Assembly (NCBI GenBank): GCA_026770705.1
Contig: JANJGN010000121.1
Location: 620,001-684,000, forward strand
Length of the DNA: 64,000 bases
Source of the DNA: Isurus oxyrinchus
Lineage: Eukaryota
Reading direction: 5' to 3'
Shown here: positions 1 through 64,000 of the stretch, piece after piece
How the letters are laid out: the number at the start of each line of letters is the position of its first letter
How positions within the stretch are numbered: the stretch's first letter is position 1
Made by a program: the position numbers and the translations under genes
Notes under the pieces: model-generated
Database searches by the model: none
The model's input: only the letters and a program-made list of their open reading frames with translations
Told to the model about the DNA's origin: nothing

Positions 1-317
1 TTTCTCTCTCACACATAAGCTCTCTCTCTAACACAGACATTCCCTTTCTCTCACACACACTCTCTCTCTCACACAATTCAGCTACCTCACTCTCTCATGC
101 GTACACACTCTACCTCTCTTTTGCTCTCTCACACATTTTCTCTTTCTCTCTATCCTTCTCTCTCGCACACATACGCACTGTCACTCTCTCACACACACAT
201 TGTCTCTCTTTCTCACACACGCACTCACTCTCTCTCTCTCTCTCTCTCCAAGACAGCAGGTTGGGGTTTTCAAACCGTCTCAAGGTTTCAGCTCAAAACC
301 CAGATGGACTCTCCCCA

Positions 318-690
318 GTGAGGGAGTGCTGAGGGAGTGCTGCACTGTTGGAGGGTCAATATTGAGGGAGTGCTGCACTGTCAGAGGGTCAGTACTGAGG
401 GAGTGCTGCACTGTCAAGAGGTCAGTACTGAGGGAAACCCTGCTCTATCAAAGGGTCAGTACTGAGGCAGTGCTGAACTGTCAGACGGTCAGTACTTAGG
501 GAGTGCTGCACTGTCAGAGGGTCAGTACTGAGGGAGTGCTGCACTGTTGGAGGGTTAGCACTGAGGGAGTGCTGCACTTCCAGAGGGTCAATACTGAAGG
601 AGTGCTGCACTCTCAAAGCGTCAATGCTGAGGGAGTGCTGCACTGTCAGAGGGTGGACACTGAGGGAATGCTGCTCTGTCAGACCTGCCA
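318..690 (+). repeat. 33-bp minisatellite (gagggagtgctgcactgtcagagggtcagtact)
   Basis: Visible tandem units; source of STEGVLHCQRV-type ORFs. Confidence 0.9.
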
Positions 691-889
691 TATTTCAGAT
701 GATGTTTGAAATTAGCAACATGCCTCATGTATAATTATATATCATCAACTCAAAATAAATAGATTATTCCTGTACATTTCACTTTACTGTAAATTGTTTG
801 CAGTTTCATCTCCTTAGAAGCCAGGCTTGTGTGATCACTATTTTTAAATAACGTTAATAATAAAGATGCGACAATCCACATGCACACAT

Positions 890-923
<34 letters not shown>

Positions 924-1626
924 ATGTGTAGGCACATACATGTACATTTACACACAGTCATACACGTGCAAAAACCTACACAGAAACACACACACACTCA
1001 ACTCACACACACACACTCACACGTGCACACACATACACATACACATGTACACACATTCACTTATGCACAGAAATATACACAAAGACACACGCACATTTGC
1101 ACAAACACATACACACATGCACACACAGACACATGCATGCATACTCAAACAAACATACTCACATATGTAGAAACACAAACACATACACATAAACACGGGT
1201 GAGGTCCCTCTTCTCTCTCAGGGCTGCACTGGAGTCTCGGTGTCAGCTCCGATTCTGTGTTGAAGGAAGGTAAACTCCAGATCAACAAGACCCTGAACTG
1301 GATGAGCAACCTCCTGAACAGAGAATTGTAGATTTACCCCTCAGTGCTCCATCGATCAAATACAATTCATTCCCGTAAATCCCTTGGCAAAATCCTGAGG
1401 ATGTGAAAGTTTCTTTCATTCTAGGTGAACAGCACCTCTACTGGTGGGAGAATGTAACTGTAGTTTGACTGTTTACATAGGCAGTGCCCATTATAAATTT
1501 GACAGTGGAAGTTATATGGAGGGAAGGTATCTGGAAATGCATACAGACATCAGATACAGAGAGATGATGCATGGAGTCTTGCTGTGCACGCTGCTTGCTC
1601 ACATTAAACACTTGATTTGTTCTTAG

Positions 1627-1908
1627 ATGCTCCACAGAATCTCACATTTACTTCTCTTGAAATGATTAATGCTTCATCGATCAATATAATTGAGGGGAAT
1701 TCTGCAGTGATAATCTGCTCTGTCGAGAGCTTCCCAGCTTCTAACCTGACGTGGCGACATCTTAATGTCCCAATGAACAGAACAAGTTGCAACAATGAGC
1801 TGTGGTTGGTGATTCCTCACGTTACATCCAGGGACACTGGAGACTATCAGTGTGTGGCAGAGAATGAACATGGAGCAGTGGAGGGATTCATCACCATCAC
1901 TGTGGAAT
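1627..1908 (+). CDS. Gene A (Siglec/CD22-like inhibitory receptor): C2-set Ig exon, copy 1
   Basis: ttcttag acceptor, gtgagt donor, 282 nt, phase 1-1; xAPQNLTF...VIICSVESFPASNLTW...DTGDYQCVAENEHG (B-strand Cys, C-strand Trp, DxGxYxC). Confidence 0.9.
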
Positions 1909-2047
1909 GTGAGTGTACACAGACTTCAACATCTCTCACACACACACTCACACATGCAAAAACACTCATGTGTAGACACAAACATGCACGCTTACACACA
2001 AACATACGTTCAAACACAAACACAGAAACACACACAAACTCAACTCA

Positions 2048-2191
2048 NNNNNNNNNNNNNNNNNNNNNNNNNNNNNNNNNNNNNNNNNNNNNNNNNNNNN
2101 NNNNNNNNNNNNNNNNNNNNNNNNNNNNNNNNNNNNNNNNNNNNNNNNNNNNNNNNNNNNNNNNNNNNNNNNNNNNNNNNNNNNNNNNNNN
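2048..2191. other. Assembly gap (others at 2966-3097, 11123-11364, 12291-12427)
   Basis: N runs flanked by CA/TG low-complexity sequence. Confidence 1.
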
Positions 2192-2676
2192 CAGACACGC
2201 GCATACACACAAATACAAACTCACGTGCAGAAGTACACACACAAGTGTGAGCTCCCTCTCCTCTCTCAGTTCTGCACTGGAGTCATGGTATCAGCTCCCA
2301 TTCTGTGCTGAAGGAAGGTAAACTCCAGATCAGCAAGACCCTGAATTGGATGAGCAACCTCCTGAACAGAGAAATGTAGATTTAGCCCTCAGTGCTCCAT
2401 CGATCAAATACAATTCATTGCCTATCAAGCCCTTGGGGACATCTTGAGAGTGTTAAAGGATGTTTCTTTCATTCTAGAGGGTTAGCAACTCTACTGGTGG
2501 GAGGAAGCAACTGCAGTGTGACAGTTTACATAGGAAGTGTCCATTATAAATATGACAGTAATTTTTCATGAGGGAAGGTACCTGGAAAAGCATTCCAACA
2601 TCAGATACAGAGAGATGATGCATGGAGTCTTGCTGTGCACTATGCTTGCTCACATTAAAATCTTTATTTCTTTTAG

Positions 2677-2957
2677 ACGCACCCAGAATCTCTCAATTAA
2701 TTCTCTTGATATGATTAACGCTTCATCGATCAATATAATTGAGGGGAATTCTGCAGTGATAATCTGCTCTGTCGAGAGCTTCCCAGCTTCTAACCTGACG
2801 TGGCGACATCTTAATGTCCCAATGAACAGAACAAGTTCCAACAATGAGCTGTGGTTGGTGTTTCCTCACGTTACATCCAGGGACACTGGAGACTATCAGT
2901 GTGTGGCAGAGAATGAACATGGAGCAGTGGAGGGGTTCATAACCATCACTGTGGAAC
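2677..2957 (+). CDS. Gene A: C2-set Ig exon, copy 2 (1-nt deletion near 5' end; frameshifted as assembled)
   Basis: ttttag acceptor, gtgagt donor, near-identical to copy 1 but 281 nt (acgcacccag vs atgctccacag). Confidence 0.8.
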
Positions 2958-3775
2958 GTGAGTTANNNNNNNNNNNNNNNNNNNNNNNNNNNNNNNNNNN
3001 NNNNNNNNNNNNNNNNNNNNNNNNNNNNNNNNNNNNNNNNNNNNNNNNNNNNNNNNNNNNNNNNNNNNNNNNNNNNNNNNNNNNNNNNNNNNNNNNNCAC
3101 ACATGCATAATTATCCACACACAGTCATACACATACAAGCACATACACAGGAAAATACACACCCATCTCAAACACACACACACATTCATGCCCACACATA
3201 GACACACACATGCACATACTCTCACTCATGGACAGACCTAGACACACAGACACATGCGCATGCGCACACACAGACACATGTGTGCATACACACACAAACA
3301 CACTCACATGTGCAGAAACACAAACACACAGATACACACACATGAGTTCCCTCTCCTCTCTCAGTGCCGCACTGGAGTCTTGGTATCAGCTCCGATTCTG
3401 TGTTGAAGGAAGGTAAACTCCAGATCAACAAGACCCTGAATTGGATGAGCAACCCTCCTGAACAGAGAATTGTAGATTTACCCCTCAGTGCTCCATCAAT
3501 CAAATACAATTCATTGCCTGTCCAGCCCTTTGCGAAATCCTGAGGATGTGAAAGCAAGCTTCTTTCATTCTAGATGGACAACACCTCTACTGGTGGGAGA
3601 ATGCAACTGCAGTGTGACAGTTTACATAGGCAGTGTCCATTAAAAATGTGGCATAAGACGTTATCCTGAGGGAAGTTACCTGGAAATGCATTCAGACATC
3701 AGATACAGAGAGATGATGCATGGAGTCTTGCTGTGCAATAGGTTTGCTCACATTAAACACTTGATTTGTTTTTAG

Positions 3776-4057
3776 ATGCACAACAGGATCTCTCATTTAC
3801 TTCGCTTAATATGATTTACGCTTCATCAATCAATATAATTGAGGGGAATTCTGCAGTGATAATCTGCTCTGTCGAGAGCTTCCCAGCTTCTAACCTGACG
3901 TGGCGACATCTTAATGTCCCAATGAACAGAACAAGTTCCAACAATGAGCTGTGGTTGGTGATTCCTCACGTTACATCCAGGGACACTGGAGACTATCAGT
4001 GTGTGGCAGAGAATGAACATGGAGCAGTGGAGGGATTCATAACCATCACTGTGGAAT
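3776..4057 (+). CDS. Gene A: C2-set Ig exon, copy 3 (membrane-proximal)
   Basis: tttttag acceptor, gtgagt donor, 282 nt, phase 1-1, same Ig motifs. Confidence 0.9.
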
Positions 4058-4867
4058 GTGAGTGTGGAGATACATTTATTTGTTTGTTGTCTCCGTGGTC
4101 TCCATGGAGCCATTGGGATCGTGTTGTTTTTAATCCAGTTTTCTTCAATCCTCGCTCAGTCCACGTTATCCACACACCCAATTTTTCCTCTCCCTTTCTG
4201 TTTTTGCTCTCAGTTTCTCCTTCAATGGTTGTGAGGACAAGGCTGTCAGGTCTTCGTTTCCAATCTCCGTACTTGAAGACCTTTCTCTCTCTAACTGTCC
4301 TGAACAACCCTTTTATTTGCTGAACTTCTCATTCTTTAATTGATAAATATTATATATAAATGTTACATGTTGAAATGCAACACTTGTATTCATAAATTGC
4401 TTAGAAATTACTAAACATTCAACAGCCAATGCAGCATTATCGAAGTGAGCTCACTGTTGTAATGTAGGAAACACAGGTACTGATTTGTGCACAGCAAGAT
4501 CCCGCAAACCACCGTGTGATAATGACCTGATAGTCGATTATTTCAGTGAGGTTGGTTGTTACATGTGTAGAGACTACATACCCTTTAGGGAGGGAAGCAT
4601 GTCTCGATGTGGATGTGACTCCAGTCTCAGACACCAACATTGTTAACTCACACCTGCCCTCTGAACTGGTCTCCCAGTTTGGGACAAACCAGTGGTTCAG
4701 GAGGAAGACCCCCCACCACCTTCTCAAGGGGAAACTAGGGATGGACAATAAATGTCAGCATTGCCCGAGAATGAGTATTTAAACACTGAGTGAGTGTATC
4801 GCTTCTTGAGATACATCGGAGCATCATTGTAAACCTGTAGTGCAGTAATTAATGGCTGTTTTTACAG

Positions 4868-4964
4868 GTAGAGACTCCAGTAAATGGACAGTAGGATTGT
4901 TCACGGCTGGGATCATGTTGAGTGTTTTCCTGGCTGGAATCTTCATCTTCATCTGTGTGAGAAA
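4868..4964 (+). CDS. Gene A: transmembrane exon
   Basis: ttttacag/gtaagt; phase 1-2; (C)RDSSKWTVGLFTAGIMLSVFLAGIFIFICVR(K): uncharged hydrophobic helix followed by basic residues. Not in the ORF track. Confidence 0.88.
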
Positions 4965-5843
4965 GTAAGTCTGAAGATTTAACTTGATTTTAATATAAAC
5001 ATTTGCTTCAATGTTCTTTCCTTAAGTCGGTGATTGTTTCCCTTGGGATCAGCACCAGGTCCCTCTCTGTAAGTGATCCCTGTGTCCAGTCTGATCCGGA
5101 GAGAACCTTTCATTGTCCTGTATCCAGGTAAACAATCACGAGACCCAGAGATTCCTCACTCTGCACGATTACTCCGGGATAAATATTTGCTTCAATGTTC
5201 TTTCCTTAAGTCGGTGATTGTTTCCCTTGTGTTAAGCGCTAGATGCCTCTCCGTAACTGGTCTCTTTTGTCCCTTACGATCCAGACAGTGTTTTTCATTG
5301 CCCATTATCCAGATGAATAATAATCAGTTGCTGTGATCTGGAAGGTGCTGCCTGAAAGGGCGCTGGAAGCAGATTTAATAGGATCTTTCAAAAGGGGAAT
5401 TGGATAAATACTTGAAGGGGGAACATTTGAAGGGCTATGGGGGGAAGAGCAGGGGTGGAGGGGGGGGTCAAAGATATGGCGTGTCATTATAATGATATTA
5501 TACCTTAGGCTTATTTATTGTACAAGAAACAAAGCACCAATCGCTCACAGGGATTGGGTGAGAATGTTAATGATTTGTTTATCAAGACTCGGCACGAGAA
5601 CAGTTATACATATGGAGAAAGATTGAAGGCATCAGAGCTGTGAGTGTGTGTTCTGCTCAAAGCAAAAGTCAAACTAAGATTGGATCACATGACACACTTC
5701 CATTATAGTGATGTCACGCTGATATCCCTTATTGGAACTAGAGACAGTCCAGTCGTTGGTGTAAGGTTACACTGGGCTCTGTGTCTGTGCTGCACTGACT
5801 CTCTGCTATATGATAACCACAGTGTGATATTGTGTTATTGCAG

Positions 5844-5925
5844 GAGAAAGACAGCGATGGAGGAGAGAGTTTCAGGGACCAGTGACATTGTATTGACCCC
5901 CAGTCCACTCTCTGTGAAGTACCAG
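5844..5925 (+). CDS. Gene A: cytoplasmic exon 1
   Basis: ttattgcag/gtacag; phase 2-0 matches both neighbours; (K)RKTAMEERVSGTSDIVLTPSPLSVKYQ. Confidence 0.8.
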
Positions 5926-6139
5926 GTACAGGAGCTGTTTACACTCACTCCAAAGCTTCTATCTCAGTGTGTAGACAACACATGTCCCAGATTCCCAGCC
6001 AGGTTACCCACAGATATCTACCTGTGGAGTCAGATATGGCTCAGTAGGTAGCATTGTCTCTCGCTCCCTCCCCCTCTTCCCTCCATCACTCGCTCTTTGA
6101 CCAGAAACCTGAACGCAATAATGACAAGGCACCTGATGT

Positions 6140-6520
6140 CAGTAGTGAGGGAGTGCTGCACTGTCCTAGGGTCTGTGCTGAGGGAGTGCTGGAGTATCAG
6201 AAGGTCAGTACTGAGGGAGTGTTGCACTGTCAGAGGGTCTGTACTGAGGGAGAGCTAGACAGTCAGAGGGTCAGTACTGAGGGAGTGCTGCGCTGTCATA
6301 GGGTCAGTACTGAGGGAGTGCTGGACTGTCGGACGGTCAGTACTGAGGGAGTGCTGCACTGTCGGAGGGTCAGTACTGAGGGAGTGCTGCACTGTCGGAT
6401 GGTCAGTACTGAGGACAGTACTGAGTGAGTGCTGCACTGTCAAAGAGTCCATTTGCAAGGGGTGCTGCCCTCTTGAAGGGGCAGTTCCGAGGGAGTGCTG
6501 CACTGTCAGCAGAGAGCACT
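6140..6520 (+). repeat. 33-bp minisatellite
   Basis: Same unit. Confidence 0.9.
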
Positions 6521-6973
6521 GAGAGAACATTGCAGTGTTCGAGGTGCCTCTTTCAGAATAGTTGTATAATGCTGACCATGTTTACCATCTTATCTGGTCC
6601 CATGGCCACATTTCCAACACTGTAGCAGTGTCGCCCTTCAATAAAATTCCTTCATTGGCGTGAGGTTCTTTGTGTGTCTGTGTTTGTGAATAATGGGGCA
6701 CAAATCTCATGATTGGGATGGTAACATAGGACTTCAAGACTCAGGTCTGCGATAGCGAGAGAGATTACATGATAAATAGAGAGAGAAAGCAAGAGAGAGA
6801 GAGAGAAAGAGAGACAGAGAAAGAGATTGAAAAAAAGGAGACAGAGAAAGAGAGTGAAAAAGAGGGTTAAACCCATTGAGACATGACTGACAGTAACGAG
6901 GCTGCAGAATAACTTAACCCTATCAGTGCCAGTAAATGATGTGAGGATGTCTTCTGTTTCTATTTCTCTGTAG

Positions 6974-7222
6974 GGTAAACAGAACGTGCTGATTACTGAG
7001 CCCCGGAACACAACCAGAGACACAACTAGCGAGGGGGAGACCCCAGCTCCCCGGGGTCTCTCTGAAGGTCCAGTGGGAGGCGATGTTGGACATGGGAACC
7101 CCGACAAACCCGACGAGCTTTTCTATGCCAACATCAACTTTTCAAAGCTGCCCGGCGGTGACAGGACTGTGCACAGGAGCGAGGACACGGAATACGCACA
7201 GATCAGGTTCCAGAAAAACTGA
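6974..7222 (+). CDS. Gene A: terminal cytoplasmic exon with ITIM-like LFYANI and ITSM-like TEYAQI
   Basis: tttctctgtag acceptor, phase 0; GKQNVLITEP...DELFYANINFSKL...EDTEYAQIRFQKN-stop; same two-tyrosine layout as CD33-related Siglec tails. Confidence 0.9.
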   Translation, partial: GKQNVLITEPRNTTRDTTSEGETPAPRGLSEGPVGGDVGHGNPDKPDELFYANINFSKLPGGDRTVHRSEDTEYAQIRFQKN

Positions 7223-7415
7223 GTGTGAAACAGGGAGCGGGGCTGTGGGGTGTGTGCAGCCAACATGGCCAAATAGTAATGAACACAAATATGATGTTGC
7301 TCAACTTTTTTTTATTGGTTTTAACTGAGCTTTCTGAATGCTGCACCTTTTTCCATGCTGTAAAAGATTGTGAGAAGCTTATGAATTATGTATAATTTAA
7401 CATTTGTTAATACAA

Positions 7416-9460
7416 GGTGAGGTGAGAGTGACTGCCTTTGACATCAAGTCTGCATTTGACCGAGTGTGGCATCTAGGATCCCGAGTAAAACTGGAGTCAA
7501 TGGGAATCAGGGGTGGTGCGAAAGTATAATCATTTGCTTAATATTTTCCTGGTTTGTTGTAAACTAGGTTTCTGGGTGTGAGTGTAGATGGGTCTGTCTG
7601 TGTGGTTCTAATTACATCTGGAGACAGGTACACTGCAAGTTTGAGATTATCAAAAGAAGCTAGATGTAGAAATGTACTTGAAATGCTAATGAGAACACAT
7701 GGAGGCTGTGTTAGCATGTGAGGTGTGAAGGGGCTGTTTAGATTTCAAAGGGATGTTGGTCTGTTTAGGACAAGCCCAATAAGCAAAGCTAAGGAGTTTT
7801 TTTTTAATTTTACCCAAACTTCATTGACAATATTGGCAACATGAAAGTTTATATTATGGGAAAGGTACAGTTCCAAAGAATTTACACATCAAAGAGAGAG
7901 AAACATGTATAAAGGAGAATGAAAGGCTATGTTGGGGGCCATGTAAGATCTAACAGGAGTGTGTGAAACAGGCTTGAAGAAGCCTCCAGGCATTTGTGCA
8001 TAAGTCTGTTATGTTCAGTAAATAAAGTTGGAGAAATCCATTTAGAATTCCAGTGTCAAGTGTGTGCTGTGTTAACTCGCTGGGTTTGTTTTTAATCTAA
8101 AATCTTATTTTGGACTGTTGCCTTAAACAGGCTCTGTAACTGGGAGTCAGGTTAATTAGGAATTTGAGAATATAATTTAGCTGTAACTAACCGTGGTATT
8201 ATGTCTGTACTTGAAATCTTTTATTTTGTTAATAAATATCTTAATTGAATTTTTAAAATCTCTAAAGGTTGTGGTCAACTCATTACTCCTGAATTCAGTG
8301 CACGCTTCTTGTAATAAATACAAATTGCAAAACTATTGTGATAGCGTGACCAATTTTCCCTTGTGGATTTGGAGCACCAAGCACACATCATCTGCCATGT
8401 CATGTCACAGGGAAAACTCTCCACTCGTTGGATTCATACCAAGTACAAAGGAAGGTGGTTGTGGTTGTTGGAGGTCAGTCATCTCAGTTCCAGGACATCA
8501 CTGCAGGAGTTGCTCAGCGTAGTGTCCTAGGCCCAACCATCTTCAGCTGCTTCATCAATGACATTCATTCTATCAGATGGTCAGAATTATGGAAGGTCGC
8601 TGATGATTGCACAACGTTCAACATCATTCATGACTCATCAGATGCTGAAGCAGTCCATGTCCAAATGCAGCAAGACCTGGACAATATCCAGGCTTGGCCT
8701 GACAAGTGGCAAGTAACATTCATGCCACACAAGTGCCAGGCAATGACCATTTCCAACCAGAGAGAATATATCCATCTCCCCTTAATGTCCAATAGCATCA
8801 CCATTGCTGAATCCCACACTATCAACACTCTGGGGGTTACCAATGACTAGAAACTGAACTGTACTAGCCATATAAACACTGTGACTATAAGAGCAGGCCA
8901 GAGCCTGGGAATCCTGTGGTGAGTAACTCACCTCCTGACTCCCCAAAGCCTGTCCACCAACCTCAAGGCACAGGTCACAAGTGATGGAATACTCTCCACT
9001 TTCCTAGATGAGTGCAGCTCCAACAACACTCAAGAAGCTCGACACCGTCCAGGACAAAGCAGCCCCGCTTGATTTGCGCCCCGTCCACAAACATTCTCTC
9101 CCTCTACAACTGACGCACAGTGTGTGTACCATCTACAAGATGCAACGCAGGGAGTCACCAAGCCTCCTTAGACAGCACCTTCCAAACACATGATCACTAC
9201 CATCTCGAAGGACAAGGGCAGCAGACACATGGGAACACCACCACCTGGAAGTTCCCCTCCAAGTCACTCACCATCCTGACTTGGAAATATATCACCGTTC
9301 CTTCACTGTCGCTGGGTCAGAATCCTGCAACTCCCTCCCAAACAGTTCTGTGGGTGTACATACACCACAGGGACTGCAGCAGCTCAAGAAGACAGCTCAC
9401 CCCCATATTCTCAAGGACAATTAGGGATGGGCAATAAATTCTGGCCTAGCCAGTGTCAGT
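7416..9460 (+). mobile_element. CR1-group LINE fragment interrupted by an LTR-like insert
   Basis: RT segments (AFDRVW-like at ~7450; SVLGPTIFSCFIND, ADD, QQDLDNIQAW at 8428-8850); reading continues across 7514-8409; same family at 29010-30090. Confidence 0.8.
7514..8409 (+). mobile_element. Solo LTR-like element
   Basis: TG...CA ends inside a G run of the LINE, internal AATAAA; related copy at ~41640-42055. Confidence 0.6.
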
Positions 9461-9889
9461 GAATGAATACAAAAAAGAAGCAATTAAAATGTCCTGACAT
9501 TTCTGTACATTTTTATCAAATTAAATACGTACTCTAGTGAATAATTTCATTCTCCAAGGCACCACTTCCTGTTGTCACATGCCCTTCTGATTATTTAAAT
9601 TCCTGTGTCATTGGTAATGGAACATTCCCATGTAAACATGTCACACTGTAATTACAGCCTCCTACCAGTGGTGGTGCTTTAGTGTCCTAGTTTTGCTTCT
9701 CAGAGACTGGAGGAGCTGTATACATTGTGTTTACAATATTAGTAACACTCAGGAGTGACCAGGGGGATTCTTTTGGCCAAGTTTACGATGTTGCTAACAT
9801 ACAATGGCCCCGTGGGATTTTTCCTACTGCGTTTACAAGGTTGAATTGAAGAGATTTTTGAAGTGTCTGGCACAGTTTTATTAAGGTCC

Positions 9890-10425
9890 CCTCACATCCA
9901 ATCTGGAGTCACTGGGTTCAGTTCTGGGTCCAGCAGCTTAGGAAGGATATATTGTCCTTGGAGGGGGTACTGTGCAGAGTCACCAGGATGATCCCGGGTC
10001 TGAAAGGGTTAAATCCCGAGGACAGGTTGCACAGACCAGGCTTGTGGTCCCTCGAGTCTCGAAGATTAAGGGGTGATCTAATCGAGGGGTTTAAGTTGAT
10101 TAAAGGCTTTGTTACGGGCAATAGAGAGAAACTATTTCCTCTGATGGGGTTGAGGTGAGGAGGGTTCAGAACAAGGGGGCAGAACATTAAAATTGGAGCC
10201 AGGCCGTTCAGGGGGTGATGTCAGGAAGCACTTCTTCACACAAAGCGGGGGTGGAAATCTGGAACTCTCTCCCCCAGAAAAAGCTGTCGAGACTGGGAGG
10301 GGTCAATTGTAAATTTCAAAACTGAGATTGGGAGATGTTTGTTGGGTCGGGGGGTTAAGGGTCACGGAACCGAGGCGGGTGGATGGGGTTAAGATACAGA
10401 TCGGACGTGATCCAATCAAATGTTA
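9890..10425 (+). mobile_element. CR1 LINE 3' fragment
   Basis: RVTRMIPGLKGL...SLESRRLRGDLIE; CR1 3' UTR-like tail. Confidence 0.85.
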
Positions 10426-12689
10426 GGACGGTGAGTCTCAGGGAGGCTGGCCCAACCCCAGACGCAGCCGTCTCTGTGACCTGCTTCAACCCTGTTGGTC
10501 AGCAATGACAACATGAGTTGATGTTAGCCTGATATGTAGTGCATGGAGGGATATTACTCTCCAGGGTGTGTGTGCATCACAGTGCTCATTCACATGTGTT
10601 CCATGTGCACCTACATCAGCTGTGTAGACATACAAGCCTCAATGCTGCATCCGCGGAATGTGCCATGTCTCACACCTTAGCTGCAGCACGACCCTTCCCT
10701 TGGAGCTCTGTGTGCTCGAGACATATTTTGTTATTTTTTCCTGCCGTCTCTGTGTCCCCCGACCCGGGCGTGAAAATCCAGCCTTAACTTCCACTTTCTA
10801 GTGTCTGAGACAAGAGGCAATGAGTGAGTGGGCTGACGGTCAGGATTAATGCTGTTAATCTGTGTTTGAGGGGCTGTGAATTCTCGGGGGACTAGTTACT
10901 CTCTGAGCTGCAGCTTCCAAATCCTTATTTGATGCCGTGCATGTGGGGTTGGAAGATTTTTTTTAAAACCACAGGCAGTTCACAGAAACCCACAGGAAAC
11001 CCACAGAGAGACAGTCACTGAGAAACACACTCACTCCTTGTGGTTTCACCTTTTAACCACATCCTGTCTGTGTGGCTTAAATGTTAAACACAGCGGCCAG
11101 ACTCAAGGAGGTTTCACTCTGTNNNNNNNNNNNNNNNNNNNNNNNNNNNNNNNNNNNNNNNNNNNNNNNNNNNNNNNNNNNNNNNNNNNNNNNNNNNNNN
11201 NNNNNNNNNNNNNNNNNNNNNNNNNNNNNNNNNNNNNNNNNNNNNNNNNNNNNNNNNNNNNNNNNNNNNNNNNNNNNNNNNNNNNNNNNNNNNNNNNNNN
11301 NNNNNNNNNNNNNNNNNNNNNNNNNNNNNNNNNNNNNNNNNNNNNNNNNNNNNNNNNNNNNNNNCAGACAGACACAAACACACACATTCACACACACACA
11401 CATTCACTCACACACACACATTCACTCACACACTCACTCACACACACAAACACACACACAAAGACAATATCCCAATGACAACAAACTGCGATTAAGAGCT
11501 TCCTACAACTTAACTAAGAGACCAAAGACATATTGAACTGTCTAAAAGCGACCTGTTTTTCAAAGAAATACAAGATTGTACACAGATCAAAAATGGCTGA
11601 CACAAGTCACCTAATTGCTGATACTGTGAAGTTGATCACTTCTCTGGAAAGGTTCAAATGAATTGCACTGCAGACCTGTTGCATGGAAGTTCACGCCTGG
11701 GGTGTGTCAGGGTCCATTTCAAATAGAGACACTCTTAAAAGGAAGGCATTAAAATGTAAAGTGCTGGACTTTGATCAGCTGTAGTTCAATCAAAACATTG
11801 GGAACTGCTCACCAAGCGGATAATCATCAACCATTCAAAACCCCCTGTGGAGGATACAATACCCCCGTCTCCTGTTGATTTATATCTTGAAATGCATCAA
11901 AGGATTCAGAGATGCAAAGATAAAAAAATGGGAATACTTGGTCTATAACAATGAATGCAAAACATGCTGATCGAATTGACTTCAGGGATATACAGACAGG
12001 AGTTTAACAAATGGTTCTGCCAAGCAGATATAAGAGAAAGGAGGGGAAAAAGAAATATGGCAGTCTTCCACAAACACTGCTGGAAAAGAGCAGAAATTCT
12101 CTCTCTCTCTCTCTCTCTTTCTGAAGCTAACAGCGCATCTTCAACAAAGTGCAAATCTGAATCAAATCACCACCAGGATGCCACAGGAAACCAATTAACC
12201 TTGAACAGCTGCAAACGTCAACAATCTACACCTCAAAGACAAGCAATTGTATTAATCATATATTCTTTTAAATTTTTATTGGACTCTAACNNNNNNNNNN
12301 NNNNNNNNNNNNNNNNNNNNNNNNNNNNNNNNNNNNNNNNNNNNNNNNNNNNNNNNNNNNNNNNNNNNNNNNNNNNNNNNNNNNNNNNNNNNNNNNNNNN
12401 NNNNNNNNNNNNNNNNNNNNNNNNNNNAGTGAGTGTGTGTCTGTCTATGTACCCTTGTGAGTGAGTGTGTGTGTGTGTGTACATGTGTGCGTGTGGATTG
12501 TTGCATCTTGATTATTAACGTTATTTAAAAATAGTGATCACACAAGCCTGGTTTCTAAGGAAATGAAACTGCAAACAATTTACAGTAAAGTGAAACGTAC
12601 AGGAATAATCTATTTATTTTGAGCTGATGATATATAATTATACATGAGGCATGTTGCTAATTTCAAATGTCATCTGAAATATGGCAGGT

Positions 12690-12890
12690 CTGACAGAGCA
12701 GCATTCCCTCAGTGCCCACCCTCTGACAGTGCAGCACTCCCTCAGCACTGACCCTTTGAGAGTGCAGCACTCCTTCAGTACCGACCCTCCGACAGTGCAG
12801 CACTCCCTCAGTACTTACCCTCTGACAGTGCAGCACGCCCTCAGTACTGATCCTCTGACAGTGCAGCACTCCCTCACCACTCCCTCACTG
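12690..12890 (-). repeat. 33-bp minisatellite within an inverted copy of 285-920
   Basis: Reverse-complement units with matching unique flanks. Confidence 0.85.
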
Positions 12891-12949
12891 GGGAGAATCT
12901 ACCTGGGTTTTGAGCTGAAATCATGAGCAGGTCTTAAAACATTCTGTAT

Positions 12950-14828
12950 CAGAGAGAGAGAGAGTGTCTGAGAGACAGACAGAGACCGAGAGACTGTGTG
13001 AGAGAGGAAAAGAGATAGAGAGAGTGTGTGCATGTGTGAGGGAGAGTGTTTGTATATGAGGGAGAGAGTGTGCATGTGATAATGTGTGAGAGAGAGTGTG
13101 TGAGAGAGAGTGTGTGTGTGACAGAGAGTGTGTGTGTGTGTGAGAGAGAGTGTGTGTGAGAGAGCGTGTGTTTGTGACAGAGAGTGTGTGTGTGTGCGAG
13201 GGAGAGAAAGAGGGAGACAGCAGAAGAGCGAGATGAAGAGAAATGTTAAATGTTTGAGAGAGAGAGAATGTGTGTGTCTGAGAGAGAGAGTGTGTGTGTG
13301 TGAGAGAGAGTGTGTGCTTGACAGAAAGAGAGATTGTGTTAGTTTTAGGGAAAGTGTGTGAGTGTGTGAGAGAGTGTTTGTGTCTGAGAGAGAGAGAGAA
13401 TGTATTTGAGGGAGGGAGACAGAGAGAATGTGTGTGTGAGAGAGAGAGAGATAGAGCAGAAGAGTGTGATAGAGAGAGATTGTGTGTGTTAGAGAGAGAA
13501 GGTGTGTGTGTGAGAGAGAGAGAGATAGAGCAGAAGAGTGTGATAGAGAGAGATTGTGAGTGTTAGAGAGAGAATGTGTGTGTGTGAGAGAGAGAGATAG
13601 AGCAGAAGAGTGTGATAGAGAGAGATTGTGAGTGTTAGAGAGAGAATGTGTGTGTGTGAGAGAGAGAGATAGAGCAGGAGTGTGATAGAGAGAGATTGTG
13701 AGTGTTAGAGAGAGAATGTGTGTGTGTGAGAGAGAGAGAGATAGAGCAGAAGAGTGTGATAGAGAGAGATTGTGAGTGTTAGAGAGAGAATGTGTGTGTG
13801 TGAGAGAGAGAGAGAGCAGAAGAGAGTGATAGAGAGAGATTGTGTTTGTTAGAGAGAGAATGTGTGTGTGTGAGAGAGAGATAGAGCAGAAGAGTGTGAT
13901 AGAGAGAGATTGTGAATGTTAGAGAGAGAAAGTGTGTGTGAGAGAGAGAGAGATAGAGCAGAAGAGAGTGATAGAGAGAGATTGTGAGTGTTAGAGAGAG
14001 AATGTGTGTGTGTGAGAGAGAGAGAGATAGAGCAGAAGAGTGTGATAGAGAGAGATTGTGAGTGTTAGAGAGAGAATGTGTGTGTGAGAGAGAGATAGAG
14101 CAGAAGAGTGTGATAGAGAGAGATTGTGAGTGTTAGAGAGAGAATGTGTGTGTGTGAGAGAGAGAGAGATAGAGCAGAAGAGTGTGATAGAGAGAGATTG
14201 TGAGTGTTAGAGAGAGAATGTGTGTGTGAGAGAGAGATAGAGCAGAAGAGTGTGATAGAGAGAGATTGTGAGTGTTAGAGAGAGAATGTGTGTGTGTGAG
14301 AGAGAGAGAGAGATCGAGCAGAGGAGTGTTTTAGAGAGAGATTGTGTTTGTTAGAGAGAGAATGTGTGTGTGTGAGAGAGAGATAGAGCAGAAGAGTGTG
14401 ATAGAGATTGTGAGTGTTAGAGAGAGAATGTGTGTGTGAGAGAGAGAGAGAGAGAGAGCAGAAGAGTGCGATAGAGAGAGATTGTGAGTGTTAGAGAGAG
14501 AATGTGTGTGTGTGAGAGAGAGAGAGAGATAGAGCAGAAGAGTGTGATAGAGAGAGATTGTGAGTGTTAGAGAGAGAATGTGTGTGTGTGTGAGAGAGAG
14601 AGATAGAGCAGAAGAGTGTGATAGAGAGAGATTGTGTTTGTTAGAGAGAGAATGTGTGTGTGAGAGAGAGAGATAGAGCAGAAGAGTGCGATAGAGAGAG
14701 ATTGTGAGTGTTAGAGAGAGAATGTGAGTGTGAGAGAGAGAGATAGAGCAGAAGACTGCGATAGAGAGAGATTGTGAGTGTTAGAGAGAGAGATAGAGCA
14801 GAAGAGTGCGATAGATAGAGATTGTGAG
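12950..14828 (+). repeat. Compound (GA)n/(GT)n satellite, ~60-bp higher-order unit from ~13440
   Basis: Repeats of gatagagcagaagagtgtgatagagagagattgtgagtgttagagagagaatgtgtgtgtgtgagagaga. Confidence 0.9.
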
Positions 14829-15092
14829 GACTAAACTCACTGAGAGAAAAAGCTGGACACCCAGCACAGGGAGTGAGGGAACAATGAATTTTTGCCGTGT
14901 TTGGTGAATCGGTTTGCGATGTCCCTTCTCAATCTCTCCTTCCTTGTCTTGACATTAGTTTATTCCCTGGGGCTGTTTAACTCACTGAAAGGTGACATTT
15001 AACCACAAGTTGTTGTTTGAGGAAGAAACGCTGGGGACAATTTCTGAAAAAGTCTCTGTCTTTATCATTTCCATTTAGATGAGGAACTGAAG

Positions 15093-15138
15093 ATGGGAGA
15101 GGTCGGTCTGATATTGATCTTCATCAGCTTGCTGCAAG
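15093..15138 (+). CDS. Gene D: signal peptide exon
   Basis: MGEVGLILIFISLLQ(G), donor caag/gtacaa, phase 1; upstream acceptor ccatttag ending 15078; ends in SLLQ like the gene B leader. Confidence 0.75.
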
Positions 15139-15464
15139 GTACAAATTCATTACTGATCGGAACTCAGGGAATTGGATTCTTTCCTGGAGTGAGGAAGTGA
15201 ACATTTAATTTTAGAGAACAGGGTTAGTGATCACACAGAGAGTGAGCGAATAGCGAGTCAGAGAATTTAGCAAAAGCAAAAGCCTCATACGGACTCGAAA
15301 CACCAACTCTGTTTCTCTCTCCACAGATGCTGTCAGACCCGCTGAGTTTTTCCAGCATTTTCTGTTTGTGCATCAGAGAGCTTGTTTCAATAGGAATGAC
15401 AGTGCATTTATATAGCACCTTTAATGCAGTAAAACATCCTTATTGCTTCACAGGATTCCCCCAC

Positions 15465-15920
15465 AAGGGTTTAACATCCCCTCAGCATCGACCCTGTCAA
15501 ACCCCCCACCACCTCAGAATCTTATATGTTTCAATAAGATCACCTCTCATTCTTCTAAACTCCAATGGATACAGGGCCCAACCTGCTCAACATTTCCTCA
15601 TAAGACAAACCCCCTTCATCCCAGGAATCAGCCCAGTGAACCTCCTCTGAGCTGCCTCCAATGCAGAGTCTATCCCTCCCTAAGTAAGGAGACCAGAACT
15701 GTACACACTGCTCCTGATACAATCTCACCAACGCCCTGTACAGTTGTAGCAAGACTTCCCTCCTTTTATACTCCATCCCTTTGCAATAAAGGCCAACATT
15801 CCACTTGCCTTCCTCATTCCGTGGTGTTCCTGAATGCTGACTTTCTGTGATTCATGTACAAGGACACCCAGATCCCTCTGTACCGCATTCTGCTGCCTCT
15901 CTCCATTGAAGTAATATTCT
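15465..15920 (-). mobile_element. CR1 LINE fragment in gene D intron 1
   Basis: EYKRREVLLQLYRALVR...CVQFWSPYL. Confidence 0.85.
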
Positions 15921-15959
15921 GCTTTTTGATGTCCTGTCTCTTCCCTTGTTGCCTTTCAG

Positions 15960-16261
15960 GAGTGACGTCAGAGGGATGGTCTATGAAGGCGCTGCCTCGG
16001 AGGGCCATCAGCAGCTCTTGTGTGGTTATTCCGTGTAGCTTTGACTTTCCTTCCCACTCTTACACAGCACTGCATGGAGCTTGGTATAAATATTGGTATA
16101 GATGGAAATATACCATCACATACACCAAAGATCCCAATTATGGGGTGGCCACATTCGTGGGACGTGCTAAAATAATCGGCGACTTGGAAGGGAAGAATTG
16201 TTTGGTGAGGATTGACAGTCTCAGAGCTGAAGACAGTGACGTGTATTACACCCAATTCTAA
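15960..16261 (+). pseudogene. Gene D: MAG/sialoadhesin-like Siglec V-set exon truncated in the F strand
   Basis: cctttcag acceptor, phase 1; W...SCVVIPCSFDFP...HGAWY...FVGRAKIIGDLEGKNCLVRIDSLRAEDSDVYY, then TQF-stop from Gypsy sequence; no donor and no downstream Ig exons found on +. Confidence 0.85.
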
Positions 16262-17340
16262 ATCTTTTCACCAATTAGTCGACCTCATGAAGATGTATTT
16301 TCAGCTGAAGCCGTGGGTAATAATGCAGAGGTTTAAGTTTAACTCCAGAGTAAGGGCCCAGGGAGAGTCCATCGCAACCTATACAGTGAAGTGGAAGCAG
16401 GTGACTGAGCACTGGGACCTCGGAGACACACTCAATGACATGTTGCGGGGCCGATTGGTTTGTGTCGTTCACCCCAACGCCATTCAGAGCCGTTTACTCG
16501 CAGAAGCCGACATCGATTTGAAGCGCACCATGGAAATAGCGCCAGGCATGGAAAGTGCTGGGAGAGACTGGCGGGATTTACAGGATGTACAACATGGCGT
16601 CAGTCCTCAGCTGGGACAGGAACCAACCACCGGGCGTGAGGCTCAAACTGGAGAGAGAGAGAGAGAGAGACAGCCGCCAAGCGAGAGACAGTCTCTGCCG
16701 CTCCAGAAACTAAAAGGCTTCGTGGGAGTATTTCAGCAGCAACTCCGAAGTTGGCCTGTTCTCGATGTGGGGGGCATTGAGCACGTACTGGACACCTGCA
16801 GGTTCAAGGGGGCAGAATGCCATCACTGCCACAAGAAAGGGGCGGGTAATAAAGCAATGCAGGGTGAAATCGAGACAGCCCATCAGGCAGTGCACCAACA
16901 TGATGGAAGTGAATAATATCACAGAGCCTGAAGCTGCTGATACCGATGTCTATTCCCTGTCCAATGTCACAGTGGTAAAAACTGAACCTATAACCATCAC
17001 AACCCAAGTGAATGGGCAGCCACTAGTAATGGGGCAGATACGGGAGCCTCAGACACAGTGGTGGAAGAGCCCACATTTAAACAGCTAAATGAAGGAAACC
17101 AGACGCTGCATTTAGAGCCAACAATGGATCAGCTGAAGACACACACTGGAGAATCCATACAGGGAAAGGACCTCATCCCAGTACCTGTGTCCTACAGGCA
17201 GCAGACAGCCCAGCTTCCAGTGATCATAGCGACAGGTGAGGGCCCTAGTCTTCTGGGCCGAGACTGGTTCCAGAAAACCAAGCTCAGCTGCTCTGAAATG
17301 TTTCACTGGAGGAGTTGCTGAGTTGCTGGGGGAATATGAG
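16250..17340 (+). mobile_element. Ty3/Gypsy LTR retrotransposon remnant (gag + aspartic protease)
   Basis: QRFKFNSR..QGESIA..LNDMLRGRLVC..IQSRLLAE gag motifs, CHHCHKKG knuckle remnant, DTGAS (gatacgggagcctca, ~17037) and LLGRDW; frameshifted. Confidence 0.85.
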
Positions 17341-17617
17341 AGTGTATCTCGGAATGAGTTTGAAGAATTGAAGCATCCTCACAGGCTGCAAGTGTCCCTC
17401 AGGTCAGAGTTGGTTCCACTGGAAAATCCTGAAGAGAAAGAAAGCGAATTCTGTGCCGCTCTGAGCAAACTGAAGAAACAGTTGGCAGGGAAGACCCAAC
17501 CATGTCCAATGTTCCAGGAGGAAGGCAAGAGATACAAGGAAGAGACTGAAGAGCTGAAGATTCAGCTGAATGAAACCAAAGAGGCAGTTACAGTATCACA
17601 ACAAGTTTACAGTGCAG

Positions 17618-18113
17618 AAGGAGGCCATTCAGCCCGTCGAGCCTGTTACACAGGAACAGGAAGAGGCCCATTCAGCCCCCTCAAGCCTGTTACACAGGAA
17701 CAGGAGGAGGCCATTCAGTCCCCTCGAGCCTGTTACACAGGAACAGGAAGAGGCCCATTCAGCCCCCTCGAGACTGTTACACAGGAACAGAAGGGGGCCA
17801 TTCAGCCCATTGAGCCTGTTACACAGATACAGGAAGAGGCCATTCAGCCCCCTCAAGACTGTTACACAGGAACAGGAGCAAGCCCATTCAGCCACTGATG
17901 TCTGTTACACAGGAACGGAAGGAGGCCCATTTAGCTCCTCAAGCCTGTTACACAGGAACTGGAGGAGGCCCATTCAGCCCCCTCGAGCCTGTTACACAAG
18001 AACAGGAGGAGGCCCATTCAGCCCCATTGAGCCTGTTACACAGAAAAAGGACGAGGCCCATTCAGCCACTGATGCCCGTTACACAGGAACAGGAGGAGGC
18101 CATTCAGCCCCTT
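17618..18113 (+). repeat. ~43-44-bp minisatellite (gaggccattcagccccctcgagcctgttacacaggaacagga)
   Basis: About 11 tandem units. Confidence 0.9.
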
Positions 18114-19340
18114 GTAGGGTGTGGTGGTGTGTGTCAGCTTCACCTGCGACTTCTGAGCCGTCTGAATCGCTCCCACTCCCTGGGTTCTAGACCTTGGACT
18201 TATTCGGGGCTTGTCACAAAGTGCAGCAGACAACTGGTTTTGGTGCAAGACAAAAACTGAGTTTATTGAAGTCACAAATGAACTTATAACATTAGGATGA
18301 CACTGAGATTATACAGACTTACAAAGTACACTGAGTTAAGAATGGGGAACACACGGCATAACGAGGGAGAATCACGCTACTAATGCCCTTACCCTTGTCC
18401 CACCCCCAAACCCTAACTAAATTGCACTAGGAGAGGTCAGGGGTCACGCTCACCAACCCAGGGTTCCTTGACAGGTGGAAATCCAGCCAGGTAAGCCGGT
18501 TGCAGTTTTGGGGGACGCTCTTTGTGTCCTCTGCGGCCTGTCGTCCCCACGTGGTCCTGGTCTGTGGAATCTGTGAAGGGTCTTCAGTTGGGTGGAAGGC
18601 GCGGTTGTGGGTGGTCGATCTTCATGGAGGGCAGCGGTTGTGGCCTTGTTGTCTTCGGTTGAGCCTGCCACCCCGTGCCCCTCACCGTGATGTTGCCTGT
18701 GGGCCTGCAAACCTCCAGATCTCCTTGCTTAAACTCTGTTTCAACCGCTCCCAACTGCTCACTGCCCTGTGTCAGCTTTCAACACTGCAACCCTTCTGCT
18801 GGCTGGTTTCTCTCCCAACTGACTGCCCAGTTATACTGCCTTTCGAGTTTCTTATCGCAATCCAAATCAAGGTTCGTTCTTTGTTTGTCTTTGGTGGGCT
18901 TCCCCAGGTGATTGATGTCTCGTTGTTGTTAATGGGCTCGCATGATGTTTATCATTGTCTTCCTGCCCAGTAACTAGTTTTGAACTGAAAGCCATTGTAT
19001 GTGTGGAGTATTGATGGGTTCGCATAATTAAATTGCCGGCCTCAGAAGTTAGAAGCGATTATTGATGCAAGATTTAGATGGGCTTCAGTTGCGTGTGAAG
19101 TGAAGTCTTTCTCTGGGTTGATTGTATTAAAGGGAAGAATGCGTATTCTGTCTCCTCTCGTTGTCTGGTTTCAGGCCAAACATTCCGCACTGCTCTCAAT
19201 AAGCCCGGACATGTGCAGCCCCAGGCCTTCATGGGCCCAGCCTCCTGTCTGCAGGGTTTTCCACTTAACTCAGCAGTTTAAAGGTGCAAAAGTGATATCC
19301 TTGTTGATGATATGGAAAATGTGGGAATTTTGAGAGCCCT
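18113..19340 (-). mobile_element. Probable degenerate LTR-element/retroviral remnant
   Basis: Minus-strand AATAAA near 18262 and coiled-coil, gag-like translation around 18700-18900; no diagnostic catalytic motif seen. Confidence 0.3.
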
Positions 19341-19344
19341 TCAA

Positions 19345-20300
19345 GAGAAAGGGAGGGTTAAAGGGGCTGGAGGAGGTTACAGGTATAGGGAGGGGTGTAG
19401 GGGCATGGAAGAGATTACAGAAATAGGGAGGGTTGTAGGGGCTGGAGGAGGTTACAGAAATAGGGAGGGTTGTAGGGGCTGTAGGAGGTTACAGAAATAG
19501 GGAGGGTTGTAGGGGCTGGAGGAGGTTACAGAAATAGTGAGGGTTGCAGGGGCTGGAGGAGGTTACAGAGATAGGGAGGGTTGTATGCGCTGGAAGCTGT
19601 GACAGAGATAGGGAGGGTTGTAGGGACTGGAGGAGGTTACAGAGATAGGGAGGGTTGTAGGGGCTGGAGGAGGACACAGAGATAGGGATGGTTCTAGGGG
19701 CTGGAGGAGGTTACAGAAATAGGGATGGTTGTAGGGGCTGGAGGAGGACACAGAGATAGGGAGAGTTGTAGGGGCTGGAGGAGGTTACCGGTATAGGGCG
19801 AGCTGTAGGGGCTGGAGGAGGACACAGAGATAGGGAGGTTTGCAGGGAGTGGAGCAGGTTGTAGAGATAGGGATGGTTGTAGGGACTGCAAGAGATTACA
19901 GAAATAGGGAGGGTTCTGGGGGTTGGAGGAGGTTACAGAGATGGGGAGGATTGTCAAGGCTGGTGGAGGCTTGAGAGATAGGGAGGGTTACAGTGGCTAG
20001 AAGAGGTTACAGCTATAAGGGTGTTGTGGGGCTGGAGGTTGTTACAGAGATAGAGAGGATTATATAGGCTTGTGGAGGAGGTTACAGATATAGGGAGGGT
20101 TATTTGGGTTGGAGGATGTTACAGAGATAGGGAGGGTTGTGGATGTTGGATGAGGTTACATATATAGGGAGGGTTGTAGGGGTTGGAGGAGGTTACAGAG
20201 ATGGGGAGGATTGTAGAGGCAGGTGGAGGCTGCCTACGGGAGGGTTGTAGGGGCTGGAGGAAAGGGAGAGAGAGAGGAAGTTACAGATATAGGGAGGGAG
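19345..20300 (+). repeat. 37-bp G-rich minisatellite (gtaggggctggaggaggttacagagatagggagggtt)
   Basis: Tandem units. Confidence 0.9.
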
Positions 20301-21349
20301 ACAGTCAGAGAGAGAGCGACAGGGAGAGAGAGCGCAATAGAGAGATTGAAAGACAGACAGAGACTGAGAGTGAGAGAGAGAGAGCAAGTGTGAAAGATGG
20401 TGGAAGGGAAGAGTGGGGAGGTGTTGGCCTGATGGTATTTTCACTGGACCAGTAATCCAGAGACCCAGTGTAATGCTCCTGGGACCCTGGTTAGAATCCC
20501 ACCACAGCAGTTGGTGGGATTTGAACTCAATAAAAACCTGGAATTAAAAGTCAGATGATGACCAGGAAACCATTGCCGATTCTTGTATTTGGGTCACAAA
20601 TGCCCTTTAGGGAGGGAAATCTGCTGTCCTTACCTGGTCTGGCCTACATGTGACTCCAGACCCACAGCAATGTGGTTCACTTTTAAAAAGTGGCCTCTGA
20701 ACAAGGGCAATTAGGGTTGGGCAATAAATGCTGGCCTAGGCAGTGATGTCCACATCACATGAAAGAATGAAATAAAAGGACAGAGAGGGACAGACAGAGT
20801 CGAGAGACACCCAGAATGAAAAAAACACAGTAAACACTGGAAAATAAACATTCTGGTCTGATCTGGTCTTGTATACCTTCAAATGGAACACCAGTAAAAC
20901 AGGGAAATAAGAGTACTGGGCCAAACTGTTAGAGAGGGTCACATTTAGAGAGAGAGAGAGAGAGAGAAAGAGGGAGACACTGAAAGAGATAAGGACAAGG
21001 AAAGAAAGAGTGAGAGAGAGAGACAGAGAGAGACACACAAAGAAGTAGAAAGAAAGTGATAGAGATGAAGCAGGAGAGAATGAGGAGAAAGATAGATAGA
21101 TAGAGAGAGAGGATGGTAGAGAAAGAGAACGAGAGGAAAAGAGACAAAGGCAGAATGTGATGGAACACTGAATCCTTGTCTATGCGTTTTGAAATCCAGC
21201 CCAGAACTATCATTGGAAGATTCAGCGAGTGTCCAGTACAGGGGACCCAGCCCAACCTTCTCATCCTGACCTTCCCAGTGGGGCTGAAGAGGGCAGAGAG
21301 GAAACCTTCCTCTGTTATTCTGTTGTCGAATAAACACAACAATTCTGGA

Positions 21350-21955
21350 ACTCTGCCCTTTCTATCTCACGGATTAGAATATAAGGGGGCAGAGGTCATG
21401 CTTCAGTCTACATAAAGCCCTGGCTAGACCACACCTGGAGTCACTGTGAGACATTCTGGGCCCCACACCTTAGGAAGGATATATTGACCTCGGAGGGAGA
21501 GCAGTGTCAGTTTACCAGAATGAGACCGGGACTCCAAGGGTTAAATCACAAGGAGAGATTAAACACAAACTCGGCTTGTATTCCCTGGAAGTTAGAATGT
21601 TAAGCAGGAGATTTGATGAAAGTTCGCATGATATTAAGGGGAACAGATTGGGGGCGATAAAGAGAAACCATTTCCCCTGGTTGGGGGGAGTCTGGGACTC
21701 GGGGTCAGAGCCTAAAAAGGAATTAAATTAGGAAGTACAAAGGGTGGGAGAAATTTGGAACTCTCTTCCCCAAACAGGAACTGATGCACGATCAAGTTGT
21801 TCATTTTAAACCTGTGAGACTGATAGATTTTTGTTATCCAAAGGTATTAAAGGAGATGGGACAAAAGCATATGGGGCTAGTTTGCAGATCAGCCATGAAC
21901 TCTTTGACTGGTGGAGCAGGCTCGAGGGGCCAAATGGCCTCCTCCTACCCTTATG
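21350..21955 (+). mobile_element. CR1 LINE 3' fragment
   Basis: GLEYKGAEVMLQ...LGLYSLE; 3' tail ggccaaatggcctcctcct. Confidence 0.8.
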
Positions 21956-22909
21956 TAATAGAAACTTACCTGTCAGAAGCCAGTTTATGTTGATGTGAGT
22001 CTGAGTCGATGACTGAACCCAGTTGGTAACTTGTTCCATACAAAGCAAGAACGTTCATGCCCTTCAATGTTCCTGGATAAACCATTAACAAAGCTGGTGA
22101 CAGACAGTCTCCACATGGTAAACACTGACCGATCAACACATGACATGGCTGTTAACCCCTAAACCTCAGCGTAAATCAGTTCCCCCTCGAGGCCCCTTGT
22201 CCGAAATAAAAGCAACGCACACAATTTGTAAAATAGTAAGTGTCTGGCAGGAAGGAGGAGCAATGAGAGGAGTAAGGGGTTAGGGGGCGTGCGCTTCACC
22301 TGATTTGCCGACATAAGAACCAGCCCCTATGTTTTTGCTATGTTGTGTTGCATCAATATGAACACATATTTGCACAAGGTGAAGGGCGTTGCGGAGGGAC
22401 TGATAGTTCTCGGCGCCAGACAGTCAATGTCCCAGTGACCTTACTGCTGGTCCCAGGCCAGTGGGACAGGGAACATCGACACTGCAATATCCAGAAATGG
22501 GTGTGATACCACACAGCTACCCACCCGCGGCTGTCCCCTTCAAGTGTTTCAGGTATAAGAGCAGGAAGCTCCTCTAGTTACAAACCAAAGCATCAAAGCA
22601 GAGCCAGAAGATCAGAAGAGACAGGCAGAGATGGGAAGCTCCCAGATGAAATGGCGACTTGTCTTGTTCACTCTGACTTTGCTGCTCTCCCTGCAGCTGA
22701 GTCACTTCTTCTCCTTGTCGAGGTTAAGCTAAGAGATGTCCCTCTGGGTGAGGTGTTTCTTGCACATGACTCTACGTCTACCACCCAGATAGACTGGTCT
22801 CTTCCGCAGTTTGATATTATTATGTTCGTGCCTTTAATATTGTCGCCCTCTATGAATTTAACATCATTTCCTTCTGTCATTTCCCCTGAAATTCTCATTC
22901 TTGTTTTCA

Positions 22910-24140
22910 ATCCCTCCTCAGCGACTCCCTATCTCTGTAACCTCCTCCAGCCCGTACAACCCTCCCTATCTCTGTAAACTCCTCCAGCCCCTACAACCCT
23001 CCCTATCTCTGTAACCTCCACCAGGCCTTACAACCCTCCCTATCTCTGTAACCTCCTCCAGCCCCTACACCCCTCCCTATCTCTGTAACCTCCTCCAGCC
23101 CCTACAGCCCTCCCTATCTCTGTAACTTCCTCCAGCCCCTACAACCCTCCCTATCTCTGTAACCTCCTCCAGCCCGTACAACCCTCCCTATCTCTGTAAC
23201 CTCCTCCAGCCCCTACAACCCTCCCTATGTCTGTAACCTCCTCCAGCCCCTACAACCCTCCCTATCTCTGTAACATCCTCCAGCCCCTACAACAATCCCT
23301 ATCTCTGTAACATCCTACAGTCTCGACAACCCTCCCTATCTCTGTAACCTCCTCCAGTCCCTATAACCCTCCCTATCTCTGTAACCTCCTCCAGACCCGA
23401 CAACCCTCCCTATCTATGTAACCTCCTACAGTCCCCACAACACTCCCTATCTCTGTAACCTCCCCCAGGCCCCACAACCCTCACGATCACTGTAACCTCC
23501 TCCAGACCCTACAACCCTCCCTATCTCTGTAACCTGCTCCAGACCCTACAACCCTCCCTATCTCTGTAACCTGTTCCAGACCCTACAACCCTCCCTATCT
23601 CTGTAACCTGCTCCAGACCCTACAACCCTCCCTATCTCTGTAAAGTCCTCCAGGCCCCACAACCCTCACAATCACTGTAACCTCCTCCAGCCCCTACAAT
23701 CGTCCTGAACTCTATAACCTCCTCTCCACACTATAACTCTCCCTATCTCTGTAACCTCCTGTGGCCTCTACAGCAGTGTCTATTTTGGTAACCTCCTACA
23801 GCCTCTACAACCCTCCCTACATCTGTAACCTCCTCCAGCCCCCACAACCACCCCATCTCTGTAACCTCCTACAGCCTCTACAACCCTCCCTATCTCTGTA
23901 ACTTCCTACAGACCTTACAACCCTCCCTATCTCTGTAACCTCCTACAGCCTCTACAGCCCTCCGTTTTTCTGTAACCTCCTCCAGCCCCTACAACCCTCC
24001 CTATCTCTGTAACTTCCTACAGCCCTTACAACCCTCCCTTTCTCTTTAACCTCCTACAGCCTCTACAGCCCTCCCTATATCTGTAACCTCCTCCAGCCCC
24101 TACAACAATCCCCATCTCTGTAACTTCCTCCAGCCCCTAC
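22910..24140 (-). repeat. 37-bp minisatellite, inverted relative to 19345-20300
   Basis: ccctatctctgtaacctcctccagcccctacaac units. Confidence 0.9.
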
Positions 24141-24699
24141 AAGGAAGTGAACATATCCCCACAGGAATTTTAAATGTAACCCACGCCGGGAATAGTGAGA
24201 GGGAGACTGATCCAGCCTGGGAGTGGGTTAAAGAGAGGCTGGGAGTCGAGAGTCGGAGAGAGGGATGGAATGGGGGAGGGAGGGATTGGAAGAGAGAGAC
24301 AGAGAGTGGGACGGGGACGGGTGAAAGGGAAAGAACATAGGTGGGAGAGAGTGACAGAGGGAGAAATTAAAGAAGAGATGCAGAGTGAGGGAAAGTGAAA
24401 AGGGAAGAGAGATTGTCCAAGAGAGAGAAATTAACAGGGAAGGGAGAGTTACAGAGTGAGCGAAAGGTACAAAAATAGTGTGAGAGAGAGGGAGAGATAC
24501 AGAGTGGGAGAAGGAGACAGGGGAGAGAGAGGGAGAGAGACAGGAAAAGGGAGAGAGGAGAGAAAGATTGGGAGAGAGGGCAATTGAGAGGAAGATTAGG
24601 AGAGAGAGAGACAGGGAGAGGAGGAGTGGAAGAGAGGAAGAGAGAGAGAGATATGGAGCAGGAGAACACCTCCTCCGGTCCCGATGTTCCTCCAAAATC

Positions 24700-25000
24700 T
24701 CTGACATTACTGCATCTCCCGGGTCCCCCTGATTCCCATTGCTCCACCATTGGCGGCCGTGCCTTCAGCTGCCTGGGGCCCTGAGCTCCGGAATACCCTC
24801 CCTTAACCTCTCTGCCTCTCTCTCTCTCTCTCCTTTAAGACGCTCCTTAAAAACTGACATCTTTGACCAAGCTTTTGGTCACCTATCCCTAATATCTCCA
24901 TATGTGACTCAGTGTTAGACTTCTCTCTGATTTACGCTCCGGTAATGTGGGCTGGGACATTTTGCAATGTCAGAGGCGCTGTGTAAATGCAAGTTGTGAG
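24700..25000 (+). mobile_element. L2-like LINE 3' tail
   Basis: ccattggcggccgtgccttcagctgcctggg...tttgaccaagcttttggtcac...aggcgctgtgtaaatgcaag. Confidence 0.65.
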
Positions 25001-25237
25001 TGTTATGTGGAAGGGAGACCCCAGGCGGCAGTCAGTGCCAGAGACTGGAGTCATTGTGTGCAGACCGTATCTAATCTCTCCGAATGCACAATCGGTTTGA
25101 CTGTCAGCCAAAGCACTTTTGATATTTGATCCTTCTAACTGTTTATAACCAGGCCTACATCATACACCAAGAGGCTGGTTAATCAACAGACACCTTAGAG
25201 GATCAAGTGAAAGACAAAGAGGACTTGCATTTCTCTA

Positions 25238-25386
25238 TAAAAACAAAGAAAACTGCGGATGCTGGAAATCCAAAACAAAAACAGAATTACCTGGAAAAAC
25301 TCAGCAGGTCTGGCAGCATCGGCGGAGAAGAAAAGAGTTGATGTTTCGAGTCCTCAGAAGGGTCATGAGGACTCGAAACGTCAACT
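25238..25386. mobile_element. Short Penelope-type non-autonomous insert with 14-bp target-site duplication and terminal hairpin
   Basis: cttgcatttctcta at 25224-25237 and 25387-25400; relatives at ~15280-15365, ~32750-32843, ~60100-60235. Confidence 0.65.
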
Positions 25387-25669
25387 CTTGCATTTCTCTA
25401 GCGCCTTCCATCACATCAGGACGTCCCAAACTGTTTCGCAGACAATCAAGTGCTTTTTTTCTTTCATGTGAGGTCACTGATGTACTGTGGGAAAAGAATC
25501 AGCCATTGGTGCACTGTAAGATCCCACAGACAGCAGCATGATAATGACCAGCGCATTCCCAGTACTTGCACTGCAAGTGTCAGTTCAGGGTGTCTGCTCG
25601 ATTCTCTGCAACTCTCAGCTCTGAGTTAAAAGGACCACCAGGCGTAATTGAGAAATTACCGAGCTGTCG

Positions 25670-26275
25670 GAGGGTCAGTACCGGCGGGGGGGCAGGACAG
25701 TTGGAGGGTCAGTACTGAGGGGGTGCTGCATTGTCAGACGGTCAGTCTTGGAGTGCTGCACTGTCAGAGGGTCAGTACCGGCGAGGGACTGCACAGTCGG
25801 AGGGTCAGTACTGAGGGGGTGCTGCATTGTCAGACGGTCAGTACTGAGGGAGTGCTGCACAGTCGGAGGGTCAGTACTGAGGGGGTGCTGCACTGTTGAA
25901 GGCGCTGTCTTTCAGATGAGATGTTAAACTGAGACAACATCTGCCCTCTCAGATGGATGTAGAGGATTCCATGGCCACAATTTAAATGAAGTGCGTCAGG
26001 AGTTGGGGGTATGTGTGGAGGGGGTGGTGGGGGGTGGATGGGATGGAGTTATGTCCGCTTTCCTGGGGCAAACATTTATCCCTCAACTGACATTGGTAAA
26101 AAACTGAAAATCGGGGCCATTATCACATTTCTGTTTGTGGGATCTTGCTGTGCGTGAATTGCCTGCTGCGTTTCCTACATTACAGCGGTGAGCTCACTTC
26201 AGATAAAGTCCTTCCTTCAGCTGTGGAACACTTTGGGCCATCCTGAGGAGGGGAAAGGCGCTAGAGAAATGCGCC
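25670..26275 (+). mobile_element. DeuSINE/SacSINE1-like SINE with internally expanded 33-bp unit
   Basis: Array runs directly into gtctttcagatgagatgttaaac...atttatccctcaac...gtttgtgggatcttgctgtgc...aaaggcgctagagaaatgc. Confidence 0.7.
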
Positions 26276-26779
26276 ATCCTCCTTCCAATGACGTGCCTGA
26301 TTGAAATGATGCCTTCTTTCTTTCCGGAATGTTCTCACCTATTGTCCTCCTGCTTTTCCAGGGCTCCTTGCTGCAGCGCCAGAAGAGAATGAGCAGACAG
26401 CAGCTCTGCAGATTCTGCTGTAACTGCTGTAATTGGAGAGGACCAAATGAGACTTGTGGTATCTGCTGTAGATATTAGACCCTGGCCTCATTCACGCAAG
26501 GTCATCCTGCACCATGCCACAGCCTCTCCCCTCCTTATCTACTGCTTAGCAATCTATTTCACACAGGCCCTGTTCATTAATTCCAACTGAAACTTTACCT
26601 GCGTTTTACAGCAGGGAAAGAAGCCATTTGGCCCATCTGCTCCATGCTGGAGTTTCTGCTCCACACGAGTCTCCGCCCACCCCTTCTCCATCTCACCCCA
26701 TCACCATATCCTTCTATTCATTTCTCCCTCGTGTGTTTATCCAGCTTCCCCTTAAATACATCGACACTATTCACCTCAC

Positions 26780-27170
26780 GTGACTGTGTTTGTGTCTGTC
26801 TTTATGAGCGTGTGTGTGTGACTGTCAATATGTGTGTGTCAATGTGAATGTGTGTGATTGTGTCAGCGTGTGTGTGTGTATGTGTGACTGTCAGTGCGTG
26901 TCAATGTGAATGTGTGTGATTGTGTCAGCGTGTGTATGTGTGTGTCTGTGTGTGTGACTGTGTCAGTGTGTGTCAATGTGAATGAGTGAGTGTGTCAGTG
27001 TGTCTGTGTGGGTGTGTGTGACTGTGTCAGTGTGTGTCAATGTGAATGAGTGAGTGTGTCAGTGTGTCTGTGTGGGTGTGTGTGACTGTGTCAGTGTGTG
27101 TCAATGTGAATGAGTGAGTGTGTCAGTGTGTCTGTGTGGGTGTGGGTGTGTGAGTGTGCAAGTGAATGTG
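26780..27170 (+). repeat. (TG)n-rich compound satellite
   Basis: gtgtgtcaatgtgaatgagtgagtgtgtcagt units. Confidence 0.85.
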
Positions 27171-27589
27171 TGAGGAATCTTATGACTAAGTCTTTTGAAT
27201 GGATGTTACTGGGGTTAATGATAGTTAAAATTCAGAGAGATGTAAAGCGGGCTCCTGATTTTGCTGCTTTATGCTCCCGGGCACAGATTCACCCCGACAA
27301 TGTGTTCATGATTCACCATCATCTTGTCGGGACTTTAATTGTAAAGATTATGATTTGTGAAAAAAAATGAATAAACAACTTTTGTCTTCACAAAAAGAGT
27401 CTGGCTTGGTATTTCAGGCTATTTGTCTCCCCCTCACCCTCCCCCCCCACCATGCCCCCCACACCAGGGAACAATTGTCCCCCCTTCCTCTGAAGTTCTG
27501 GGTAAAGATCAGCTTTGTTCAATGCAAGCTGTTCCGGCATCGAGAACGTTGTTACAAATATCTCACAAAGGGCACACGCCATGATAGCC

Positions 27590-27720
27590 CACTTTCAACA
27601 GATTTTACCAGTTGACCAGGTTGAAAACCTTTTCATAAACCACAACGTAGGTGTTCAATTCTTGCTGCTGTTTGCTTAATGTTCTCATAACTGCTATAAC
27701 CTCTCTAGTTCCACTACATA
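27590..27720 (-). mobile_element. Ancient RTE-like LINE RT fragment
   Basis: GTREVIAVMRTL...VVYEKVFNLVNW resembles GTRDAI..LR...DYEKAFDRVNW. Confidence 0.45.
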
Positions 27721-29009
27721 ACAACACCAACATAAATAAACAGAAGCAGGAGTAGGCCTTTTGGCCTCCCAAGCCAGCTTGTCCATTCAATTTGAACCTG
27801 GCTCCTGCTGAAAGTTATTTAAGTTGAAGCGATAAAGCCATCAGGTGCAGGGATTAAAATGTAAGCAAAGGAAAAATAATACTTAGACATGAGATTTAAA
27901 ATCAGTTTCTGTGAAGAATCATACTGAGGCCATTGCTCTGGATTCCTTCTTTCCAGAGTGAAGGGTTTAAAACTAGGAGTCACATTCAGCAGCTGCGTTG
28001 TCTTCTCTAGTTGACTATTTGGAGGTTGCCTGTAGATGTGAATCAGCAGGTCAGCAGCTTTGGGGAGTGAGTGAAGGTCCCTTTTATTTACAGGATCTGC
28101 CACAGGGTGTGCAGGAATATTCCTGCTGAATTCTCCATCCTTGCATTCATGAAGGGTTTGAAACTGAAAGTCATATTCAGCAGCTGCAATGGCCTCTGTA
28201 GCCAACTGTCTGGAGGTTGCCTGTACAGGTGGACTCAGCAGGTCAACAGCTTTGTAGGGCGGGGGGGTGCACGGGTAGTAAAGGTCCCTTTACTTTAAAG
28301 GCTCTGCCAGTGCAACACTTGATGATCCTGGGTCAAAATCATGTATCACCCTCCCCAACAGCACTGTGGATGTGCCCTATGGAGGTTCCTTGGCTTCGAC
28401 AAGCAGCCTACCAGCTCTGCTCTCAATTCCTCTTCACACTTGCTTCCTTCCTCCTCTGGTCTTTACTTTGTTATAGTGTTAGTGTCCGCTGTGCCTTTTT
28501 TGTTGCTTTCCCAATTCTTCCCACCAACTCTCTCTGGCTTGATCCTTCTCTGTGCTCATCTCATTGGTTTGGGTTTCTATCCGTTCATTGACCTGGTGTC
28601 ATCTGAAACTGGTGCAATCAGGTAGGGGTGGGGGGGTTGGCGCTGGCCATGGGTGGTGATACACGGCTACCTTTTTACCAAAATTCTTTCACGGGATGTG
28701 GACAGCGTTTGTTACCTGTTCCTGACTGACCCCTTGAGAAGGGGGTGCTGAGCTGCCTTTTCGAAGTGCTGCAGTTCACCTGGTTTGACTGGTCTGTGGC
28801 GGGTTTTGATATAACTCAGTGGCTTGCTCGGCCATTTCAGGGGCCAGTTAAGAGTCAACCACATTGCTGTGGGTCAGGAGTCACACGTAGGCCAGAATGG
28901 GTAAGGACGGCAGGTTTCCTTCCCCAAAGGGCATTAGTGACCCAGATGGGTTTTTGCAACAATTGGCCTTAGTTTCATGGTCACCGTTACTGAGACTAGC
29001 TTCGCATTC

Positions 29010-30090
29010 CAGATGTCACATCCAGTCGTGGACAATCAAACAACTCACTGGAGGAGGAGTCTCCACAAATATCCTCATCCTCAATGATGGAGGAGCCCAG
29101 CACGCCAGTGCAAAAGACAAGACTGAAGCATGCGCAACAATCTTCAGCCAGAAGTGCTGAGTGGGTGATCCATCTCGGCCTCCTCCGGAGGTCCCCAGCA
29201 TCACAGATGCCAATCTTTAGCTAATTCGATTAATTCCACGTGATATCAAGAAAGGGCTGAAGGCACTGGATATTGCAAAGGCTCCAGGCCCTGACAATAT
29301 TCTGGCAATAGTACTGAAGACTTGTGCTCCAGAACTTGCTGCGCCCCTAGCCAAGCTTTTCTGGAATTTTCTAGTACAGCTGCAACACTGGCAACTACCC
29401 GGCTATGGGGTACGTCCTGTACACAAAAAGCAGGACAAATCCAACCCAGCCAATTACCCAGCAGTCTATTCTTGATCATTACTAAAGTGATTGAAGGGGT
29501 CATCAATAGCGCTTTCAAGCAGCACCTGCTTAGCAAGAACCTGCTCACTGACGCTCAGTTTGTGTTCCACCAGGATCATTCAGCTCCTGGCCTCATTACA
29601 GCCTTGGTTCAAACATGCACAAATGAGCTGAACTCCAGAGGTGAGAGGGACTGCCCTTGACATCAAGGCAGCATTTGACTGAGTGTGGCAAATCAAGGAG
29701 CCCGAGCAAAACTGGAGTCAATGGGAATCGGAGGAAAACTCTCCGCTGCTTGGAGTCATACCCAGCACAAAGGAAAATGGTTGTGATTATTGGGGGTCAA
29801 TCATCTCAGTTCCAGGACATCACTGCAGGAGTTACTCAGGGTAGTGTCCTAGGCCCAACCATCTTCAGCTGCTTCATCAATGACCTTCCTTCCATCATAA
29901 GGTCAGAAGTGGGGATGTTTGCTGAAGTTTGCACAATGTTCAGCATCATTCACGGCTCCTCAGATACTGAAGCAAGTTATGTCCAAATGCAGCAAGACCT
30001 GGACAACATCCAGGCTTGGGCTGACAGATGATAAGTAACATTCATGCCACACAAGTGCCAGGCAATGACCAGCTCCAACAAGAGAGAATC
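29010..30090 (+). mobile_element. CR1-group LINE RT fragment
   Basis: KVIEGVINSAFKQHL, QGSVLGPTIFSCFINDLP. Confidence 0.85.
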
Positions 30091-30569
30091 TCACTGAAGG
30101 TGCAGAATATTTGGATTTATTTTAAAGAGCCAGCCAGGACCAGCAGCTAGGGTGACAAAGCGTACACAGACAATCACATCCTTACGTGAAAGCTAAAAAC
30201 CTGTACAAAGGGTTCAGCTGTAAATTTGCAATGAGGAAATGGGAGACACACACACAAGGACACAGGGTGACTCAATCAAGAAATGGGGAAGGTTATTTCA
30301 CACCCTCCGATGGCCTTGAACCACATCCAGTCAGCCTCCGGAAACCTTTTGTAGCGAACAAACATAGATTCTTTGCTGTCTCAAAAGGACAATAGCCAGT
30401 CTCTGCCCTGTAATTACTGTACAAGAACACAATTATCAGCCCACCGGAGGGTCATTGTGCTGTGGCCTTTGTCTAACTAATACCATTACCTTGTAACTGA
30501 GAGTAAAAAATATATAAACTGTGCTCATTTGAACCTCGGTGGAGAAGCACCTGGACTGCCCAGGAATGG

Positions 30570-31500
30570 CGGCTAAATGAGCTGCTGACACAAAGATAGG
30601 TTGGAAAGTAAATTGTGAAGAGGATGTAAGGTGGTTAGAAAGTGACATCGATAGGTTAAGTGAGTGGGCAAAGATCTGACAAATGGAGAATAATGTGGGC
30701 GCATGTGAAATTGTTCATTTTGTCAGAAAGAACAAGAAGGAAGATTATTATCTAAAAGGTGAGAGATTGCAGAGCTCTGAGATGCAGAGGGATCTGGGTG
30801 TCCTCGTGCATGAATCACAAAAGGCTGGTTTGCAGATACAGCAGGTCAATCGGAAAGCTAATGGGATGTTATAATTTACTGTGGGGGAATTGAATAGAAA
30901 AGTAGGGAGGTTACGTTCAGTTGTACAGGGCACTGGTGAGACCACATCTGGAGTACTCTGTACAGTAAGGTCACCTTACTTAAAGAAAGATGTAAATGCA
31001 TTAGAAGCAGTTCAGAGAAGGTTTACTAGACTAATACCAGGATTGGGCGGGTTGTCTTATGAGGTCAGGTTGGACAGGTTAGGCTTGTATCCACTGGAGT
31101 TTAGAAGAGTAAGAGGCAACTTAATTAAAACCTTTAAGATCCAGGTGAGTCTTGACAGGGTGGATATGGAGAGGATGTTCCCTCTTGTGTGAGAATCTAG
31201 AACTAGGGGGTCATGGTTTAAAAATAAGGGGTCGCTCATTTAAGATAGAGATGAGGCGAAATGTTTTCTCTCAGAGGGTAGTGAGTCTTTGGAACACTCT
31301 GCCTCAAAAGGCAGTGGAAACAGGGTCTTTGAATATTTTTAAGGCAGAGCTAGATAGATTCTTGATTAACAAGGGGGTGAAAGGTCATTGGGGGTAGACA
31401 GGAATGTGAGGTTGAGGTGACAATCAGATCAGCCATGATCTTACTGAATGGCGGAGCAGGTTCGAGGGGCTGAGTGACCTACTCCTGATCCTAACTCAGA
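30570..31500 (+). mobile_element. CR1 LINE 3' part
   Basis: ADTKIG, RDLGVLVHES, LEAVQRRFTRLIPG, 3' tail. Confidence 0.88.
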
Positions 31501-32844
31501 TATCCAGATGTTCTCAAAGGCAATTGGGGATGGGCAACAAATACTGGCCTAGCCAGTGACACCAACATCCCTGAAATGAATAAGAAAAAAATGTATCAAT
31601 CAATTAAATTTATTGATTAATCGAATCGAAATTCCTCCAGCTGCCGTGGTGGGATTTGAACCCGTGCGTTCAAAGCATTCACCTGGGCCTCTGGATCACT
31701 GGCCTAGTGCCATTCCCATTGTGCGACTGTCTGCTATCATCATGGCTCTTTCACATCGATGTGGAAGTCCTGATAACAGAAGCATTGGACGAGGTACAGA
31801 AAGGTGACAAATCAGGAGCTCCATTGCTCAATATGAACGGATAATAAAGATAAATGAACATAAACCTTCCAGTCGCTAATTAGGGAGTCACTGTGGAGCC
31901 CATGAGTCCCTCGCAGCGCTATTGCAACCGTCTGGATCCCCAGTAGGGGACTCGGGGTGCAGCTGTGTCTTCCTCATCATTTGGAAAAGCCGGAATTGTT
32001 CGGGTGCCCCTTCAAACAGGCCTACGAGTGCAGTGGGTGATGTCTCCCACAGGCCCTGGGAGACCTCCACTGCCAATTTGTTTTGTAGCTTATTCTTCAA
32101 CTGCGACATTGGATCAGCTTGAAAAAGGGTGGGGCTGAGGCAATACCACCAGGTAAGCGTCTATCCCCTCACACGTCACCCCCCCCCCACCCCCGTAACC
32201 ATCACAGTCCCTCCCATCGTGCTGGAGGAGCATAATGTGCACATTCCCCTCCTTCCAATCAGTCTCCTCCCTTCCTCTCTAATCCTTGATCTTATTGTGT
32301 TGGGGGTTGACATCCCAGTCCTCCTCCCTAGACTGTCTGATGTTGACATCCCAATGCCCCATGTAGACCTGACCTCTCTCCAACTAGAGGCCCATTGTAC
32401 TGTGACTTACAGAGACCACCGGCCCCCCTCGATTCCCAGCCCCACCCCTACTCTCTATATTACCTGCTCCCCACTGACAGGCTGCAGTTGCCTCCCCTGA
32501 CTGGGATTGTGCCACCTGCGGCCTAGTATCAAGCCACCCACCCCCAGGATGGACGTGTGTGAGGGACTGACCACGTCCTGCACACCATGCTGGGCACCAC
32601 CAACCCAGGACTGCCAGGCTGTCCCCACCACACTGGACTGGGACTAGAATAGGCATGGCAAGCACAGCTCTCTAAATCGTGGCGCAGACCCACAGCACTC
32701 GCAATGTTTTGTGGCCCGAATCCTTGCTGAGGAACTGCCCAGCACTAAAAGCAAAAAAACTGCAGATGCTGGAAATTCAAAACAGAAACAGAAACAGAAA
32801 TACCTGGAAAAACTCAGCTGGTCTGGCAGCATCGGCGGAGAAGT

Positions 32845-33190
32845 ACTGAGGTAGTGCGGCACTGTCGGAGGTTCAGAACTGAGGGAGTGCTGCACTGTCG
32901 GAGGGTCTGAAATGAGGGAGTGCTGCACTGTCAGAGGGTCTGAACTGAGAAAGTGCTGCACTGTCAGAGGGTCTGAACTGAGAGAGTGCTGCACTGTCAG
33001 AGGGTCTGAACTGAGGGAGTGCTGCACTGTCGGAGGTTCTGAATTGAGGGAGTGCTGCACTGTCGGAGGGTTTGAACTGAGGGAGTGCTGCACAGTCGGA
33101 GGGTCTGAACTGAGGGAGTGCTGCACTGTCGGAGGGTTTGAACTGAGGGAGTGCTGCATTGTCGGGGGGTCTGATCTGAGGGAGTGCTGC
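32845..33190 (+). repeat. 33-bp minisatellite
   Basis: Tandem units. Confidence 0.9.
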
Positions 33191-33519
33191 CTTGTCTAAA
33201 GAACATTGTACAAATTGCACAAAATTGCATCTGATGCCTGTGACTCATGCTATCATGAAGTTCATGCACACAACAGGAATATTTCTCGCTGTTTCTCGAC
33301 AGCAAGACAGCTTTGATATCACACCACCCACTGGCAAGTGTGTGCAGCTACAATGTGACATGTTTACATTGGAAATTTCTATTATAAAGATGGGCACAGG
33401 AATTCATCTGATTGGAAAACGTGACAACATGAAGTAATGTCTTTGAGCCAAGTATTTTGCAGCAAAACAAGAATTTTAATCTTTAAATATCTACAGAACA
33501 GGCTGAGCATTTTAATCAC

Positions 33520-33700
33520 TTCTGTTAATCAATGTAATTTTATTCATAACCCAAATGCTTCTTACAATCTATCGCAGCATGAAAAAGGTGCAGCATTCAG
33601 AAAGCACATTCCAATCAGAGAACAGAGTTTAGCAATGTCACATTTCTGTTGATTCCTATTCGACCATGTTGGCTGCACACAGCCAGACAATGCCGTGGTT
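33520..33700 (-). terminator. Gene B distal 3' UTR with AATAAA (33544-33539); paralogous copy at ~50420-50600 for gene C
   Basis: Minus-strand AATAAA next to a block homologous to the gene A 3' UTR (7251-7378). Confidence 0.55.
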
Positions 33701-33894
33701 ATGATGTGTCCACACAGCAGGACTGGGGAGCACCAGGTATAAGGAAAAGTTTCAGCTTGCTGAGGAGAAGAAGGAGAATCTCTCGTTCCAGGTTTCTCTC
33801 CGTACATTAAGAAGCAGGCATGCCGATGTTTCATTGCACTCTGTCTGCTGATGGGAGTCCGCTTGGAAATTGCTGTTTGTGCTGATGGAAAGAA

Positions 33895-34500
33895 TAAGCT
33901 TTTCATAAATCGAGGGAATGAGTACAAACACAGGGAGGTTATGCTGAACATTTATAAAGCTCTGGTTAGGTCACAACTAGAGTATTGTGTCCAGTTCTGG
34001 TCTCCTCACTTTGGGAAGGAAGTGAGGGTCCTTGAGAGGGTGGGGAGGAGATTGAGCAGAATGGGTCCAGGGATGAGGGATTTTAGCTACAAGGTTGGGT
34101 TGGAGAAGCTGGGGTTGTTCTCCTTGGAACAAAGGAGATTGAGGGGGGATCTGATCGAGGTGTACAAGATGATGATGGGTTTAGATAAGGTAGAGAAAGA
34201 GAAGCTGTTGCCATTAGCTGATGGGACAAGGACTGGGGGACACAGATTGAAGGTTTTGGACAGAGGGGGATGTGAGGAGGAACTTTTTTACACAGCGAGT
34301 GGTAATGAGCTGGAACTCGCTGCCTACGAGGATGGTGGAAGTGGAGACAATGAACGATTTCAAACAGAAATTGGACGGACACTTGGAAATAAACTCACAG
34401 GGATACGGAGATAGAGCGGGGGAATGGGACTGACTGGATTGCTCTGCAGAGAGACAGCATGGACTCAATGGGCCAAATGTCCTCCTCCATTGCTGGAATA
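33895..34500 (+). mobile_element. CR1 fragment in gene B 3' UTR region (duplicated at ~50790-51400)
   Basis: YKALVRSQLEYCVQFWSP...LEQRRLRGDLIEVYK. Confidence 0.88.
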
Positions 34501-34616
34501 ACTCGATGATACGGAGATGATTCTAACCAGGATTCTGACCAGTTTCATTACAACTTAACACAACATCACACGTTATTTGTCCGCACTGACTGACCAGATT
34601 GTTGCTGTACAAAGCT

Positions 34617-34756
34617 TCAAACAGTCTGTCGACTTCCTTTCACTGTTTGTCTCTCCCAGACACAGACTCCAGCGATAGTGATAACCACAGCCACAAGGAA
34701 TATCACAGCTCGTATTCCCAGGATCAGGATCACGTGCAGAATCTCTCCTCCACTGT
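34617..34756 (-). CDS. Gene B: TM + short tail exon with intramembrane Arg (activating type)
   Basis: tgtgttctctag acceptor, phase 1; xSGGEILHVILILGIRAVIFLVAVVITIAGVCVWERQTVKGSRQTV-stop; Arg codon CGA at 34712-34710; no Tyr in tail. The ORF track shows a different frame. Confidence 0.85.
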
Positions 34757-35873
34757 CTAGAGAACACACAGAAAGAAATCATCACTGACTCTCCGCTTTC
34801 AATCTCTCACTCTGGCTGAACAATCAAGCTTCATATCACTGCAACATTTGCTGTAATATTGACCCATCCACTGGGATTCAATGTGGAATGAATGTTTTCA
34901 TTGTAAACACTCTAAGAGTGGACAATCGGAACTTTCCCCTTAGCGTGGAACATTGGTGAGAATGGATCATTGTGCTGTTGGACTCCCTGTCCAATGTTTC
35001 TCTCCATCGCTGTGTACAGGATTGTGCTGTAGAAAATTCTGGAAACGTTTAGTGCAGGGTGGAAATCCATCTCGGACGCGTGTGCGAATCGGGCAGGATT
35101 GAGATGGACTCCCCCACGGATTACAACCCCCGCTTAATAAACAGTTCCAATCTTTACCCAGAGAGAGGGGAGAATGTGGAACTCGCTCCCACAGGGAGTG
35201 GTCGAGGTGAATAGAAGCAAATTAGGATGGGAAATTGCTTGAAAAGCTGGGAGATGCAAGGGTTAAGTGCTACCGTGCCACCACTGGTGGGAGAGTGTAA
35301 CTACAGCGTGACGTTTACATAGGCAATCCCCATTATGAACTTGGACATTGGACATCATGTGCAAATTGGGCTCTGGAAAGGTGAGAACATGATGTAAGCT
35401 TTTCACCAACAGAAATTCCTTCGTAAACCTCTCCATCTCTCTCTTACTGTCAGATACTCAAACAACATTTCACACAGAATTACATAAGGAGGAGTTGGGA
35501 CAGGTGACTGGTCAAAGGGTTAGATTTCAGGAAGCTTTTTAAAGGAGGATAGAGAGTTAGAGAGGCAGAGAGTATCTGTGAGAATCTCTGTGCATCTGGG
35601 TGTCTAATAGACTTTGCAATTTCCGCGTTCTTCCATAAACTTGAAAGGGAACACAATTCCCAGAATCCATGTCAACTCTCCGGTGCAGCACTGAGGGAGG
35701 TCAGGTAACCCACGGGGGAGAATGTGTTAGTGTGTTTGTTTGTGAGTGTGTCCTTTTGTGTGCTCATACATGTGGGATTGTGTGTCTGCACGTGTCTATT
35801 TAGGTTTGTATAATTGTGTGTGTTTGTGTAGTGTTTGAATCTGAGAGAGCTGTTGAAGTCTGTGTACACTCAC

Positions 35874-36026
35874 GTTCCACAGTGATGGTTATGAACCCCT
35901 CCACTGCTCCATGTTCATTCTCTGCCACACACTGATAGTCTCCAGTGTCCCTGGATGTAACGTGAGGAATCACCAACCACAGCTCATTGTTGGAACTTGT
36001 TCTGTTCATTGTGATATTCAGATGTC
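35874..36026 (-). pseudogene. Gene B: 3' half of a gene A-type C2 exon (pseudo-exon)
   Basis: MNRTSSNNELWLVIPHVTSRDTGDYQCVAENEHGAVEGFITITVE with gtgagt donor; 5' half and acceptor replaced by unrelated repeat-like sequence, in-frame TGA at the junction. Confidence 0.85.
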
Positions 36027-36349
36027 AGGGCAGGACTCAACATGACAGATCACAGGTTTCCCAACAGGAAGTGAACAACAATTTATATTTAATGGGAAGA
36101 GAGTGCTGATTGATTGGCAAGTGGTCTCTGATTGGAGGCGGTGTTGCCATGGAAAATAATGTGTGCGAGCTGTAAAGTTTAGGCAGATTGTCTCTTCATT
36201 CAGCAATAATCAAATAAAGATCAGTTAACTTCTATCGACTGTGAAGCACTTTGAGAGGTCTGAGAATGTAGATACTGAGAACGGGCTGCACTGTCAGAGG
36301 GTCAGCGCTGAGGGAGTGCTGATGTCGAATGAAAGGTGTCGGTACTTAC

Positions 36350-36646
36350 CTTGCACAGTTAGTACGAGGGTCCGCTCCGATGAAACAGATGGATATCTCA
36401 CTCTGCAGCTGAGAGTTTGTCCGTGGTGTTTGAGTGATGGGATCAGGGTCAGAACAGAAGTATAGGTCAGAGTGACACCATGCTGAGTTACAGTGTTTGA
36501 CACTGATCCAGGTACATCAGTGGGAGTGTCCCAGGTTAAGACAGGTGCTGCTGTTCCATTGCACGTTGTGTTGAAGGTGCAGCTTACATCCACACGCTTT
36601 CCTGCAATAATTTCAGCAGGGAATATTGTGGGTTTATCTGTGAAAT
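36350..36646 (-). CDS. Gene B: Siglec domain-2-type C2-set exon
   Basis: tctgttag/gtaagt, 297 nt, phase 1-1; DFTDKPTIFPAEIIAGKRVDVSCTFNTTCNGTAAPVLTW...HHGQTLSCRV; C-x5-C plus F-strand Cys as in Siglec domain 2. Confidence 0.92.
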
Positions 36647-37459
36647 CTAACAGACAGAGAATGGATCCTTTTAGAGAAATATAACGTGAAGCATCAGTTC
36701 AAATAGAAACCACAGTCCCACAAGAGAAAGCACTTTTACAAGGATGATATCAGAACTGAGAGATTACAACGATCAGGAGAGAATTTCCTATTTTCAGACT
36801 TAGTGGATTTTCTGTCTCTCAGATGAATTCACTTCCACTTTGAGACAATTGAATTGACAATCCCAGGTGAGGGTGGGGGAGCAGCTCACAGTTCCTGACA
36901 CACTGGCTTGTTACTTTCTCCGAAATCTGCCAGATTTAAATTCTATCCTGTTCCCAGCAGGAGAGAATCCATTTGAACCAATAACTGAACCGGCATCTAA
37001 AACAGATGATCAGGTTATTGATCACATTGCTGTTTCTGGGAGCTTCCTGTGAATAAATTGGCTGCTGTGTGTCCCATATTACAACAAGGGCAACATTTCA
37101 AGAATTATTTCATTGGTTGTGAAACCATTTGCAACGTACAGAGGTGTTGAAAGGCGCTATAGAAATGCGAATCTTTCTTTTGTCGATATGTAAAACTGTC
37201 AAACACGGTTAGGGAGATCGATGGGAGTGGATAACCTGATAACATTGATGGACACAGTCAATACTTTTAATCATTGATATTAAAGTGAGTATTAGAGGTT
37301 GCTTTAGGACTGAACTGGAAGCTATCACCAGGTTATTGAGAATCAGACAGTGTGCTATAATAAGCTGTGTTTTGTGTTAATATGTAAACGTCACAGTTTG
37401 CGTTATTTCCCATTGAGTGTTGAATGTGAATTGTTGAGTAATTATAACACAGCACTTAC

Positions 37460-37828
37460 CAGAAACGTGAAGCTGGGTTACAGGGTAATAGTTATGGTTC
37501 GGACCATTGTCAAATTCTATCCTGAAAAAATAAGGTCCTGCATCTTCCCGTCTGATGTTGTTTATAATCAGGGAACAGTCGCCATCTTTCAGGTCTCCAG
37601 ACAGCCGGGTCCGATGGTGGAACCGTGGTAACTCGTGACTGTGATCCTTGGAGTGAAAGGCAATGGGAGCCCAGGGAATCTGTTTCTCATTATTAAACCA
37701 GAGTCCACCTCGCGGTTGGTTTTCCAGACACGATGGATAACTGTAATGACAAGGAATCTGTACACACGAACCTTCCTGCGCTGTCACCTCTCGTGGAGTG
37801 TCACCGTTCCACTCTTGTGAGGGTTCAA
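37460..37828 (-). CDS. Gene B: Siglec V-set exon (proximal), essential Arg present
   Basis: ctctccccag/gtaagt, 369 nt; VTAQEGSCVQIPCHYSYP...RTRLSGDLKDGDCSLIINNIRREDAGPYFFRIE; B- and E-strand Cys, no F-strand Cys. Confidence 0.93.
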
Positions 37829-37879
37829 CTGGGGAGAGAAATCTCAATATTTAACTCTGGATGGTTTGTGGATCCACTA

Positions 37880-38710
37880 GACTCAAATTTACAGATGAGG
37901 CTGAATTGGGGGGATGGTCAATACTGAGGAGGACTACAACAAATTATTTTGGCAGGAAGAATAGAAAAACAGGATATTATTTAAATGGAGAGAGGCTGCT
38001 GAATGCAGTACAGAGGGATCTGGGTGTCCTTGTACATGAATCACAGAAAGTCAGCATTCAGGAAAACCACGGAATGAGGAAGGCAAGTGGAACGTTGGCC
38101 TTTATTGCAAAGGGATGGAGTATAAAAGGAGGGAAGTCTTGCAACAGCTGCACAGGGTGAGATTGTATCAGGAGCAGTGTGTACAGTTCTGGTCTCCTTA
38201 CTTAGGGAGGGATAGACTCTGCATTGAAGGCAGTTCAGAGGAGGTCCACTGGGCTGATTCCTGGGATTAAAGGGTTTGTCCTGTGAGGAAATGTTGAGCA
38301 GGTTGGGCCTGTATCCATTGGAGTTTAGAAGAATGAGGAGTGACCTTATTGAAACATATCCGATTCCGAGGGGGCTTGACAGGGTGGATGCTGGGAGGAT
38401 GTTTCCCCCTCGTGGGGGAATCTAGAACCAGGGAGCACAGTTTCGGAATGAGGACTCTCCCATTTAAGACTGAGATGAGGAGGAATTTCCTCTCTCAGAG
38501 GGGCACTAGCCTGTGGAATTCTCTTCCCCAGACAGCAGTGGAGGCTGGGCCATTGAATAGACTCAAGGCTGAGTGAGGCAGGTTTTTGATCGACAAGGGA
38601 GTCAAGGGTTTGGGGGACAGGCAGGAAAATGGAGTTAAGGCCACAACCAGATCAGTAGAGCAGGCTGGAGGGGCCGAATGGCCTGCTCCTGTCCCTATTT
38701 CTTATGTTCC
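37880..38710 (+). mobile_element. CR1 LINE 3' part
   Basis: YYLNGERL..QRDLGVLVHES; 3' tail. Confidence 0.85.
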
Positions 38711-38784
38711 TACATTCTTACCATCTTAAAATATTAAAGCTGCAGAATAAACATGCAAGTGACTGACCCGCTCGACCCACCTTC

Positions 38785-40800
38785 CATCAGGGGCTGGAGG
38801 AGGTTACACAGATAGGGAGGTTTGTGGGGGCTGTAGGAGGTAACAGAGATAGGGAGGGCTGTAGATACTGGAGGAGGTTACGCAGATAGGGAGGGTGGTA
38901 GGACCTGGAGGAGGTTGCAGAGATAGGGAGGGCTATAGGGATTTGAGGAGTTTATGGAGATGGGGAGCGTGTAGGGACTGGAGGAGGCTGCAAGGGCAGA
39001 GAAGGTTTTAGGGGCAGGAGGAGTTTACAGGGATAGGAAGAGTTGTAGGGGCTGGACGGATTGCAGAGGTAGGGAGGGTTGGAAAGGCTGGTGGAGGTTC
39101 CAGAGGTAGGGAAGGTTGCAGGGACTGGAGGAGTTTACAGAGATGGGGGAGCTTTTGGGGCAGGATGGGGTTACAGAAATAGGGAGGTTTGTAGGGGCAG
39201 GACGAGGTTAGATAGATATGGAGTGTGGCTGGGGCTGAGGGAGGCTACAGAGATAGGGAGGGTTATAATGGCTGGAGGAGGTTACAGAGATAAAGGAAAC
39301 TCTTAGGGACTGGAGGAGGTTACAGAGATAGGGAGGGTTGTAGTGGGCTGGAGGAGGTTACAGAAATATGATGGGTTGTAAGAGATGGACCAGCTTACAG
39401 AGATAGGGAGAGGTATTCGGTCTGGAGGAGGTTGCAGAGATAGGGGAGGTTGTTAGGACTGGAGGAGGCTACAAATATCGCGAGGGTTATCGGGGCTTGA
39501 GGAGGTTAAAGAGATAGGGAGGGGTGTTGGGTCCAGAGGAGTTTGCAGTGATAGGAATGGTTTTCGGGATTGGAAGAGGGTACTGAGATAGGAGGGTTGT
39601 AGGGACTGGAGGAGGCTCCTGAGATAGGGAGGGTTGTAGGGACTGGAGGAGGCTCCTGAGATAGGGAGGGTTGTAGGGACTGGAGGAGGCTCCTGAGATA
39701 GAGAGGGTTGTAGGGACTGGAGGAGGCTCCTGAGATAGAGAGGGTTGTAGGGACTGGAGGAGGATCCTGAGATAGGGAATGTTGCCGTGGATGAAAATAA
39801 AGGAGGAGATTACTGTAATAGGGAGGAAAAATATTCAAAAATTTGGACATTGAGACTTTGCTTGACCAGGAGCCAGTCTCGGGCATCGAGCAGAGCGGGT
39901 GATAAGGGAACGGGACTTGGTGTGAGTAAGGACGTGGTCAGAAGTTTTGGATGGCCTCAAGTTTATGGAGTGTAGAGCGTGTGTTGGAACAGTCGAGTCT
40001 GAAGGTAATGAAGGCGTGGATGAGGGTTTCAGCAGCAGATGAGCTGAGACAGGGTGAAGTCTTGTGATGTTACGGAGGTGGAAATAGACGGTGTTAGTGA
40101 GGGCGCAAAATTGAGGCCGGAAGCTCATCTCAGGATCAAATGGGACAACAAAGCTGTGAACAGATTGGCTTCAATCTCAGAGAGCTGCCAGGGAGAGGAA
40201 TGGAGTTGGTAGCGAGGGAACAGAGTTTGGAGCGGGGAATGAAGACAATGGCTTCAGTCTTTCCAATATTTAATTGGAGGGAATTTCTGCCCATCCAGTA
40301 CTGGATGTCGGATAAGCAGCCTGATAATTTAGCAGCAGTGGAGGAGTCGAGAGAGGTGGTGGTGAGGTAGAGCTGGGGATCCTCAGTGGACAGGTGAAAA
40401 CTAACACTGTTCAGATGATGCTGCAAAGCCATTGCAAGTGATTCTCTGGCTACGATGAGATGGATAAGAATGGAGCCAGGGGAGAGCAGTCCCACCCAGC
40501 TGGACGACAGTGGAGAGGTGTTGGAGGAGGATGGTGTGGTCGAGCGTGTCAAAGGCTGCAGACAGATCGAGAAGGACGAGGAGGGAAAGTTGACCTTTGT
40601 CACAGTCACACAGGATGCCATTTGTGACCTTGATAAGAGCTGTTTCAGCACAGTGGCTGGGGTGGGAACCTGATTGGAGGGATTCAAACATGGAGCTCCA
40701 GGAAAGATGGGAACGGATTCGGGAGATGGAAACACGTTCAAGGACTTTGGAGGTGAAAGAGAGGCTGCAGATGGGACGGGGGTTTACACAGACAGTGTGA
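38785..40800 (-). mobile_element. L2-clade LINE fragment (39790-40800) with adjoining 37-bp minisatellite (38785-39780)
   Basis: FESLQSG...ETALIKVTN..L...LVLLDLSAAFDTLDH; LQLNIGKTEAI. Confidence 0.85.
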
Positions 40801-41055
40801 GGGGTGGAAGGTGTAGTGGGGAGGAGACACTTCACTCAGGGGGGAGGTGTCATCACCCCTCAGCTCGGTTTACGTTACAGCTATGATGTGGATTCAATCA
40901 CAGACAATAAGCTCATGGATCTGGGAGCAGAAATAGACAAATCATTAAAAATAGTGACGCTGGTTAACACGGCCAAAAAACAAGCAAATCAAACACTATT
41001 ATTTCCCATTGAGTGTTGAATGTGAATTGTTGAGTAATTATAACACAGCACTTAC

Positions 41056-41433
41056 CAGAAACCTGAAGCTGGGTTACAGGGTAATAGTTATGGCTCGGAC
41101 CATTGTCAAATTTTATCGTGAAAAAATAATATCCTGCATCTTCCCGTCTGATGTTGTTTATAATCAGGGAACAGTCACCATCTTTCAGGTCTCCAGACAG
41201 CCGGGTCCGATGGCGGAACTGTGGCAACTCGTGACTGTGACCCTTGGAGTGAAAGGCTATAGACCATTTAGACCATTTGTTCCGTATGTACCTTCTCATT
41301 TTCCAGATTCCGACATGTGGTTTCTTTACCAAATCTGATGGATAACTGTAATGACATGGAATCTGTACACACAAACCTTCCTGCGCTGTCACCTCTCGTG
41401 GAGTGTCACCTTTCCACTCTTGTGACAATCCAA
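41056..41433 (-). CDS. Gene B: Siglec V-set exon (distal), essential Arg replaced by Thr
   Basis: ctctccccag/gtaagt, 378 nt, open; VTAQEGLCVQIPC...DCSL...DAGYYFFTIK. Confidence 0.9.
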
Positions 41434-42057
41434 CTGGGGAGAGAAATATCAATATTTAACTCTGGATGTTTTGTTGATCCACTAGACTCGATATCCACCC
41501 CCTCCATCACTCGGGCACAGTGGCTGCAGTGTGGACCATCTACAGGACACACAATGAACTCCACAAGATATCACACCAGATGGAAGAGAATCCTGGACAC
41601 AAAAGCGGAAAAGTTCATTCTACATTGGTTCATGGTCCTCAGGACCCTGTTTGTGCAGAAGTCTGCTCTCCAACAGAACTGAAGTTGGGGACAATGCATT
41701 TGGAATTCCACTGTCCGGGGCATTGGGTTAACTTGCTGATTTTGTTTTAAATCCAACATCTATTTTTGGTCTGTTGCCTTAAAGGGAGTGTAACTGGGAG
41801 TCAGGTTAATTAGGAATTTTAGGAGTTATGATAGCAGTAATTGTAGTTATGTATGTGCTTGAAATCTTTTATTTTGATGACAAATATGTTAATTTATTGT
41901 TTTAAATCTCTAAAGGTATTGGTGGAGTTATTGCTTATGAATTAAGTGCACACATCTCATAATAAATACAAATTGCAAAATCATTATGATAGTGTGACCA
42001 GGTTTCTCTCAAGGACTTGGTCTGCCTGGCACACATCACCTGCCAAGTGATAACACT

Positions 42058-43349
42058 GTTGTAATATGCCTTTCAGGGACAGCAGCATGACATCACTCGA
42101 GGGGAAGTGTGTCATGTGATTTTTAGGAACTGGTGTTCGCTTAAGTAAGTTCTATGTGTATTTGTGTGCGTTAGGCAAAAGGTCTATCTTTAAGTTCAAG
42201 TTTAGTTTGTATTTCTGTATTTGGGTGTTGAGAAAAGGGGGAACTTGTGTTAAAAAGAAGCCAGCATTCCATTGAGGTTTTATGACTGTTGAAGGGAAGT
42301 CAAAACAAATACAAGGTGTAAGGAACTATGCTGTTGCCTAGCAACAGTGATCCAGAGGGAGGGACACACAGAGACCGAGAAAAACAGAAAAGTACTTTCA
42401 GTTCTGTTGAAAGGAGTTGCCAGGAGAAGCAGCAAAGGAGCGGGATAGATAGTCAGTCCCAAAGTAAAGAAGAAGCCAAATCTATCGAGTTTGACAGGAG
42501 AAAGGGCCCAAGAAAACCTTCTAGTCAAATCTGGAAAAGGCCCTGTAAAATGAAGTTAAGAGTGAGGAGCAGAAGAAGGCTTCAAGCATAAAGGGAGAAG
42601 CAGCAGGACACAGACCTAAAGCAAAATAGGCTTGTGAGAAGGCAGAAGATCCTAGGAGACACCACAGTTTGGTGACTCATTACTACGGCCATGTGAAGCC
42701 ATGGTGTTCCATTGACACGGCTGAGCATTGGAGAGACAGGGCGTGGAAGGAAGGCTGAATGCACGTGGCGATCCAGGGGGCAGGAACATGGGAAGGAGAG
42801 TTTGAAATAGTGAAAGTGGACCCTTGTGGAAGGTGTCTGAGTGAAAGTGTCATGTTGGAGGAGACTCCAAAGTGAGTTCTTGGAGAGTGGAGATTGGAAA
42901 CCCTCATATGAAAGAAGCTTTTCAGTGAGACTGGTTGGCTCACAGTGCAACAAGCGTCTGGGGACAAATGAGACATAGAATTTGTTTCAAGTGGGCTCTG
43001 CCACTTGCTTTCAGAATGTGGCGTCCCTGACCACAGGTCGTCTATAGTTTTACATCAACTGTGTACTTAGTGTGAACATGAGAGTATAAGATAGTTACCG
43101 TAACTTGTGTTCTGCTTATGAATCTGTAAAGGGATAGATCTGGGTGAATCAGTAATGTCATATAGTTTGTCTTTCCTAGTTTAATAAATGTTTTATTCTT
43201 TTGTTAGAAGTTCATCAGATGACTCCTGTGACTCTGTTCAGTAGCCGCACTCCACATTCCTAAATAAAAAATAAAAGTTAGGACCTATCAAGTTGAGTTC
43301 CACCCTGGGATCTGACTTGCCCAGTAGTAACATCAGCTGGGATGGTAAC
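42058..43349 (+). mobile_element. Solo LTR-like element
   Basis: tgttgtaa...ggtaaca termini, AATAAA at ~43183 and ~43263. Confidence 0.55.
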
Positions 43350-45700
43350 ACCATCCAGTCCAAGTCTCACTTTGGCCTGTGAGCAGAACACAGCTCACAC
43401 AGTTTGGCTGCAGGTGTCTCCCAGCTTTCTATCCTTGTATATCTGTTCTTATGTCCCTATTCTAAATAACTGAACCCACAATGTATTTACCCAATTCCGT
43501 ATCAGTGGCTGGTGCCTTTATATCATTATAAAAACACAACATGGTGATCAGTGGTGGCCAAACATTCTGGCAGCAAGATTCAGTACAGGTATGACGTGGT
43601 GAACAGGCTGAGATCGAGTTACATGACATGAGACAACCCTCGACGCTTTGGTCAGACCACAACAGAGACACAGCATCAGAGAGGGTTGAAATCGCAGTGT
43701 ACTGACTGCTCAGGAATCCTTTGAAGACACAGTGACGGGAAAGAGCTCAAGTAAAGAGCTGGGGAGCAGACGGATCCCTCGTGGTGAGATTACAGCACAC
43801 GGCCTGTAGGTCAGTGAGTGGGACAGTGTGTATCGCCAGGACCAGCAGCGGGTTAGCTCAGTCAGGGAAGGCGAGTGACCAGGGTGTGGGCTGGATCGAT
43901 AGTGAGCGAGGGAGAGTCAAACACACAAAAACCATTATAAAAATCAGCCCAGAGAAGTTAGTGATTATAACGGGCGGCTTCGAGATTGCTGAACAGCAAA
44001 TTGAATAAAAACAAAGACTCCTTTACTCCGTGGTGTGTTCCTGCCACAACCCGTCTCCGTGGGCAGAGCTTCGGAAAAGCACACGAAAGGGGCTAAAGTA
44101 ACACTCATCCCAGGTCCTGTAGGAGAAGGAAGGTCAAAGGAATATTGTCAGAATGTCCACGAAATTCCCCAGTTTGAACTGGGATGTAGCTGACCGACTA
44201 TCTGAATTCAGAATGTTTAAACAGCGTACAGAGCTCTGGTTTCCTGATTCAGGTGTGACTGAACCAGACGAGCAAGCCATAAAAATCCACCTCGCGATTG
44301 GGAATGAAGGTCTACACAGACTGAACACGTCAGAATTAACAGCAGAAGAGCGAAAGGGTCCCCAATAGATATGGATGATATTGGAAGACAGGTTCGGAAT
44401 CAGGTGAAACTCCATATTCATCAACTAGAGTTTATGTCATTTCATCAGCCTACACAATCCATAGACCACTTCATCAGCCGATGTAGAGAAAAGAGTACGC
44501 ACTGTGATTTCAAACACAGAGCCTGCAGACAGAGTTGTTGAGTTGGTGATCACATCCACTCCCATGGAAGCCTTCCAGAAAGATCTGCTAGATAAGACCA
44601 AAACCTATAGCATTGAAGAGTTACTCAAGGATGGACATAAATACGAACTGATCCTCGCAGGTCAACGAAGCTTACAGGTCCTCAGTACTACATCAATTGT
44701 TGACACACTCACTAGAACATCCAAACCTAGTGAGACGTGTGGAAGGTGTGGCCTTCTGCAGGAACCAAGGAAATGCCCAGCTTTCCACCAATCCTGCAAG
44801 GCTTGTGGCAGAAAGGGCCATTGACAGCGGCAGGGCACTAGAGCAAAGGCTGATGCAGCTACAAAGAGCCGTGCGCTGATCCAAACAAACCCTGCACAAC
44901 GGGGAAACTTCAAGCAATAAGAATGACCATCCGCTATCCCATCAGGAACATATACATGTGGTGACTGACAAACCAGGAAATGGCGATGATGTACACGACG
45001 AGTCTAGGACCGGTGATCGATATTCCACCTCTCACACATATCCTGACGTGGCTTGCCAATAAATTGTGGATTGTGGTCTTTATTGATCTCTCTGGGCACA
45101 TCAAATAAACTGAAAATGTTCCCATAGGGGTGGGATTTTCTGGCCCCACCGACTTCCAAGATTGACCGGTCCGGCTGAAAGCCAATGGATTTATGTCTGT
45201 CCCAGTCTCAGAAACTATCCCATAAACTCAGTTCATGACATAACATTGAAATATGCAGAAAGATTCAACAATATTGGCAGTTTGAAGGGAGCTGCAACAT
45301 TACACCTGCAGGAGATTGCAAGTCTGTCAGACTCCTTGCATTAAAATTAATACAGTCCAACTTTGCCACGCTATATTGAGCCTTAAATGGCCAATAATTT
45401 CTATGCCTTCCAGGTTCATTTGCTCTCTTCTAATTTTGGCTGTGCATCTCTCTCTGTTGAACCTCCTCTCGGGATCCCATCCCCTGCCATATTAGTTTAA
45501 AGCCTCCTCAATTGCATCAAGGGTGTAATGTCAATTGAAACCAGGGACAACATCAAAGAATGACAATCCCACAGATCAATGTGAGCAATTAAAGAAACCT
45601 CCAGACAATTTTGCCACCACAAGATCTCGACATAACAGCAGATTACCTCTACGCTTTAGAGACTCAAATATTCAACAGATCTATACACTTATGTAATTGT
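43350..45700 (+). mobile_element. Gypsy LTR retrotransposon remnant (gag 44153-44830)
   Basis: aaaacacaaca/tggtgatc LTR-PBS-like junction at ~43541; gag with CGRCG..CPAF...CKACGRKGH knuckles; stops and frameshifts. Confidence 0.75.
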
Positions 45701-46714
45701 CAAGAATTATGAAAATGATACCAGGAACCTCTTGTTCCCTGTCCTTCTCAAAGATCCATCCCTGCAGCAGGAGCCTGAAGAGTTACTGATGTGGGGCTTA
45801 ATTTATCAGATTGTAGAATGATCCGGAACAGAAGGATGCCATTTGGCCCATCGAGCCTGTGCTGGGCCTTTGAAAGATCTGTCCAATTAGTCCCACTCTA
45901 ACCTCTGCTCTCTCCTCCACAGCCCTGCAAAATGTCACCTTCAAGTATTTATCCAGTTCCCCTTCTGAAAGTTCCTGTTGAATCTGCTTCCATCGCTCTT
46001 TCAGGCAGTGAGTCAATGGTCTCTCTCTGAGCTGCAAAGTGCTAATGTTCTGAGAACTTTAAACACTGCAGCAGATCAGAGACAATCATGATAACTCAGA
46101 ATATTTGACACCTTTACACCCAGTCAGCTTTGCCTTTCTTCTCTCTTTCAGTTATCTTGCTCCCTTATTGAAGTATCTAGCAAGGTGAGAATGGACAGGA
46201 AGTGTGACACTGAACAGCCTGTCTATTCTAGGAGCTGCTGTGTTGTCTTCATGGGAAATTCTGACAAAATCAGCAAAAGACACAAAATTTCAGGGCATTG
46301 TTATCCGAGTCCCAGCATCAGGATAGACTTCATCCCCCCGTTGGTATTCCTGATTCTCTATTCAGCCGATCGCTCCCCTGTCACTGGCTGAACTACACTG
46401 GCTCCCAGTCCAGCAATGACTCAAATTTCAAATTCTCATCATTGATTTCTTACCCCACCATCCCCCCTCTACACTCTCTATCTGTGTAACCTCCTCCAAC
46501 CCTAAAAACCTCTGAGATCTCTGCACTCCTCCAATTCTGCTGTCAGACAGGGAGTCAGTGTATATCAGTGAGCACAGGGGTGATGGGTGAATGGGACTTG
46601 GTGTGAGTTTGTGCACTGGGTCACTGCTGAATCGGTTCCCAATCACACTCAATAAGAATGATCTTTTACAAAGACTATTAGCCATAAACCAATCCGAGCT
46701 GACGATGTTATTAC

Positions 46715-46754
46715 CTTGGAGAAGTGACAGGAGGAAGTAGGATTTCCCGATCAT
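46715..46754 (-). CDS. Gene B: signal peptide exon
   Basis: MIGKSYFLLSLLQ with donor caag/gtaata, phase 1; joins V exon to give ...LLQVGLSQEW; acceptor tttctctttcag just upstream (exon start 46796). Confidence 0.8.
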
Positions 46755-47169
46755 TGTCCACTCCCAGATATTTCATAAGCTTCTGACTCTCAAACTCTGA
46801 AAGAGAAAGGAGTTAATGAGACCTCACCTCTTGTCCGACAGCTCTCAAGAGATCAGAACTGCTTTTGGACAATGTCTTGACAGACTAATTTGATTCTCTG
46901 TGGGATGATAGGTGCTCTGCAGAGAGTTACAAGGCTTTAAGAAAGAAAAACATTGAAGGATTTGCATTTCTATAGCACCTTTCACCACCTCAAGATGTCC
47001 CAAAGCTCATGTCCCTGCACTTCCCTCATCCCTTGAGCTAGAAAGATGTTCTGTACAACAGACTTGAGTCTCACACCCAGATCTCAATAACCAGTAGAAA
47101 TCTTTCAAATGCATCAATCATTGGATCTGTCTTTATAAAGTCACAACATCAACAAAGGACGGTGTTGGT

Positions 47170-47350
47170 GGTGGAAGTGAATTCTAATCGTTCCGTTACT
47201 TACCCAGGACCTGTCCGACTGCTCGCCTGGGGAGGAACTGCCCACACGCTCTGCTTGGGCTGAATGACCTCTTCCTGTGCTGCTCCCTCTGTGTATTTAA
47301 TTAGAAAGGGTGGATGTGTCACTGTGAGACAAAATGAGGAAGTGGGTAAC
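47170..47350 (-). promoter_or_regulatory. Candidate 5' UTR exon / promoter of gene B
   Basis: Minus-strand gtaagt donor at 47203-47198; PU.1/ETS-like aaaatgaggaagtg at 47331-47344. Confidence 0.35.
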
Positions 47351-47574
47351 CAGTGAGAAGATCGAGGATGTTTTGTGCTCTCAGCAAAACGCTTACCATG
47401 TGATGATCTGTCAGCTCATATTTGGGCAGCTGTAGTCATGAAGCTTCTCCATTGGCTCCGTGGGATTAGACTCCTGCCCCTCACCTCGGAGGCTGAAACT
47501 CAGGCGATAAGAGTTCCCAATACAGGTCTCTGGCCTTATGATACATTTCAACGATCCCTGTTATCATTACAGAG

Positions 47575-50095
47575 TGAGTGCTGCACTGTCAGCGGGAGTT
47601 TACTGTGGGAGTGCTGCACTATCAGAGGGTCAGTAATGTGGGAGGGCTGCACTGTCAGAGGGTCAGTAATGTGGGAGTGCTGCAACATCAGAGCGTCAGT
47701 AATGAGGGAGTGCTGCACTATCAGAGGGTCAGTAATGTGGGAGTGCTGCACTATCAGAGGGTAAGTAATAAGGGAGTGCTGAACTGTCGGTGGGTCTGAA
47801 CTGAGTGAGTTCCGCACAGTTGGAGGGTCAGTATTGAGGGGGTGCCGGACTGTGGGAGGGTTAGTACTGAGGTAGAGTGGAGTGTGAGGAGATATCCTTT
47901 CATGGCAAAGTTTAACTGGAATTTATTTAAACACAATTCTTGTACTGTGTGTTATTGCAAAAGAAAGGATTTGAGGAACTAAGTCTTGTTCCCGTAAGCC
48001 TAAAAATAATTTTCACGGATTTCAATGATTTAGCAATGAAACCTCCCTCTTTGTGCACCAGTCTTGATAGAAACAACTCGCTCAGCACAGTGGGAGGGTG
48101 AGTACTGAGGGAGTGCTGCACTGTGGGAGGGTGAGTACTGAGGGAGTGCTGCACTGTGGGAGTATGAGTACTGAGGGAGTGCTGCACTGTGGGAGAGTGA
48201 GTACTGAGGGAGTGCTGCACTGTCAGAGGTTCAGTAATGAGGGAGTGCTGCACTGTCAGAGGGTCAGTAATGTGGGAGGTCTGCACTGTCAGATGGTCAG
48301 TAATGAGGGAGTGCTGCACTGTCAGAGGGTCAGTAATGTGGGAGGGCTGCACTGTCAGAGGGTCAGTAATGTGGGAGTGCTGCACTGTCGGAGGGTCAGT
48401 ACTGAGTGAGTTCCGCACAGTTGGAGGGTCAGTATTGAGGGAGTGCCGGACTGTGGGAGGGTTAGTACTGAGGTAGAGCGGAACGTGAGGAGATATCCTT
48501 TCATGGCAAAGTTTAACTGGAATTTATTTAAACAGAATTCTTGTACTGTGTGTTATTGCAAAAGAAAGGATTTGAGGAACTAAGTCTTGTTCCCGTAAGC
48601 CTAAAAATAATTTTCACGGATTTCAATGATTTAGCAATGAAACCTCCCTCTTTGTGCACCAGTCTTGATTGAAACAACTCACACAGCACTGTGGGAGGGT
48701 GAGTACTGAGGGAGGGCTGCACTTCGGAAGAGTGAGTACTGAGGGAGGGCTGCACTGTGGTTTGTGAGTACTGAGGGAGTGCTGCACTGTGGGAGAGTGA
48801 GTACTGAGGGAGTGCTGCACTGTCAGAGGATCAGTAATGAGGGAGTGCTGCACTGTCAGAGGGTCAGTAATGTGGGAGGGCTGCACTGTCAGAGGGTCAG
48901 TAATGTGGGAGGTCTGCACTGTCACGTGGTCAGTAATGAGGGAGTGCTGTACTATCAGAGGGTCAGTAATGTGGGAGGGCTGCACTGTCAGAGGGTCAGT
49001 AATGTGGGAGGGCTGCACTGTCAGAGGGTCAGTAATGTGGGAGGTCTGCACTGTCAGATGGTCAGTAATGAGGGATTGCTGCACTGTCAGAGGGTCAGTA
49101 ATGTGGGAGGGCTGCACTGTCAGAGGGTCAGTAATGTGGGAGTGCTGCACTGTCGGAGGGTCTGTACTGAGTGAGTTCCGCACAGTTGGAGGGTCAGTAT
49201 TGAGGGGGTGCCGGACTGTGGGAGGGTTAGTACTGAGGTAGAGCGGAGAGATATCCTTTCATGGCAAAGTTTAACTGGAATTTATTTAAACACAATTCTT
49301 GTACTGTGTGTTATTGCAAAAGAAAGGATTTGAGGAACTAAGTTTTGTTCCCGTAAGCCTAAAAATAATTTTCACGATTTCAATGATTTAGCAATGAAAC
49401 CTCCCTCTTTGGGCATCAGTCTTGATTGAAACAACTCGCACAGCACTGTGGGAGGGTGAGTACTGAGGGAGGGCTGCACTGTGGGAGGGTGAGTACTGAG
49501 GGAGTGCTGCACTGTGGGAGGGGGAGTACTGAGGGAGTGCTGCACTTCGGGAGAGTGAGTACTGAGGGAGGGCTGCACTGTGGGAGGGTGAGTCCTGAGG
49601 GAGTGCTGCACTGTGGGAGGGTGAGAATTGAGGGAGTACTGCACTGTGGGAGCGTCAGTACTGAGGGAGTGCTGAACTGTCGGAAGGTCAGTAGTGAGGG
49701 AGGGATACAGTGTCAGAGGGTCAGTACTGAGGGAATGCTGCACTGTCAGTTTGTCAGCACTGTGGGAGTGCTGCACAGTCAGAAGGTGTGTACCGAGGGA
49801 GTGCCGAACTGTCGGAAGGTCAGTAGTGAGGGAGGGATACAGTATCAGAGGATCAGTACTGAGGTAATGCTGCACTGTGGGTGAGTGAGTACTGAGGGAG
49901 TGCTGCACTGTCAGATTGTCATCCATGAGGGAGTGCTGCACTGTCAGAAGGTCAGTGCTGACGGGGTGCTGCACTTGAAAAGGGTCAATAATGAGGTAGT
50001 GCAGCACTGTCAGAGGGACAGTAATGAGGGAGCGCTGCACTGACGGAGGGTCAGCACTGAAGAAACGCTGCACTGTCAGTTCTGAGCGTGGTCTG
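47575..50095 (+). repeat. 33-bp minisatellite arrays interleaved with a triplicated ~190-bp spacer
   Basis: Spacer gatatcctttcatggcaaag...gaaacaactc at ~47890, ~48491, ~49249. Confidence 0.9.
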
Positions 50096-50789
50096 CACTG
50101 TTCTAAGTGCATTCTAGGCACTGCCCAAGGTTCCGCCTGATGTCCGTGTAACAACAACATCATGTACACGTCGAGAATATTTCCCACTGTTCGGTGCAGC
50201 AAGACAGCTTTGGAATGGCACCACCACTGGCAGGAGTGTGAAACTACAATGTGACATGTTTACATGGGAAATTTCTATTATAAAGATGGGCACAGGAATT
50301 CGTATGATAGAACAAATGTGACAACATGAAGTAATGTCTTTGAGCCAAAAATTTGGCTTCAAAATAAGAATTTTAATCTATAAATATCTACAGAACAGGC
50401 TGAGCATTTTAATCACTTGTGTTAATCAATGTAATTTTATTCATAACCCAAATGCTTCTTACAATCTATCGCAGCATGAAAAAGGTGCAGCATTCAGAAA
50501 GCACATTCCAATCAGAGAACAGAGTTTAGCAACGTCACATTTCTGTTCATTCCTATTCGACCATGTTGGCTGCACACAGCCAGACAATGCCGTGGTTATG
50601 ATGTGTCCACACAGCAGGACTGGGGAGCACCAGGTATAAGGAAAAGTTTCAGCTTGCTGAGGAGAAGAAGGAGAATCTCTCGTTCCAGGTTTCTCTCCGT
50701 ACATTAAGAAGCAGGCATGCCGATGTTTCATTGCACTCTGTCTGCTGTTGGGAGTCCGCTTGGAAATTGCTGTTTGTGCTGATGGAAAG

Positions 50790-51400
50790 AATAAGCTTTT
50801 CATAAATCGAGGCATTGAGTACAAACACAGGGAGGTTATGCTGAACATTTATAAAGCTCTGGTTAGGTCACAACTAGAGTATTGTGTCCAGTTCTGGTCT
50901 CCCCACTTTGGGAAGGAAGTGAGGGTCCTTGAGAGGGTGGGGAGGAGATTGAGCAGAATGGGTCCAGGGATCAGGGATTTTAGCTACAAGGTTGGGTTGG
51001 AGAAGCTGGGGTTGTTCTCCTTGGAGCAAAGGAGATTGAGGGGGGATCTGATCGAGGTGTACAAGATGATGATGGGTTTAGATAAGGCAGACAAAGAGAT
51101 GCTGTTGCCATTAGCTGATGGTACAAGGACTGGGGGACACAGATTGAAGGATTTGGACAGGGGGTGATGTGAGAAGGAACTTTTTTACACAGCGAGTGGT
51201 AATGAGCTGGAACTCGCTGCCTACGAGGATGGTGGAAGTGGAGACGATGAACGATTTCAAAAGGAAATTGGATGGACACATGAGGGGAAATAAACTCACA
51301 GGGATACGGGGATAGAGCGGGGGAAATGGGACTGAGTGGATTGCTCTACAGAGAGGCAGCATGGACTCAATGGGCTGAATGGGCTCCTACTGTGCTGGAA
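50790..51400 (+). mobile_element. CR1 fragment (paralog of 33895-34500)
   Basis: Near-identical sequence and junctions. Confidence 0.88.
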
Positions 51401-51518
51401 TACCTCTCTGATATGAAGGTGATTCTAACCAGGACACTGACCAGTTTCATTACAACTTAACCCAACATCACACGTTATTTGTCCGCACTGACTGACCAGA
51501 TTGTTGCTGTACAAAGCT

Positions 51519-51658
51519 TCAAACAGTCTGTCGACTTCCTTTCACTGTTTGTCTCTCCCAGACACAGACTCCAGTGATAGTGATAACCACAGCCACAAGG
51601 AATATCACAGCTTGTATTCCCAGGATCAGGATCACGTGCAGAATCTCTCCTCCACTGT
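51519..51658 (-). CDS. Gene C: TM + short tail exon, Arg changed to Gln
   Basis: Same acceptor as gene B; xSGGEILHVILILGIQAVIFLVAVVITITGVCVWERQTVKGSRQTV-stop; CAA at 51614-51612. Confidence 0.85.
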
Positions 51659-52779
51659 CTAGAGAACACACAGAAAGAAATCATCACTGACTCTCCGCTT
51701 TCAATCTCTCACTCTGGCTGAACAATCAAGCTTCATATCACTGCAACATTTGCTGTAATATTGACCCATCCACTGGGATTCAATGTGGAATGAATGTTTT
51801 CATTGTAAACACTCTAAGAGTGGACAATCGGAACTTTCCCCTTAGCGTGGAACATTGGTGAGAATGGATCATTGTGCTGTTGGACTCCCTGTCCAATGTT
51901 TCTCTCCATCGCTGTGTACAGGATTGTGCTGTAGAAAATTCTGGAAACGTTTAGTGCAGGGTGGAAATCCATCTCGGACGCCTGTGTGATTCGGGCAGGA
52001 TCGAGATGGACTCCCCCACGGACTTACACCCCCCGCTTAATAAACAGTTCCAATCTTTACCCAGAGAGAGGGGAGAATGTGGAACTCGCTCCCACTGGGA
52101 GTGGTTGAGGTGAGTAGTAGCGAATTAGGAAGTGAAATTGCTTGAAAAGCTGGGAGATGCAAGGGTTAAGTGCAACCGTGCCACCACTGGTGGGAGAGTG
52201 TAACTACAGCATAACGTTTACATAGGCAATCCCCATTATAAACAAGGACATTGGACATCATGTGAAATATGTGCACTGGAAAGCTGAGAACATGATGTAA
52301 GCTTTTCACCAACAGGAATTCCCTTCCTAAACCTCTCCACCTCTCTCTTACTCTCAGATACTCAAACAAAATTTCACACAAAATCACGTAAGGATGAGTT
52401 GGGACAGGTGACTGGTCAAAGGGTTAGGTTTCAGGAAGCTTCTTAAAGGAGGATAGAAAGTTGGAGAGGCAGAGAGTATCTGTGAGTATCTCTGTGCATC
52501 TGAGTGTCTGTAGTAGACTTTGAAATTTCCATATTCTTCCATTAATATGAAAGGGAACACAAATCCCAGAATCCAGGTCAACTCTCCGGTGCAACACTGA
52601 AGGAGGTCAGGAAACCCACAGGGCAGTATGTGATAGTGTATTTGTTTGTGAGTGTGTCTTTGTGTGTGCTCATAGATGTGGGATTGTGTGTCTGCAGCTG
52701 TCTATTTAGGTCTGTATATTTATGTGTGTTTGTGTAGTGTTTGAATCTAAGAGAGATGTTGAAGTCTGTGTACACTCAC

Positions 52780-52932
52780 GTTCCACAGTGATGGTTATGA
52801 ACCCCTCCACTGCTCCATGTTCATTCTCTGCCACACACTGATAGTCTCCAGTGTCCATGGATGTAACATGAGGAATCACCAACCACAGCTCATTGTTGGA
52901 ACTTGTTCTGTTCATTGGGACATTGAGATGTC
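52780..52932 (-). pseudogene. Gene C: 3' half of a gene A-type C2 exon (pseudo-exon)
   Basis: Same breakpoint and in-frame TGA as in gene B; HLNVPMNRTSS...DTGDYQC...ITVE, gtgagt donor. Confidence 0.85.
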
Positions 52933-53253
52933 AGGGCAGGACTCAACAAGACAGATCGCAGGTTTACCACAGAAAATGAACAACAATTTATATTTAAAGG
53001 GAAGAGAGTGCTGATTGGGTGGCACGTGATCTCTGATTGGAGGAGAGTTGCCATGGAAAATAATGTGTGCGAGCTGTAAAGTTTAGACAGCTTGTCCCTT
53101 CATTCAGCAATAATCAATTAAAGATCAGTTAACTTCTATCGACTGTGAAGCACTTAGAGAGGCATGAGAATGTAGATACTGAGAACGGGCTGCACTGTCA
53201 GAGGGTCAGCGCTGAGGGAGTGCTGATGTAGAATGAAGGGTGTATGTAATTAC

Positions 53254-53550
53254 CTTGCACAGTTAGTACGAGGGTCCGCTCCGATGAAACAGATGGATAT
53301 CTCACTCTGCAGCTGAGAGTGTGTCTGTGGTGTTTGAGTGATGGGATCAGGGTCAGAACAGAAGTATAGGTCAGAGTGACACCATGCTGAGTTACAGTGT
53401 TTGAGACTGATCCAGGTACGTCAGTGGGAGTGTCCCAGGTTAAGACAGGTGCTGCTGTTCCATTGCACGTTGTGTTGAAGGTGCAGCTTACATCCACACG
53501 CTTTCCTGCAATAATTTCAGCAGGGAATATCGTGGGTTTATCTGTGAAAT
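53254..53550 (-). CDS. Gene C: Siglec domain-2-type C2 exon (proximal copy)
   Basis: tctgttag/gtaatt, 297 nt, open, near-identical to 36350-36646. Confidence 0.9.
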
Positions 53551-54865
53551 CTAACAGACAGAGAATGGATCCTTTTAGAGAAATATAACGTGAAGCATCA
53601 GTTCAAATAGAAACCACAGTCCCACAAGAGAAAGCACTTTTACAAGGATGATATCAGAACTGAGAGGTTACAATGATCATTAAAGAATTGTCTATTTTTA
53701 CACTTGTTGAATCTCTGTCACTCAGATTAATACACTCTCACTCAGTGACCCTTGATTTGACCAGACTGGGTGAGGGTGGAGGAACAGCTCACAGCTCGGG
53801 GAGAACAGACTCAGCATTTGGAAAAGGATATAGAGACACTGGAGAGGGTGGTAAAAAGCTTCACAAGGATGATCTCCGCAATGTGAGGCTTTACCTATCA
53901 GGAGAGGATGAACAGGCTGGGTCTCTGTTCTCTTGAACAGAGAAGGCTGAGGGGTGACATCATTTGATCTTTGAAGTAATGAAAGGTTTTGATCGAGTAG
54001 ACATGGAGAGAGTGTTTCCACTCATCACAATGAACAAAACCAGAGGCTGACAGTATAACATCCTCACTAATAAATCCAATGGGGAATTCAGGAGAAACTT
54101 CTTTACCCAGAGAGTGGGGAGAATGTGTACTTCAAGAATCACTTCATTGGCTGTGAATCGATTTAGGATCGTCCTGAGGTGGTGAAAGGCGCTATAGAAA
54201 TGTGAGACTTGGTTTTGTATTTTGAAAGCAGGTTTCCAAGGATGAGATGGGAACTGAGAGGTAACAACAATCAGCAGCAACTTTCCTATTTTCAAACTTG
54301 GTGGGGAATGTGTCACTGAGCTGAATACACTTTCACTCCCAGACCCTTGAATTGCCAACACTGGGGTGTGGGTGATGGAGCAGCCCACAGCTCATGGAAC
54401 CCTGGCTCATCATTCTCTCAGAGATCTGGGTCACTGATCCCATTGCTCTCTGTGGGAGCTTCCTGTGTACAAACTCACTGCCACGTTAGACAGTGACTAT
54501 ACTTCAAGAATTTCTTCATTGTCTGTGAAGTGATTTGAAGTTTGTTGAGGTGGTGAAAGGTGCTATAGGAATGCACGTCCTTCTTTTGTCAAATTGTTAG
54601 ACTTTTAAACAGGATTAGAGAGACTGATGGGAGTGGATAGCCTGATAACATTGATGGACACAGTCAATACATTTAATCATTGACATTAAAGTGATTATTA
54701 GAGGTTGCTTTAAGACTGAACTGGAAGCAATCACCAGGTTATTGAGAATCAGACAGTGTGTAAAAATAAACTGTGTTTTGTGTTAATATGTAAACGTCAC
54801 AGTTTGTGTTATTTCCCATTGAGTGTTGAATGTGAATTGTTGAGTAATTATAACACAGCACTTAC

Positions 54866-55230
54866 CAGAAACATGAAGCTGGGTTACAGGATAGTAGTTG
54901 TATCTTTTCCTGCCGTCAAATTCTATCCTGAAAAAATAAGGTCCTGCATCTTCCCGTCTGATGTTGTTTATAATCAGGGAACAGTCGCCATCTTTCAGGT
55001 CTCCAGACAGCCGGGTCCGATGGTGGAACTGTGGTAACTCGTGACTGTGATCCTTGGAGTGAAAGGCAATGGGAGAACCCAATTTGTGTGTTTCTTTATT
55101 ACACCAGATTCCATCTCGTGGTTTGTTTTCCAACTCTACTGGATAACTGTAACGAAATGGAATCTGTACACAGATTCCTGCGCTGTCACCTCTCGTGGAG
55201 TGTCACCTTTCCACTCTTGTGACAGTCCAG
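54866..55230 (-). pseudogene. Gene C: frameshifted V-set exon
   Basis: Splice sites intact but 365 nt (net -4 after VTAQE) giving an early TAG; B-strand Cys also TGT>TTT; YFFRIE retained downstream. Confidence 0.87.
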
Positions 55231-55404
55231 CTGGGGAGAGAAAACTCAATATTTATCCCTGGATCCTCATTGTTTAATGAATCTCTTTGGATCTTCTTTG
55301 TCTAAGGAATCTTTTTGGATCCTCATTGTCTAAGGGATTATTTCTGATCCAAACCCCATATTGTTGTATTGTTGATTCCGATGCAGCATTGTAGACTGAC
55401 TCGT

Positions 55405-58150
55405 CCCCCAAAAAACTGTGTATCTCAGCCTTGAATATAATTAATGACCCAGCCTCTGCAGCTCTCTGCGGTATAGAATTCCACACATTCACTACCCTCT
55501 GAGAGAAGAAACTCCTCATCTCTGTCTTAAATGGGTGACCCCTTACTCTGAGATTATGCCCTCTGGTCCTAGACTCTCCCACAAGGGGAAACAACCTCTC
55601 AGCATCTACCCTGTCAAGCACCCTAAGAATCTTATATGTTTCAATAAGGTCAGCTCTCATTCTCCTAAACTCCAATGAGTACAGGCCCATCCTACTCAAC
55701 CTCTCCTCATATGAAAATCCCTCCATTACTGGGATCAACCTAGTGAACCTTCTCTGGACTGCCTCCAATGCCAGTACATCTTTCCTTAGATAAGGGAACC
55801 AAAACTGTTCACAGTATTCTAGGTGTGGTCTAACTAGTGCCTTGTATAGTTTTAGCAAGGCTTCCCTATTTTTATACTCCATTCCCTTTGAAATAAAGGC
55901 CAACATTCCACCTGCCTTCCCTATTAACTGTTGAACTTGTATGTTATCTTTCTGATGACCCCCAAATTCCTCTATGCTTCAGCTTTCCAATGTCTTTCTC
56001 CATTGAAATAATATTCAGCTCCTCTATACATCCTGCCACAGTGCAGCAGCTCACATTTTCCCACATTATATTCCATCTGCCAAGTTGATGCCCACTCACT
56101 GAACCTGTCTATGTCCCTCTGTAGACTCTTCGTGTCACCCTCACCGCTTGCCTTCCCATCTATTTTTGTGTCATCCACAAACTTGGCGAAAGTACATTAA
56201 TTTCCCTCATCCAAGTCATTAATATATATTGTAAATAATTGTGGCCCCAGCACTGATCCCTGTGGCAATCCACTGGTTGCCATCCTGAAAATGCCCCCTT
56301 ATCCCAACTCTCTGACTTCTATTAGTTAGCCGATCCTCTATCCATGCTAATATACTGCCCTCATCACCATGGGCTCTTATCTTATTAAGGAGCCTTATAT
56401 GTGGTAATTTACTGAATGCCTTTTGGAAATCCAAATATATTACATCTACTGGTTCCCCTTTATCTATCCTGTTTGTTACCTCCTCAAAGAATTCTAATAA
56501 ATTTGTCATGCATGATTTCCCCTTCATGAAGCCTGTGTGTGATTAAATTATGCATTTCTAAATAGTCTGCTATTACATTCTTTATAATGGACTCTAACAT
56601 GTTCCCAATGACAGATGTTAAACTCACTGGCCTATAGTTACCTGTTTGTTGTCTCCCTCCCTTTTTGAATATGGGTGTTACTTTGGCAGTTTTCCAATCC
56701 TCTGGGACTTTCCCAGAATCTAAGGATTCTTGGAAGATTAAAACCAGTACATCCACTATCTCTGCATCTACTTCCTTTAATATCCTAAGATGCAACCTAT
56801 CAGGTCCAGGTGACTTATCAGCCTTGAGACCCATTAGTTTCGCTAGCGTTATTCTCTAGTGATAGTTACTGTATTTATTTCCTCTCCCCACCCCCCTTTT
56901 GCCCCTTGATTATTTAGTATTTTTGGAATGATATTAGTGTGTTCTACCGTGAAGACTGATGCAAAGTATTTCTTCAACTCCTCTGTCATTTCCTGGCTCC
57001 TCATTATTATTTCCCTAGCCTAGTTCTCTAAGGGGCCCATGTTCACTTTGGTCTCTCTCTCCCTTTTTATATATTTAAAGAAGCTTTTATTGTCCTTTTT
57101 TATATCAATTGCTAGTTTACCTAGTTTTCTCCCTTTTTCTTTATTTTTTGGTCATCTTCTGTTGGTTTTTAAATCTCTCTCAATCCTCTGGCTTACCACT
57201 AATCTTTGTCATGCTGCATGTTTTTTCATTCAATTTGACACACACCTTAACTTCTTTGGGTAACCCAGGTTGGTTTATTCTCTTCCTACAATCCTTCTTT
57301 CTCACTGGGATATATCGTTGTTGTGAGTCATGAGCTATTTTCTTAAAGATCTGCTATTGTTCATCCACCATCTTTTCTGCTAAACCCCTTTCCCAGTCCA
57401 CTCCAGACAACCCTGTCCTTATGCCTTTGTAATTACACTTATTTAAGTCCAGCACAGTTGTTTCCGACCCAGGTTTCTCAGTCTCAGAGGGAATGCTAAA
57501 TTGTACCAGGTTATGGTCACTGTTTTCCAGGGGATCATTTATTCTGAGATCATGTATTAAACCTGCCTCATTACACATTACCAGATCCAAAATAGCCTGA
57601 TCCCTGGTTAGATACACGACATATTATTCCAGGAAACTGTCTTGAATACACTCTATGAATTCTTGCTCATGGCTACCTCTGCCAATTGGGTTTTCCCAAT
57701 CTACTTGAAGATTAATGTACTGCCTTTTTTACATGCCCTCATTATCTCATGATTTATTCTCTGTCCTACAGCCGAGCTACAGTCATGGGGCTGATAGACC
57801 ACTCCCACCAGTTCCTTGTTCTCCTTGTTATTCATTACCTCGAGCCATATGGATTCTATACCCTCCGATCCAAGATCATTTCCTGCTTTCGTACTTATTC
57901 CATCTCCTATTAACAAAGCTACCCCACCACCTTTCCTTCCTGCCTGTCTTTTTGAAAAGTCACATACCCCTGAATATTTATTTCAAAGCTTTGATCTCCT
58001 TGTAACCATGTCTCCATAATGGCTATAAGATCAAACCCATTAACCTCTATTTGTGCCTTTAATTCATTTATGTTGTTCCAAATACTATGTGCATTTAAGC
58101 CAAGAGCCATTAATTTTGTCTTTTTATCATTTTCCTCCCTCTGACACTAT
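55405..58150 (-). mobile_element. Near full-length, decayed CR1 ORF2 (endonuclease + RT)
   Basis: LNAHSIWN..LIAIMETWL, ILDLVMCN, SDHN, KSPGPD, NYRPVSLTS, YLDFQKAF, DDTK, LEAVQRRFTRLIP. Confidence 0.92.
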
Positions 58151-58309
58151 TTGCTGATGTATTTTAATGTTTGGACGCTGTGTACCCACCTGTCACACAC
58201 TGGGTATCATCACCAAAACAGCTATCCTGCAATGCTGACAAATCCTTTTGCTTTGTAAGCCTACACATACCCTCTCCAGAACACTCTCCCCATCTATTTA
58301 GTATAAAGG

Positions 58310-59340
58310 CAATACTGAGGGAGAGCAGCACTGTGTCAAAGGGTCATTACTGAGGGACTGTTGCACAGTTGGAAGCTCTGGAACGAGGGACTGCAGCATT
58401 ATCTGAGTGTCAGTCGGCAGGGAGGTATTCAATGTTGGATTGTAAGGTCTCAGGGAGCGCTGCAGAGTTGGAGGTTCAGTAGTGAAGGAGTGCTGCACTG
58501 TCAGAGGGTCAGTACTGAGGGAGTGCTACACTGTCAGAGGGTCAGTACTGAGGGAGTGCTGCACTGTTGGAGGGTCAGTACTGTGGGAGTGCTGCAGTGA
58601 CGGAGGATCAGTACGGAGAGATTTCTAAACTGTTGGAGGATCAGTACTGAGGGAGTGCTGCACTGTCAGAGGGTCATTACTGAGGGAGTGCTGCACTGTC
58701 AGAGGGACAGTACTGAGGGAGTGCTGCACTGTCAGAGGCTCAGTACTGAGAGAGTGTTGCACTATCAGAGGGACAGGACTGAGGGAGTGCTGCACTGTCA
58801 GAGGGACAGGACTGAGGGAGTGCTGCACTGTTAGAGGGTCAGTACTGAGGGAGTTCTGCACTGTCAGAGGGTCAGAACTGAGGGAGTGCTGCCCTGTCAG
58901 AGTGTCAATACTGAGGGAGTGCTATACTGTCAGAGTGTCAGTACTGAGGGAGTGCTGCACTGTCAGAGGGTCAGTACTGAGGGAGTGCTGTACTGTCAGA
59001 GGCTCAGTACTGAGGGAGTGCTGCACTGTCGGAGGGTCAGTACTGAGGGAGTGCTGCCCTGTCAGTGGGTGAGTACTGAGGGAGTGCTGCACTGTCAGAG
59101 GGTCAGTACTGAGGGAGTGCTGCCCTGTCAGAGGGTCAGTACTGAGTGAGTGCTGCACTGTCAGGGGGTGAGTACTGAGGGAGTGCTGCACTGTCAGAGG
59201 GTCAGTACTGAGGGAGTGCTGCTCTGTCAGAGGGTCAGTACAGAGGGAGTGCCACACTGTCAGAGGGTCAGTACTGAGGGAGTGCTGCACTGTCAGAGGG
59301 TCAGTACTGAGTGAGTGCTGCACTGTCAGGGCGTGAGTAC
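58310..59340 (+). repeat. 33-bp minisatellite
   Basis: Roughly 30 tandem units. Confidence 0.9.
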
Positions 59341-59551
59341 ATTGCGATTCCTGCTCTGCTCTATCGGTCAATTGGCTGGAAATAAAAGCCGTTGTGTTAC
59401 TGTTCAGAAACTATTATTAATTGTGTTCTGGTCACTATTTTCCCTGAAAAACAGATTCTCTGATTGTCATCAGAATACCTTTCTATGGAATCCTGCTGTG
59501 CATTATCTACACTGTTCCAGCTAACGTAGAATGAAGGGTGTCCATACTTAC

Positions 59552-59848
59552 ATTGCACAGTTAGTACGAGGGTCCGCTCCGATGAAACAGATGGATATCT
59601 CACTCTGCAGCTGAGAGTGTGTCCGTGGTGTTTGAGTGATGGGATCAGGGTCAGAACAGAAGTATAGGTCAGAGTGACACCATGCTGAGTTACAGTGTTT
59701 GAGACTGATCCAGGTACGTCAGTGGGAGTGTCCCAGGTTAAGACAGGTGCTGCTGTTCCATTGCACGTTGTGTTGAAGGTGCAGCTTACATCCACAGGCT
59801 TTCCTGCAATAATTTCAGCAGGGAATATCGTGGGTTTATCTGTGAAAT
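59552..59848 (-). CDS. Gene C: Siglec domain-2-type C2 exon (distal copy)
   Basis: tctgttag/gtaagt, 297 nt, open; KPV instead of KRV. Confidence 0.9.
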
Positions 59849-60707
59849 CTAACAGACAGAGAATGGATCCTTTTAGAGAAATATAACGTGAAGCATCAGT
59901 TCAAATAGAAACCACAGTCCCACAAGAGAAAGCACTTTTACAAGGATGATATCAGAACTGAGAGGTTACAATGATCAGGAAAGATTTTCTTGCTCTTTGG
60001 CAGTAGTGTTTCTGTCTCTCAGCTTAATACACGTTCACTCCGAGACATGTGAATTGAGAACACTGGATGAGAGAAGAGGCTCAGACCAGAGATTGGAGTT
60101 AAAAGCAGAATACTGCGGATGCTGGAAATCTGAAACAAAAACAAAAATTGCTGGAAAGACTCAGCAGGTCTGACAGTATCAGTGGAGAGGAAGACAGGGT
60201 TAACGTTTTGAGTCCGTATGTCTCTTCATCAGACCAGAGGTTTGAGTTCACTGGCTTCTCATTTCCTCAGTGATCTGGGTGATTTATCACCTTGTGGTTT
60301 GTTGGATCTTGCTGTGCACAAACTGCCTGCTGTGTTTTACATCTGTGACTACAATTCAGGAATAATGTCATTGGCTGTGAAGGGATTTGGATCCTCCTGA
60401 GGTGGTAAATTGCGCTGCAGAAATGCACATCTTTCTTTTATCGATACGTCAGACTTTTAAACAGGACAGGAGAGATTGATGGGAGTGGATAACCTGATAA
60501 TACAGTTAATGCTTTTCATCATTGATATTAAAGTGAGTATTAGAGGTTGCTTTAGAACTGAACTGGAAGCTATCACCAGGTTATTGAGAATCAGACAGTG
60601 TGTTATAATAAGCTGTGTTTTGTGTTAATATGTAAACGTCACAGTTTGTGTTATTTCCTATTGAGAGTTGAAAGTGAATTGTTGAGTAATTATAACAAAG
60701 CACTTAC

Positions 60708-61073
60708 CAGAAACGTGAAGCTGGGTTACAGGATAGTAGCTGTATTTATTTCTGCTGTCAAATTCTATTCTGAAAAAATAAGGTCCTGCATCTTCCCGTC
60801 TGATGTTGTTTATAATCAGGGAACAGTCACCATCTTTCAGGTCTCCAGACAGCCGGGTCCGATGGTGGAACCGTGGTAACTCGTGACTGTGATCCTTGGA
60901 GTGAAAGGTTATAGACGATGTTCTCCATTCCTCATTATTAAACCAGATTCCAACTCGTGGTTGCTTTTCCAAATGTGATGGATAACTGTAATGACATGGA
61001 ATCTGTGTACACGAACCTTCCTGCGCTGTCACCTGTTGTGGAGTGTCACCTTTCCACTCTTGTGACAGTCCAA
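60708..61073 (-). CDS. Gene C: Siglec V-set exon, essential Arg present
   Basis: ctctccacag/gtaagt, 366 nt, open; VTAQEGSCTQIPC...DAGPYFFRIEFDSRNKYSYY. Leader expected just beyond 64000 by paralogy with gene B. Confidence 0.92.
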
Positions 61074-64000
61074 CTGTGGAGAGAAATATCAATACTTAAT
61101 TCTGGATGTTTTATCGATCCATTAGACTTGATATCCACCCCCTCCATCACTGGGGCACAGTGCTGCAGTGTGGACCATCTACAGGACACACAAGGAACTC
61201 CCCAAGGTTTCACAATGGATGGAAGAGAATCCTGGATGCAGGAGTGGACAAGTTCATTCTACATTGGCTCATGGTCCTCAGGACACTGTTTAGCTTTTTT
61301 TCAAATTATTCATTCATGGGATTTATTGCCCATCCCATGTCCATCAGAGGTATTTAAGAGTCAACCACATTGCTGTGGGTTTGGAGTGACATGTAGGCCA
61401 GACTGGGTAAGGCTGGCAGATTTCCTTCCCTACAGGTGATCAGTGAACCAGGCTTTTTAATCCCATTCATCTGCTGTGATAGGATTCACACCCAGGGCCC
61501 CAGAGCATCACCCGGGGCCTCTGGAATACTAGCCCAGTGACAATACCTCTCTGCTACCGCTTCCCCTTTGTGAAGCCAGTCTTCCACCCAACACAGTGTC
61601 TACAAGACACACCAATTGAGATCCATTCAGTGCTGATTTACAAGACAGGACAATGGATTAGGAGCCCTCAGAACTCCCCCCATTATCACCGTCATGAATC
61701 ACTAATTAGCCTAACATTCCTGTCTGCTCTTCAACACAGCTGATTGGCTAATCTGATTCAATCTGATTGGTGTTCATTCCCTCTTCAATGTTTAAGGAAT
61801 CACCAATCACTCGGCCTCTAGTTATTCTCCTGCCCACAAGAGTGAACATTCTCTGTCTACCCAGTCAATCAAAGCCTTTCATCTAATCCTAGAGGTGCTT
61901 GAGTATATTGTCGGGAATCCAGGGCAATGGAGCCTCAGGAGAATAGATGGAAACCCTGTGAGGTGGAACGTCACTGAGGCCATCCGAGTTGAAGCGACTT
62001 TTGGAGAGAATTCCAAGGCAAGATCTTCGAAGTTGAAGACTGGAATCCCTCATGACAGAAATAGAGTTTCAGTGAGATTGGTTGACTGACAGTGTTCACT
62101 GATGTCCGGGTGGGTTGTTGTGAAATCCATGGGCTCTATCTTGGTCACGTTTACAATTTAATGAGTAGTGTGGCTGTGAGACCACAGTTTGCCTGTTAAT
62201 TCACATGAGCTCATATTAATCCAGAGTGTTAGAGTATAAGGTGGATATTGTGAATTATTTTATCTTTCTGAGTTGGTGCAGTAAAGTTTATTTTTGTTTG
62301 TTTAAAAGCCATGGAATCTTGTAGCTTTATTCTCTTCACAAGCATCTTAAATCTCAAACCTCGTCTACTTGAAACAAAATATTATTGGTTCCTAACTATA
62401 AATTATCAAAAAAAATTGGGTGTCTGTTCCTCCATCAGCAACTCTTCAGAATCCTGCTGAAGTCACGGATATTTCAGAAGGACAGGGAACAAGAGGTTTC
62501 TGGTATCAGCGTTTCATGTGGGGCCCAGTTCAGTTTGAACAAATAAACAACACCATCTTTGAAAGTCATGAACCCACCACAGGGGCACCTCCGACACATG
62601 CAGAGCTCAGGCGAGAGGCGCTTTGTTAGTGTGTTTCACAGTGTCTGCTGGAGTAGGGTCAGTGCTGAGAGGGTCTGCTCAAGGATCATAACAACCTGCA
62701 CTTGCACCTTCCAAGTAATAAGATTTTGTAAATGTATTCATTCATGGGATGTGGGCGTCGCTGCCAAGGCCAGCATTTGCTGCCCATCTCTAATGTCCCG
62801 TGACATAATCTCTGTAGCAGAGTAGAGACAATCATGATCACTCAGGATATTTGACATCTATCCACATGAGCAGCTTTACCTTCCTTCTCTCTTTCAGTTA
62901 TCTTACTCCCTTATTGAAGTTTCTAGCATGGTGAGAACTGGATGGTTTGCTCGGACATTTCAGAGGAACCACGTTGCTATGAGTCTGGAGTCACATGGAG
63001 GCCAGACCAGATATAGACGGCAGATTTCCTTCCCTAAAGGCCATTAGTGAACCAGATGGGTGTGTATGACAATCGATGATAGTTTCATGGTCTCCATTAC
63101 TGAGACTAACTCCCATTAGTGTAAACAGAGTGAACAGTTTTCCATTGATCCCACCTTTCCCGTTCTCTCCGGTATTTTACACACTATTGCTCGATAATTT
63201 GATTCTGCCAAGGACCCCTTGGAAAATCATGGACCCCAGTTAGACAACCAATGGAATAAGGAATCTCTTTGGATTCTCATTGTCTAAGGAATCTCTTCGG
63301 ATCCTCATTGTCTGAAGAATCTCTTTGTATCCTCATTGTTTAAGGGATTATTTCTGATCCAAACCCCATATTGTTGTATTGTTGATTCCGATGCAGCATT
63401 GTAGACTGACTTGTCCCCAAGCTCAGCACTGACCCTACTCCAGCAGACACTGTGAAACACACTAACAAAGTGCCTCTAGCCTGAGCTCTGCATGTGTCGG
63501 AGGTGCCGCTGTGTTGGTTTCATGACTTTCAAAGATGCTGTTGTCATTTTTTTTGTTCAAACTGAACTGGGCCCCACATGAAGCGCTGATACCAGAAACC
63601 TCATGTTCCCTGTCCTTCTGAAATATCTATGATTCAGCAGGATTCTGAAGATTTGTTGATAAGGATCTAAAATTGTCTGATTGTCGAATGATACAACACA
63701 GGAGGAGCTCATGTGACCCATCGTGCATGTGCTGGCTCTTTCCCAATTCCTCTCCAGCACCTTTCACACAGCCCTGCAAATTTCCCTTCAAGTATTTATC
63801 CAGTTCCCCTTCTGAAAGTTCCTGTTGAATCTGCTTCCACCGCCCTTTCAGGCAGTGAGTCAATGGTCTCTCTCTGAGCTGCAAAGTGCTCAGATTCTGT
63901 GAAATTTAAACTATGCAGCAGATCAGAGACAATCATGATAACTCAGAATATTTGACACCTTTACACACAGACAGTTTTGCCTTTGTTCTCTCTTTCAGTT

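Follow-up and report, generated by a model that had tools for sequence, protein, structure and literature searches.

Gene organization of the cluster

The window, the whole stretch of 64,000 nucleotides of Isurus oxyrinchus DNA that was analysed, was found to contain a section of a multigene shark cluster that encodes CD33-type Siglec-like receptors, with gene A on the forward strand and genes B and C on the reverse strand (Table 1). A shark origin had been proposed earlier from the sequence-only reading, and the close relatives were indeed all selachian models, with Carcharodon being the closest (92–97% amino-acid identity). The motifs and exons described in that reading were located at the positions given, with canonical splice sites and matching phases. 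For comparison, we used Gnomon models of other sharks, which are automatic predictions without published description: Carcharodon XP_041037179 (ITIM) and the TM-Arg models P0165, P0172 and P0173, Scyliorhinus torazame XP_072325011, S. canicula 'Siglec-14 X2' (P0166) and Chiloscyllium XP_072409577. These models resemble the window in exon types, leader, V1/V2, domain 2, TM(Arg) and ITIM tails, with 80–97% amino-acid identity.

Table 1. Exons and other features of genes A, B and C in the window
Gene	Feature	Position	Strand	Remarks
A	C2 exon a	1627..1908	+	282 nt, phase 1-1; acceptor TTAG, donor GTGAGT
A	C2 exon b	2677..2957	+	281 nt; 1-nt deletion near 5' end; from alignment and translation
A	C2 exon c	3776..4057	+	282 nt
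A	Stalk and uncharged TM exon	4868..4964	+	Phase 1 start, phase 2 end; splice sites
A	First cytoplasmic exon	5844..5925	+	82 nt, phase 2 to 0; acceptor TTGCAG, donor GTACAG
A	Last coding exon	6974..7222	+	LFYANI 7118-7135, TEYAQI 7187-7204, stop 7220-7222
A	3' UTR block	7248..7420	+	Counterparts in B (33684-33516) and C (50581-50416)
B	Leader	46754-46715	-	13 codons + 1 nt, donor GTAATA; sole such leader in window
B	V1	41433-41056	-	378 nt, intact, AG/GT sites; long C-C' loop insertion
B	V2	37828-37460	-	369 nt; Siglec essential Arg (YFFR), three conserved Cys; AG/GT sites
B	Domain 2 (C2-set_2)	36646-36350	-	297 nt; RNA joints fix both ends; Pfam PF08205
B	Dead 3' C2 half exon	36026-35874	-	Donor retained, without acceptor; skipped in RNA
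B	TM exon	34756-34595	-	Arg codon CGA 34712-34710; stop 34619-34617; donor 34594
B	Terminal 3' UTR exon	33881-33492	-	Joint 34595/33881; AATAAA starts 33544, 33516, 33480
C	Distal V	61073-60708	-	366 nt, intact, Arg retained, AG/GT sites; leader beyond window
C	Distal domain 2	59848-59552	-	Intact
C	Proximal V	55230-54866	-	365 nt; 4-nt deletion, frameshift; AG/GT sites
C	Proximal domain 2	53550-53254	-	Intact
C	Dead half C2 exon	52932-52780	-	Sequence match to C2 exons of A
C	TM exon	51658-51497	-	Gln (CAA, 51613) for Arg; Thr for Ala

Gene A is represented in the window by its 3' half, the V and domain-2 exons lying beyond it. C2 exon a matched Pfam Ig_3/I-set (E 1e-11) and was 81–83% identical to the C2 domains of shark Siglec models, while the TM exon was 63–69% identical to the TM region of ITIM-bearing shark models. 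The first cytoplasmic exon, which brings the TM and last exons into frame with each other, was 85% identical to the corresponding part of the Cetorhinus and Carcharodon models, and the last coding exon was 87% identical to the tail of the Cetorhinus (basking-shark) Siglec model P0003. This single forward-strand exon carries both LFYANI, an ITIM, and TEYAQI, an ITSM/ITIM-like motif. The bare ITIM pattern is frequent (242 matches in six frames), and the weight for the ITIM of gene A lies in its exon context, not in the motif itself; the ITIM plus TEY tail pattern is also present in the mammalian CD33 model P0093. Judging by its motif, and by comparison with mammalian Siglecs, this tail would recruit SHP-type phosphatases.

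For gene B, the V, domain-2 and TM exons proposed earlier were all recovered, but the gene had been drawn too small, lacking a leader and one of two V exons. Eight shark Siglec models begin with exactly the 13 residues of this leader. V1 has Thr at the position of the essential Arg (AGG>ACG). The V1–V2 order is found also in Cetorhinus P0003 and Carcharodon P0172/P0173, and the V1 of these models retains the Arg, so that among the compared sharks the loss is confined to this genome. Carcharodon P0172 and P0173 share the entire V1-V2-D2-TM(Arg) architecture, and from such homologous gene models the leader–V1 and V1–V2 joins of gene B were predicted. As for the cytoplasmic tail, the absence of Tyr was borne out, while its length is 12 residues instead of the approximately 13 suggested.

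The Siglec type assigned to the V domain was supported by Pfam, PDB sequence search and fold search. Gene B V2 matched Pfam V-set and Ig_CD22, and the best PDB matches for the V domain, in which the essential Arg and the three Cys line up as in the alignment of V2 with Siglec-5, were Siglec-5, -8, -7, MAG and CD33 (E 1e-15 to 1e-13). The AF2 model of V2 had a pLDDT of 89.7, and its best 46 Foldseek matches were all Siglec V domains (TM-scores 0.79–0.88). The domain-2 exon gave PDB matches to domain 2 of CD33 and MAG. The V domain is predicted to bind sialic acid.

Splicing of gene B

RNA-like contigs were available from runs X1, X5 and X8 of three studies, the runs being labelled only as 'RNA?'. 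The V2–D2 joint (37460/36646, GT..AG) was present in contigs of X1 and X5, and the D2–TM joint (36350/34756, GT..AG), which passes over the dead half C2 exon, in those of X1, X8 and X5. Use of the internal AGs of this half exon would, as reasoned from its sequence, break the frame. A contig of 850 nt from X8 covers domain 2 together with the TM and last exons, includes the 3' UTR intron (joint 34595/33881) and ends at 33492; it matches the TM exon of gene B with zero mismatches and therefore carries the Arg. The sequence-only reading had staked gene B on the splicing of the 34617-34756 exon to the Ig exons; contigs of all three runs show this exon spliced to that of domain 2, and the reading was therefore not refuted on this point. 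In domain 2 and the UTR, the RNA contig agrees with gene C at five or six sites, and for this reason it may derive from an allele, from a paralogue or from a sister species, not from this exact copy of B. The mRNA of gene B would skip the dead half exon, and its 3' UTR would be interrupted by a short intron. Gene B would encode an activating-type receptor with leader, V1, V2, domain 2, a TM helix and a 12-residue tail without a signalling motif.

Relations among the three genes

A C2 segment and a 3' UTR block common to A and B/C in opposite orientation had been claimed, and both were detected. The 3' 153–160 nt of the C2 exons of gene A recur inverted in B and C (95–97% identical), together with approximately 30 nt of the following intron. 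The 3' UTR block of gene A was 79% identical to its counterpart in the last exon of gene B, with an alignment score of 182 against 24 ± 3 for shuffled sequences (maximum 35), and it also matched gene C. No TM or coding-tail similarity between A and B was found in the sequence comparison. This last result, and the position of the V exon of gene A beyond the window, would suit A and B being mere neighbours in a large, fast-evolving family, which share no ligand and owe the half exon and the UTR block to common descent. Against this, the ITIM-tailed models of Carcharodon and Cetorhinus have V domains 87–88% and domain 2 97% identical to those of gene B (for the Carcharodon ITIM model P0153, V2 88% and D2 97%), the Cetorhinus ITIM-tailed model contains a V1-type loop insertion as in B, and the dead half exon of B matches the C2 exons of A at 97% identity, which suggests recent exchange between A and B. 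We thus consider the neighbours-only explanation unlikely. A contig of one and the same length, 1,818,738 bp, is reported for four Carcharodon models: P0165, of the TM-Arg kind, and P0013, P0153 and P0018, of the ITIM kind.

Gene C had been described as a decoy having the TM of B without the charge. The TM relationship was confirmed, two CpG sites being the sole differences between the two TM exons over 300 nt, but the decoy role was not sustained. The proximal V is frameshifted and has Phe in place of its second structural Cys, and both TM changes (Arg to Gln, Ala to Thr) are CG>CA, the direction expected for methyl-CpG decay. The distal V of gene C, 90% identical to Carcharodon P0164, and both domain-2 exons are intact, all Ig exons are of phase 1-1, so that the frame would survive skipping of the frameshifted V, and the TM exon with 400 nt around it is otherwise identical to B. 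A working charge-less decoy of the form V-D2(-D2)-TM(Gln), which binds ligand without adaptor coupling or inhibition, could accordingly be assembled on paper. However, the Arg missing from C is kept by every one of the eight orthologous models, and the Gln transcript was not seen among the RNA matches listed. The B/C identity is a mosaic, in which the 100% identical tracts take in intron; the near-identity around the TM exon likewise extends into the intron, and therefore indicates gene conversion, not selection. A functional decoy is thus given little probability. Gene C looks like a decaying duplicate of a B-type gene, which is the simpler reading: the signs of decay are the frameshifted V exon, the missing Cys and an Arg codon changed as expected for CpG decay. 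The locus would be kept in flux by duplication, gene conversion between B and C, and exon loss.

The TM Arg of gene B recurs without exception in eight annotated models from four species of three orders (Carcharodon, Chiloscyllium and two species of Scyliorhinus), while TM positions near it vary, and the TM exon of gene B is 91–96% identical to those of the Carcharodon models. Receptors coupled to ITAM adaptors are typically marked by one basic TM residue together with a very short tail. The single Arg, in the outer third of the helix, would most likely dock an Asp-bearing ITAM adaptor, for which FcR-gamma or a DAP12-like protein is a candidate. It is conceivable, though rather improbable, that B is not activating, the Arg serving assembly, retention or another membrane partner, or B acting as a non-signalling ligand sink. 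A charged TM residue by itself does not name its partner, and V1 is without the ligand-binding Arg in this genome; yet the adaptor signature is matched, and the Arg has been kept across three shark orders while adjacent positions vary. Coupled to an ITAM adaptor, gene B would give a signal opposite to that of the A-type receptors if its ligands are identical or similar to theirs.

All four N gaps are intronic or between genes, with no exon cut and no reading frame crossing. The gap at 2048-2191 opens 140 nt past the C2a donor, that at 2966-3097 opens 3 nt past the intact GTGAGT donor of C2b, and those at 11123-11364 and 12291-12427 are intergenic. Since the first two lie inside the 1.05–1.1 kb tandem unit of gene A, the real C2 exon count may differ from that of the assembly. 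In the assembly, splicing at the canonical AG would put C2b out of frame, while the remaining exons of gene A join in frame; its 1-nt deletion may be a sequencing error beside the gap beginning at 2966. A partial assembly artefact, affecting C2 copy number, the C2b deletion or the orientation of the A segment, might be suspected from the placing of two of the four gaps in the 1.07-kb tandem unit and from the inverted repeats (498-916 and 12456-12874; 419 nt, 94% identity) which flank the A segment and abut the gap at 12291-12427, but it is very unlikely, given that contigs 1-2047, 2192-2965 and 3098-11122 each carry forward-strand C2 exons, that the three tandem units are only 87–90% identical in their introns and hence distinct copies, and that an RNA contig contains C2 joined to C2 in tandem.

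Comparison with known paired receptors

The human pairs SIGLEC5/SIGLEC14 and SIGLEC11/SIGLEC16 resemble the shark cluster in close linkage of the genes, in the combination of an ITIM and TEY-type tail with a basic TM residue and short tail, in signs of gene conversion between copies and in the presence of decayed or null copies. The shark genes differ in lineage, in the two V domains of gene B and in that A and B have, within the window, only the dead half exon and the UTR block in common. Mammalian activating Siglec partners are recent, whereas the shark TM-Arg exon is an old module present in at least three shark orders. Because SIGLEC14 and SIGLEC16 are recent in origin, evolution of the shark genes separate from the mammalian pairs is plausible.

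Human SIGLEC12 (Siglec-XII) likewise has two tandem N-terminal V-set domains, one of them without the essential Arg, and 'Siglec-12' is the NCBI name for the shark twin-V models; SIGLEC12 is ITIM-bearing, while gene B instead has the TM Arg and short tail. The TM-Arg forms of Scyliorhinus and Chiloscyllium retain full C2 domains, in contrast to the dead half exon of gene B. KIR, LILR, PILR and CEACAM1/3 likewise combine similar ectodomains with either an ITIM tail or a charged-TM/ITAM route, and they too evolve through duplication and conversion; the shark genes differ from them in ectodomain family, their V domain being of Siglec type with the sialic-acid Arg. Xenopus CEACAM pairs are another case of paired receptors in the Ig superfamily (PMC5112662), and macaque KIR that bear Arg pair with FcR-gamma (PMC8102735).

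Our literature search found no published description of such shark Siglec pairs, although NCBI automatic annotation already labels such genes in other sharks as Siglec-12/13/14 or CD33-like. Of the paired system proposed at the outset, the Siglec-type genes, the ITIM/TEY tail of A and the TM Arg and short tail of B were retained, while the part of C as decoy was given up. We assign a probability of about 0.7 to the reading of A as the 3' half of an inhibitory receptor gene, B as its activating-type partner and C as a decaying B-type duplicate. The presence of ITIM-type and charged-TM Siglec neighbours would mean that sharks have the braking and accelerating receptor pairs known from mammalian Siglecs.

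Gene B and matching RNA-like contigs

Sequence searches were run exon by exon, by reference or with database proteins. The analysis established the structures of gene A (plus strand, ITIM-tailed, with its 3′ half in the window), gene B (minus strand, with an Arg in its transmembrane (TM) segment) and gene C (minus strand, a B-like duplicate), as listed in the table. For gene B, the V, domain 2 (D2) and TM-Arg exons of the sequence-only reading stood, while its extent did not, the full gene being larger, with a leader and a second V exon. The leader was located from homologous proteins, 5.3 kb upstream of the first V exon (V1); a conserved stretch of 220 nt ahead of two V exons had been considered as its site, and contained no signal peptide. 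The V1–V2 order and the V1-type insertion were also detected in the predicted proteins P0003 of Cetorhinus and P0172 and P0173 of Carcharodon. In both Carcharodon models the twin V domains lead into D2 and then into the TM-Arg exon, which is just the arrangement of gene B, with the V1 Arg kept. The TM segment with an Arg and a short tail was confirmed, the tail having 12 residues.

Features of the receptor cluster and its surroundings in the window
Feature	Position	Strand	Observation
Gene A C2 exons a, b and c	1627-1908, 2677-2957, 3776-4057	+	tandem unit of 1.05-1.1 kb
Gene A TM exon	4868-4964	+	uncharged; ends in phase 2
Gene A 82-nt cytoplasmic exon	5844-5925	+	good splice sites; restores frame
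Gene A last coding exon	6974-7222	+	LFYANI and TEYAQI; 87% identical to tail of Cetorhinus P0003
Gene B leader	46754-46715	-	13 residues; phase-1 GTAATA donor; sole occurrence in window
Gene B V1	41433-41056	-	intact, phase 1-1; long C-C′ loop insertion; Thr for essential Arg (AGG>ACG)
Gene B V2	37828-37460	-	intact, phase 1-1; essential Arg kept
Gene B D2	36646-36350	-	boundaries from read joints
Gene B TM exon	34756-34595	-	one Arg in outer third of helix, then the tail; stop 34619-34617
Joint V2 to D2	37460/36646	-	GT..AG; runs X1, X5
Joint D2 to TM	36350/34756	-	half C2 exon skipped; GT..AG; runs X1, X8, X5
Joint in 3′ UTR	34595/33881	-	713-nt intron; GT..AG; run X8
Gene C distal V	61073-60708	-	intact
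Gene C distal D2	59848-59552	-	intact
Gene C proximal V	55230-54866	-	365 nt; 4-nt deletion; Phe for second structural Cys
Gene C proximal D2	53550-53254	-	
Gene C TM exon	51658-51497	-	Arg>Gln and Ala>Thr are the sole differences from B
N gap	2048-2191		intron after C2 exon a
N gap	2966-3097		intron after C2 exon b; GTGAGT donor intact at 2958-2963
N gaps	11123-11364, 12291-12427		intergenic
33-bp satellite blocks	200-700, 6050-6570, 12680-12930, 25640-25930, 32840-33200, 47550-50110, 58300-59360		open frame on both strands
LINE reverse-transcriptase fragments	8411-8850, 29657-30090, 30881-31400, 33851-34414, 50748-51167, 55274-57617		33851-34414 within gene B 3′ UTR intron

Contigs of four sequencing runs from four studies were placed on 33250-38750, and the read evidence is limited to that interval; the runs are labelled 'RNA?' and consist of contigs only, and their depth is uninformative on expression level. 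The sequence-only reading would have been refuted if the exon at 34617-34756 were never spliced to the Ig exons of gene B; it passed this test, as the contigs contained both the D2-to-TM and the V2-to-D2 joints. An 850-nt contig of run X8 spanned D2, the TM exon (0 mismatches) and the last exon to 33492, just past the AATAAA at 33516. The absence of mismatches in the TM exon indicates that this contig encodes the Arg. It carried B-type letters in the TM exon, at 33851 and at 36422, and C/D-type letters at 36417, 36501, 36516 (probably also 36627), 33636 and 33651. Of the three copies of D2, that of gene B stands alone at the D2 sites, and the transcript therefore looks like an allele, paralogue or orthologue without the private changes of gene B. 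An mRNA joining V2, D2 and the TM exon with its Arg is expressed, and its assignment to the exact gene B copy is uncertain. With only 22 nt between the stop and the last exon junction, the intron in the 3′ UTR should not trigger nonsense-mediated decay (usual 50-55 nt rule). Splicing of this intron removes most of a LINE insert, which has a copy in gene C.

Genes A and C and the surroundings of the cluster

The uncharged TM segment and the LFYANI and TEYAQI tail ascribed to gene A were borne out by the exons found, with the two Tyr 23 positions apart. The TM exon cannot join the last exon directly because of its phase-2 end; the intervening 82-nt exon was 85% identical to the corresponding part of the Cetorhinus and Carcharodon models. 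The bare ITIM pattern occurred 242 times across the six frames of the window, a frequency at which context, not the motif alone, carries weight. By alignment, the tandem C2 units of gene A share 87-90% identity across introns and about 96% across exons, indicating distinct copies rather than assembly stutter. Exons a and c were 282 nt long (phase 1-1), and exon b was 281 nt long, with one base absent near its 5′ end; if this loss is real, inclusion of exon b would be predicted to break the frame. A sequencing error is possible, since an assembly gap begins 9 nt past the exon. None of the four N gaps in the window was crossed by an exon or reading frame, and they affect the C2 exon count and the state of exon b. 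An RNA-like contig of X8 contained one C2 exon spliced to a second (153 + 129 = 282 nt), indicating that tandem C2 exons are spliced in series in some family member. A 419-nt inverted repeat (498-916 and 12456-12874, 94% identical) brackets all gene A exons, and its right copy abuts an N gap (12291-12427). Recombination between the arms would flip the C2-TM-ITIM module of gene A onto the strand of gene B, downstream of B, and the repeat could cause structural polymorphism or mislead the assembly.

Genes A and B are arranged tail to tail, with 26 kb between the stop of A (7222) and the 3′ end of B (~33490). This arrangement confirmed the proposed linkage, in opposite orientation, of an ITIM-tailed gene to a gene with a short tail and a basic residue in its TM segment, the same linkage as in Siglec-5/14-type pairs. 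The V2 and D2 of gene B were 88% and 97% identical, respectively, to the Carcharodon ITIM model P0153, and V2 was 87% identical to Cetorhinus P0003. With the V of gene A beyond the window, these values lend indirect support to a close match between the ligand-binding domains of the two partners. The segments said to be shared by A and B/C were confirmed: the C2 segment was near-identical, and the UTR block of A was 79% identical to the last exon of B by alignment. Of a C2 exon, genes B and C each keep the 3′-most 153 nt with the donor and ~30 nt of intron, 95-97% identical to the exons of A. Upstream of this half C2 exon, nothing homologous and no usable acceptor was found in either gene, and its internal AGs would shift the frame. 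The 97% identity of this relic to A suggests an event of recent date, either exchange with A or deletion. The terminal exon of gene B was also considered as a decayed ITIM exon, which was ruled out, as the homology is limited to the UTR block. The coding part of the last exon of A had no counterpart in gene B (alignment score 48, within the shuffle range), which gives no support to a descent of B from an ITIM gene by tail loss.

In gene C, the proximal D2 is followed by the half exon and then the TM exon, and the leader must lie beyond the window. The identity between B and C was mosaic, ranging from 87 to 100% (91% overall). A 300-nt tract (35023-34724 in B and 51925-51626 in C) was 100% identical between flanks of 87-90%. 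As this tract is mostly intron upstream of the TM exon, it looks like a recent gene-conversion tract and not the result of selection on the exon. The sequence-only reading had taken gene C as a decoy receptor, for which its charge-less TM segment would be the basis. This was rejected as the best reading on the frameshift and the lost Cys in the proximal V exon, and on the TM changes, both of them CG>CA, as expected of methyl-CpG decay, with Arg found in every orthologue. Gene C is best read, from these defects, as a decaying duplicate; a charge-less product made by exon skipping is unlikely.

The window is vertebrate DNA, with a GC content of 46% and a CpG observed/expected ratio of 0.29, in which a 33-bp satellite, microsatellites and LINE/LTR fragments are abundant. 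Within the cluster, the satellite was found in introns and at the ends of genes, with blocks directly after the 3′ ends of B and C and one directly after the distal D2 exon of gene C, and may mark duplication or deletion breakpoints. Between the 3′ end of gene C and the leader of gene B lies a lone cytoplasmic exon (47204-47290, minus strand) with AG/GT sites; it has 71% identity to the exon that opens a second type of tail (YxxM/YxN) in Carcharodon P0018 (an ITIM model) and Chiloscyllium P0007; no further exons of this tail type were found in the window. On the plus strand, a divergent Siglec-like V exon (15960-16246) has a good acceptor, CxxxxC and NC(L)V motifs, weak Pfam V-set and Ig_CD22 matches and 29% identity to shark models. 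This exon is probably dead, since a gag-like LTR retroelement (16212-18300) truncates it just before the F-strand Arg motif.

Siglec-type domains and conservation in other sharks

The V exons matched Pfam V-set (E 1e-11) and Ig_CD22 (E 5e-9), and domain 2 matched C2-set_2. In a sequence search of the PDB with V2, the best 18 matches were all Siglecs (Siglec-5, -8, -7, MAG, CD33, Siglec-10, sialoadhesin and Siglec-15), and the YFFR Arg and all three Cys of V2 aligned to Siglec-5. Domain 2 matched the domain 2 of CD33, MAG, Siglec-10 and Siglec-8 in the PDB, and has a C-x6-C plus a third Cys (a sequence pattern, with predicted disulfides). From 31 aligned sequences, AlphaFold2 gave a model of V2 with a mean pLDDT of 89.7, and the top 46 Foldseek matches of this model in the PDB were all Siglec V domains (TM-score 0.79-0.88), demonstrating a Siglec-type fold for the predicted structure. 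In Siglecs, the YxFR Arg on strand F binds the sialic acid carboxylate. This essential Arg was conserved in 26 of the 31 aligned family members; it is present in V2 of gene B and in both V exons of gene C, and is replaced in V1 of gene B. The three V Cys, which in the Siglec pattern fall two in strand B and one in strand E, were conserved in 30-31 of the 31 sequences. The twin-V layout of gene B, where one V has lost the binding Arg, parallels that of human Siglec-12.

V-domain scores were about equal for Siglec-5/7/8/CD33 and MAG (E 1e-15 to 1e-13), and worse for Siglec-1, Siglec-15 and CD22. Among the distant matches, a Tupaia CD33 model (P0093) has LHYASL and TEYSEI, the same type of motif pair as gene A, indicating that the tail of gene A is of the CD33-related type. 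As judged by these comparisons, only the tail is clearly CD33-like in the shark family. The close protein relatives of the Ig exons were all predicted shark and ray proteins, the closest being Carcharodon carcharias models (92-97% amino-acid identity over V2, D2 and TM). These matches support the probable shark origin given in the sequence-only reading, and a relative of the lamnid sharks is likely. Proteins of this kind are already among the NCBI automatic predictions for several sharks, under the names Siglec-12/13/14 or CD33-like.

The TM exon peptide was detected at 80-96% identity in eight predicted proteins: three models of Carcharodon, two each of Scyliorhinus torazame and S. canicula, and one of Chiloscyllium punctatum. 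The TM Arg was invariant in all eight, with variation at neighbouring positions. These species represent three orders of galeomorph sharks, whose lineages have been separate for roughly 200 million years, and the alignment of predicted proteins demonstrates deep conservation of the TM Arg. The ectodomains attached to this module had the layouts V-D2, V-V-D2, V-V-C2-C2 and V-D2-C2x4. A search for the TM-Arg module in other families with region 226-270 of P0165, a Carcharodon TM-Arg model, returned only three Carcharodon proteins, the word index limiting its reach. In Carcharodon, a TM-Arg model and three ITIM models were each placed on a contig of 1,818,738 bp, which is compatible with a linked pair there too. 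The Siglec-type family in rays shows several signalling and domain layouts: the sawfish Pristis pectinata protein P0009 is of Siglec type (V-D2-C2) with a canonical ITAM (YQEL-x7-YSEL) in the tail of the receptor itself, and the stingray Hypanus sabinus protein P0002 has four V domains in a row.

Probable paired Siglec-type receptors in cartilaginous fish

By analogy with known ITIM receptors, A-type receptors would recruit SHP phosphatases, and gene B, like other basic-TM receptors, would pair through its TM Arg with an Asp-bearing ITAM adaptor. The Arg sits in the outer third of its helix, a position more typical of FcR-gamma partners, of which an example has been described (PMC8102735), than of DAP12; this offers no more than a lead.

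Fish genomes have been said to lack CD33-related Siglecs, with only Siglec-1, CD22, MAG and Siglec-15 regular in fish, in a paper whose text mentions neither cartilaginous fish nor sharks (PMC7226832). Paired Siglecs are treated in a 2025 review of sialoglycan-binding proteins, with sharks unmentioned (PMC13358205), and in the whale shark genome paper Siglecs appear only in a list of expanded Ig families (PMC8455134). A full-text literature search found no account of Siglec pairs in sharks.

A more far-reaching reading, with a probability of roughly one in three (0.35), is that CD33-type Siglecs with ITIM and TEY motifs already formed a paired system in the galeomorph ancestor, perhaps in that of jawed vertebrates, with a conserved TM-Arg 'activating cassette' combinable with V-D2, V-V-D2 and V-D2-C2n ectodomains. 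If this is true, CD33-related Siglecs are not a tetrapod or mammalian invention and fish are not generally without them, and paired Siglec signalling is ancient and not a recent answer to mammalian pathogens. The shark cluster, in which ITIM and TEY tails occur beside a partner with a conserved TM Arg, indicates that this receptor logic is present in cartilaginous fish. As a probable second and very distant example of paired Siglecs, it bears on the origin of such pairs, on the role of pathogens in driving them and on the early adaptor of the Arg-bearing Siglec.

Follow-up and report, generated by a model that had tools for sequence, protein, structure and literature searches.

The window analysed here, a 64,000-nucleotide stretch of the Isurus oxyrinchus genome (contig JANJGN010000121.1, positions 620,001–684,000), contains four minus-strand V-set exons grouped into two leader-defined units. 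The first-pass annotation, which described near-invariant frameworks carrying differing loops, read this contrast as diversifying selection on the ligand face. The question is whether rapid amino-acid replacement in the loops is indeed what separates them from their frameworks.

The V domains are Siglec-like, as that annotation had proposed, and fold, motifs and alignment agree on this. The predicted model (pLDDT 87) and alignment give a Siglec-type V-set fold with TM-scores of 0.8–0.9 and 28–34% identity to mammalian Siglecs, the best fold matches being sialoadhesin, MAG, CD33 and Siglec-7. Pfam matches in the window are V-set and Ig_CD22. Domain 2 aligns to domain 2 of CD33 and MAG, although a nectin scores higher. 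Siglec V domains pair their cysteines between strands B and E, not B and F, and an extra V cysteine forms an inter-domain bond with an extra cysteine of domain 2; aromatic residues at the N-terminus and in strand G pack on the sialic acid. In our alignments, Cys21, Cys26 and Cys83 of the V domain line up with Siglec-5, CD33 and sialoadhesin, and the cysteine pair of domain 2 lines up with CD33; disulfide bonds, including the inter-domain one, are predicted. Trp6 is present in 92/92 family V exons, and the strand-G aromatic position is occupied by Tyr in 24 and by His in 66 of these 92. The sialic-acid-binding Arg of strand F is kept in 92/107 intact family V exons and in 108/112 V domains from other shark species. 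Fourteen of the 15 losses, including that of the 41-kb exon of the window, fall in the class with a long CC′ loop. Bit scores against Siglec-5, CD33, sialoadhesin and MAG lie within 6 bits of each other, and none of the mammalian Siglecs compared stands out as a single orthologue. Sialylated glycans are the putative ligands of the family.

Siglec-type receptors form a very large family in this shark, to which the four exons belong. Exact matches across the assembly number at least 588 for the V exon, 519 for domain 2, 228 for the Arg/Gln transmembrane (TM) exon, 202 for the neutral TM exon and 350 for the leader, with 0 matches in the reversed controls of the V, domain-2, TM and leader searches. 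Within a region of 664 kb, 13 TM exons are of the activating type and 16 are neutral. Among 135 sampled V exons, 28 are broken; 48 of 183 V exons selected through protein similarity do not enter any of the statistics. Databases contain 118 proteins of the same family (47–100% coverage, identity up to 88%), shark and ray gene models automatically named Siglec-12-, Siglec-13- or Siglec-10-like, CD33-like and MAG-like, which include the V-V-C2-TM layout. Our literature searches found no published description of these shark and ray models as a family.

High copy number, uniform frameworks and mixed loops could also arise in the assembly itself, if both haplotypes were retained or contigs were chimeric. 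Duplication in the assembly may indeed account for some copies: contig C52 has four pairs of 10-kb blocks that are 99.9–100% identical, with near-identical blocks about 1.04 Mb apart, and for 14/132 V regions a neighbour reaches 99.9% identity or more (for 31/132, 99.5% or more). However, 101/132 V regions lack any neighbour above 99.5%, these architectures and mixtures of loops are also present in other sharks, in independent assemblies, and predicted joints are seen in RNA contigs. We consider it very improbable that the pattern is largely artefactual.

One unit of the window (gene A) has the organization leader-V-V-C2-TM on the minus strand. The coding part of its leader exon (46715–46754) matches the N-termini of P0013 and P0033. 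The first V exon (41056–41433) has a long basic and aromatic CC′ loop (41302–41261) and Thr in place of Arg (41119–41117), and the second (37460–37828) carries an extra Cys in BC (37733–37701), a CC′ loop with a PWAP end (37697–37665), the conserved sialic-acid Arg and His at the strand-G aromatic position. They are followed by a domain-2 exon (36350–36646) of the kind joined in RNA contigs, a domain-3 remnant (35868–36026) bypassed by the C2-to-TM joint in RNA contigs, and an activating-type TM exon (34617–34756) whose Arg is buried and whose short tail lacks a tyrosine motif, the same end being found in P0025, P0027 and P0043. The 41-kb exon lacks its own domain 2; we rejected its interpretation as an orphan, as the leader-V-V-C2-TM layout recurs across the 664 kb and in database models, and V-to-V joints occur in RNA. 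At the family level, RNA contigs from two studies join V to C2 and C2 to the Arg-bearing TM exon at the predicted splice sites. As to expression of the long-CC′ type without Arg, 41284–41321 is covered at 95% by no contig from four runs; one run gave nothing and one is probably DNA, and the result does not imply that the type is unexpressed.

Upstream on the same strand lies an intact Siglec-type V exon (60708–61073; Trp6, Arg101 and Tyr110 present) with BC at 60978–60946, a short CC′ loop with an SS end at 60942–60913 and FG at 60759–60739. Its leader is located just beyond the window edge (G000:C121:684518–684608), and a C2-set domain-2 exon follows it (59552–59848, minus strand). The fourth V exon (54866–55230, minus strand) has no leader of its own, is frameshifted by a 4-base deletion near 55175 and has Phe in place of the B-strand Cys; contig C52 carries another copy, 99.3% identical to it, with the same lesion. 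Further along the minus strand are a domain-2 exon (53254–53550), a domain-3 remnant that comprises the exon's 3′ half and lacks the acceptor (52774–52932) and an activating-type TM and short-tail exon with Gln where Arg is usual (51519–51658). With one V exon broken and two sharing one gene, the four cannot be counted as independent intact paralogues. The plus strand carries the 3′ part of an inhibitory-type member (1628–7222), comprising three domain-3 exons, a neutral TM exon (4871–4966) and tail exons (5846–5925 and 6975–7222) that encode two tyrosine motifs, one of ITIM type and one distal. Arg-bearing anchors are predicted to signal through an ITAM adaptor, and tails with tyrosine motifs to inhibit, as the buried Arg and the motifs suggest. 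A 33-bp repeat in the window dominates the unmasked self-comparison, and the self-comparison was performed with repeats masked.

The four V exons with the loops quoted in the first pass, and the three domain-2 exons, are present on the minus strand, and much of the described contrast holds. Pairwise, the copies differ at 1–8 of 141 nt from C′ to F but at 6–13 of 33 nt in BC; CC′ shows 6–9 differences in 26–31 aligned nt plus 3–23 gap columns. Loop differences do not extend to all loops of all pairs, as FG of the 41-kb and 37-kb exons differs at 1 of 21 nt. The predicted structure places the variation at BC, CC′ and FG/G, although the segment quoted as BC reaches into strand C, where it ends, and that quoted as FG enters strand G. 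The three domain-2 exons are nearly invariant, as claimed (7/297 positions vary), and all three are preceded by the same 116 intron bases, without a difference. The downstream intron, said to be almost identical, is so for about 55 nt in all four copies and 130 nt in three, but beyond that it diverges by 14–16% (nt 131–330) and then by about 30% (nt 331–530).

Family-wide, mean divergence is 0.21 in BC, 0.19 in CC′ and 0.19 in FG, against 0.04–0.05 in the framework and 0.03 in the first 55 intron nt (8/92 exons failed the segment parser). The loops thus exceed framework and near intron about 4–8 fold, but the farther alignable intron (0.14) only about 1.5 fold, so the comparison of loop with intron divergence is passed only in part. 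Across 76 domain-2 exons the median difference is 2.4%, and in the preceding 105 intron nt 3.8%, compared with 20–37% in the flanks farther out. Domain-2 omega is 0.81 and does not differ from 1, so purifying selection alone is insufficient to account for the uniformity of domain 2.

In one rival reading, the main source of the contrast is ongoing positive selection that drives rapid amino-acid replacement in the loops. Mean omega is higher in the loops (1.05–1.11) than in the framework (0.63; p = 0.013) but does not exceed 1 (p = 0.55–0.78), so selection is not directly proven by the codon data, and the claim of diversifying selection on the ligand face, in its ongoing form, is not established. 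By loop, omega is 1.5 in BC (p = 0.125 versus 1), 0.91 in FG and 0.5–0.8 within CC′ types, the last not significantly below 1; terminal and internal branches show no difference in omega. Synonymous-scale tree lengths are 6.1–7.6 for the loops, 5.0 for the N-terminal framework, 5.6 for C′–D, 3.6 for strands D–F and 2.2 for G. Site models favour positive selection on a few codons: on segment trees M2a outperforms M1a (2dL 20.1; 14.9 with a CpG term), with about 11–13% of codons at omega 2.4–2.6. Codons 33 and 36 (BC) and 109 (FG/G) survive the CpG term (posterior 1.00, 0.92 and 0.99), while codons 12, 69 and 92 are CpG sites, dropped once CpG was modelled, and were set aside. Nevertheless, the observed score is also attained in 5/68 simulations that include recombination but no positive selection, and codon 33, where Cys is the commonest residue (37/92), may be structural. 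Considering also that loop types are near-identical across species, we regard rapid replacement as an improbable main source of the contrast. A four-copy alignment can mimic hypervariability, and the codon data mostly reflect the retention of old types amid conversion.

Rather than varying freely, the loops represent a limited set of discrete types: among 92 distinct copies, 23 combinations are built from 11 BC, 10 CC′ and 6 FG types. The two commonest CC′ types each occur with both of the two commonest FG types (44, 7, 6 and 9 copies for the four pairings), and the proportion of incompatible site pairs climbs with distance from 0.22 to about 0.4 (recombination signal, p = 0.0002). Each loop class occurs on both receptor ends, with activating and inhibitory counts of 11 and 14 for PWAP, 4 and 5 for SS, 3 and 4 for long and 5 and 2 for other loops (37 were not resolved); ectodomains are hence common to charged-TM short-tail ends and neutral-TM ITIM ends.

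Two CC′/FG loop pairs recur across four to five shark lineages, whereas frameworks sort by lineage. In 62 V domains, framework distance tracks taxonomy (0.141 within species across types, 0.233 across orders within type), while loop distance tracks type (0.490 and 0.411, respectively), the loop tree being partly circular because the CC′ types were defined on CC′ itself. FG, which took no part in defining the types, stays linked to CC′ type across orders (0.49 versus 0.63, permutation p = 0.0005), whereas the framework does not (0.243 versus 0.249), and only a faint trace of type is left in it (13 changes versus 21 shuffled). This cross-species test covered the two types that comprise 51 of 112 shark V domains, with 61 other shark and 31 ray V domains excluded; the orectolobiform PWAP type is a single sequence.

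Old types might persist without selection, if loops are loosely constrained and their mismatch blocks conversion in a family with fast birth and death. A loop omega of about 1, the many broken copies and exons without partners, the length differences between CC′ types and the fact that intron homogenization also ends beyond a boundary are consistent with this. However, whole loops move across backgrounds and are therefore not shielded from exchange; they form islands of 20–40 nt within homogenized sequence, two loop pairs were kept in four to five lineages though their frameworks were replaced, and CC′ omega within types is below 1, albeit not significantly. We find purely neutral persistence slightly less plausible than rapid replacement.

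The reading we prefer, at a probability of roughly 60%, is that conversion keeps framework and domain 2 uniform in a large Siglec-type family with paired ends, while selection keeps old loop types that exchange recombines. Gene conversion would homogenize framework and domain 2, selection would preserve a limited set of BC, CC′ and FG types, and exchange between copies, presumably by gene conversion or unequal crossing-over, would place them on activating- and inhibitory-type receptors. The loop/framework contrast would then be mainly that of a homogenized framework against old loop types. We infer that the loops are protected by selection rather than by mechanics, and this selection likely acts by keeping loops apart, not by rapid amino-acid replacement; local divergence peaks amid conversion are described as a sign of selection in PMC3924837. 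Loop combinations are predicted to determine glycan or pathogen specificity.

More speculatively, and with the odds against it, the family could constitute a germline combinatorial lectin repertoire: across several hundred Siglec genes, conversion would mix three loop cassettes, some predating the split of the main shark lineages, on a constant frame with activating or inhibitory ends. If true, glycan and microbe recognition would reach a breadth akin to that of antibodies without somatic rearrangement. One frame with known BC, CC′ and FG combinations forms a natural loop-swap library, so loop control of Siglec specificity becomes testable on about 20 natural proteins. To our knowledge, Siglec clusters that are expanded, paired and prone to conversion have been described mainly in mammals, where they comprise few genes; several hundred copies in a shark would point to a separate origin or expansion of the paired Siglec design in cartilaginous fish, on a far larger scale.

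The family shares fold, N-terminal Trp, strand-F Arg and, in part of its copies, the strand-G aromatic residue with mammalian CD33-related Siglecs (Siglec-5, -7, -8 and CD33), sialoadhesin and MAG, as well as the cysteine pattern and ITIM-type tails of mammalian Siglecs. Unlike these, it has hundreds of copies, common tandem V domains and recombining loop types; PMC4384638 gives 4–5 CD33-related genes for mouse and three small primates, and PMC7250851 implicates the C–C′ loop of Siglec-7 in specificity. Primate Siglecs 11/16 and 5/14 are described as undergoing repeated gene conversion, with outer domains shared between activating and inhibitory receptors and relaxed constraint (PMC5701461, PMC13358205). 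The shark family likewise has outer domains common to both receptor types, but in the primate pairs two genes are alike across the V exon, while in sharks hundreds of copies probably convert and several loop types are left. Red/green opsin, RHD/RHCE, protocadherin and MHC genes are reported in PMC3924837 to keep divergence peaks in homogenized sequence, with conversion generating new haplotypes and broken copies as possible donors; the shark family also keeps local divergence within homogenized sequence, but as three short, mutually recombining peaks in one 370-nt exon. Chicken ChIR, which PMC10247546 describes as lineage-specific Ig-type immune receptors with hundreds of genes in the LILR/KIR-equivalent region, resembles the shark family in being lineage-specific and in its hundreds of Ig-type genes, but is related to LILR/KIR-type receptors, not to Siglec lectins.

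The four V-set exons whose loops were quoted in the first-pass annotation are present on the minus strand of the window together with three C2-set (domain 2) exons, and two leader-defined units hold all of them. Gene A (minus strand) comprises a leader (46754-46715), a first V exon (41433-41056; the 41-kb exon), a second V exon (37828-37460), a C2 exon (36646-36350) and, last, a short-tailed transmembrane exon whose membrane segment contains a buried Arg (34756-34617), a layout matched by the white-shark protein models P0025 and P0027. The 41-kb exon has the sialic-acid Arg substituted with Thr. The second unit, whose leader sits just beyond the window edge, has the order leader, V (61-kb exon, 61073-60708), C2, broken V (55-kb exon, 55230-54866), C2 and transmembrane exon with Gln. 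The 55-kb exon carries a 4-base deletion; it is a real lesion, since a copy on contig C52 of the same assembly shares it. On the plus strand, 1628-7222 is a gene 3′ end with a neutral (inhibitory-type) anchor and two tyrosine motifs.

The window also contains a dispersed 33-bp minisatellite (325-683, 6138-6414, 32845-33190, 47572-50077, 58452-59340), the 58.4-59.3 kb array of which starts ~200 bases past the 59-kb domain-2 exon, and a 37-bp minisatellite (19344-20261, 22925-24142, 38789-39778). A different Siglec-type V fragment (15851-16261, plus strand; nearest to sialoadhesin and MAG, E 7e-10) stops short of the strand-F Arg and recurs 6 times in the contiguous 664-kb stretch around the window, with 97-100% identity where measured.

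The 61-kb V domain matches Siglec-5, CD33, sialoadhesin and MAG in sequence (E ~1e-13 to 1e-15) and in predicted structure (pLDDT 87; TM 0.8-0.9). Its model has strand B at 22-29, C at 40-45, C′ at 54-57, F at 96-103 and G at 109-120; the columns of highest variability (33-40, 44-53, 106-110) thus span the BC, CC′ and FG loops and the start of G. The nearest database proteins come from lamniform sharks (87-88% identity), followed by other sharks and rays, which makes a lamniform shark the likely source of the DNA. A loop-swap experiment on Siglec-7/9 has reportedly been performed. PMC7250851 implicates the C-C′ loop in Siglec-7 specificity.

We recovered 183 V exons, 135 of them chosen irrespective of loops (107 intact, 92 distinct): 44 from the contiguous stretch and 91 from C52 via a framework pattern, the latter requiring an exact 30-base framework match or adjoining one, which biases the C52 set toward a uniform framework. 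In 600 pairs among 84 exons, mean pairwise difference was 0.21 (BC), 0.19 (CC′) and 0.19 (FG). The framework differed by 0.04-0.05 and the 55 intron bases next to the exon by 0.03, rising to 0.14 where the intron could be aligned at 131-330 bases. The claimed near-identity of the downstream intron holds only close to the exon, and the excess of loop over intron divergence, clear against the adjacent bases, narrows farther out. Domain-2 exons are near-uniform across the family (76 exons; median difference 2.4%, 3.8% in the 105 bases before, 20-37% farther out); their omega (dN/dS) of 0.81 shows that this uniformity is not chiefly due to purifying selection. Near-identity that runs into the intron and then ends is the signature of exchange between copies.

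The loops clustered into 11 BC, 10 CC′ and 6 FG types at thresholds of our choice, in 23 combinations. All four pairings of the two commonest CC′ with the two commonest FG types were found (44, 7, 6, 9), and incompatibility between site pairs, 0.22 for sites no more than 15 bases apart, climbs to 0.37-0.42 once they are over 40 bases apart (p = 0.0002). Every loop class occurs on activating-type and neutral ends alike.

Comparison with 112 V domains of other sharks showed PWAP-type CC′ loops in lamniforms, carcharhiniforms, orectolobiforms (one sequence) and squalomorphs, SS-type loops in all these groups and Heterodontus, and the long basic type carried by the 41-kb exon in lamniforms only. 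Framework distance tracks taxonomy, loop distance tracks type. The linkage of FG, which is not part of the typing, to CC′ type holds across orders (0.49 vs 0.63, p = 0.0005), whereas that of the framework is slight (0.243 vs 0.249), indicating that old loop pairs outlasted the surrounding frameworks. Their survival likely needs selection, because whole loops can move; a similar argument has been made for divergence peaks under conversion (PMC3924837).

Arg, Lys and Trp are abundant in the long CC′ loop. The essential Arg (window 41119-41117 and family) has been lost mainly in long-CC′ first domains: 14/21 intact copies of this genome lack it, whereas in the two related lamniform species sampled (26/26 lamniform domains) it is kept and no loss was seen.

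The diversifying selection originally proposed for the loops was examined with codon models. Fitting a separate tree to each segment and including a CpG term gave an omega of 0.63 for the framework (p = 0.0006 vs 1) and of 1.05-1.11 for the loops, higher than framework (p = 0.013) but not different from 1; within CC′ types it was 0.5-0.7. Site models, run without CC′ because its types do not align, favored M2a over M1a (2dL 20.1; 14.9 with the CpG term), with codons 33, 36 and 109 prominent. However, the observed grid statistic of 15.7 was reached by 5/68 simulations on eight mosaic trees with no positive selection, a null that may hold more recombination than is real; the tests are custom implementations in which nucleotide trees were scaled to supply the branch lengths. 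A few BC and FG codons may thus be under positive selection, and the codon evidence for its being ongoing is weak.

The 30-base framework pattern matches the 4.98-Gb genome exactly at 588 places. Patterns for the other exons gave 519 matches for domain 2, 228 for the Arg/Gln (activating-type) anchor, 202 for the neutral one and 350 for the leader (at most one mismatch; all controls 0). In the 664 kb there are 44 V and 33 C2 exons and 32 leaders, along with 16 anchors of the neutral and 13 of the activating type. Part of the copy redundancy may be an assembly product: 31/132 V regions have a neighbor at ≥99.5%, and 101/132 have none. On C52, four sampled 10-kb pairs (~1.40-1.51 vs 2.44-2.55 Mb, offset ~1.04 Mb) are 99.9-100% identical, so that the block was either duplicated very recently or assembled twice. 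Large scaffolds carry a few members whose loops are distinct (G000:C34:15138066-15189575, G000:C25:36073437), and the cluster may have its anchored location on C34. Runs of leader-exon matches spaced 2-7 kb apart (G000:C121:1331658-1357828, C150:1013224-1051015) suggest a tandem array of leader-only units.

Neighboring genes have 0 to 13 domain-3 exons, so stalk length varies widely; the 13 lie in tandem in one gene (G000:C121:581036-594300, minus), the V exon of which has a stop codon. Tyrosine-motif tail exons are often tandemly repeated (e.g., G000:C121:603931-607015), the 664 kb having 22 last exons against 16 neutral anchors. Half of a domain-3 exon, lacking the acceptor (window 35868-36026, 52774-52932), occurs 15 times in that stretch, mostly before an Arg anchor.

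Contigs presumed to be RNA (four runs, two samples, two studies) show V spliced to C2, and C2 to the Arg anchor, at the GT-AG sites that had been predicted, leaving out the domain-3 remnant; one 972-base contig spans all three exons (V, C2, anchor), and joints between two V exons occur. The joints speak for splicing in the family as a whole rather than in the window's own copies.

The pattern is real, and its main cause differs from the one first proposed: a homogenised frame carrying old, recombining loop types. Exchange between copies would homogenise the frame while old loop types persist and recombine on it, selection presumably maintaining them amid conversion. Siglec evolution in fish has been reviewed. 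In the literature searched, with subscription journals mostly outside its coverage, an expansion of Siglecs in sharks was not found described; the paper on the whale-shark genome mentions Siglecs a single time, as a family of jawed vertebrates. The system is of a known kind, and its scale is unusual.

Follow-up and report, generated by a model that had tools for sequence, protein, structure and literature searches.

Whether a receptor that has lost the charged residue of its membrane anchor persists as a ligand-binding decoy, or belongs to a gene in decay, is the question raised by a 64,000-nucleotide stretch of the genome of the shark Isurus oxyrinchus (the window; contig JANJGN010000121.1, positions 620,001 to 684,000), where a Siglec-like module, C, carries Gln at the position at which a second gene, B, carries Arg. 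A first-pass annotation had read this difference as a CpG-type transition from Arg to Gln that left C with a charge-less anchor and an intact Arg-bearing V domain, and hence as a possible sialic-acid-binding decoy or adhesion receptor. Here we follow the substitution through the window, the genome-wide family to which both genes belong, and the structure of the gene in which it sits.

A single base exchanges Arg for Gln in the anchor exon

The comparison rests on the following features, in window coordinates:

34617..34756, minus strand: transmembrane exon of gene B, with Arg, the comparison copy
51519..51658, minus strand: C-module exon for the transmembrane segment and short tail, 45 codons, with Gln at the family's Arg position and Thr at the Ala/Thr site
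51612..51614, minus strand: Gln codon CAA of C, changed base 51613; its CGA (Arg) counterpart in B lies at 34712-34710

On the minus strand of the assembly, gene B reads GGA ATA CGA GCT (34718-34707) and gene C reads GGA ATA CAA GCT (51620-51609), just as had been claimed. The two exons (34756-34617 in B and 51658-51519 in C, 140 bases each) differ at two bases only, 51613 (Arg to Gln) and 51575 (Ala to Thr), so that Ala to Thr is indeed the only other coding difference, and the step from CGA to CAA is, again as proposed, a CpG transition of the C-to-T type. The exon product, SGGEILHVILILGI[R/Q]AVIFLVAVVITI[A/T]GVCVWERQTVKGSRQTV followed by a stop, comprises the anchor and a short tail that in C contains no tyrosine. 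The Ala-to-Thr difference is a common family variant with 50 exact copies in the genome, and a neighboring 30-mer has 200. A junction from 53254 to 51658 with canonical ends is present, among the joints listed, in contigs of two sequencing runs guessed to be RNA (one sample), and supports the exon limits at the level of the family rather than for copy C specifically; these joints span 50900-55300 and do not distinguish one copy from another.

The nature of the family is best read from gene B:

34617..46754, minus strand: gene B, a single open frame with leader 46754-46715, Va 41433-41056, Vb 37828-37460, C2 36646-36350 and the Arg-bearing transmembrane exon

The 17 best PDB matches of its Vb are Siglec-5, -7, -8, -10, CD33, MAG and sialoadhesin, and the YFFR motif of Vb aligns with that of Siglec-5 and -7; we take the YFFR arginine to be the sialic-acid-contacting arginine of the Siglec V domain. 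Thr replaces this residue in Va of B, as it does more generally in the outer V of the tandem-V genes (window 41433-41056, minus strand; Va of L031-L034; L041), which reads YFFTIKF, the inner V keeping Arg. The Pfam domains (V-set, Ig_CD22 and C2-set_2) come in the order of an N-terminal Siglec-type V followed by C2-set, and the nearest database entries, shark models among which Carcharodon reaches 99% and Cetorhinus 97% in the C2 domain, are labelled Siglec- or CD33-like. An anchor with a basic residue, followed by a short tail devoid of ITIM, is found in B and in 212 of 217 genome copies, and C, with its Gln, departs from this pattern. With their YFFR-bearing V domain, C2 domain, basic anchor and short tail without a tyrosine motif, B and the 212 copies resemble Siglec-14, -15, -16, Siglec-H and mouse CD33 as described in PMC6890642, PMC13358205 and PMC13233462, the last two of which also supply the paired-Siglec background; an ITIM-type relative in the same window adds a similar setting. 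Unlike those receptors, the shark family has about 217 anchor exons in one assembly, and the likeness is one of sequence.

In the better studied systems the basic anchor residue pairs with two aspartates of an adaptor dimer with a strong preference for the exact side chain, and among type I receptors an Arg near the top of the helix goes with FcR-gamma and a central Lys with DAP12 (PMC1440944, PMC13107469); activating Siglecs have Lys or Arg in the anchor (PMC6890642). In intact members of the shark family the Arg would likewise pair with the aspartates of an ITAM adaptor dimer, of FcR-gamma/zeta or DAP12 type, to give an activating signal. Zeta/FcR-gamma-family anchor exons with the CYxLD aspartate occur at three places in the genome (L146-L148); they are of two kinds, one of which is present at two of the places. 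Arg stands at position 7-8 of the best hydrophobic 19-mers, so that the adaptor could be of FcR-gamma or of DAP12 type. By analogy with other receptors (PMC1440944, PMC6890642), an anchor that has lost its basic residue should no longer couple to an adaptor, and the K252A mutant of mouse CD33 reaches high surface levels free of Dap12 limits and does not repress phagocytosis (PMC6890642).

Arg is the ancestral state and Gln arose at a mutable CpG

A 28-base pattern around the codon has 217 exact matches in the genome. The first base of the codon is always C, five copies read CAA, and 212 encode Arg. Nine of the 120 database proteins listed bear the anchor, from Carcharodon, two Scyliorhinus species and two Chiloscyllium species, and all nine have Arg; a protein search restricted to the anchor region gave four proteins among seven candidates, none additional to those already found. 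Because 212 of 217 paralogous copies and 9/9 database proteins, which serve as outgroups, have Arg, this residue is the ancestral state at the site. The direction from Arg to Gln that the first-pass annotation had drawn from CpG mutability is thus upheld, and the check that it proposed, whether outgroups show Gln as ancestral, comes out for Arg in all nine proteins. The near-identical anchor exons are spread over contigs C52, C71, C121, C150 and others, in an array whose architectures include V-C2, V-V-C2, V-V-V-C2, V-C2-Ig and V-C2-V-C2.

Besides C, Gln is found in a separate clade of four copies:

L031-L034: C52:737 kb, C52:3200 kb, C121:1124 kb and C546:327 kb

Their mutual identity is 99.5-99.9% across 9.9 kb and about 99% across 20-30 kb; two of them lie 2.46 Mb apart on one contig, so that there are at least two distinct loci, and the remaining ones may be haplotypes. 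In each of the four, the leader-Va-Vb-C2-Ig-TM(Gln) exons are open and bounded by canonical splice sites, the tail has no motif, Thr stands in Va for the YFFR Arg that Vb retains, and an intron contains a truncated Ig remnant. In two of the four, another leader exon lies upstream of the first, at a distance of about 2.2 kb.

Units were examined for 104 of the 217 copies, mostly those heading the lists for contigs C52 and C71, along with targeted copies, with exons checked automatically within about 7-8.4 kb of the anchor, and the resulting counts of broken and open units are approximate: among the 99 Arg units, 35 have all found exons open and 64 are broken or incomplete. About two thirds of the units examined are thus broken or incomplete. 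Per-site CpG counts cover 101 copies, leaving out three with indels in the anchor exon (L047, L125 and L127, all of which keep Arg). Across its four CpG sites the exon shows a synonymous His change in 10 copies (4 changes), R>Q in 5 (2 changes), a synonymous Ile change in 1 (1 change), A>T in 24 (8 changes) and a stop at the tail Arg in 2 (2 changes), whereas V>M, a stop at the anchor Arg and R>Q in the tail, three of the eight possible changes, are absent from the 101 copies. L068 and L093 have a CpG stop in the anchor-exon tail and keep the anchor Arg.

Because the CpG sites of the exon change repeatedly, two origins of Gln are unremarkable and fit ordinary CpG decay. TGA is found at the Arg codon in none of the 217 copies; this absence, together with the missing CpG changes, fits mild constraint, weakly so with only two events at the codon, and, given that two events underlie the five CAA copies, we rejected the contrast of 0 TGA to 5 CAA as proof of selection. 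Diversity is 0.0126 in the exon (0.0136 in broken copies) and 0.0102 and 0.0167 in the neighboring intron. The high identity of the anchor exon was accordingly ruled out as a sign of selection, the adjacent intron being equally uniform, and because exon diversity equals intron diversity, the undamaged exon in C does not point to selection on the protein either. A block of ~470 bases around the anchor exon, with intron sequence included (about 34560-35040 and 51450-51950), has a diversity of 0.01-0.03 versus 0.07-0.23 beyond it, which may reflect a conversion tract, a splicing constraint or mixed-intron alignment further out.

Module C is the back half of a frameshifted gene

The gene that contains C consists, from its 5' end, of the following, with one LINE-like fragment and one remnant in between:

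64572-64533 (extended window coordinates, just beyond the window), minus strand: leader of the C-containing gene (L135)
60708..61073, minus strand: first V exon, same gene as V*, open, YFFR arginine kept (V-set E 2e-12, Ig_CD22 E 1.4e-11)
59552..59848, minus strand: first C2-set exon, same gene as V*, open, phase 1-1
55274..55978, minus strand: LINE reverse transcriptase-like fragment directly upstream of V*, seen in translation
54866..55230, minus strand: V*, a frameshifted Siglec-type V exon of 365 bases with a 4-bp deletion between 55175 and 55174
53254..53550, minus strand: second C2-set exon, open, 297 bases, phase 1-1 (PF08205, E 6e-9)
52775..52932, minus strand: 5'-truncated third-Ig exon remnant in the last intron, matching only bases 137-294 of the intact L031 exon

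The LINE reverse transcriptase label of the fragment at 55274..55978 is presumptive. The 5'-truncated third-Ig remnant has an intact donor and recurs in the last intron of B (about 35870-36026, minus strand), of C (52775-52932, minus strand) and of many units.

A search for leader exons matched only at 46754-46715, in gene B, and at 64572-64533, with none between these positions and, in particular, none between 59552 and 55230. C is the back half of a leader-V(61073-60708)-C2(59848-59552)-V*-C2(53550-53254)-TM gene and has no leader of its own. It is here that the proposal of an intact Arg-bearing V domain fails: the V exon adjacent to the anchor module (55230-54866) is frameshifted and runs into TAG at 55138-55136 after 30 codons, its YFFR motif lies downstream of the TAG and out of frame, and tblastn splits V* across two frames. 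Had the V exon at 61073-60708 been meant, it is open and keeps the essential arginine in frame, but the broken V* stands between it and the anchor. With all exons joined, translation stops at codon 266, nucleotide 795 of 1505 and two junctions before the end, and the decoy or adhesion receptor does not follow from C as it had been described. The V* frameshift is a disabling lesion, as would be expected of an unprocessed pseudogene, though a functional skip product may exist.

The splice sites of V* are ordinary, with a pyrimidine-rich acceptor and a GTAAGT donor as in the open V exons. Because all exons are phase 1-1, skipping of V* leaves an open 379-aa leader-V-C2-C2-TM(Gln) frame, and skipping of both V* and the second C2 leaves an open frame of 280 aa. 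V* also contains at least 11 cryptic in-frame AG sites, of which the one at 55177 would retain most of the domain; those near the 5' end of V* have no pyrimidine tract.

The frameshift likely predates the Gln codon

The identical 4-bp deletion is present at six places on five contigs of the genome, that is, in C and in five sisters (L042, L082, L130, L131 and L133), all of which have Arg. The sisters match C in exon order (leader-V-C2-V*-C2-TM) and share 97.0-97.7% identity with its module along about 9 kb; two of the five have a second frameshift in a C2 exon, and V* is the sole lesion seen in the other three and in C. In a phylogeny of 104 anchor regions from which the Arg/Gln site had been masked, C is nested among four sisters with support 100/99, and two Gln changes are needed, as forced by the starred branches. 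A single Gln change was found in 0% of 200 bootstrap trees, from a bootstrap that had not settled, and the AU test of one Gln clade gave a borderline p of 0.053, so that such a clade is not rejected. Because the deletion is common to five sisters that all keep Arg, the frameshift is likely older than C's Gln change.

Two positions near the codon complete the comparison. At base 51766, C agrees with the Gln clade and L082 and the four other sisters differ, although the base is also common in the family; 38 bases downstream of the site, C has the sisters' Thr base and the Gln clade has Ala.

Decay or decoy

The explanation that we favor, with a probability of about 0.62, is that the Gln of C is a neutral CpG change, likely later than the frameshift, in a gene that likely has no anchored product. 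A message whose stop codon lies far upstream of its last exon junction is, as a rule, a target of nonsense-mediated decay. After a C-to-T-type CpG change had created the Gln codon in the membrane-anchor exon of this shark Siglec-like gene, its V*-containing message would still meet nonsense-mediated decay or, alternatively, yield a short secreted V-C2 piece; the anchor exon would go untranslated, and Arg or Gln at this position would be immaterial. Rather than encoding a decoy, C is probably dead, and its state resembles the ordinary decay of copies in an immune gene array with rapid turnover.

Human precedent exists in SIGLEC16P, the null allele of activating Siglec-16, which likewise carries a 4-bp deletion (PMC5701461). 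The two share an activating-type Siglec, a 4-bp deletion in an extracellular exon, a truncated product without an anchor and a cluster shaped by conversion; unlike SIGLEC16P, the shark deletion lies in the second V, whose skipping would preserve the frame, and occurs in six paralogues, one of whose anchors has in addition lost its basic residue. Against a dead gene, C and three of five sisters show no lesion other than V*, the 379-aa skip frame is open, and the first V keeps its YFFR Arg.

The same observations lend themselves to an alternative in which V* is routinely skipped and leader-V-C2-C2-TM(Gln) is displayed at the cell surface independently of an adaptor, acting as a decoy or adhesion receptor that would bind sialic acid through a different V than the one of the first-pass annotation. 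A decoy from the C locus would depend on such skipping. The open frame with its Arg-bearing first V and the restriction of damage to V* in four of the six modules suit it, as does the finding that a Siglec is released from its adaptor once the basic residue is gone, as in mouse CD33 K252A (PMC6890642), and the existence of anchored forms without a signaling motif among the NITR and DICP of fish (10.1101/2021.06.11.448072). The normal splice sites of V*, from which skipping is not predicted, the further decay of two sisters and the lack of any transcript of this gene among the joints listed nevertheless make it unlikely.

A second alternative concerns the origin of the base rather than the fate of the gene. 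Gln could have been copied into C from the clade of four Gln copies by gene conversion over a short tract, in which case a single mutation would account for both occurrences and C would still be broken. Conversion is established for paired Siglecs (PMC5701461), a donor copy lies on the same contig about 450 kb away, C shares base 51766 with the Gln clade and L082 against four sisters, and the AU test leaves room for one Gln clade; yet C is of the sister type both in the Thr base 38 bases downstream and in the flanks further out, the base at 51766 is also common in the family, and a CpG transition requires no donor. We regard conversion as improbable.

An error of the assembly at the Gln base or the 4-bp deletion, both of which are known from the assembly and lie in a highly repeated array of 217 near-identical copies where collapse or mis-polishing is possible, is very improbable given that the deletion recurs at six places on five contigs in copies 2-3% apart, lies outside any homopolymer and is matched without difference over 55046-55198 by one public-run contig (which extends less than 31 letters past the deletion on one side and may come from the assembly's own sample), and that CAA is found at five places. 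Equally remote is the thought that Gln is not inert, its carboxamide driving helix self-association or weak adaptor binding in the skip form or the Gln clade: a single Asn, Gln, Asp or Glu can oligomerize model membrane helices (PMC1440944) and FcR-gamma is bound by several Fc receptors that lack a basic residue (PMC13107469), but assembly is highly sensitive to the basic head group, with Arg to Lys cutting it sharply (PMC1440944), and the idea presupposes expression.

These results move the decoy idea to a better target. From their sequences, the four members of the Gln clade are better candidates for charge-less decoys than C, although recent duplication of a block with a chance neutral change explains them equally well. 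They lie one base from about 200 relatives, at the predicted adaptor contact, and offer a natural matched pair for tests of adaptor coupling. What the clade would encode, an anchor without charge or ITIM, recalls the "functionally ambiguous" NITR and DICP of ray-finned fishes (10.1101/2021.06.11.448072), which, however, are different families, whereas the charge-less state in the shark is traced to one base change from an activating anchor. It also recalls the engineered mouse CD33 K252A, a Siglec anchor without its basic residue (PMC6890642); that is a laboratory alanine mutant with shown surface expression, whereas the shark Gln is natural and known from sequence.

More broadly, though we consider it doubtful, the CpG of the Arg codon may be a recurrent switch from activating receptor to signal-dead ligand-binding decoy that has flipped at least two times, in the Gln clade with its four intact, recently multiplied genes and in V*-skipped C. 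If true, the Gln forms would add to the activating and the ITIM-bearing Siglecs a third class with a buffering role.

That a 4-bp deletion can kill an activating Siglec, and that anchored receptors without a signaling motif exist in fish families, is already known (PMC5701461; 10.1101/2021.06.11.448072). In a literature search whose coverage excluded most subscription papers, nothing on shark Siglec anchors appeared among the titles and the opening lines of abstracts, and the word "shark" is absent from the available portion of PMC13358205.

Other features of the window

On the plus strand, positions 1623-7219 hold the 3' half of an inhibitory-type relative with three Ig exons and an uncharged anchor (4867-4965), whose tail has two tyrosine motifs, ELFYANI and TEYAQI. 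A divergent Siglec-like V exon fragment, about 30% identical to the V of the array, lies at about 15968-16249 (plus strand) and is adjoined by a retrotransposon-like open reading frame at 16209-16916, presumably a retrotransposon fragment. Arrays of a ~33-base repeat occur in introns and downstream of anchors (about 47560-50080, 58300-59340 and 32840-33200), and this repeat is very abundant in public sequencing runs.
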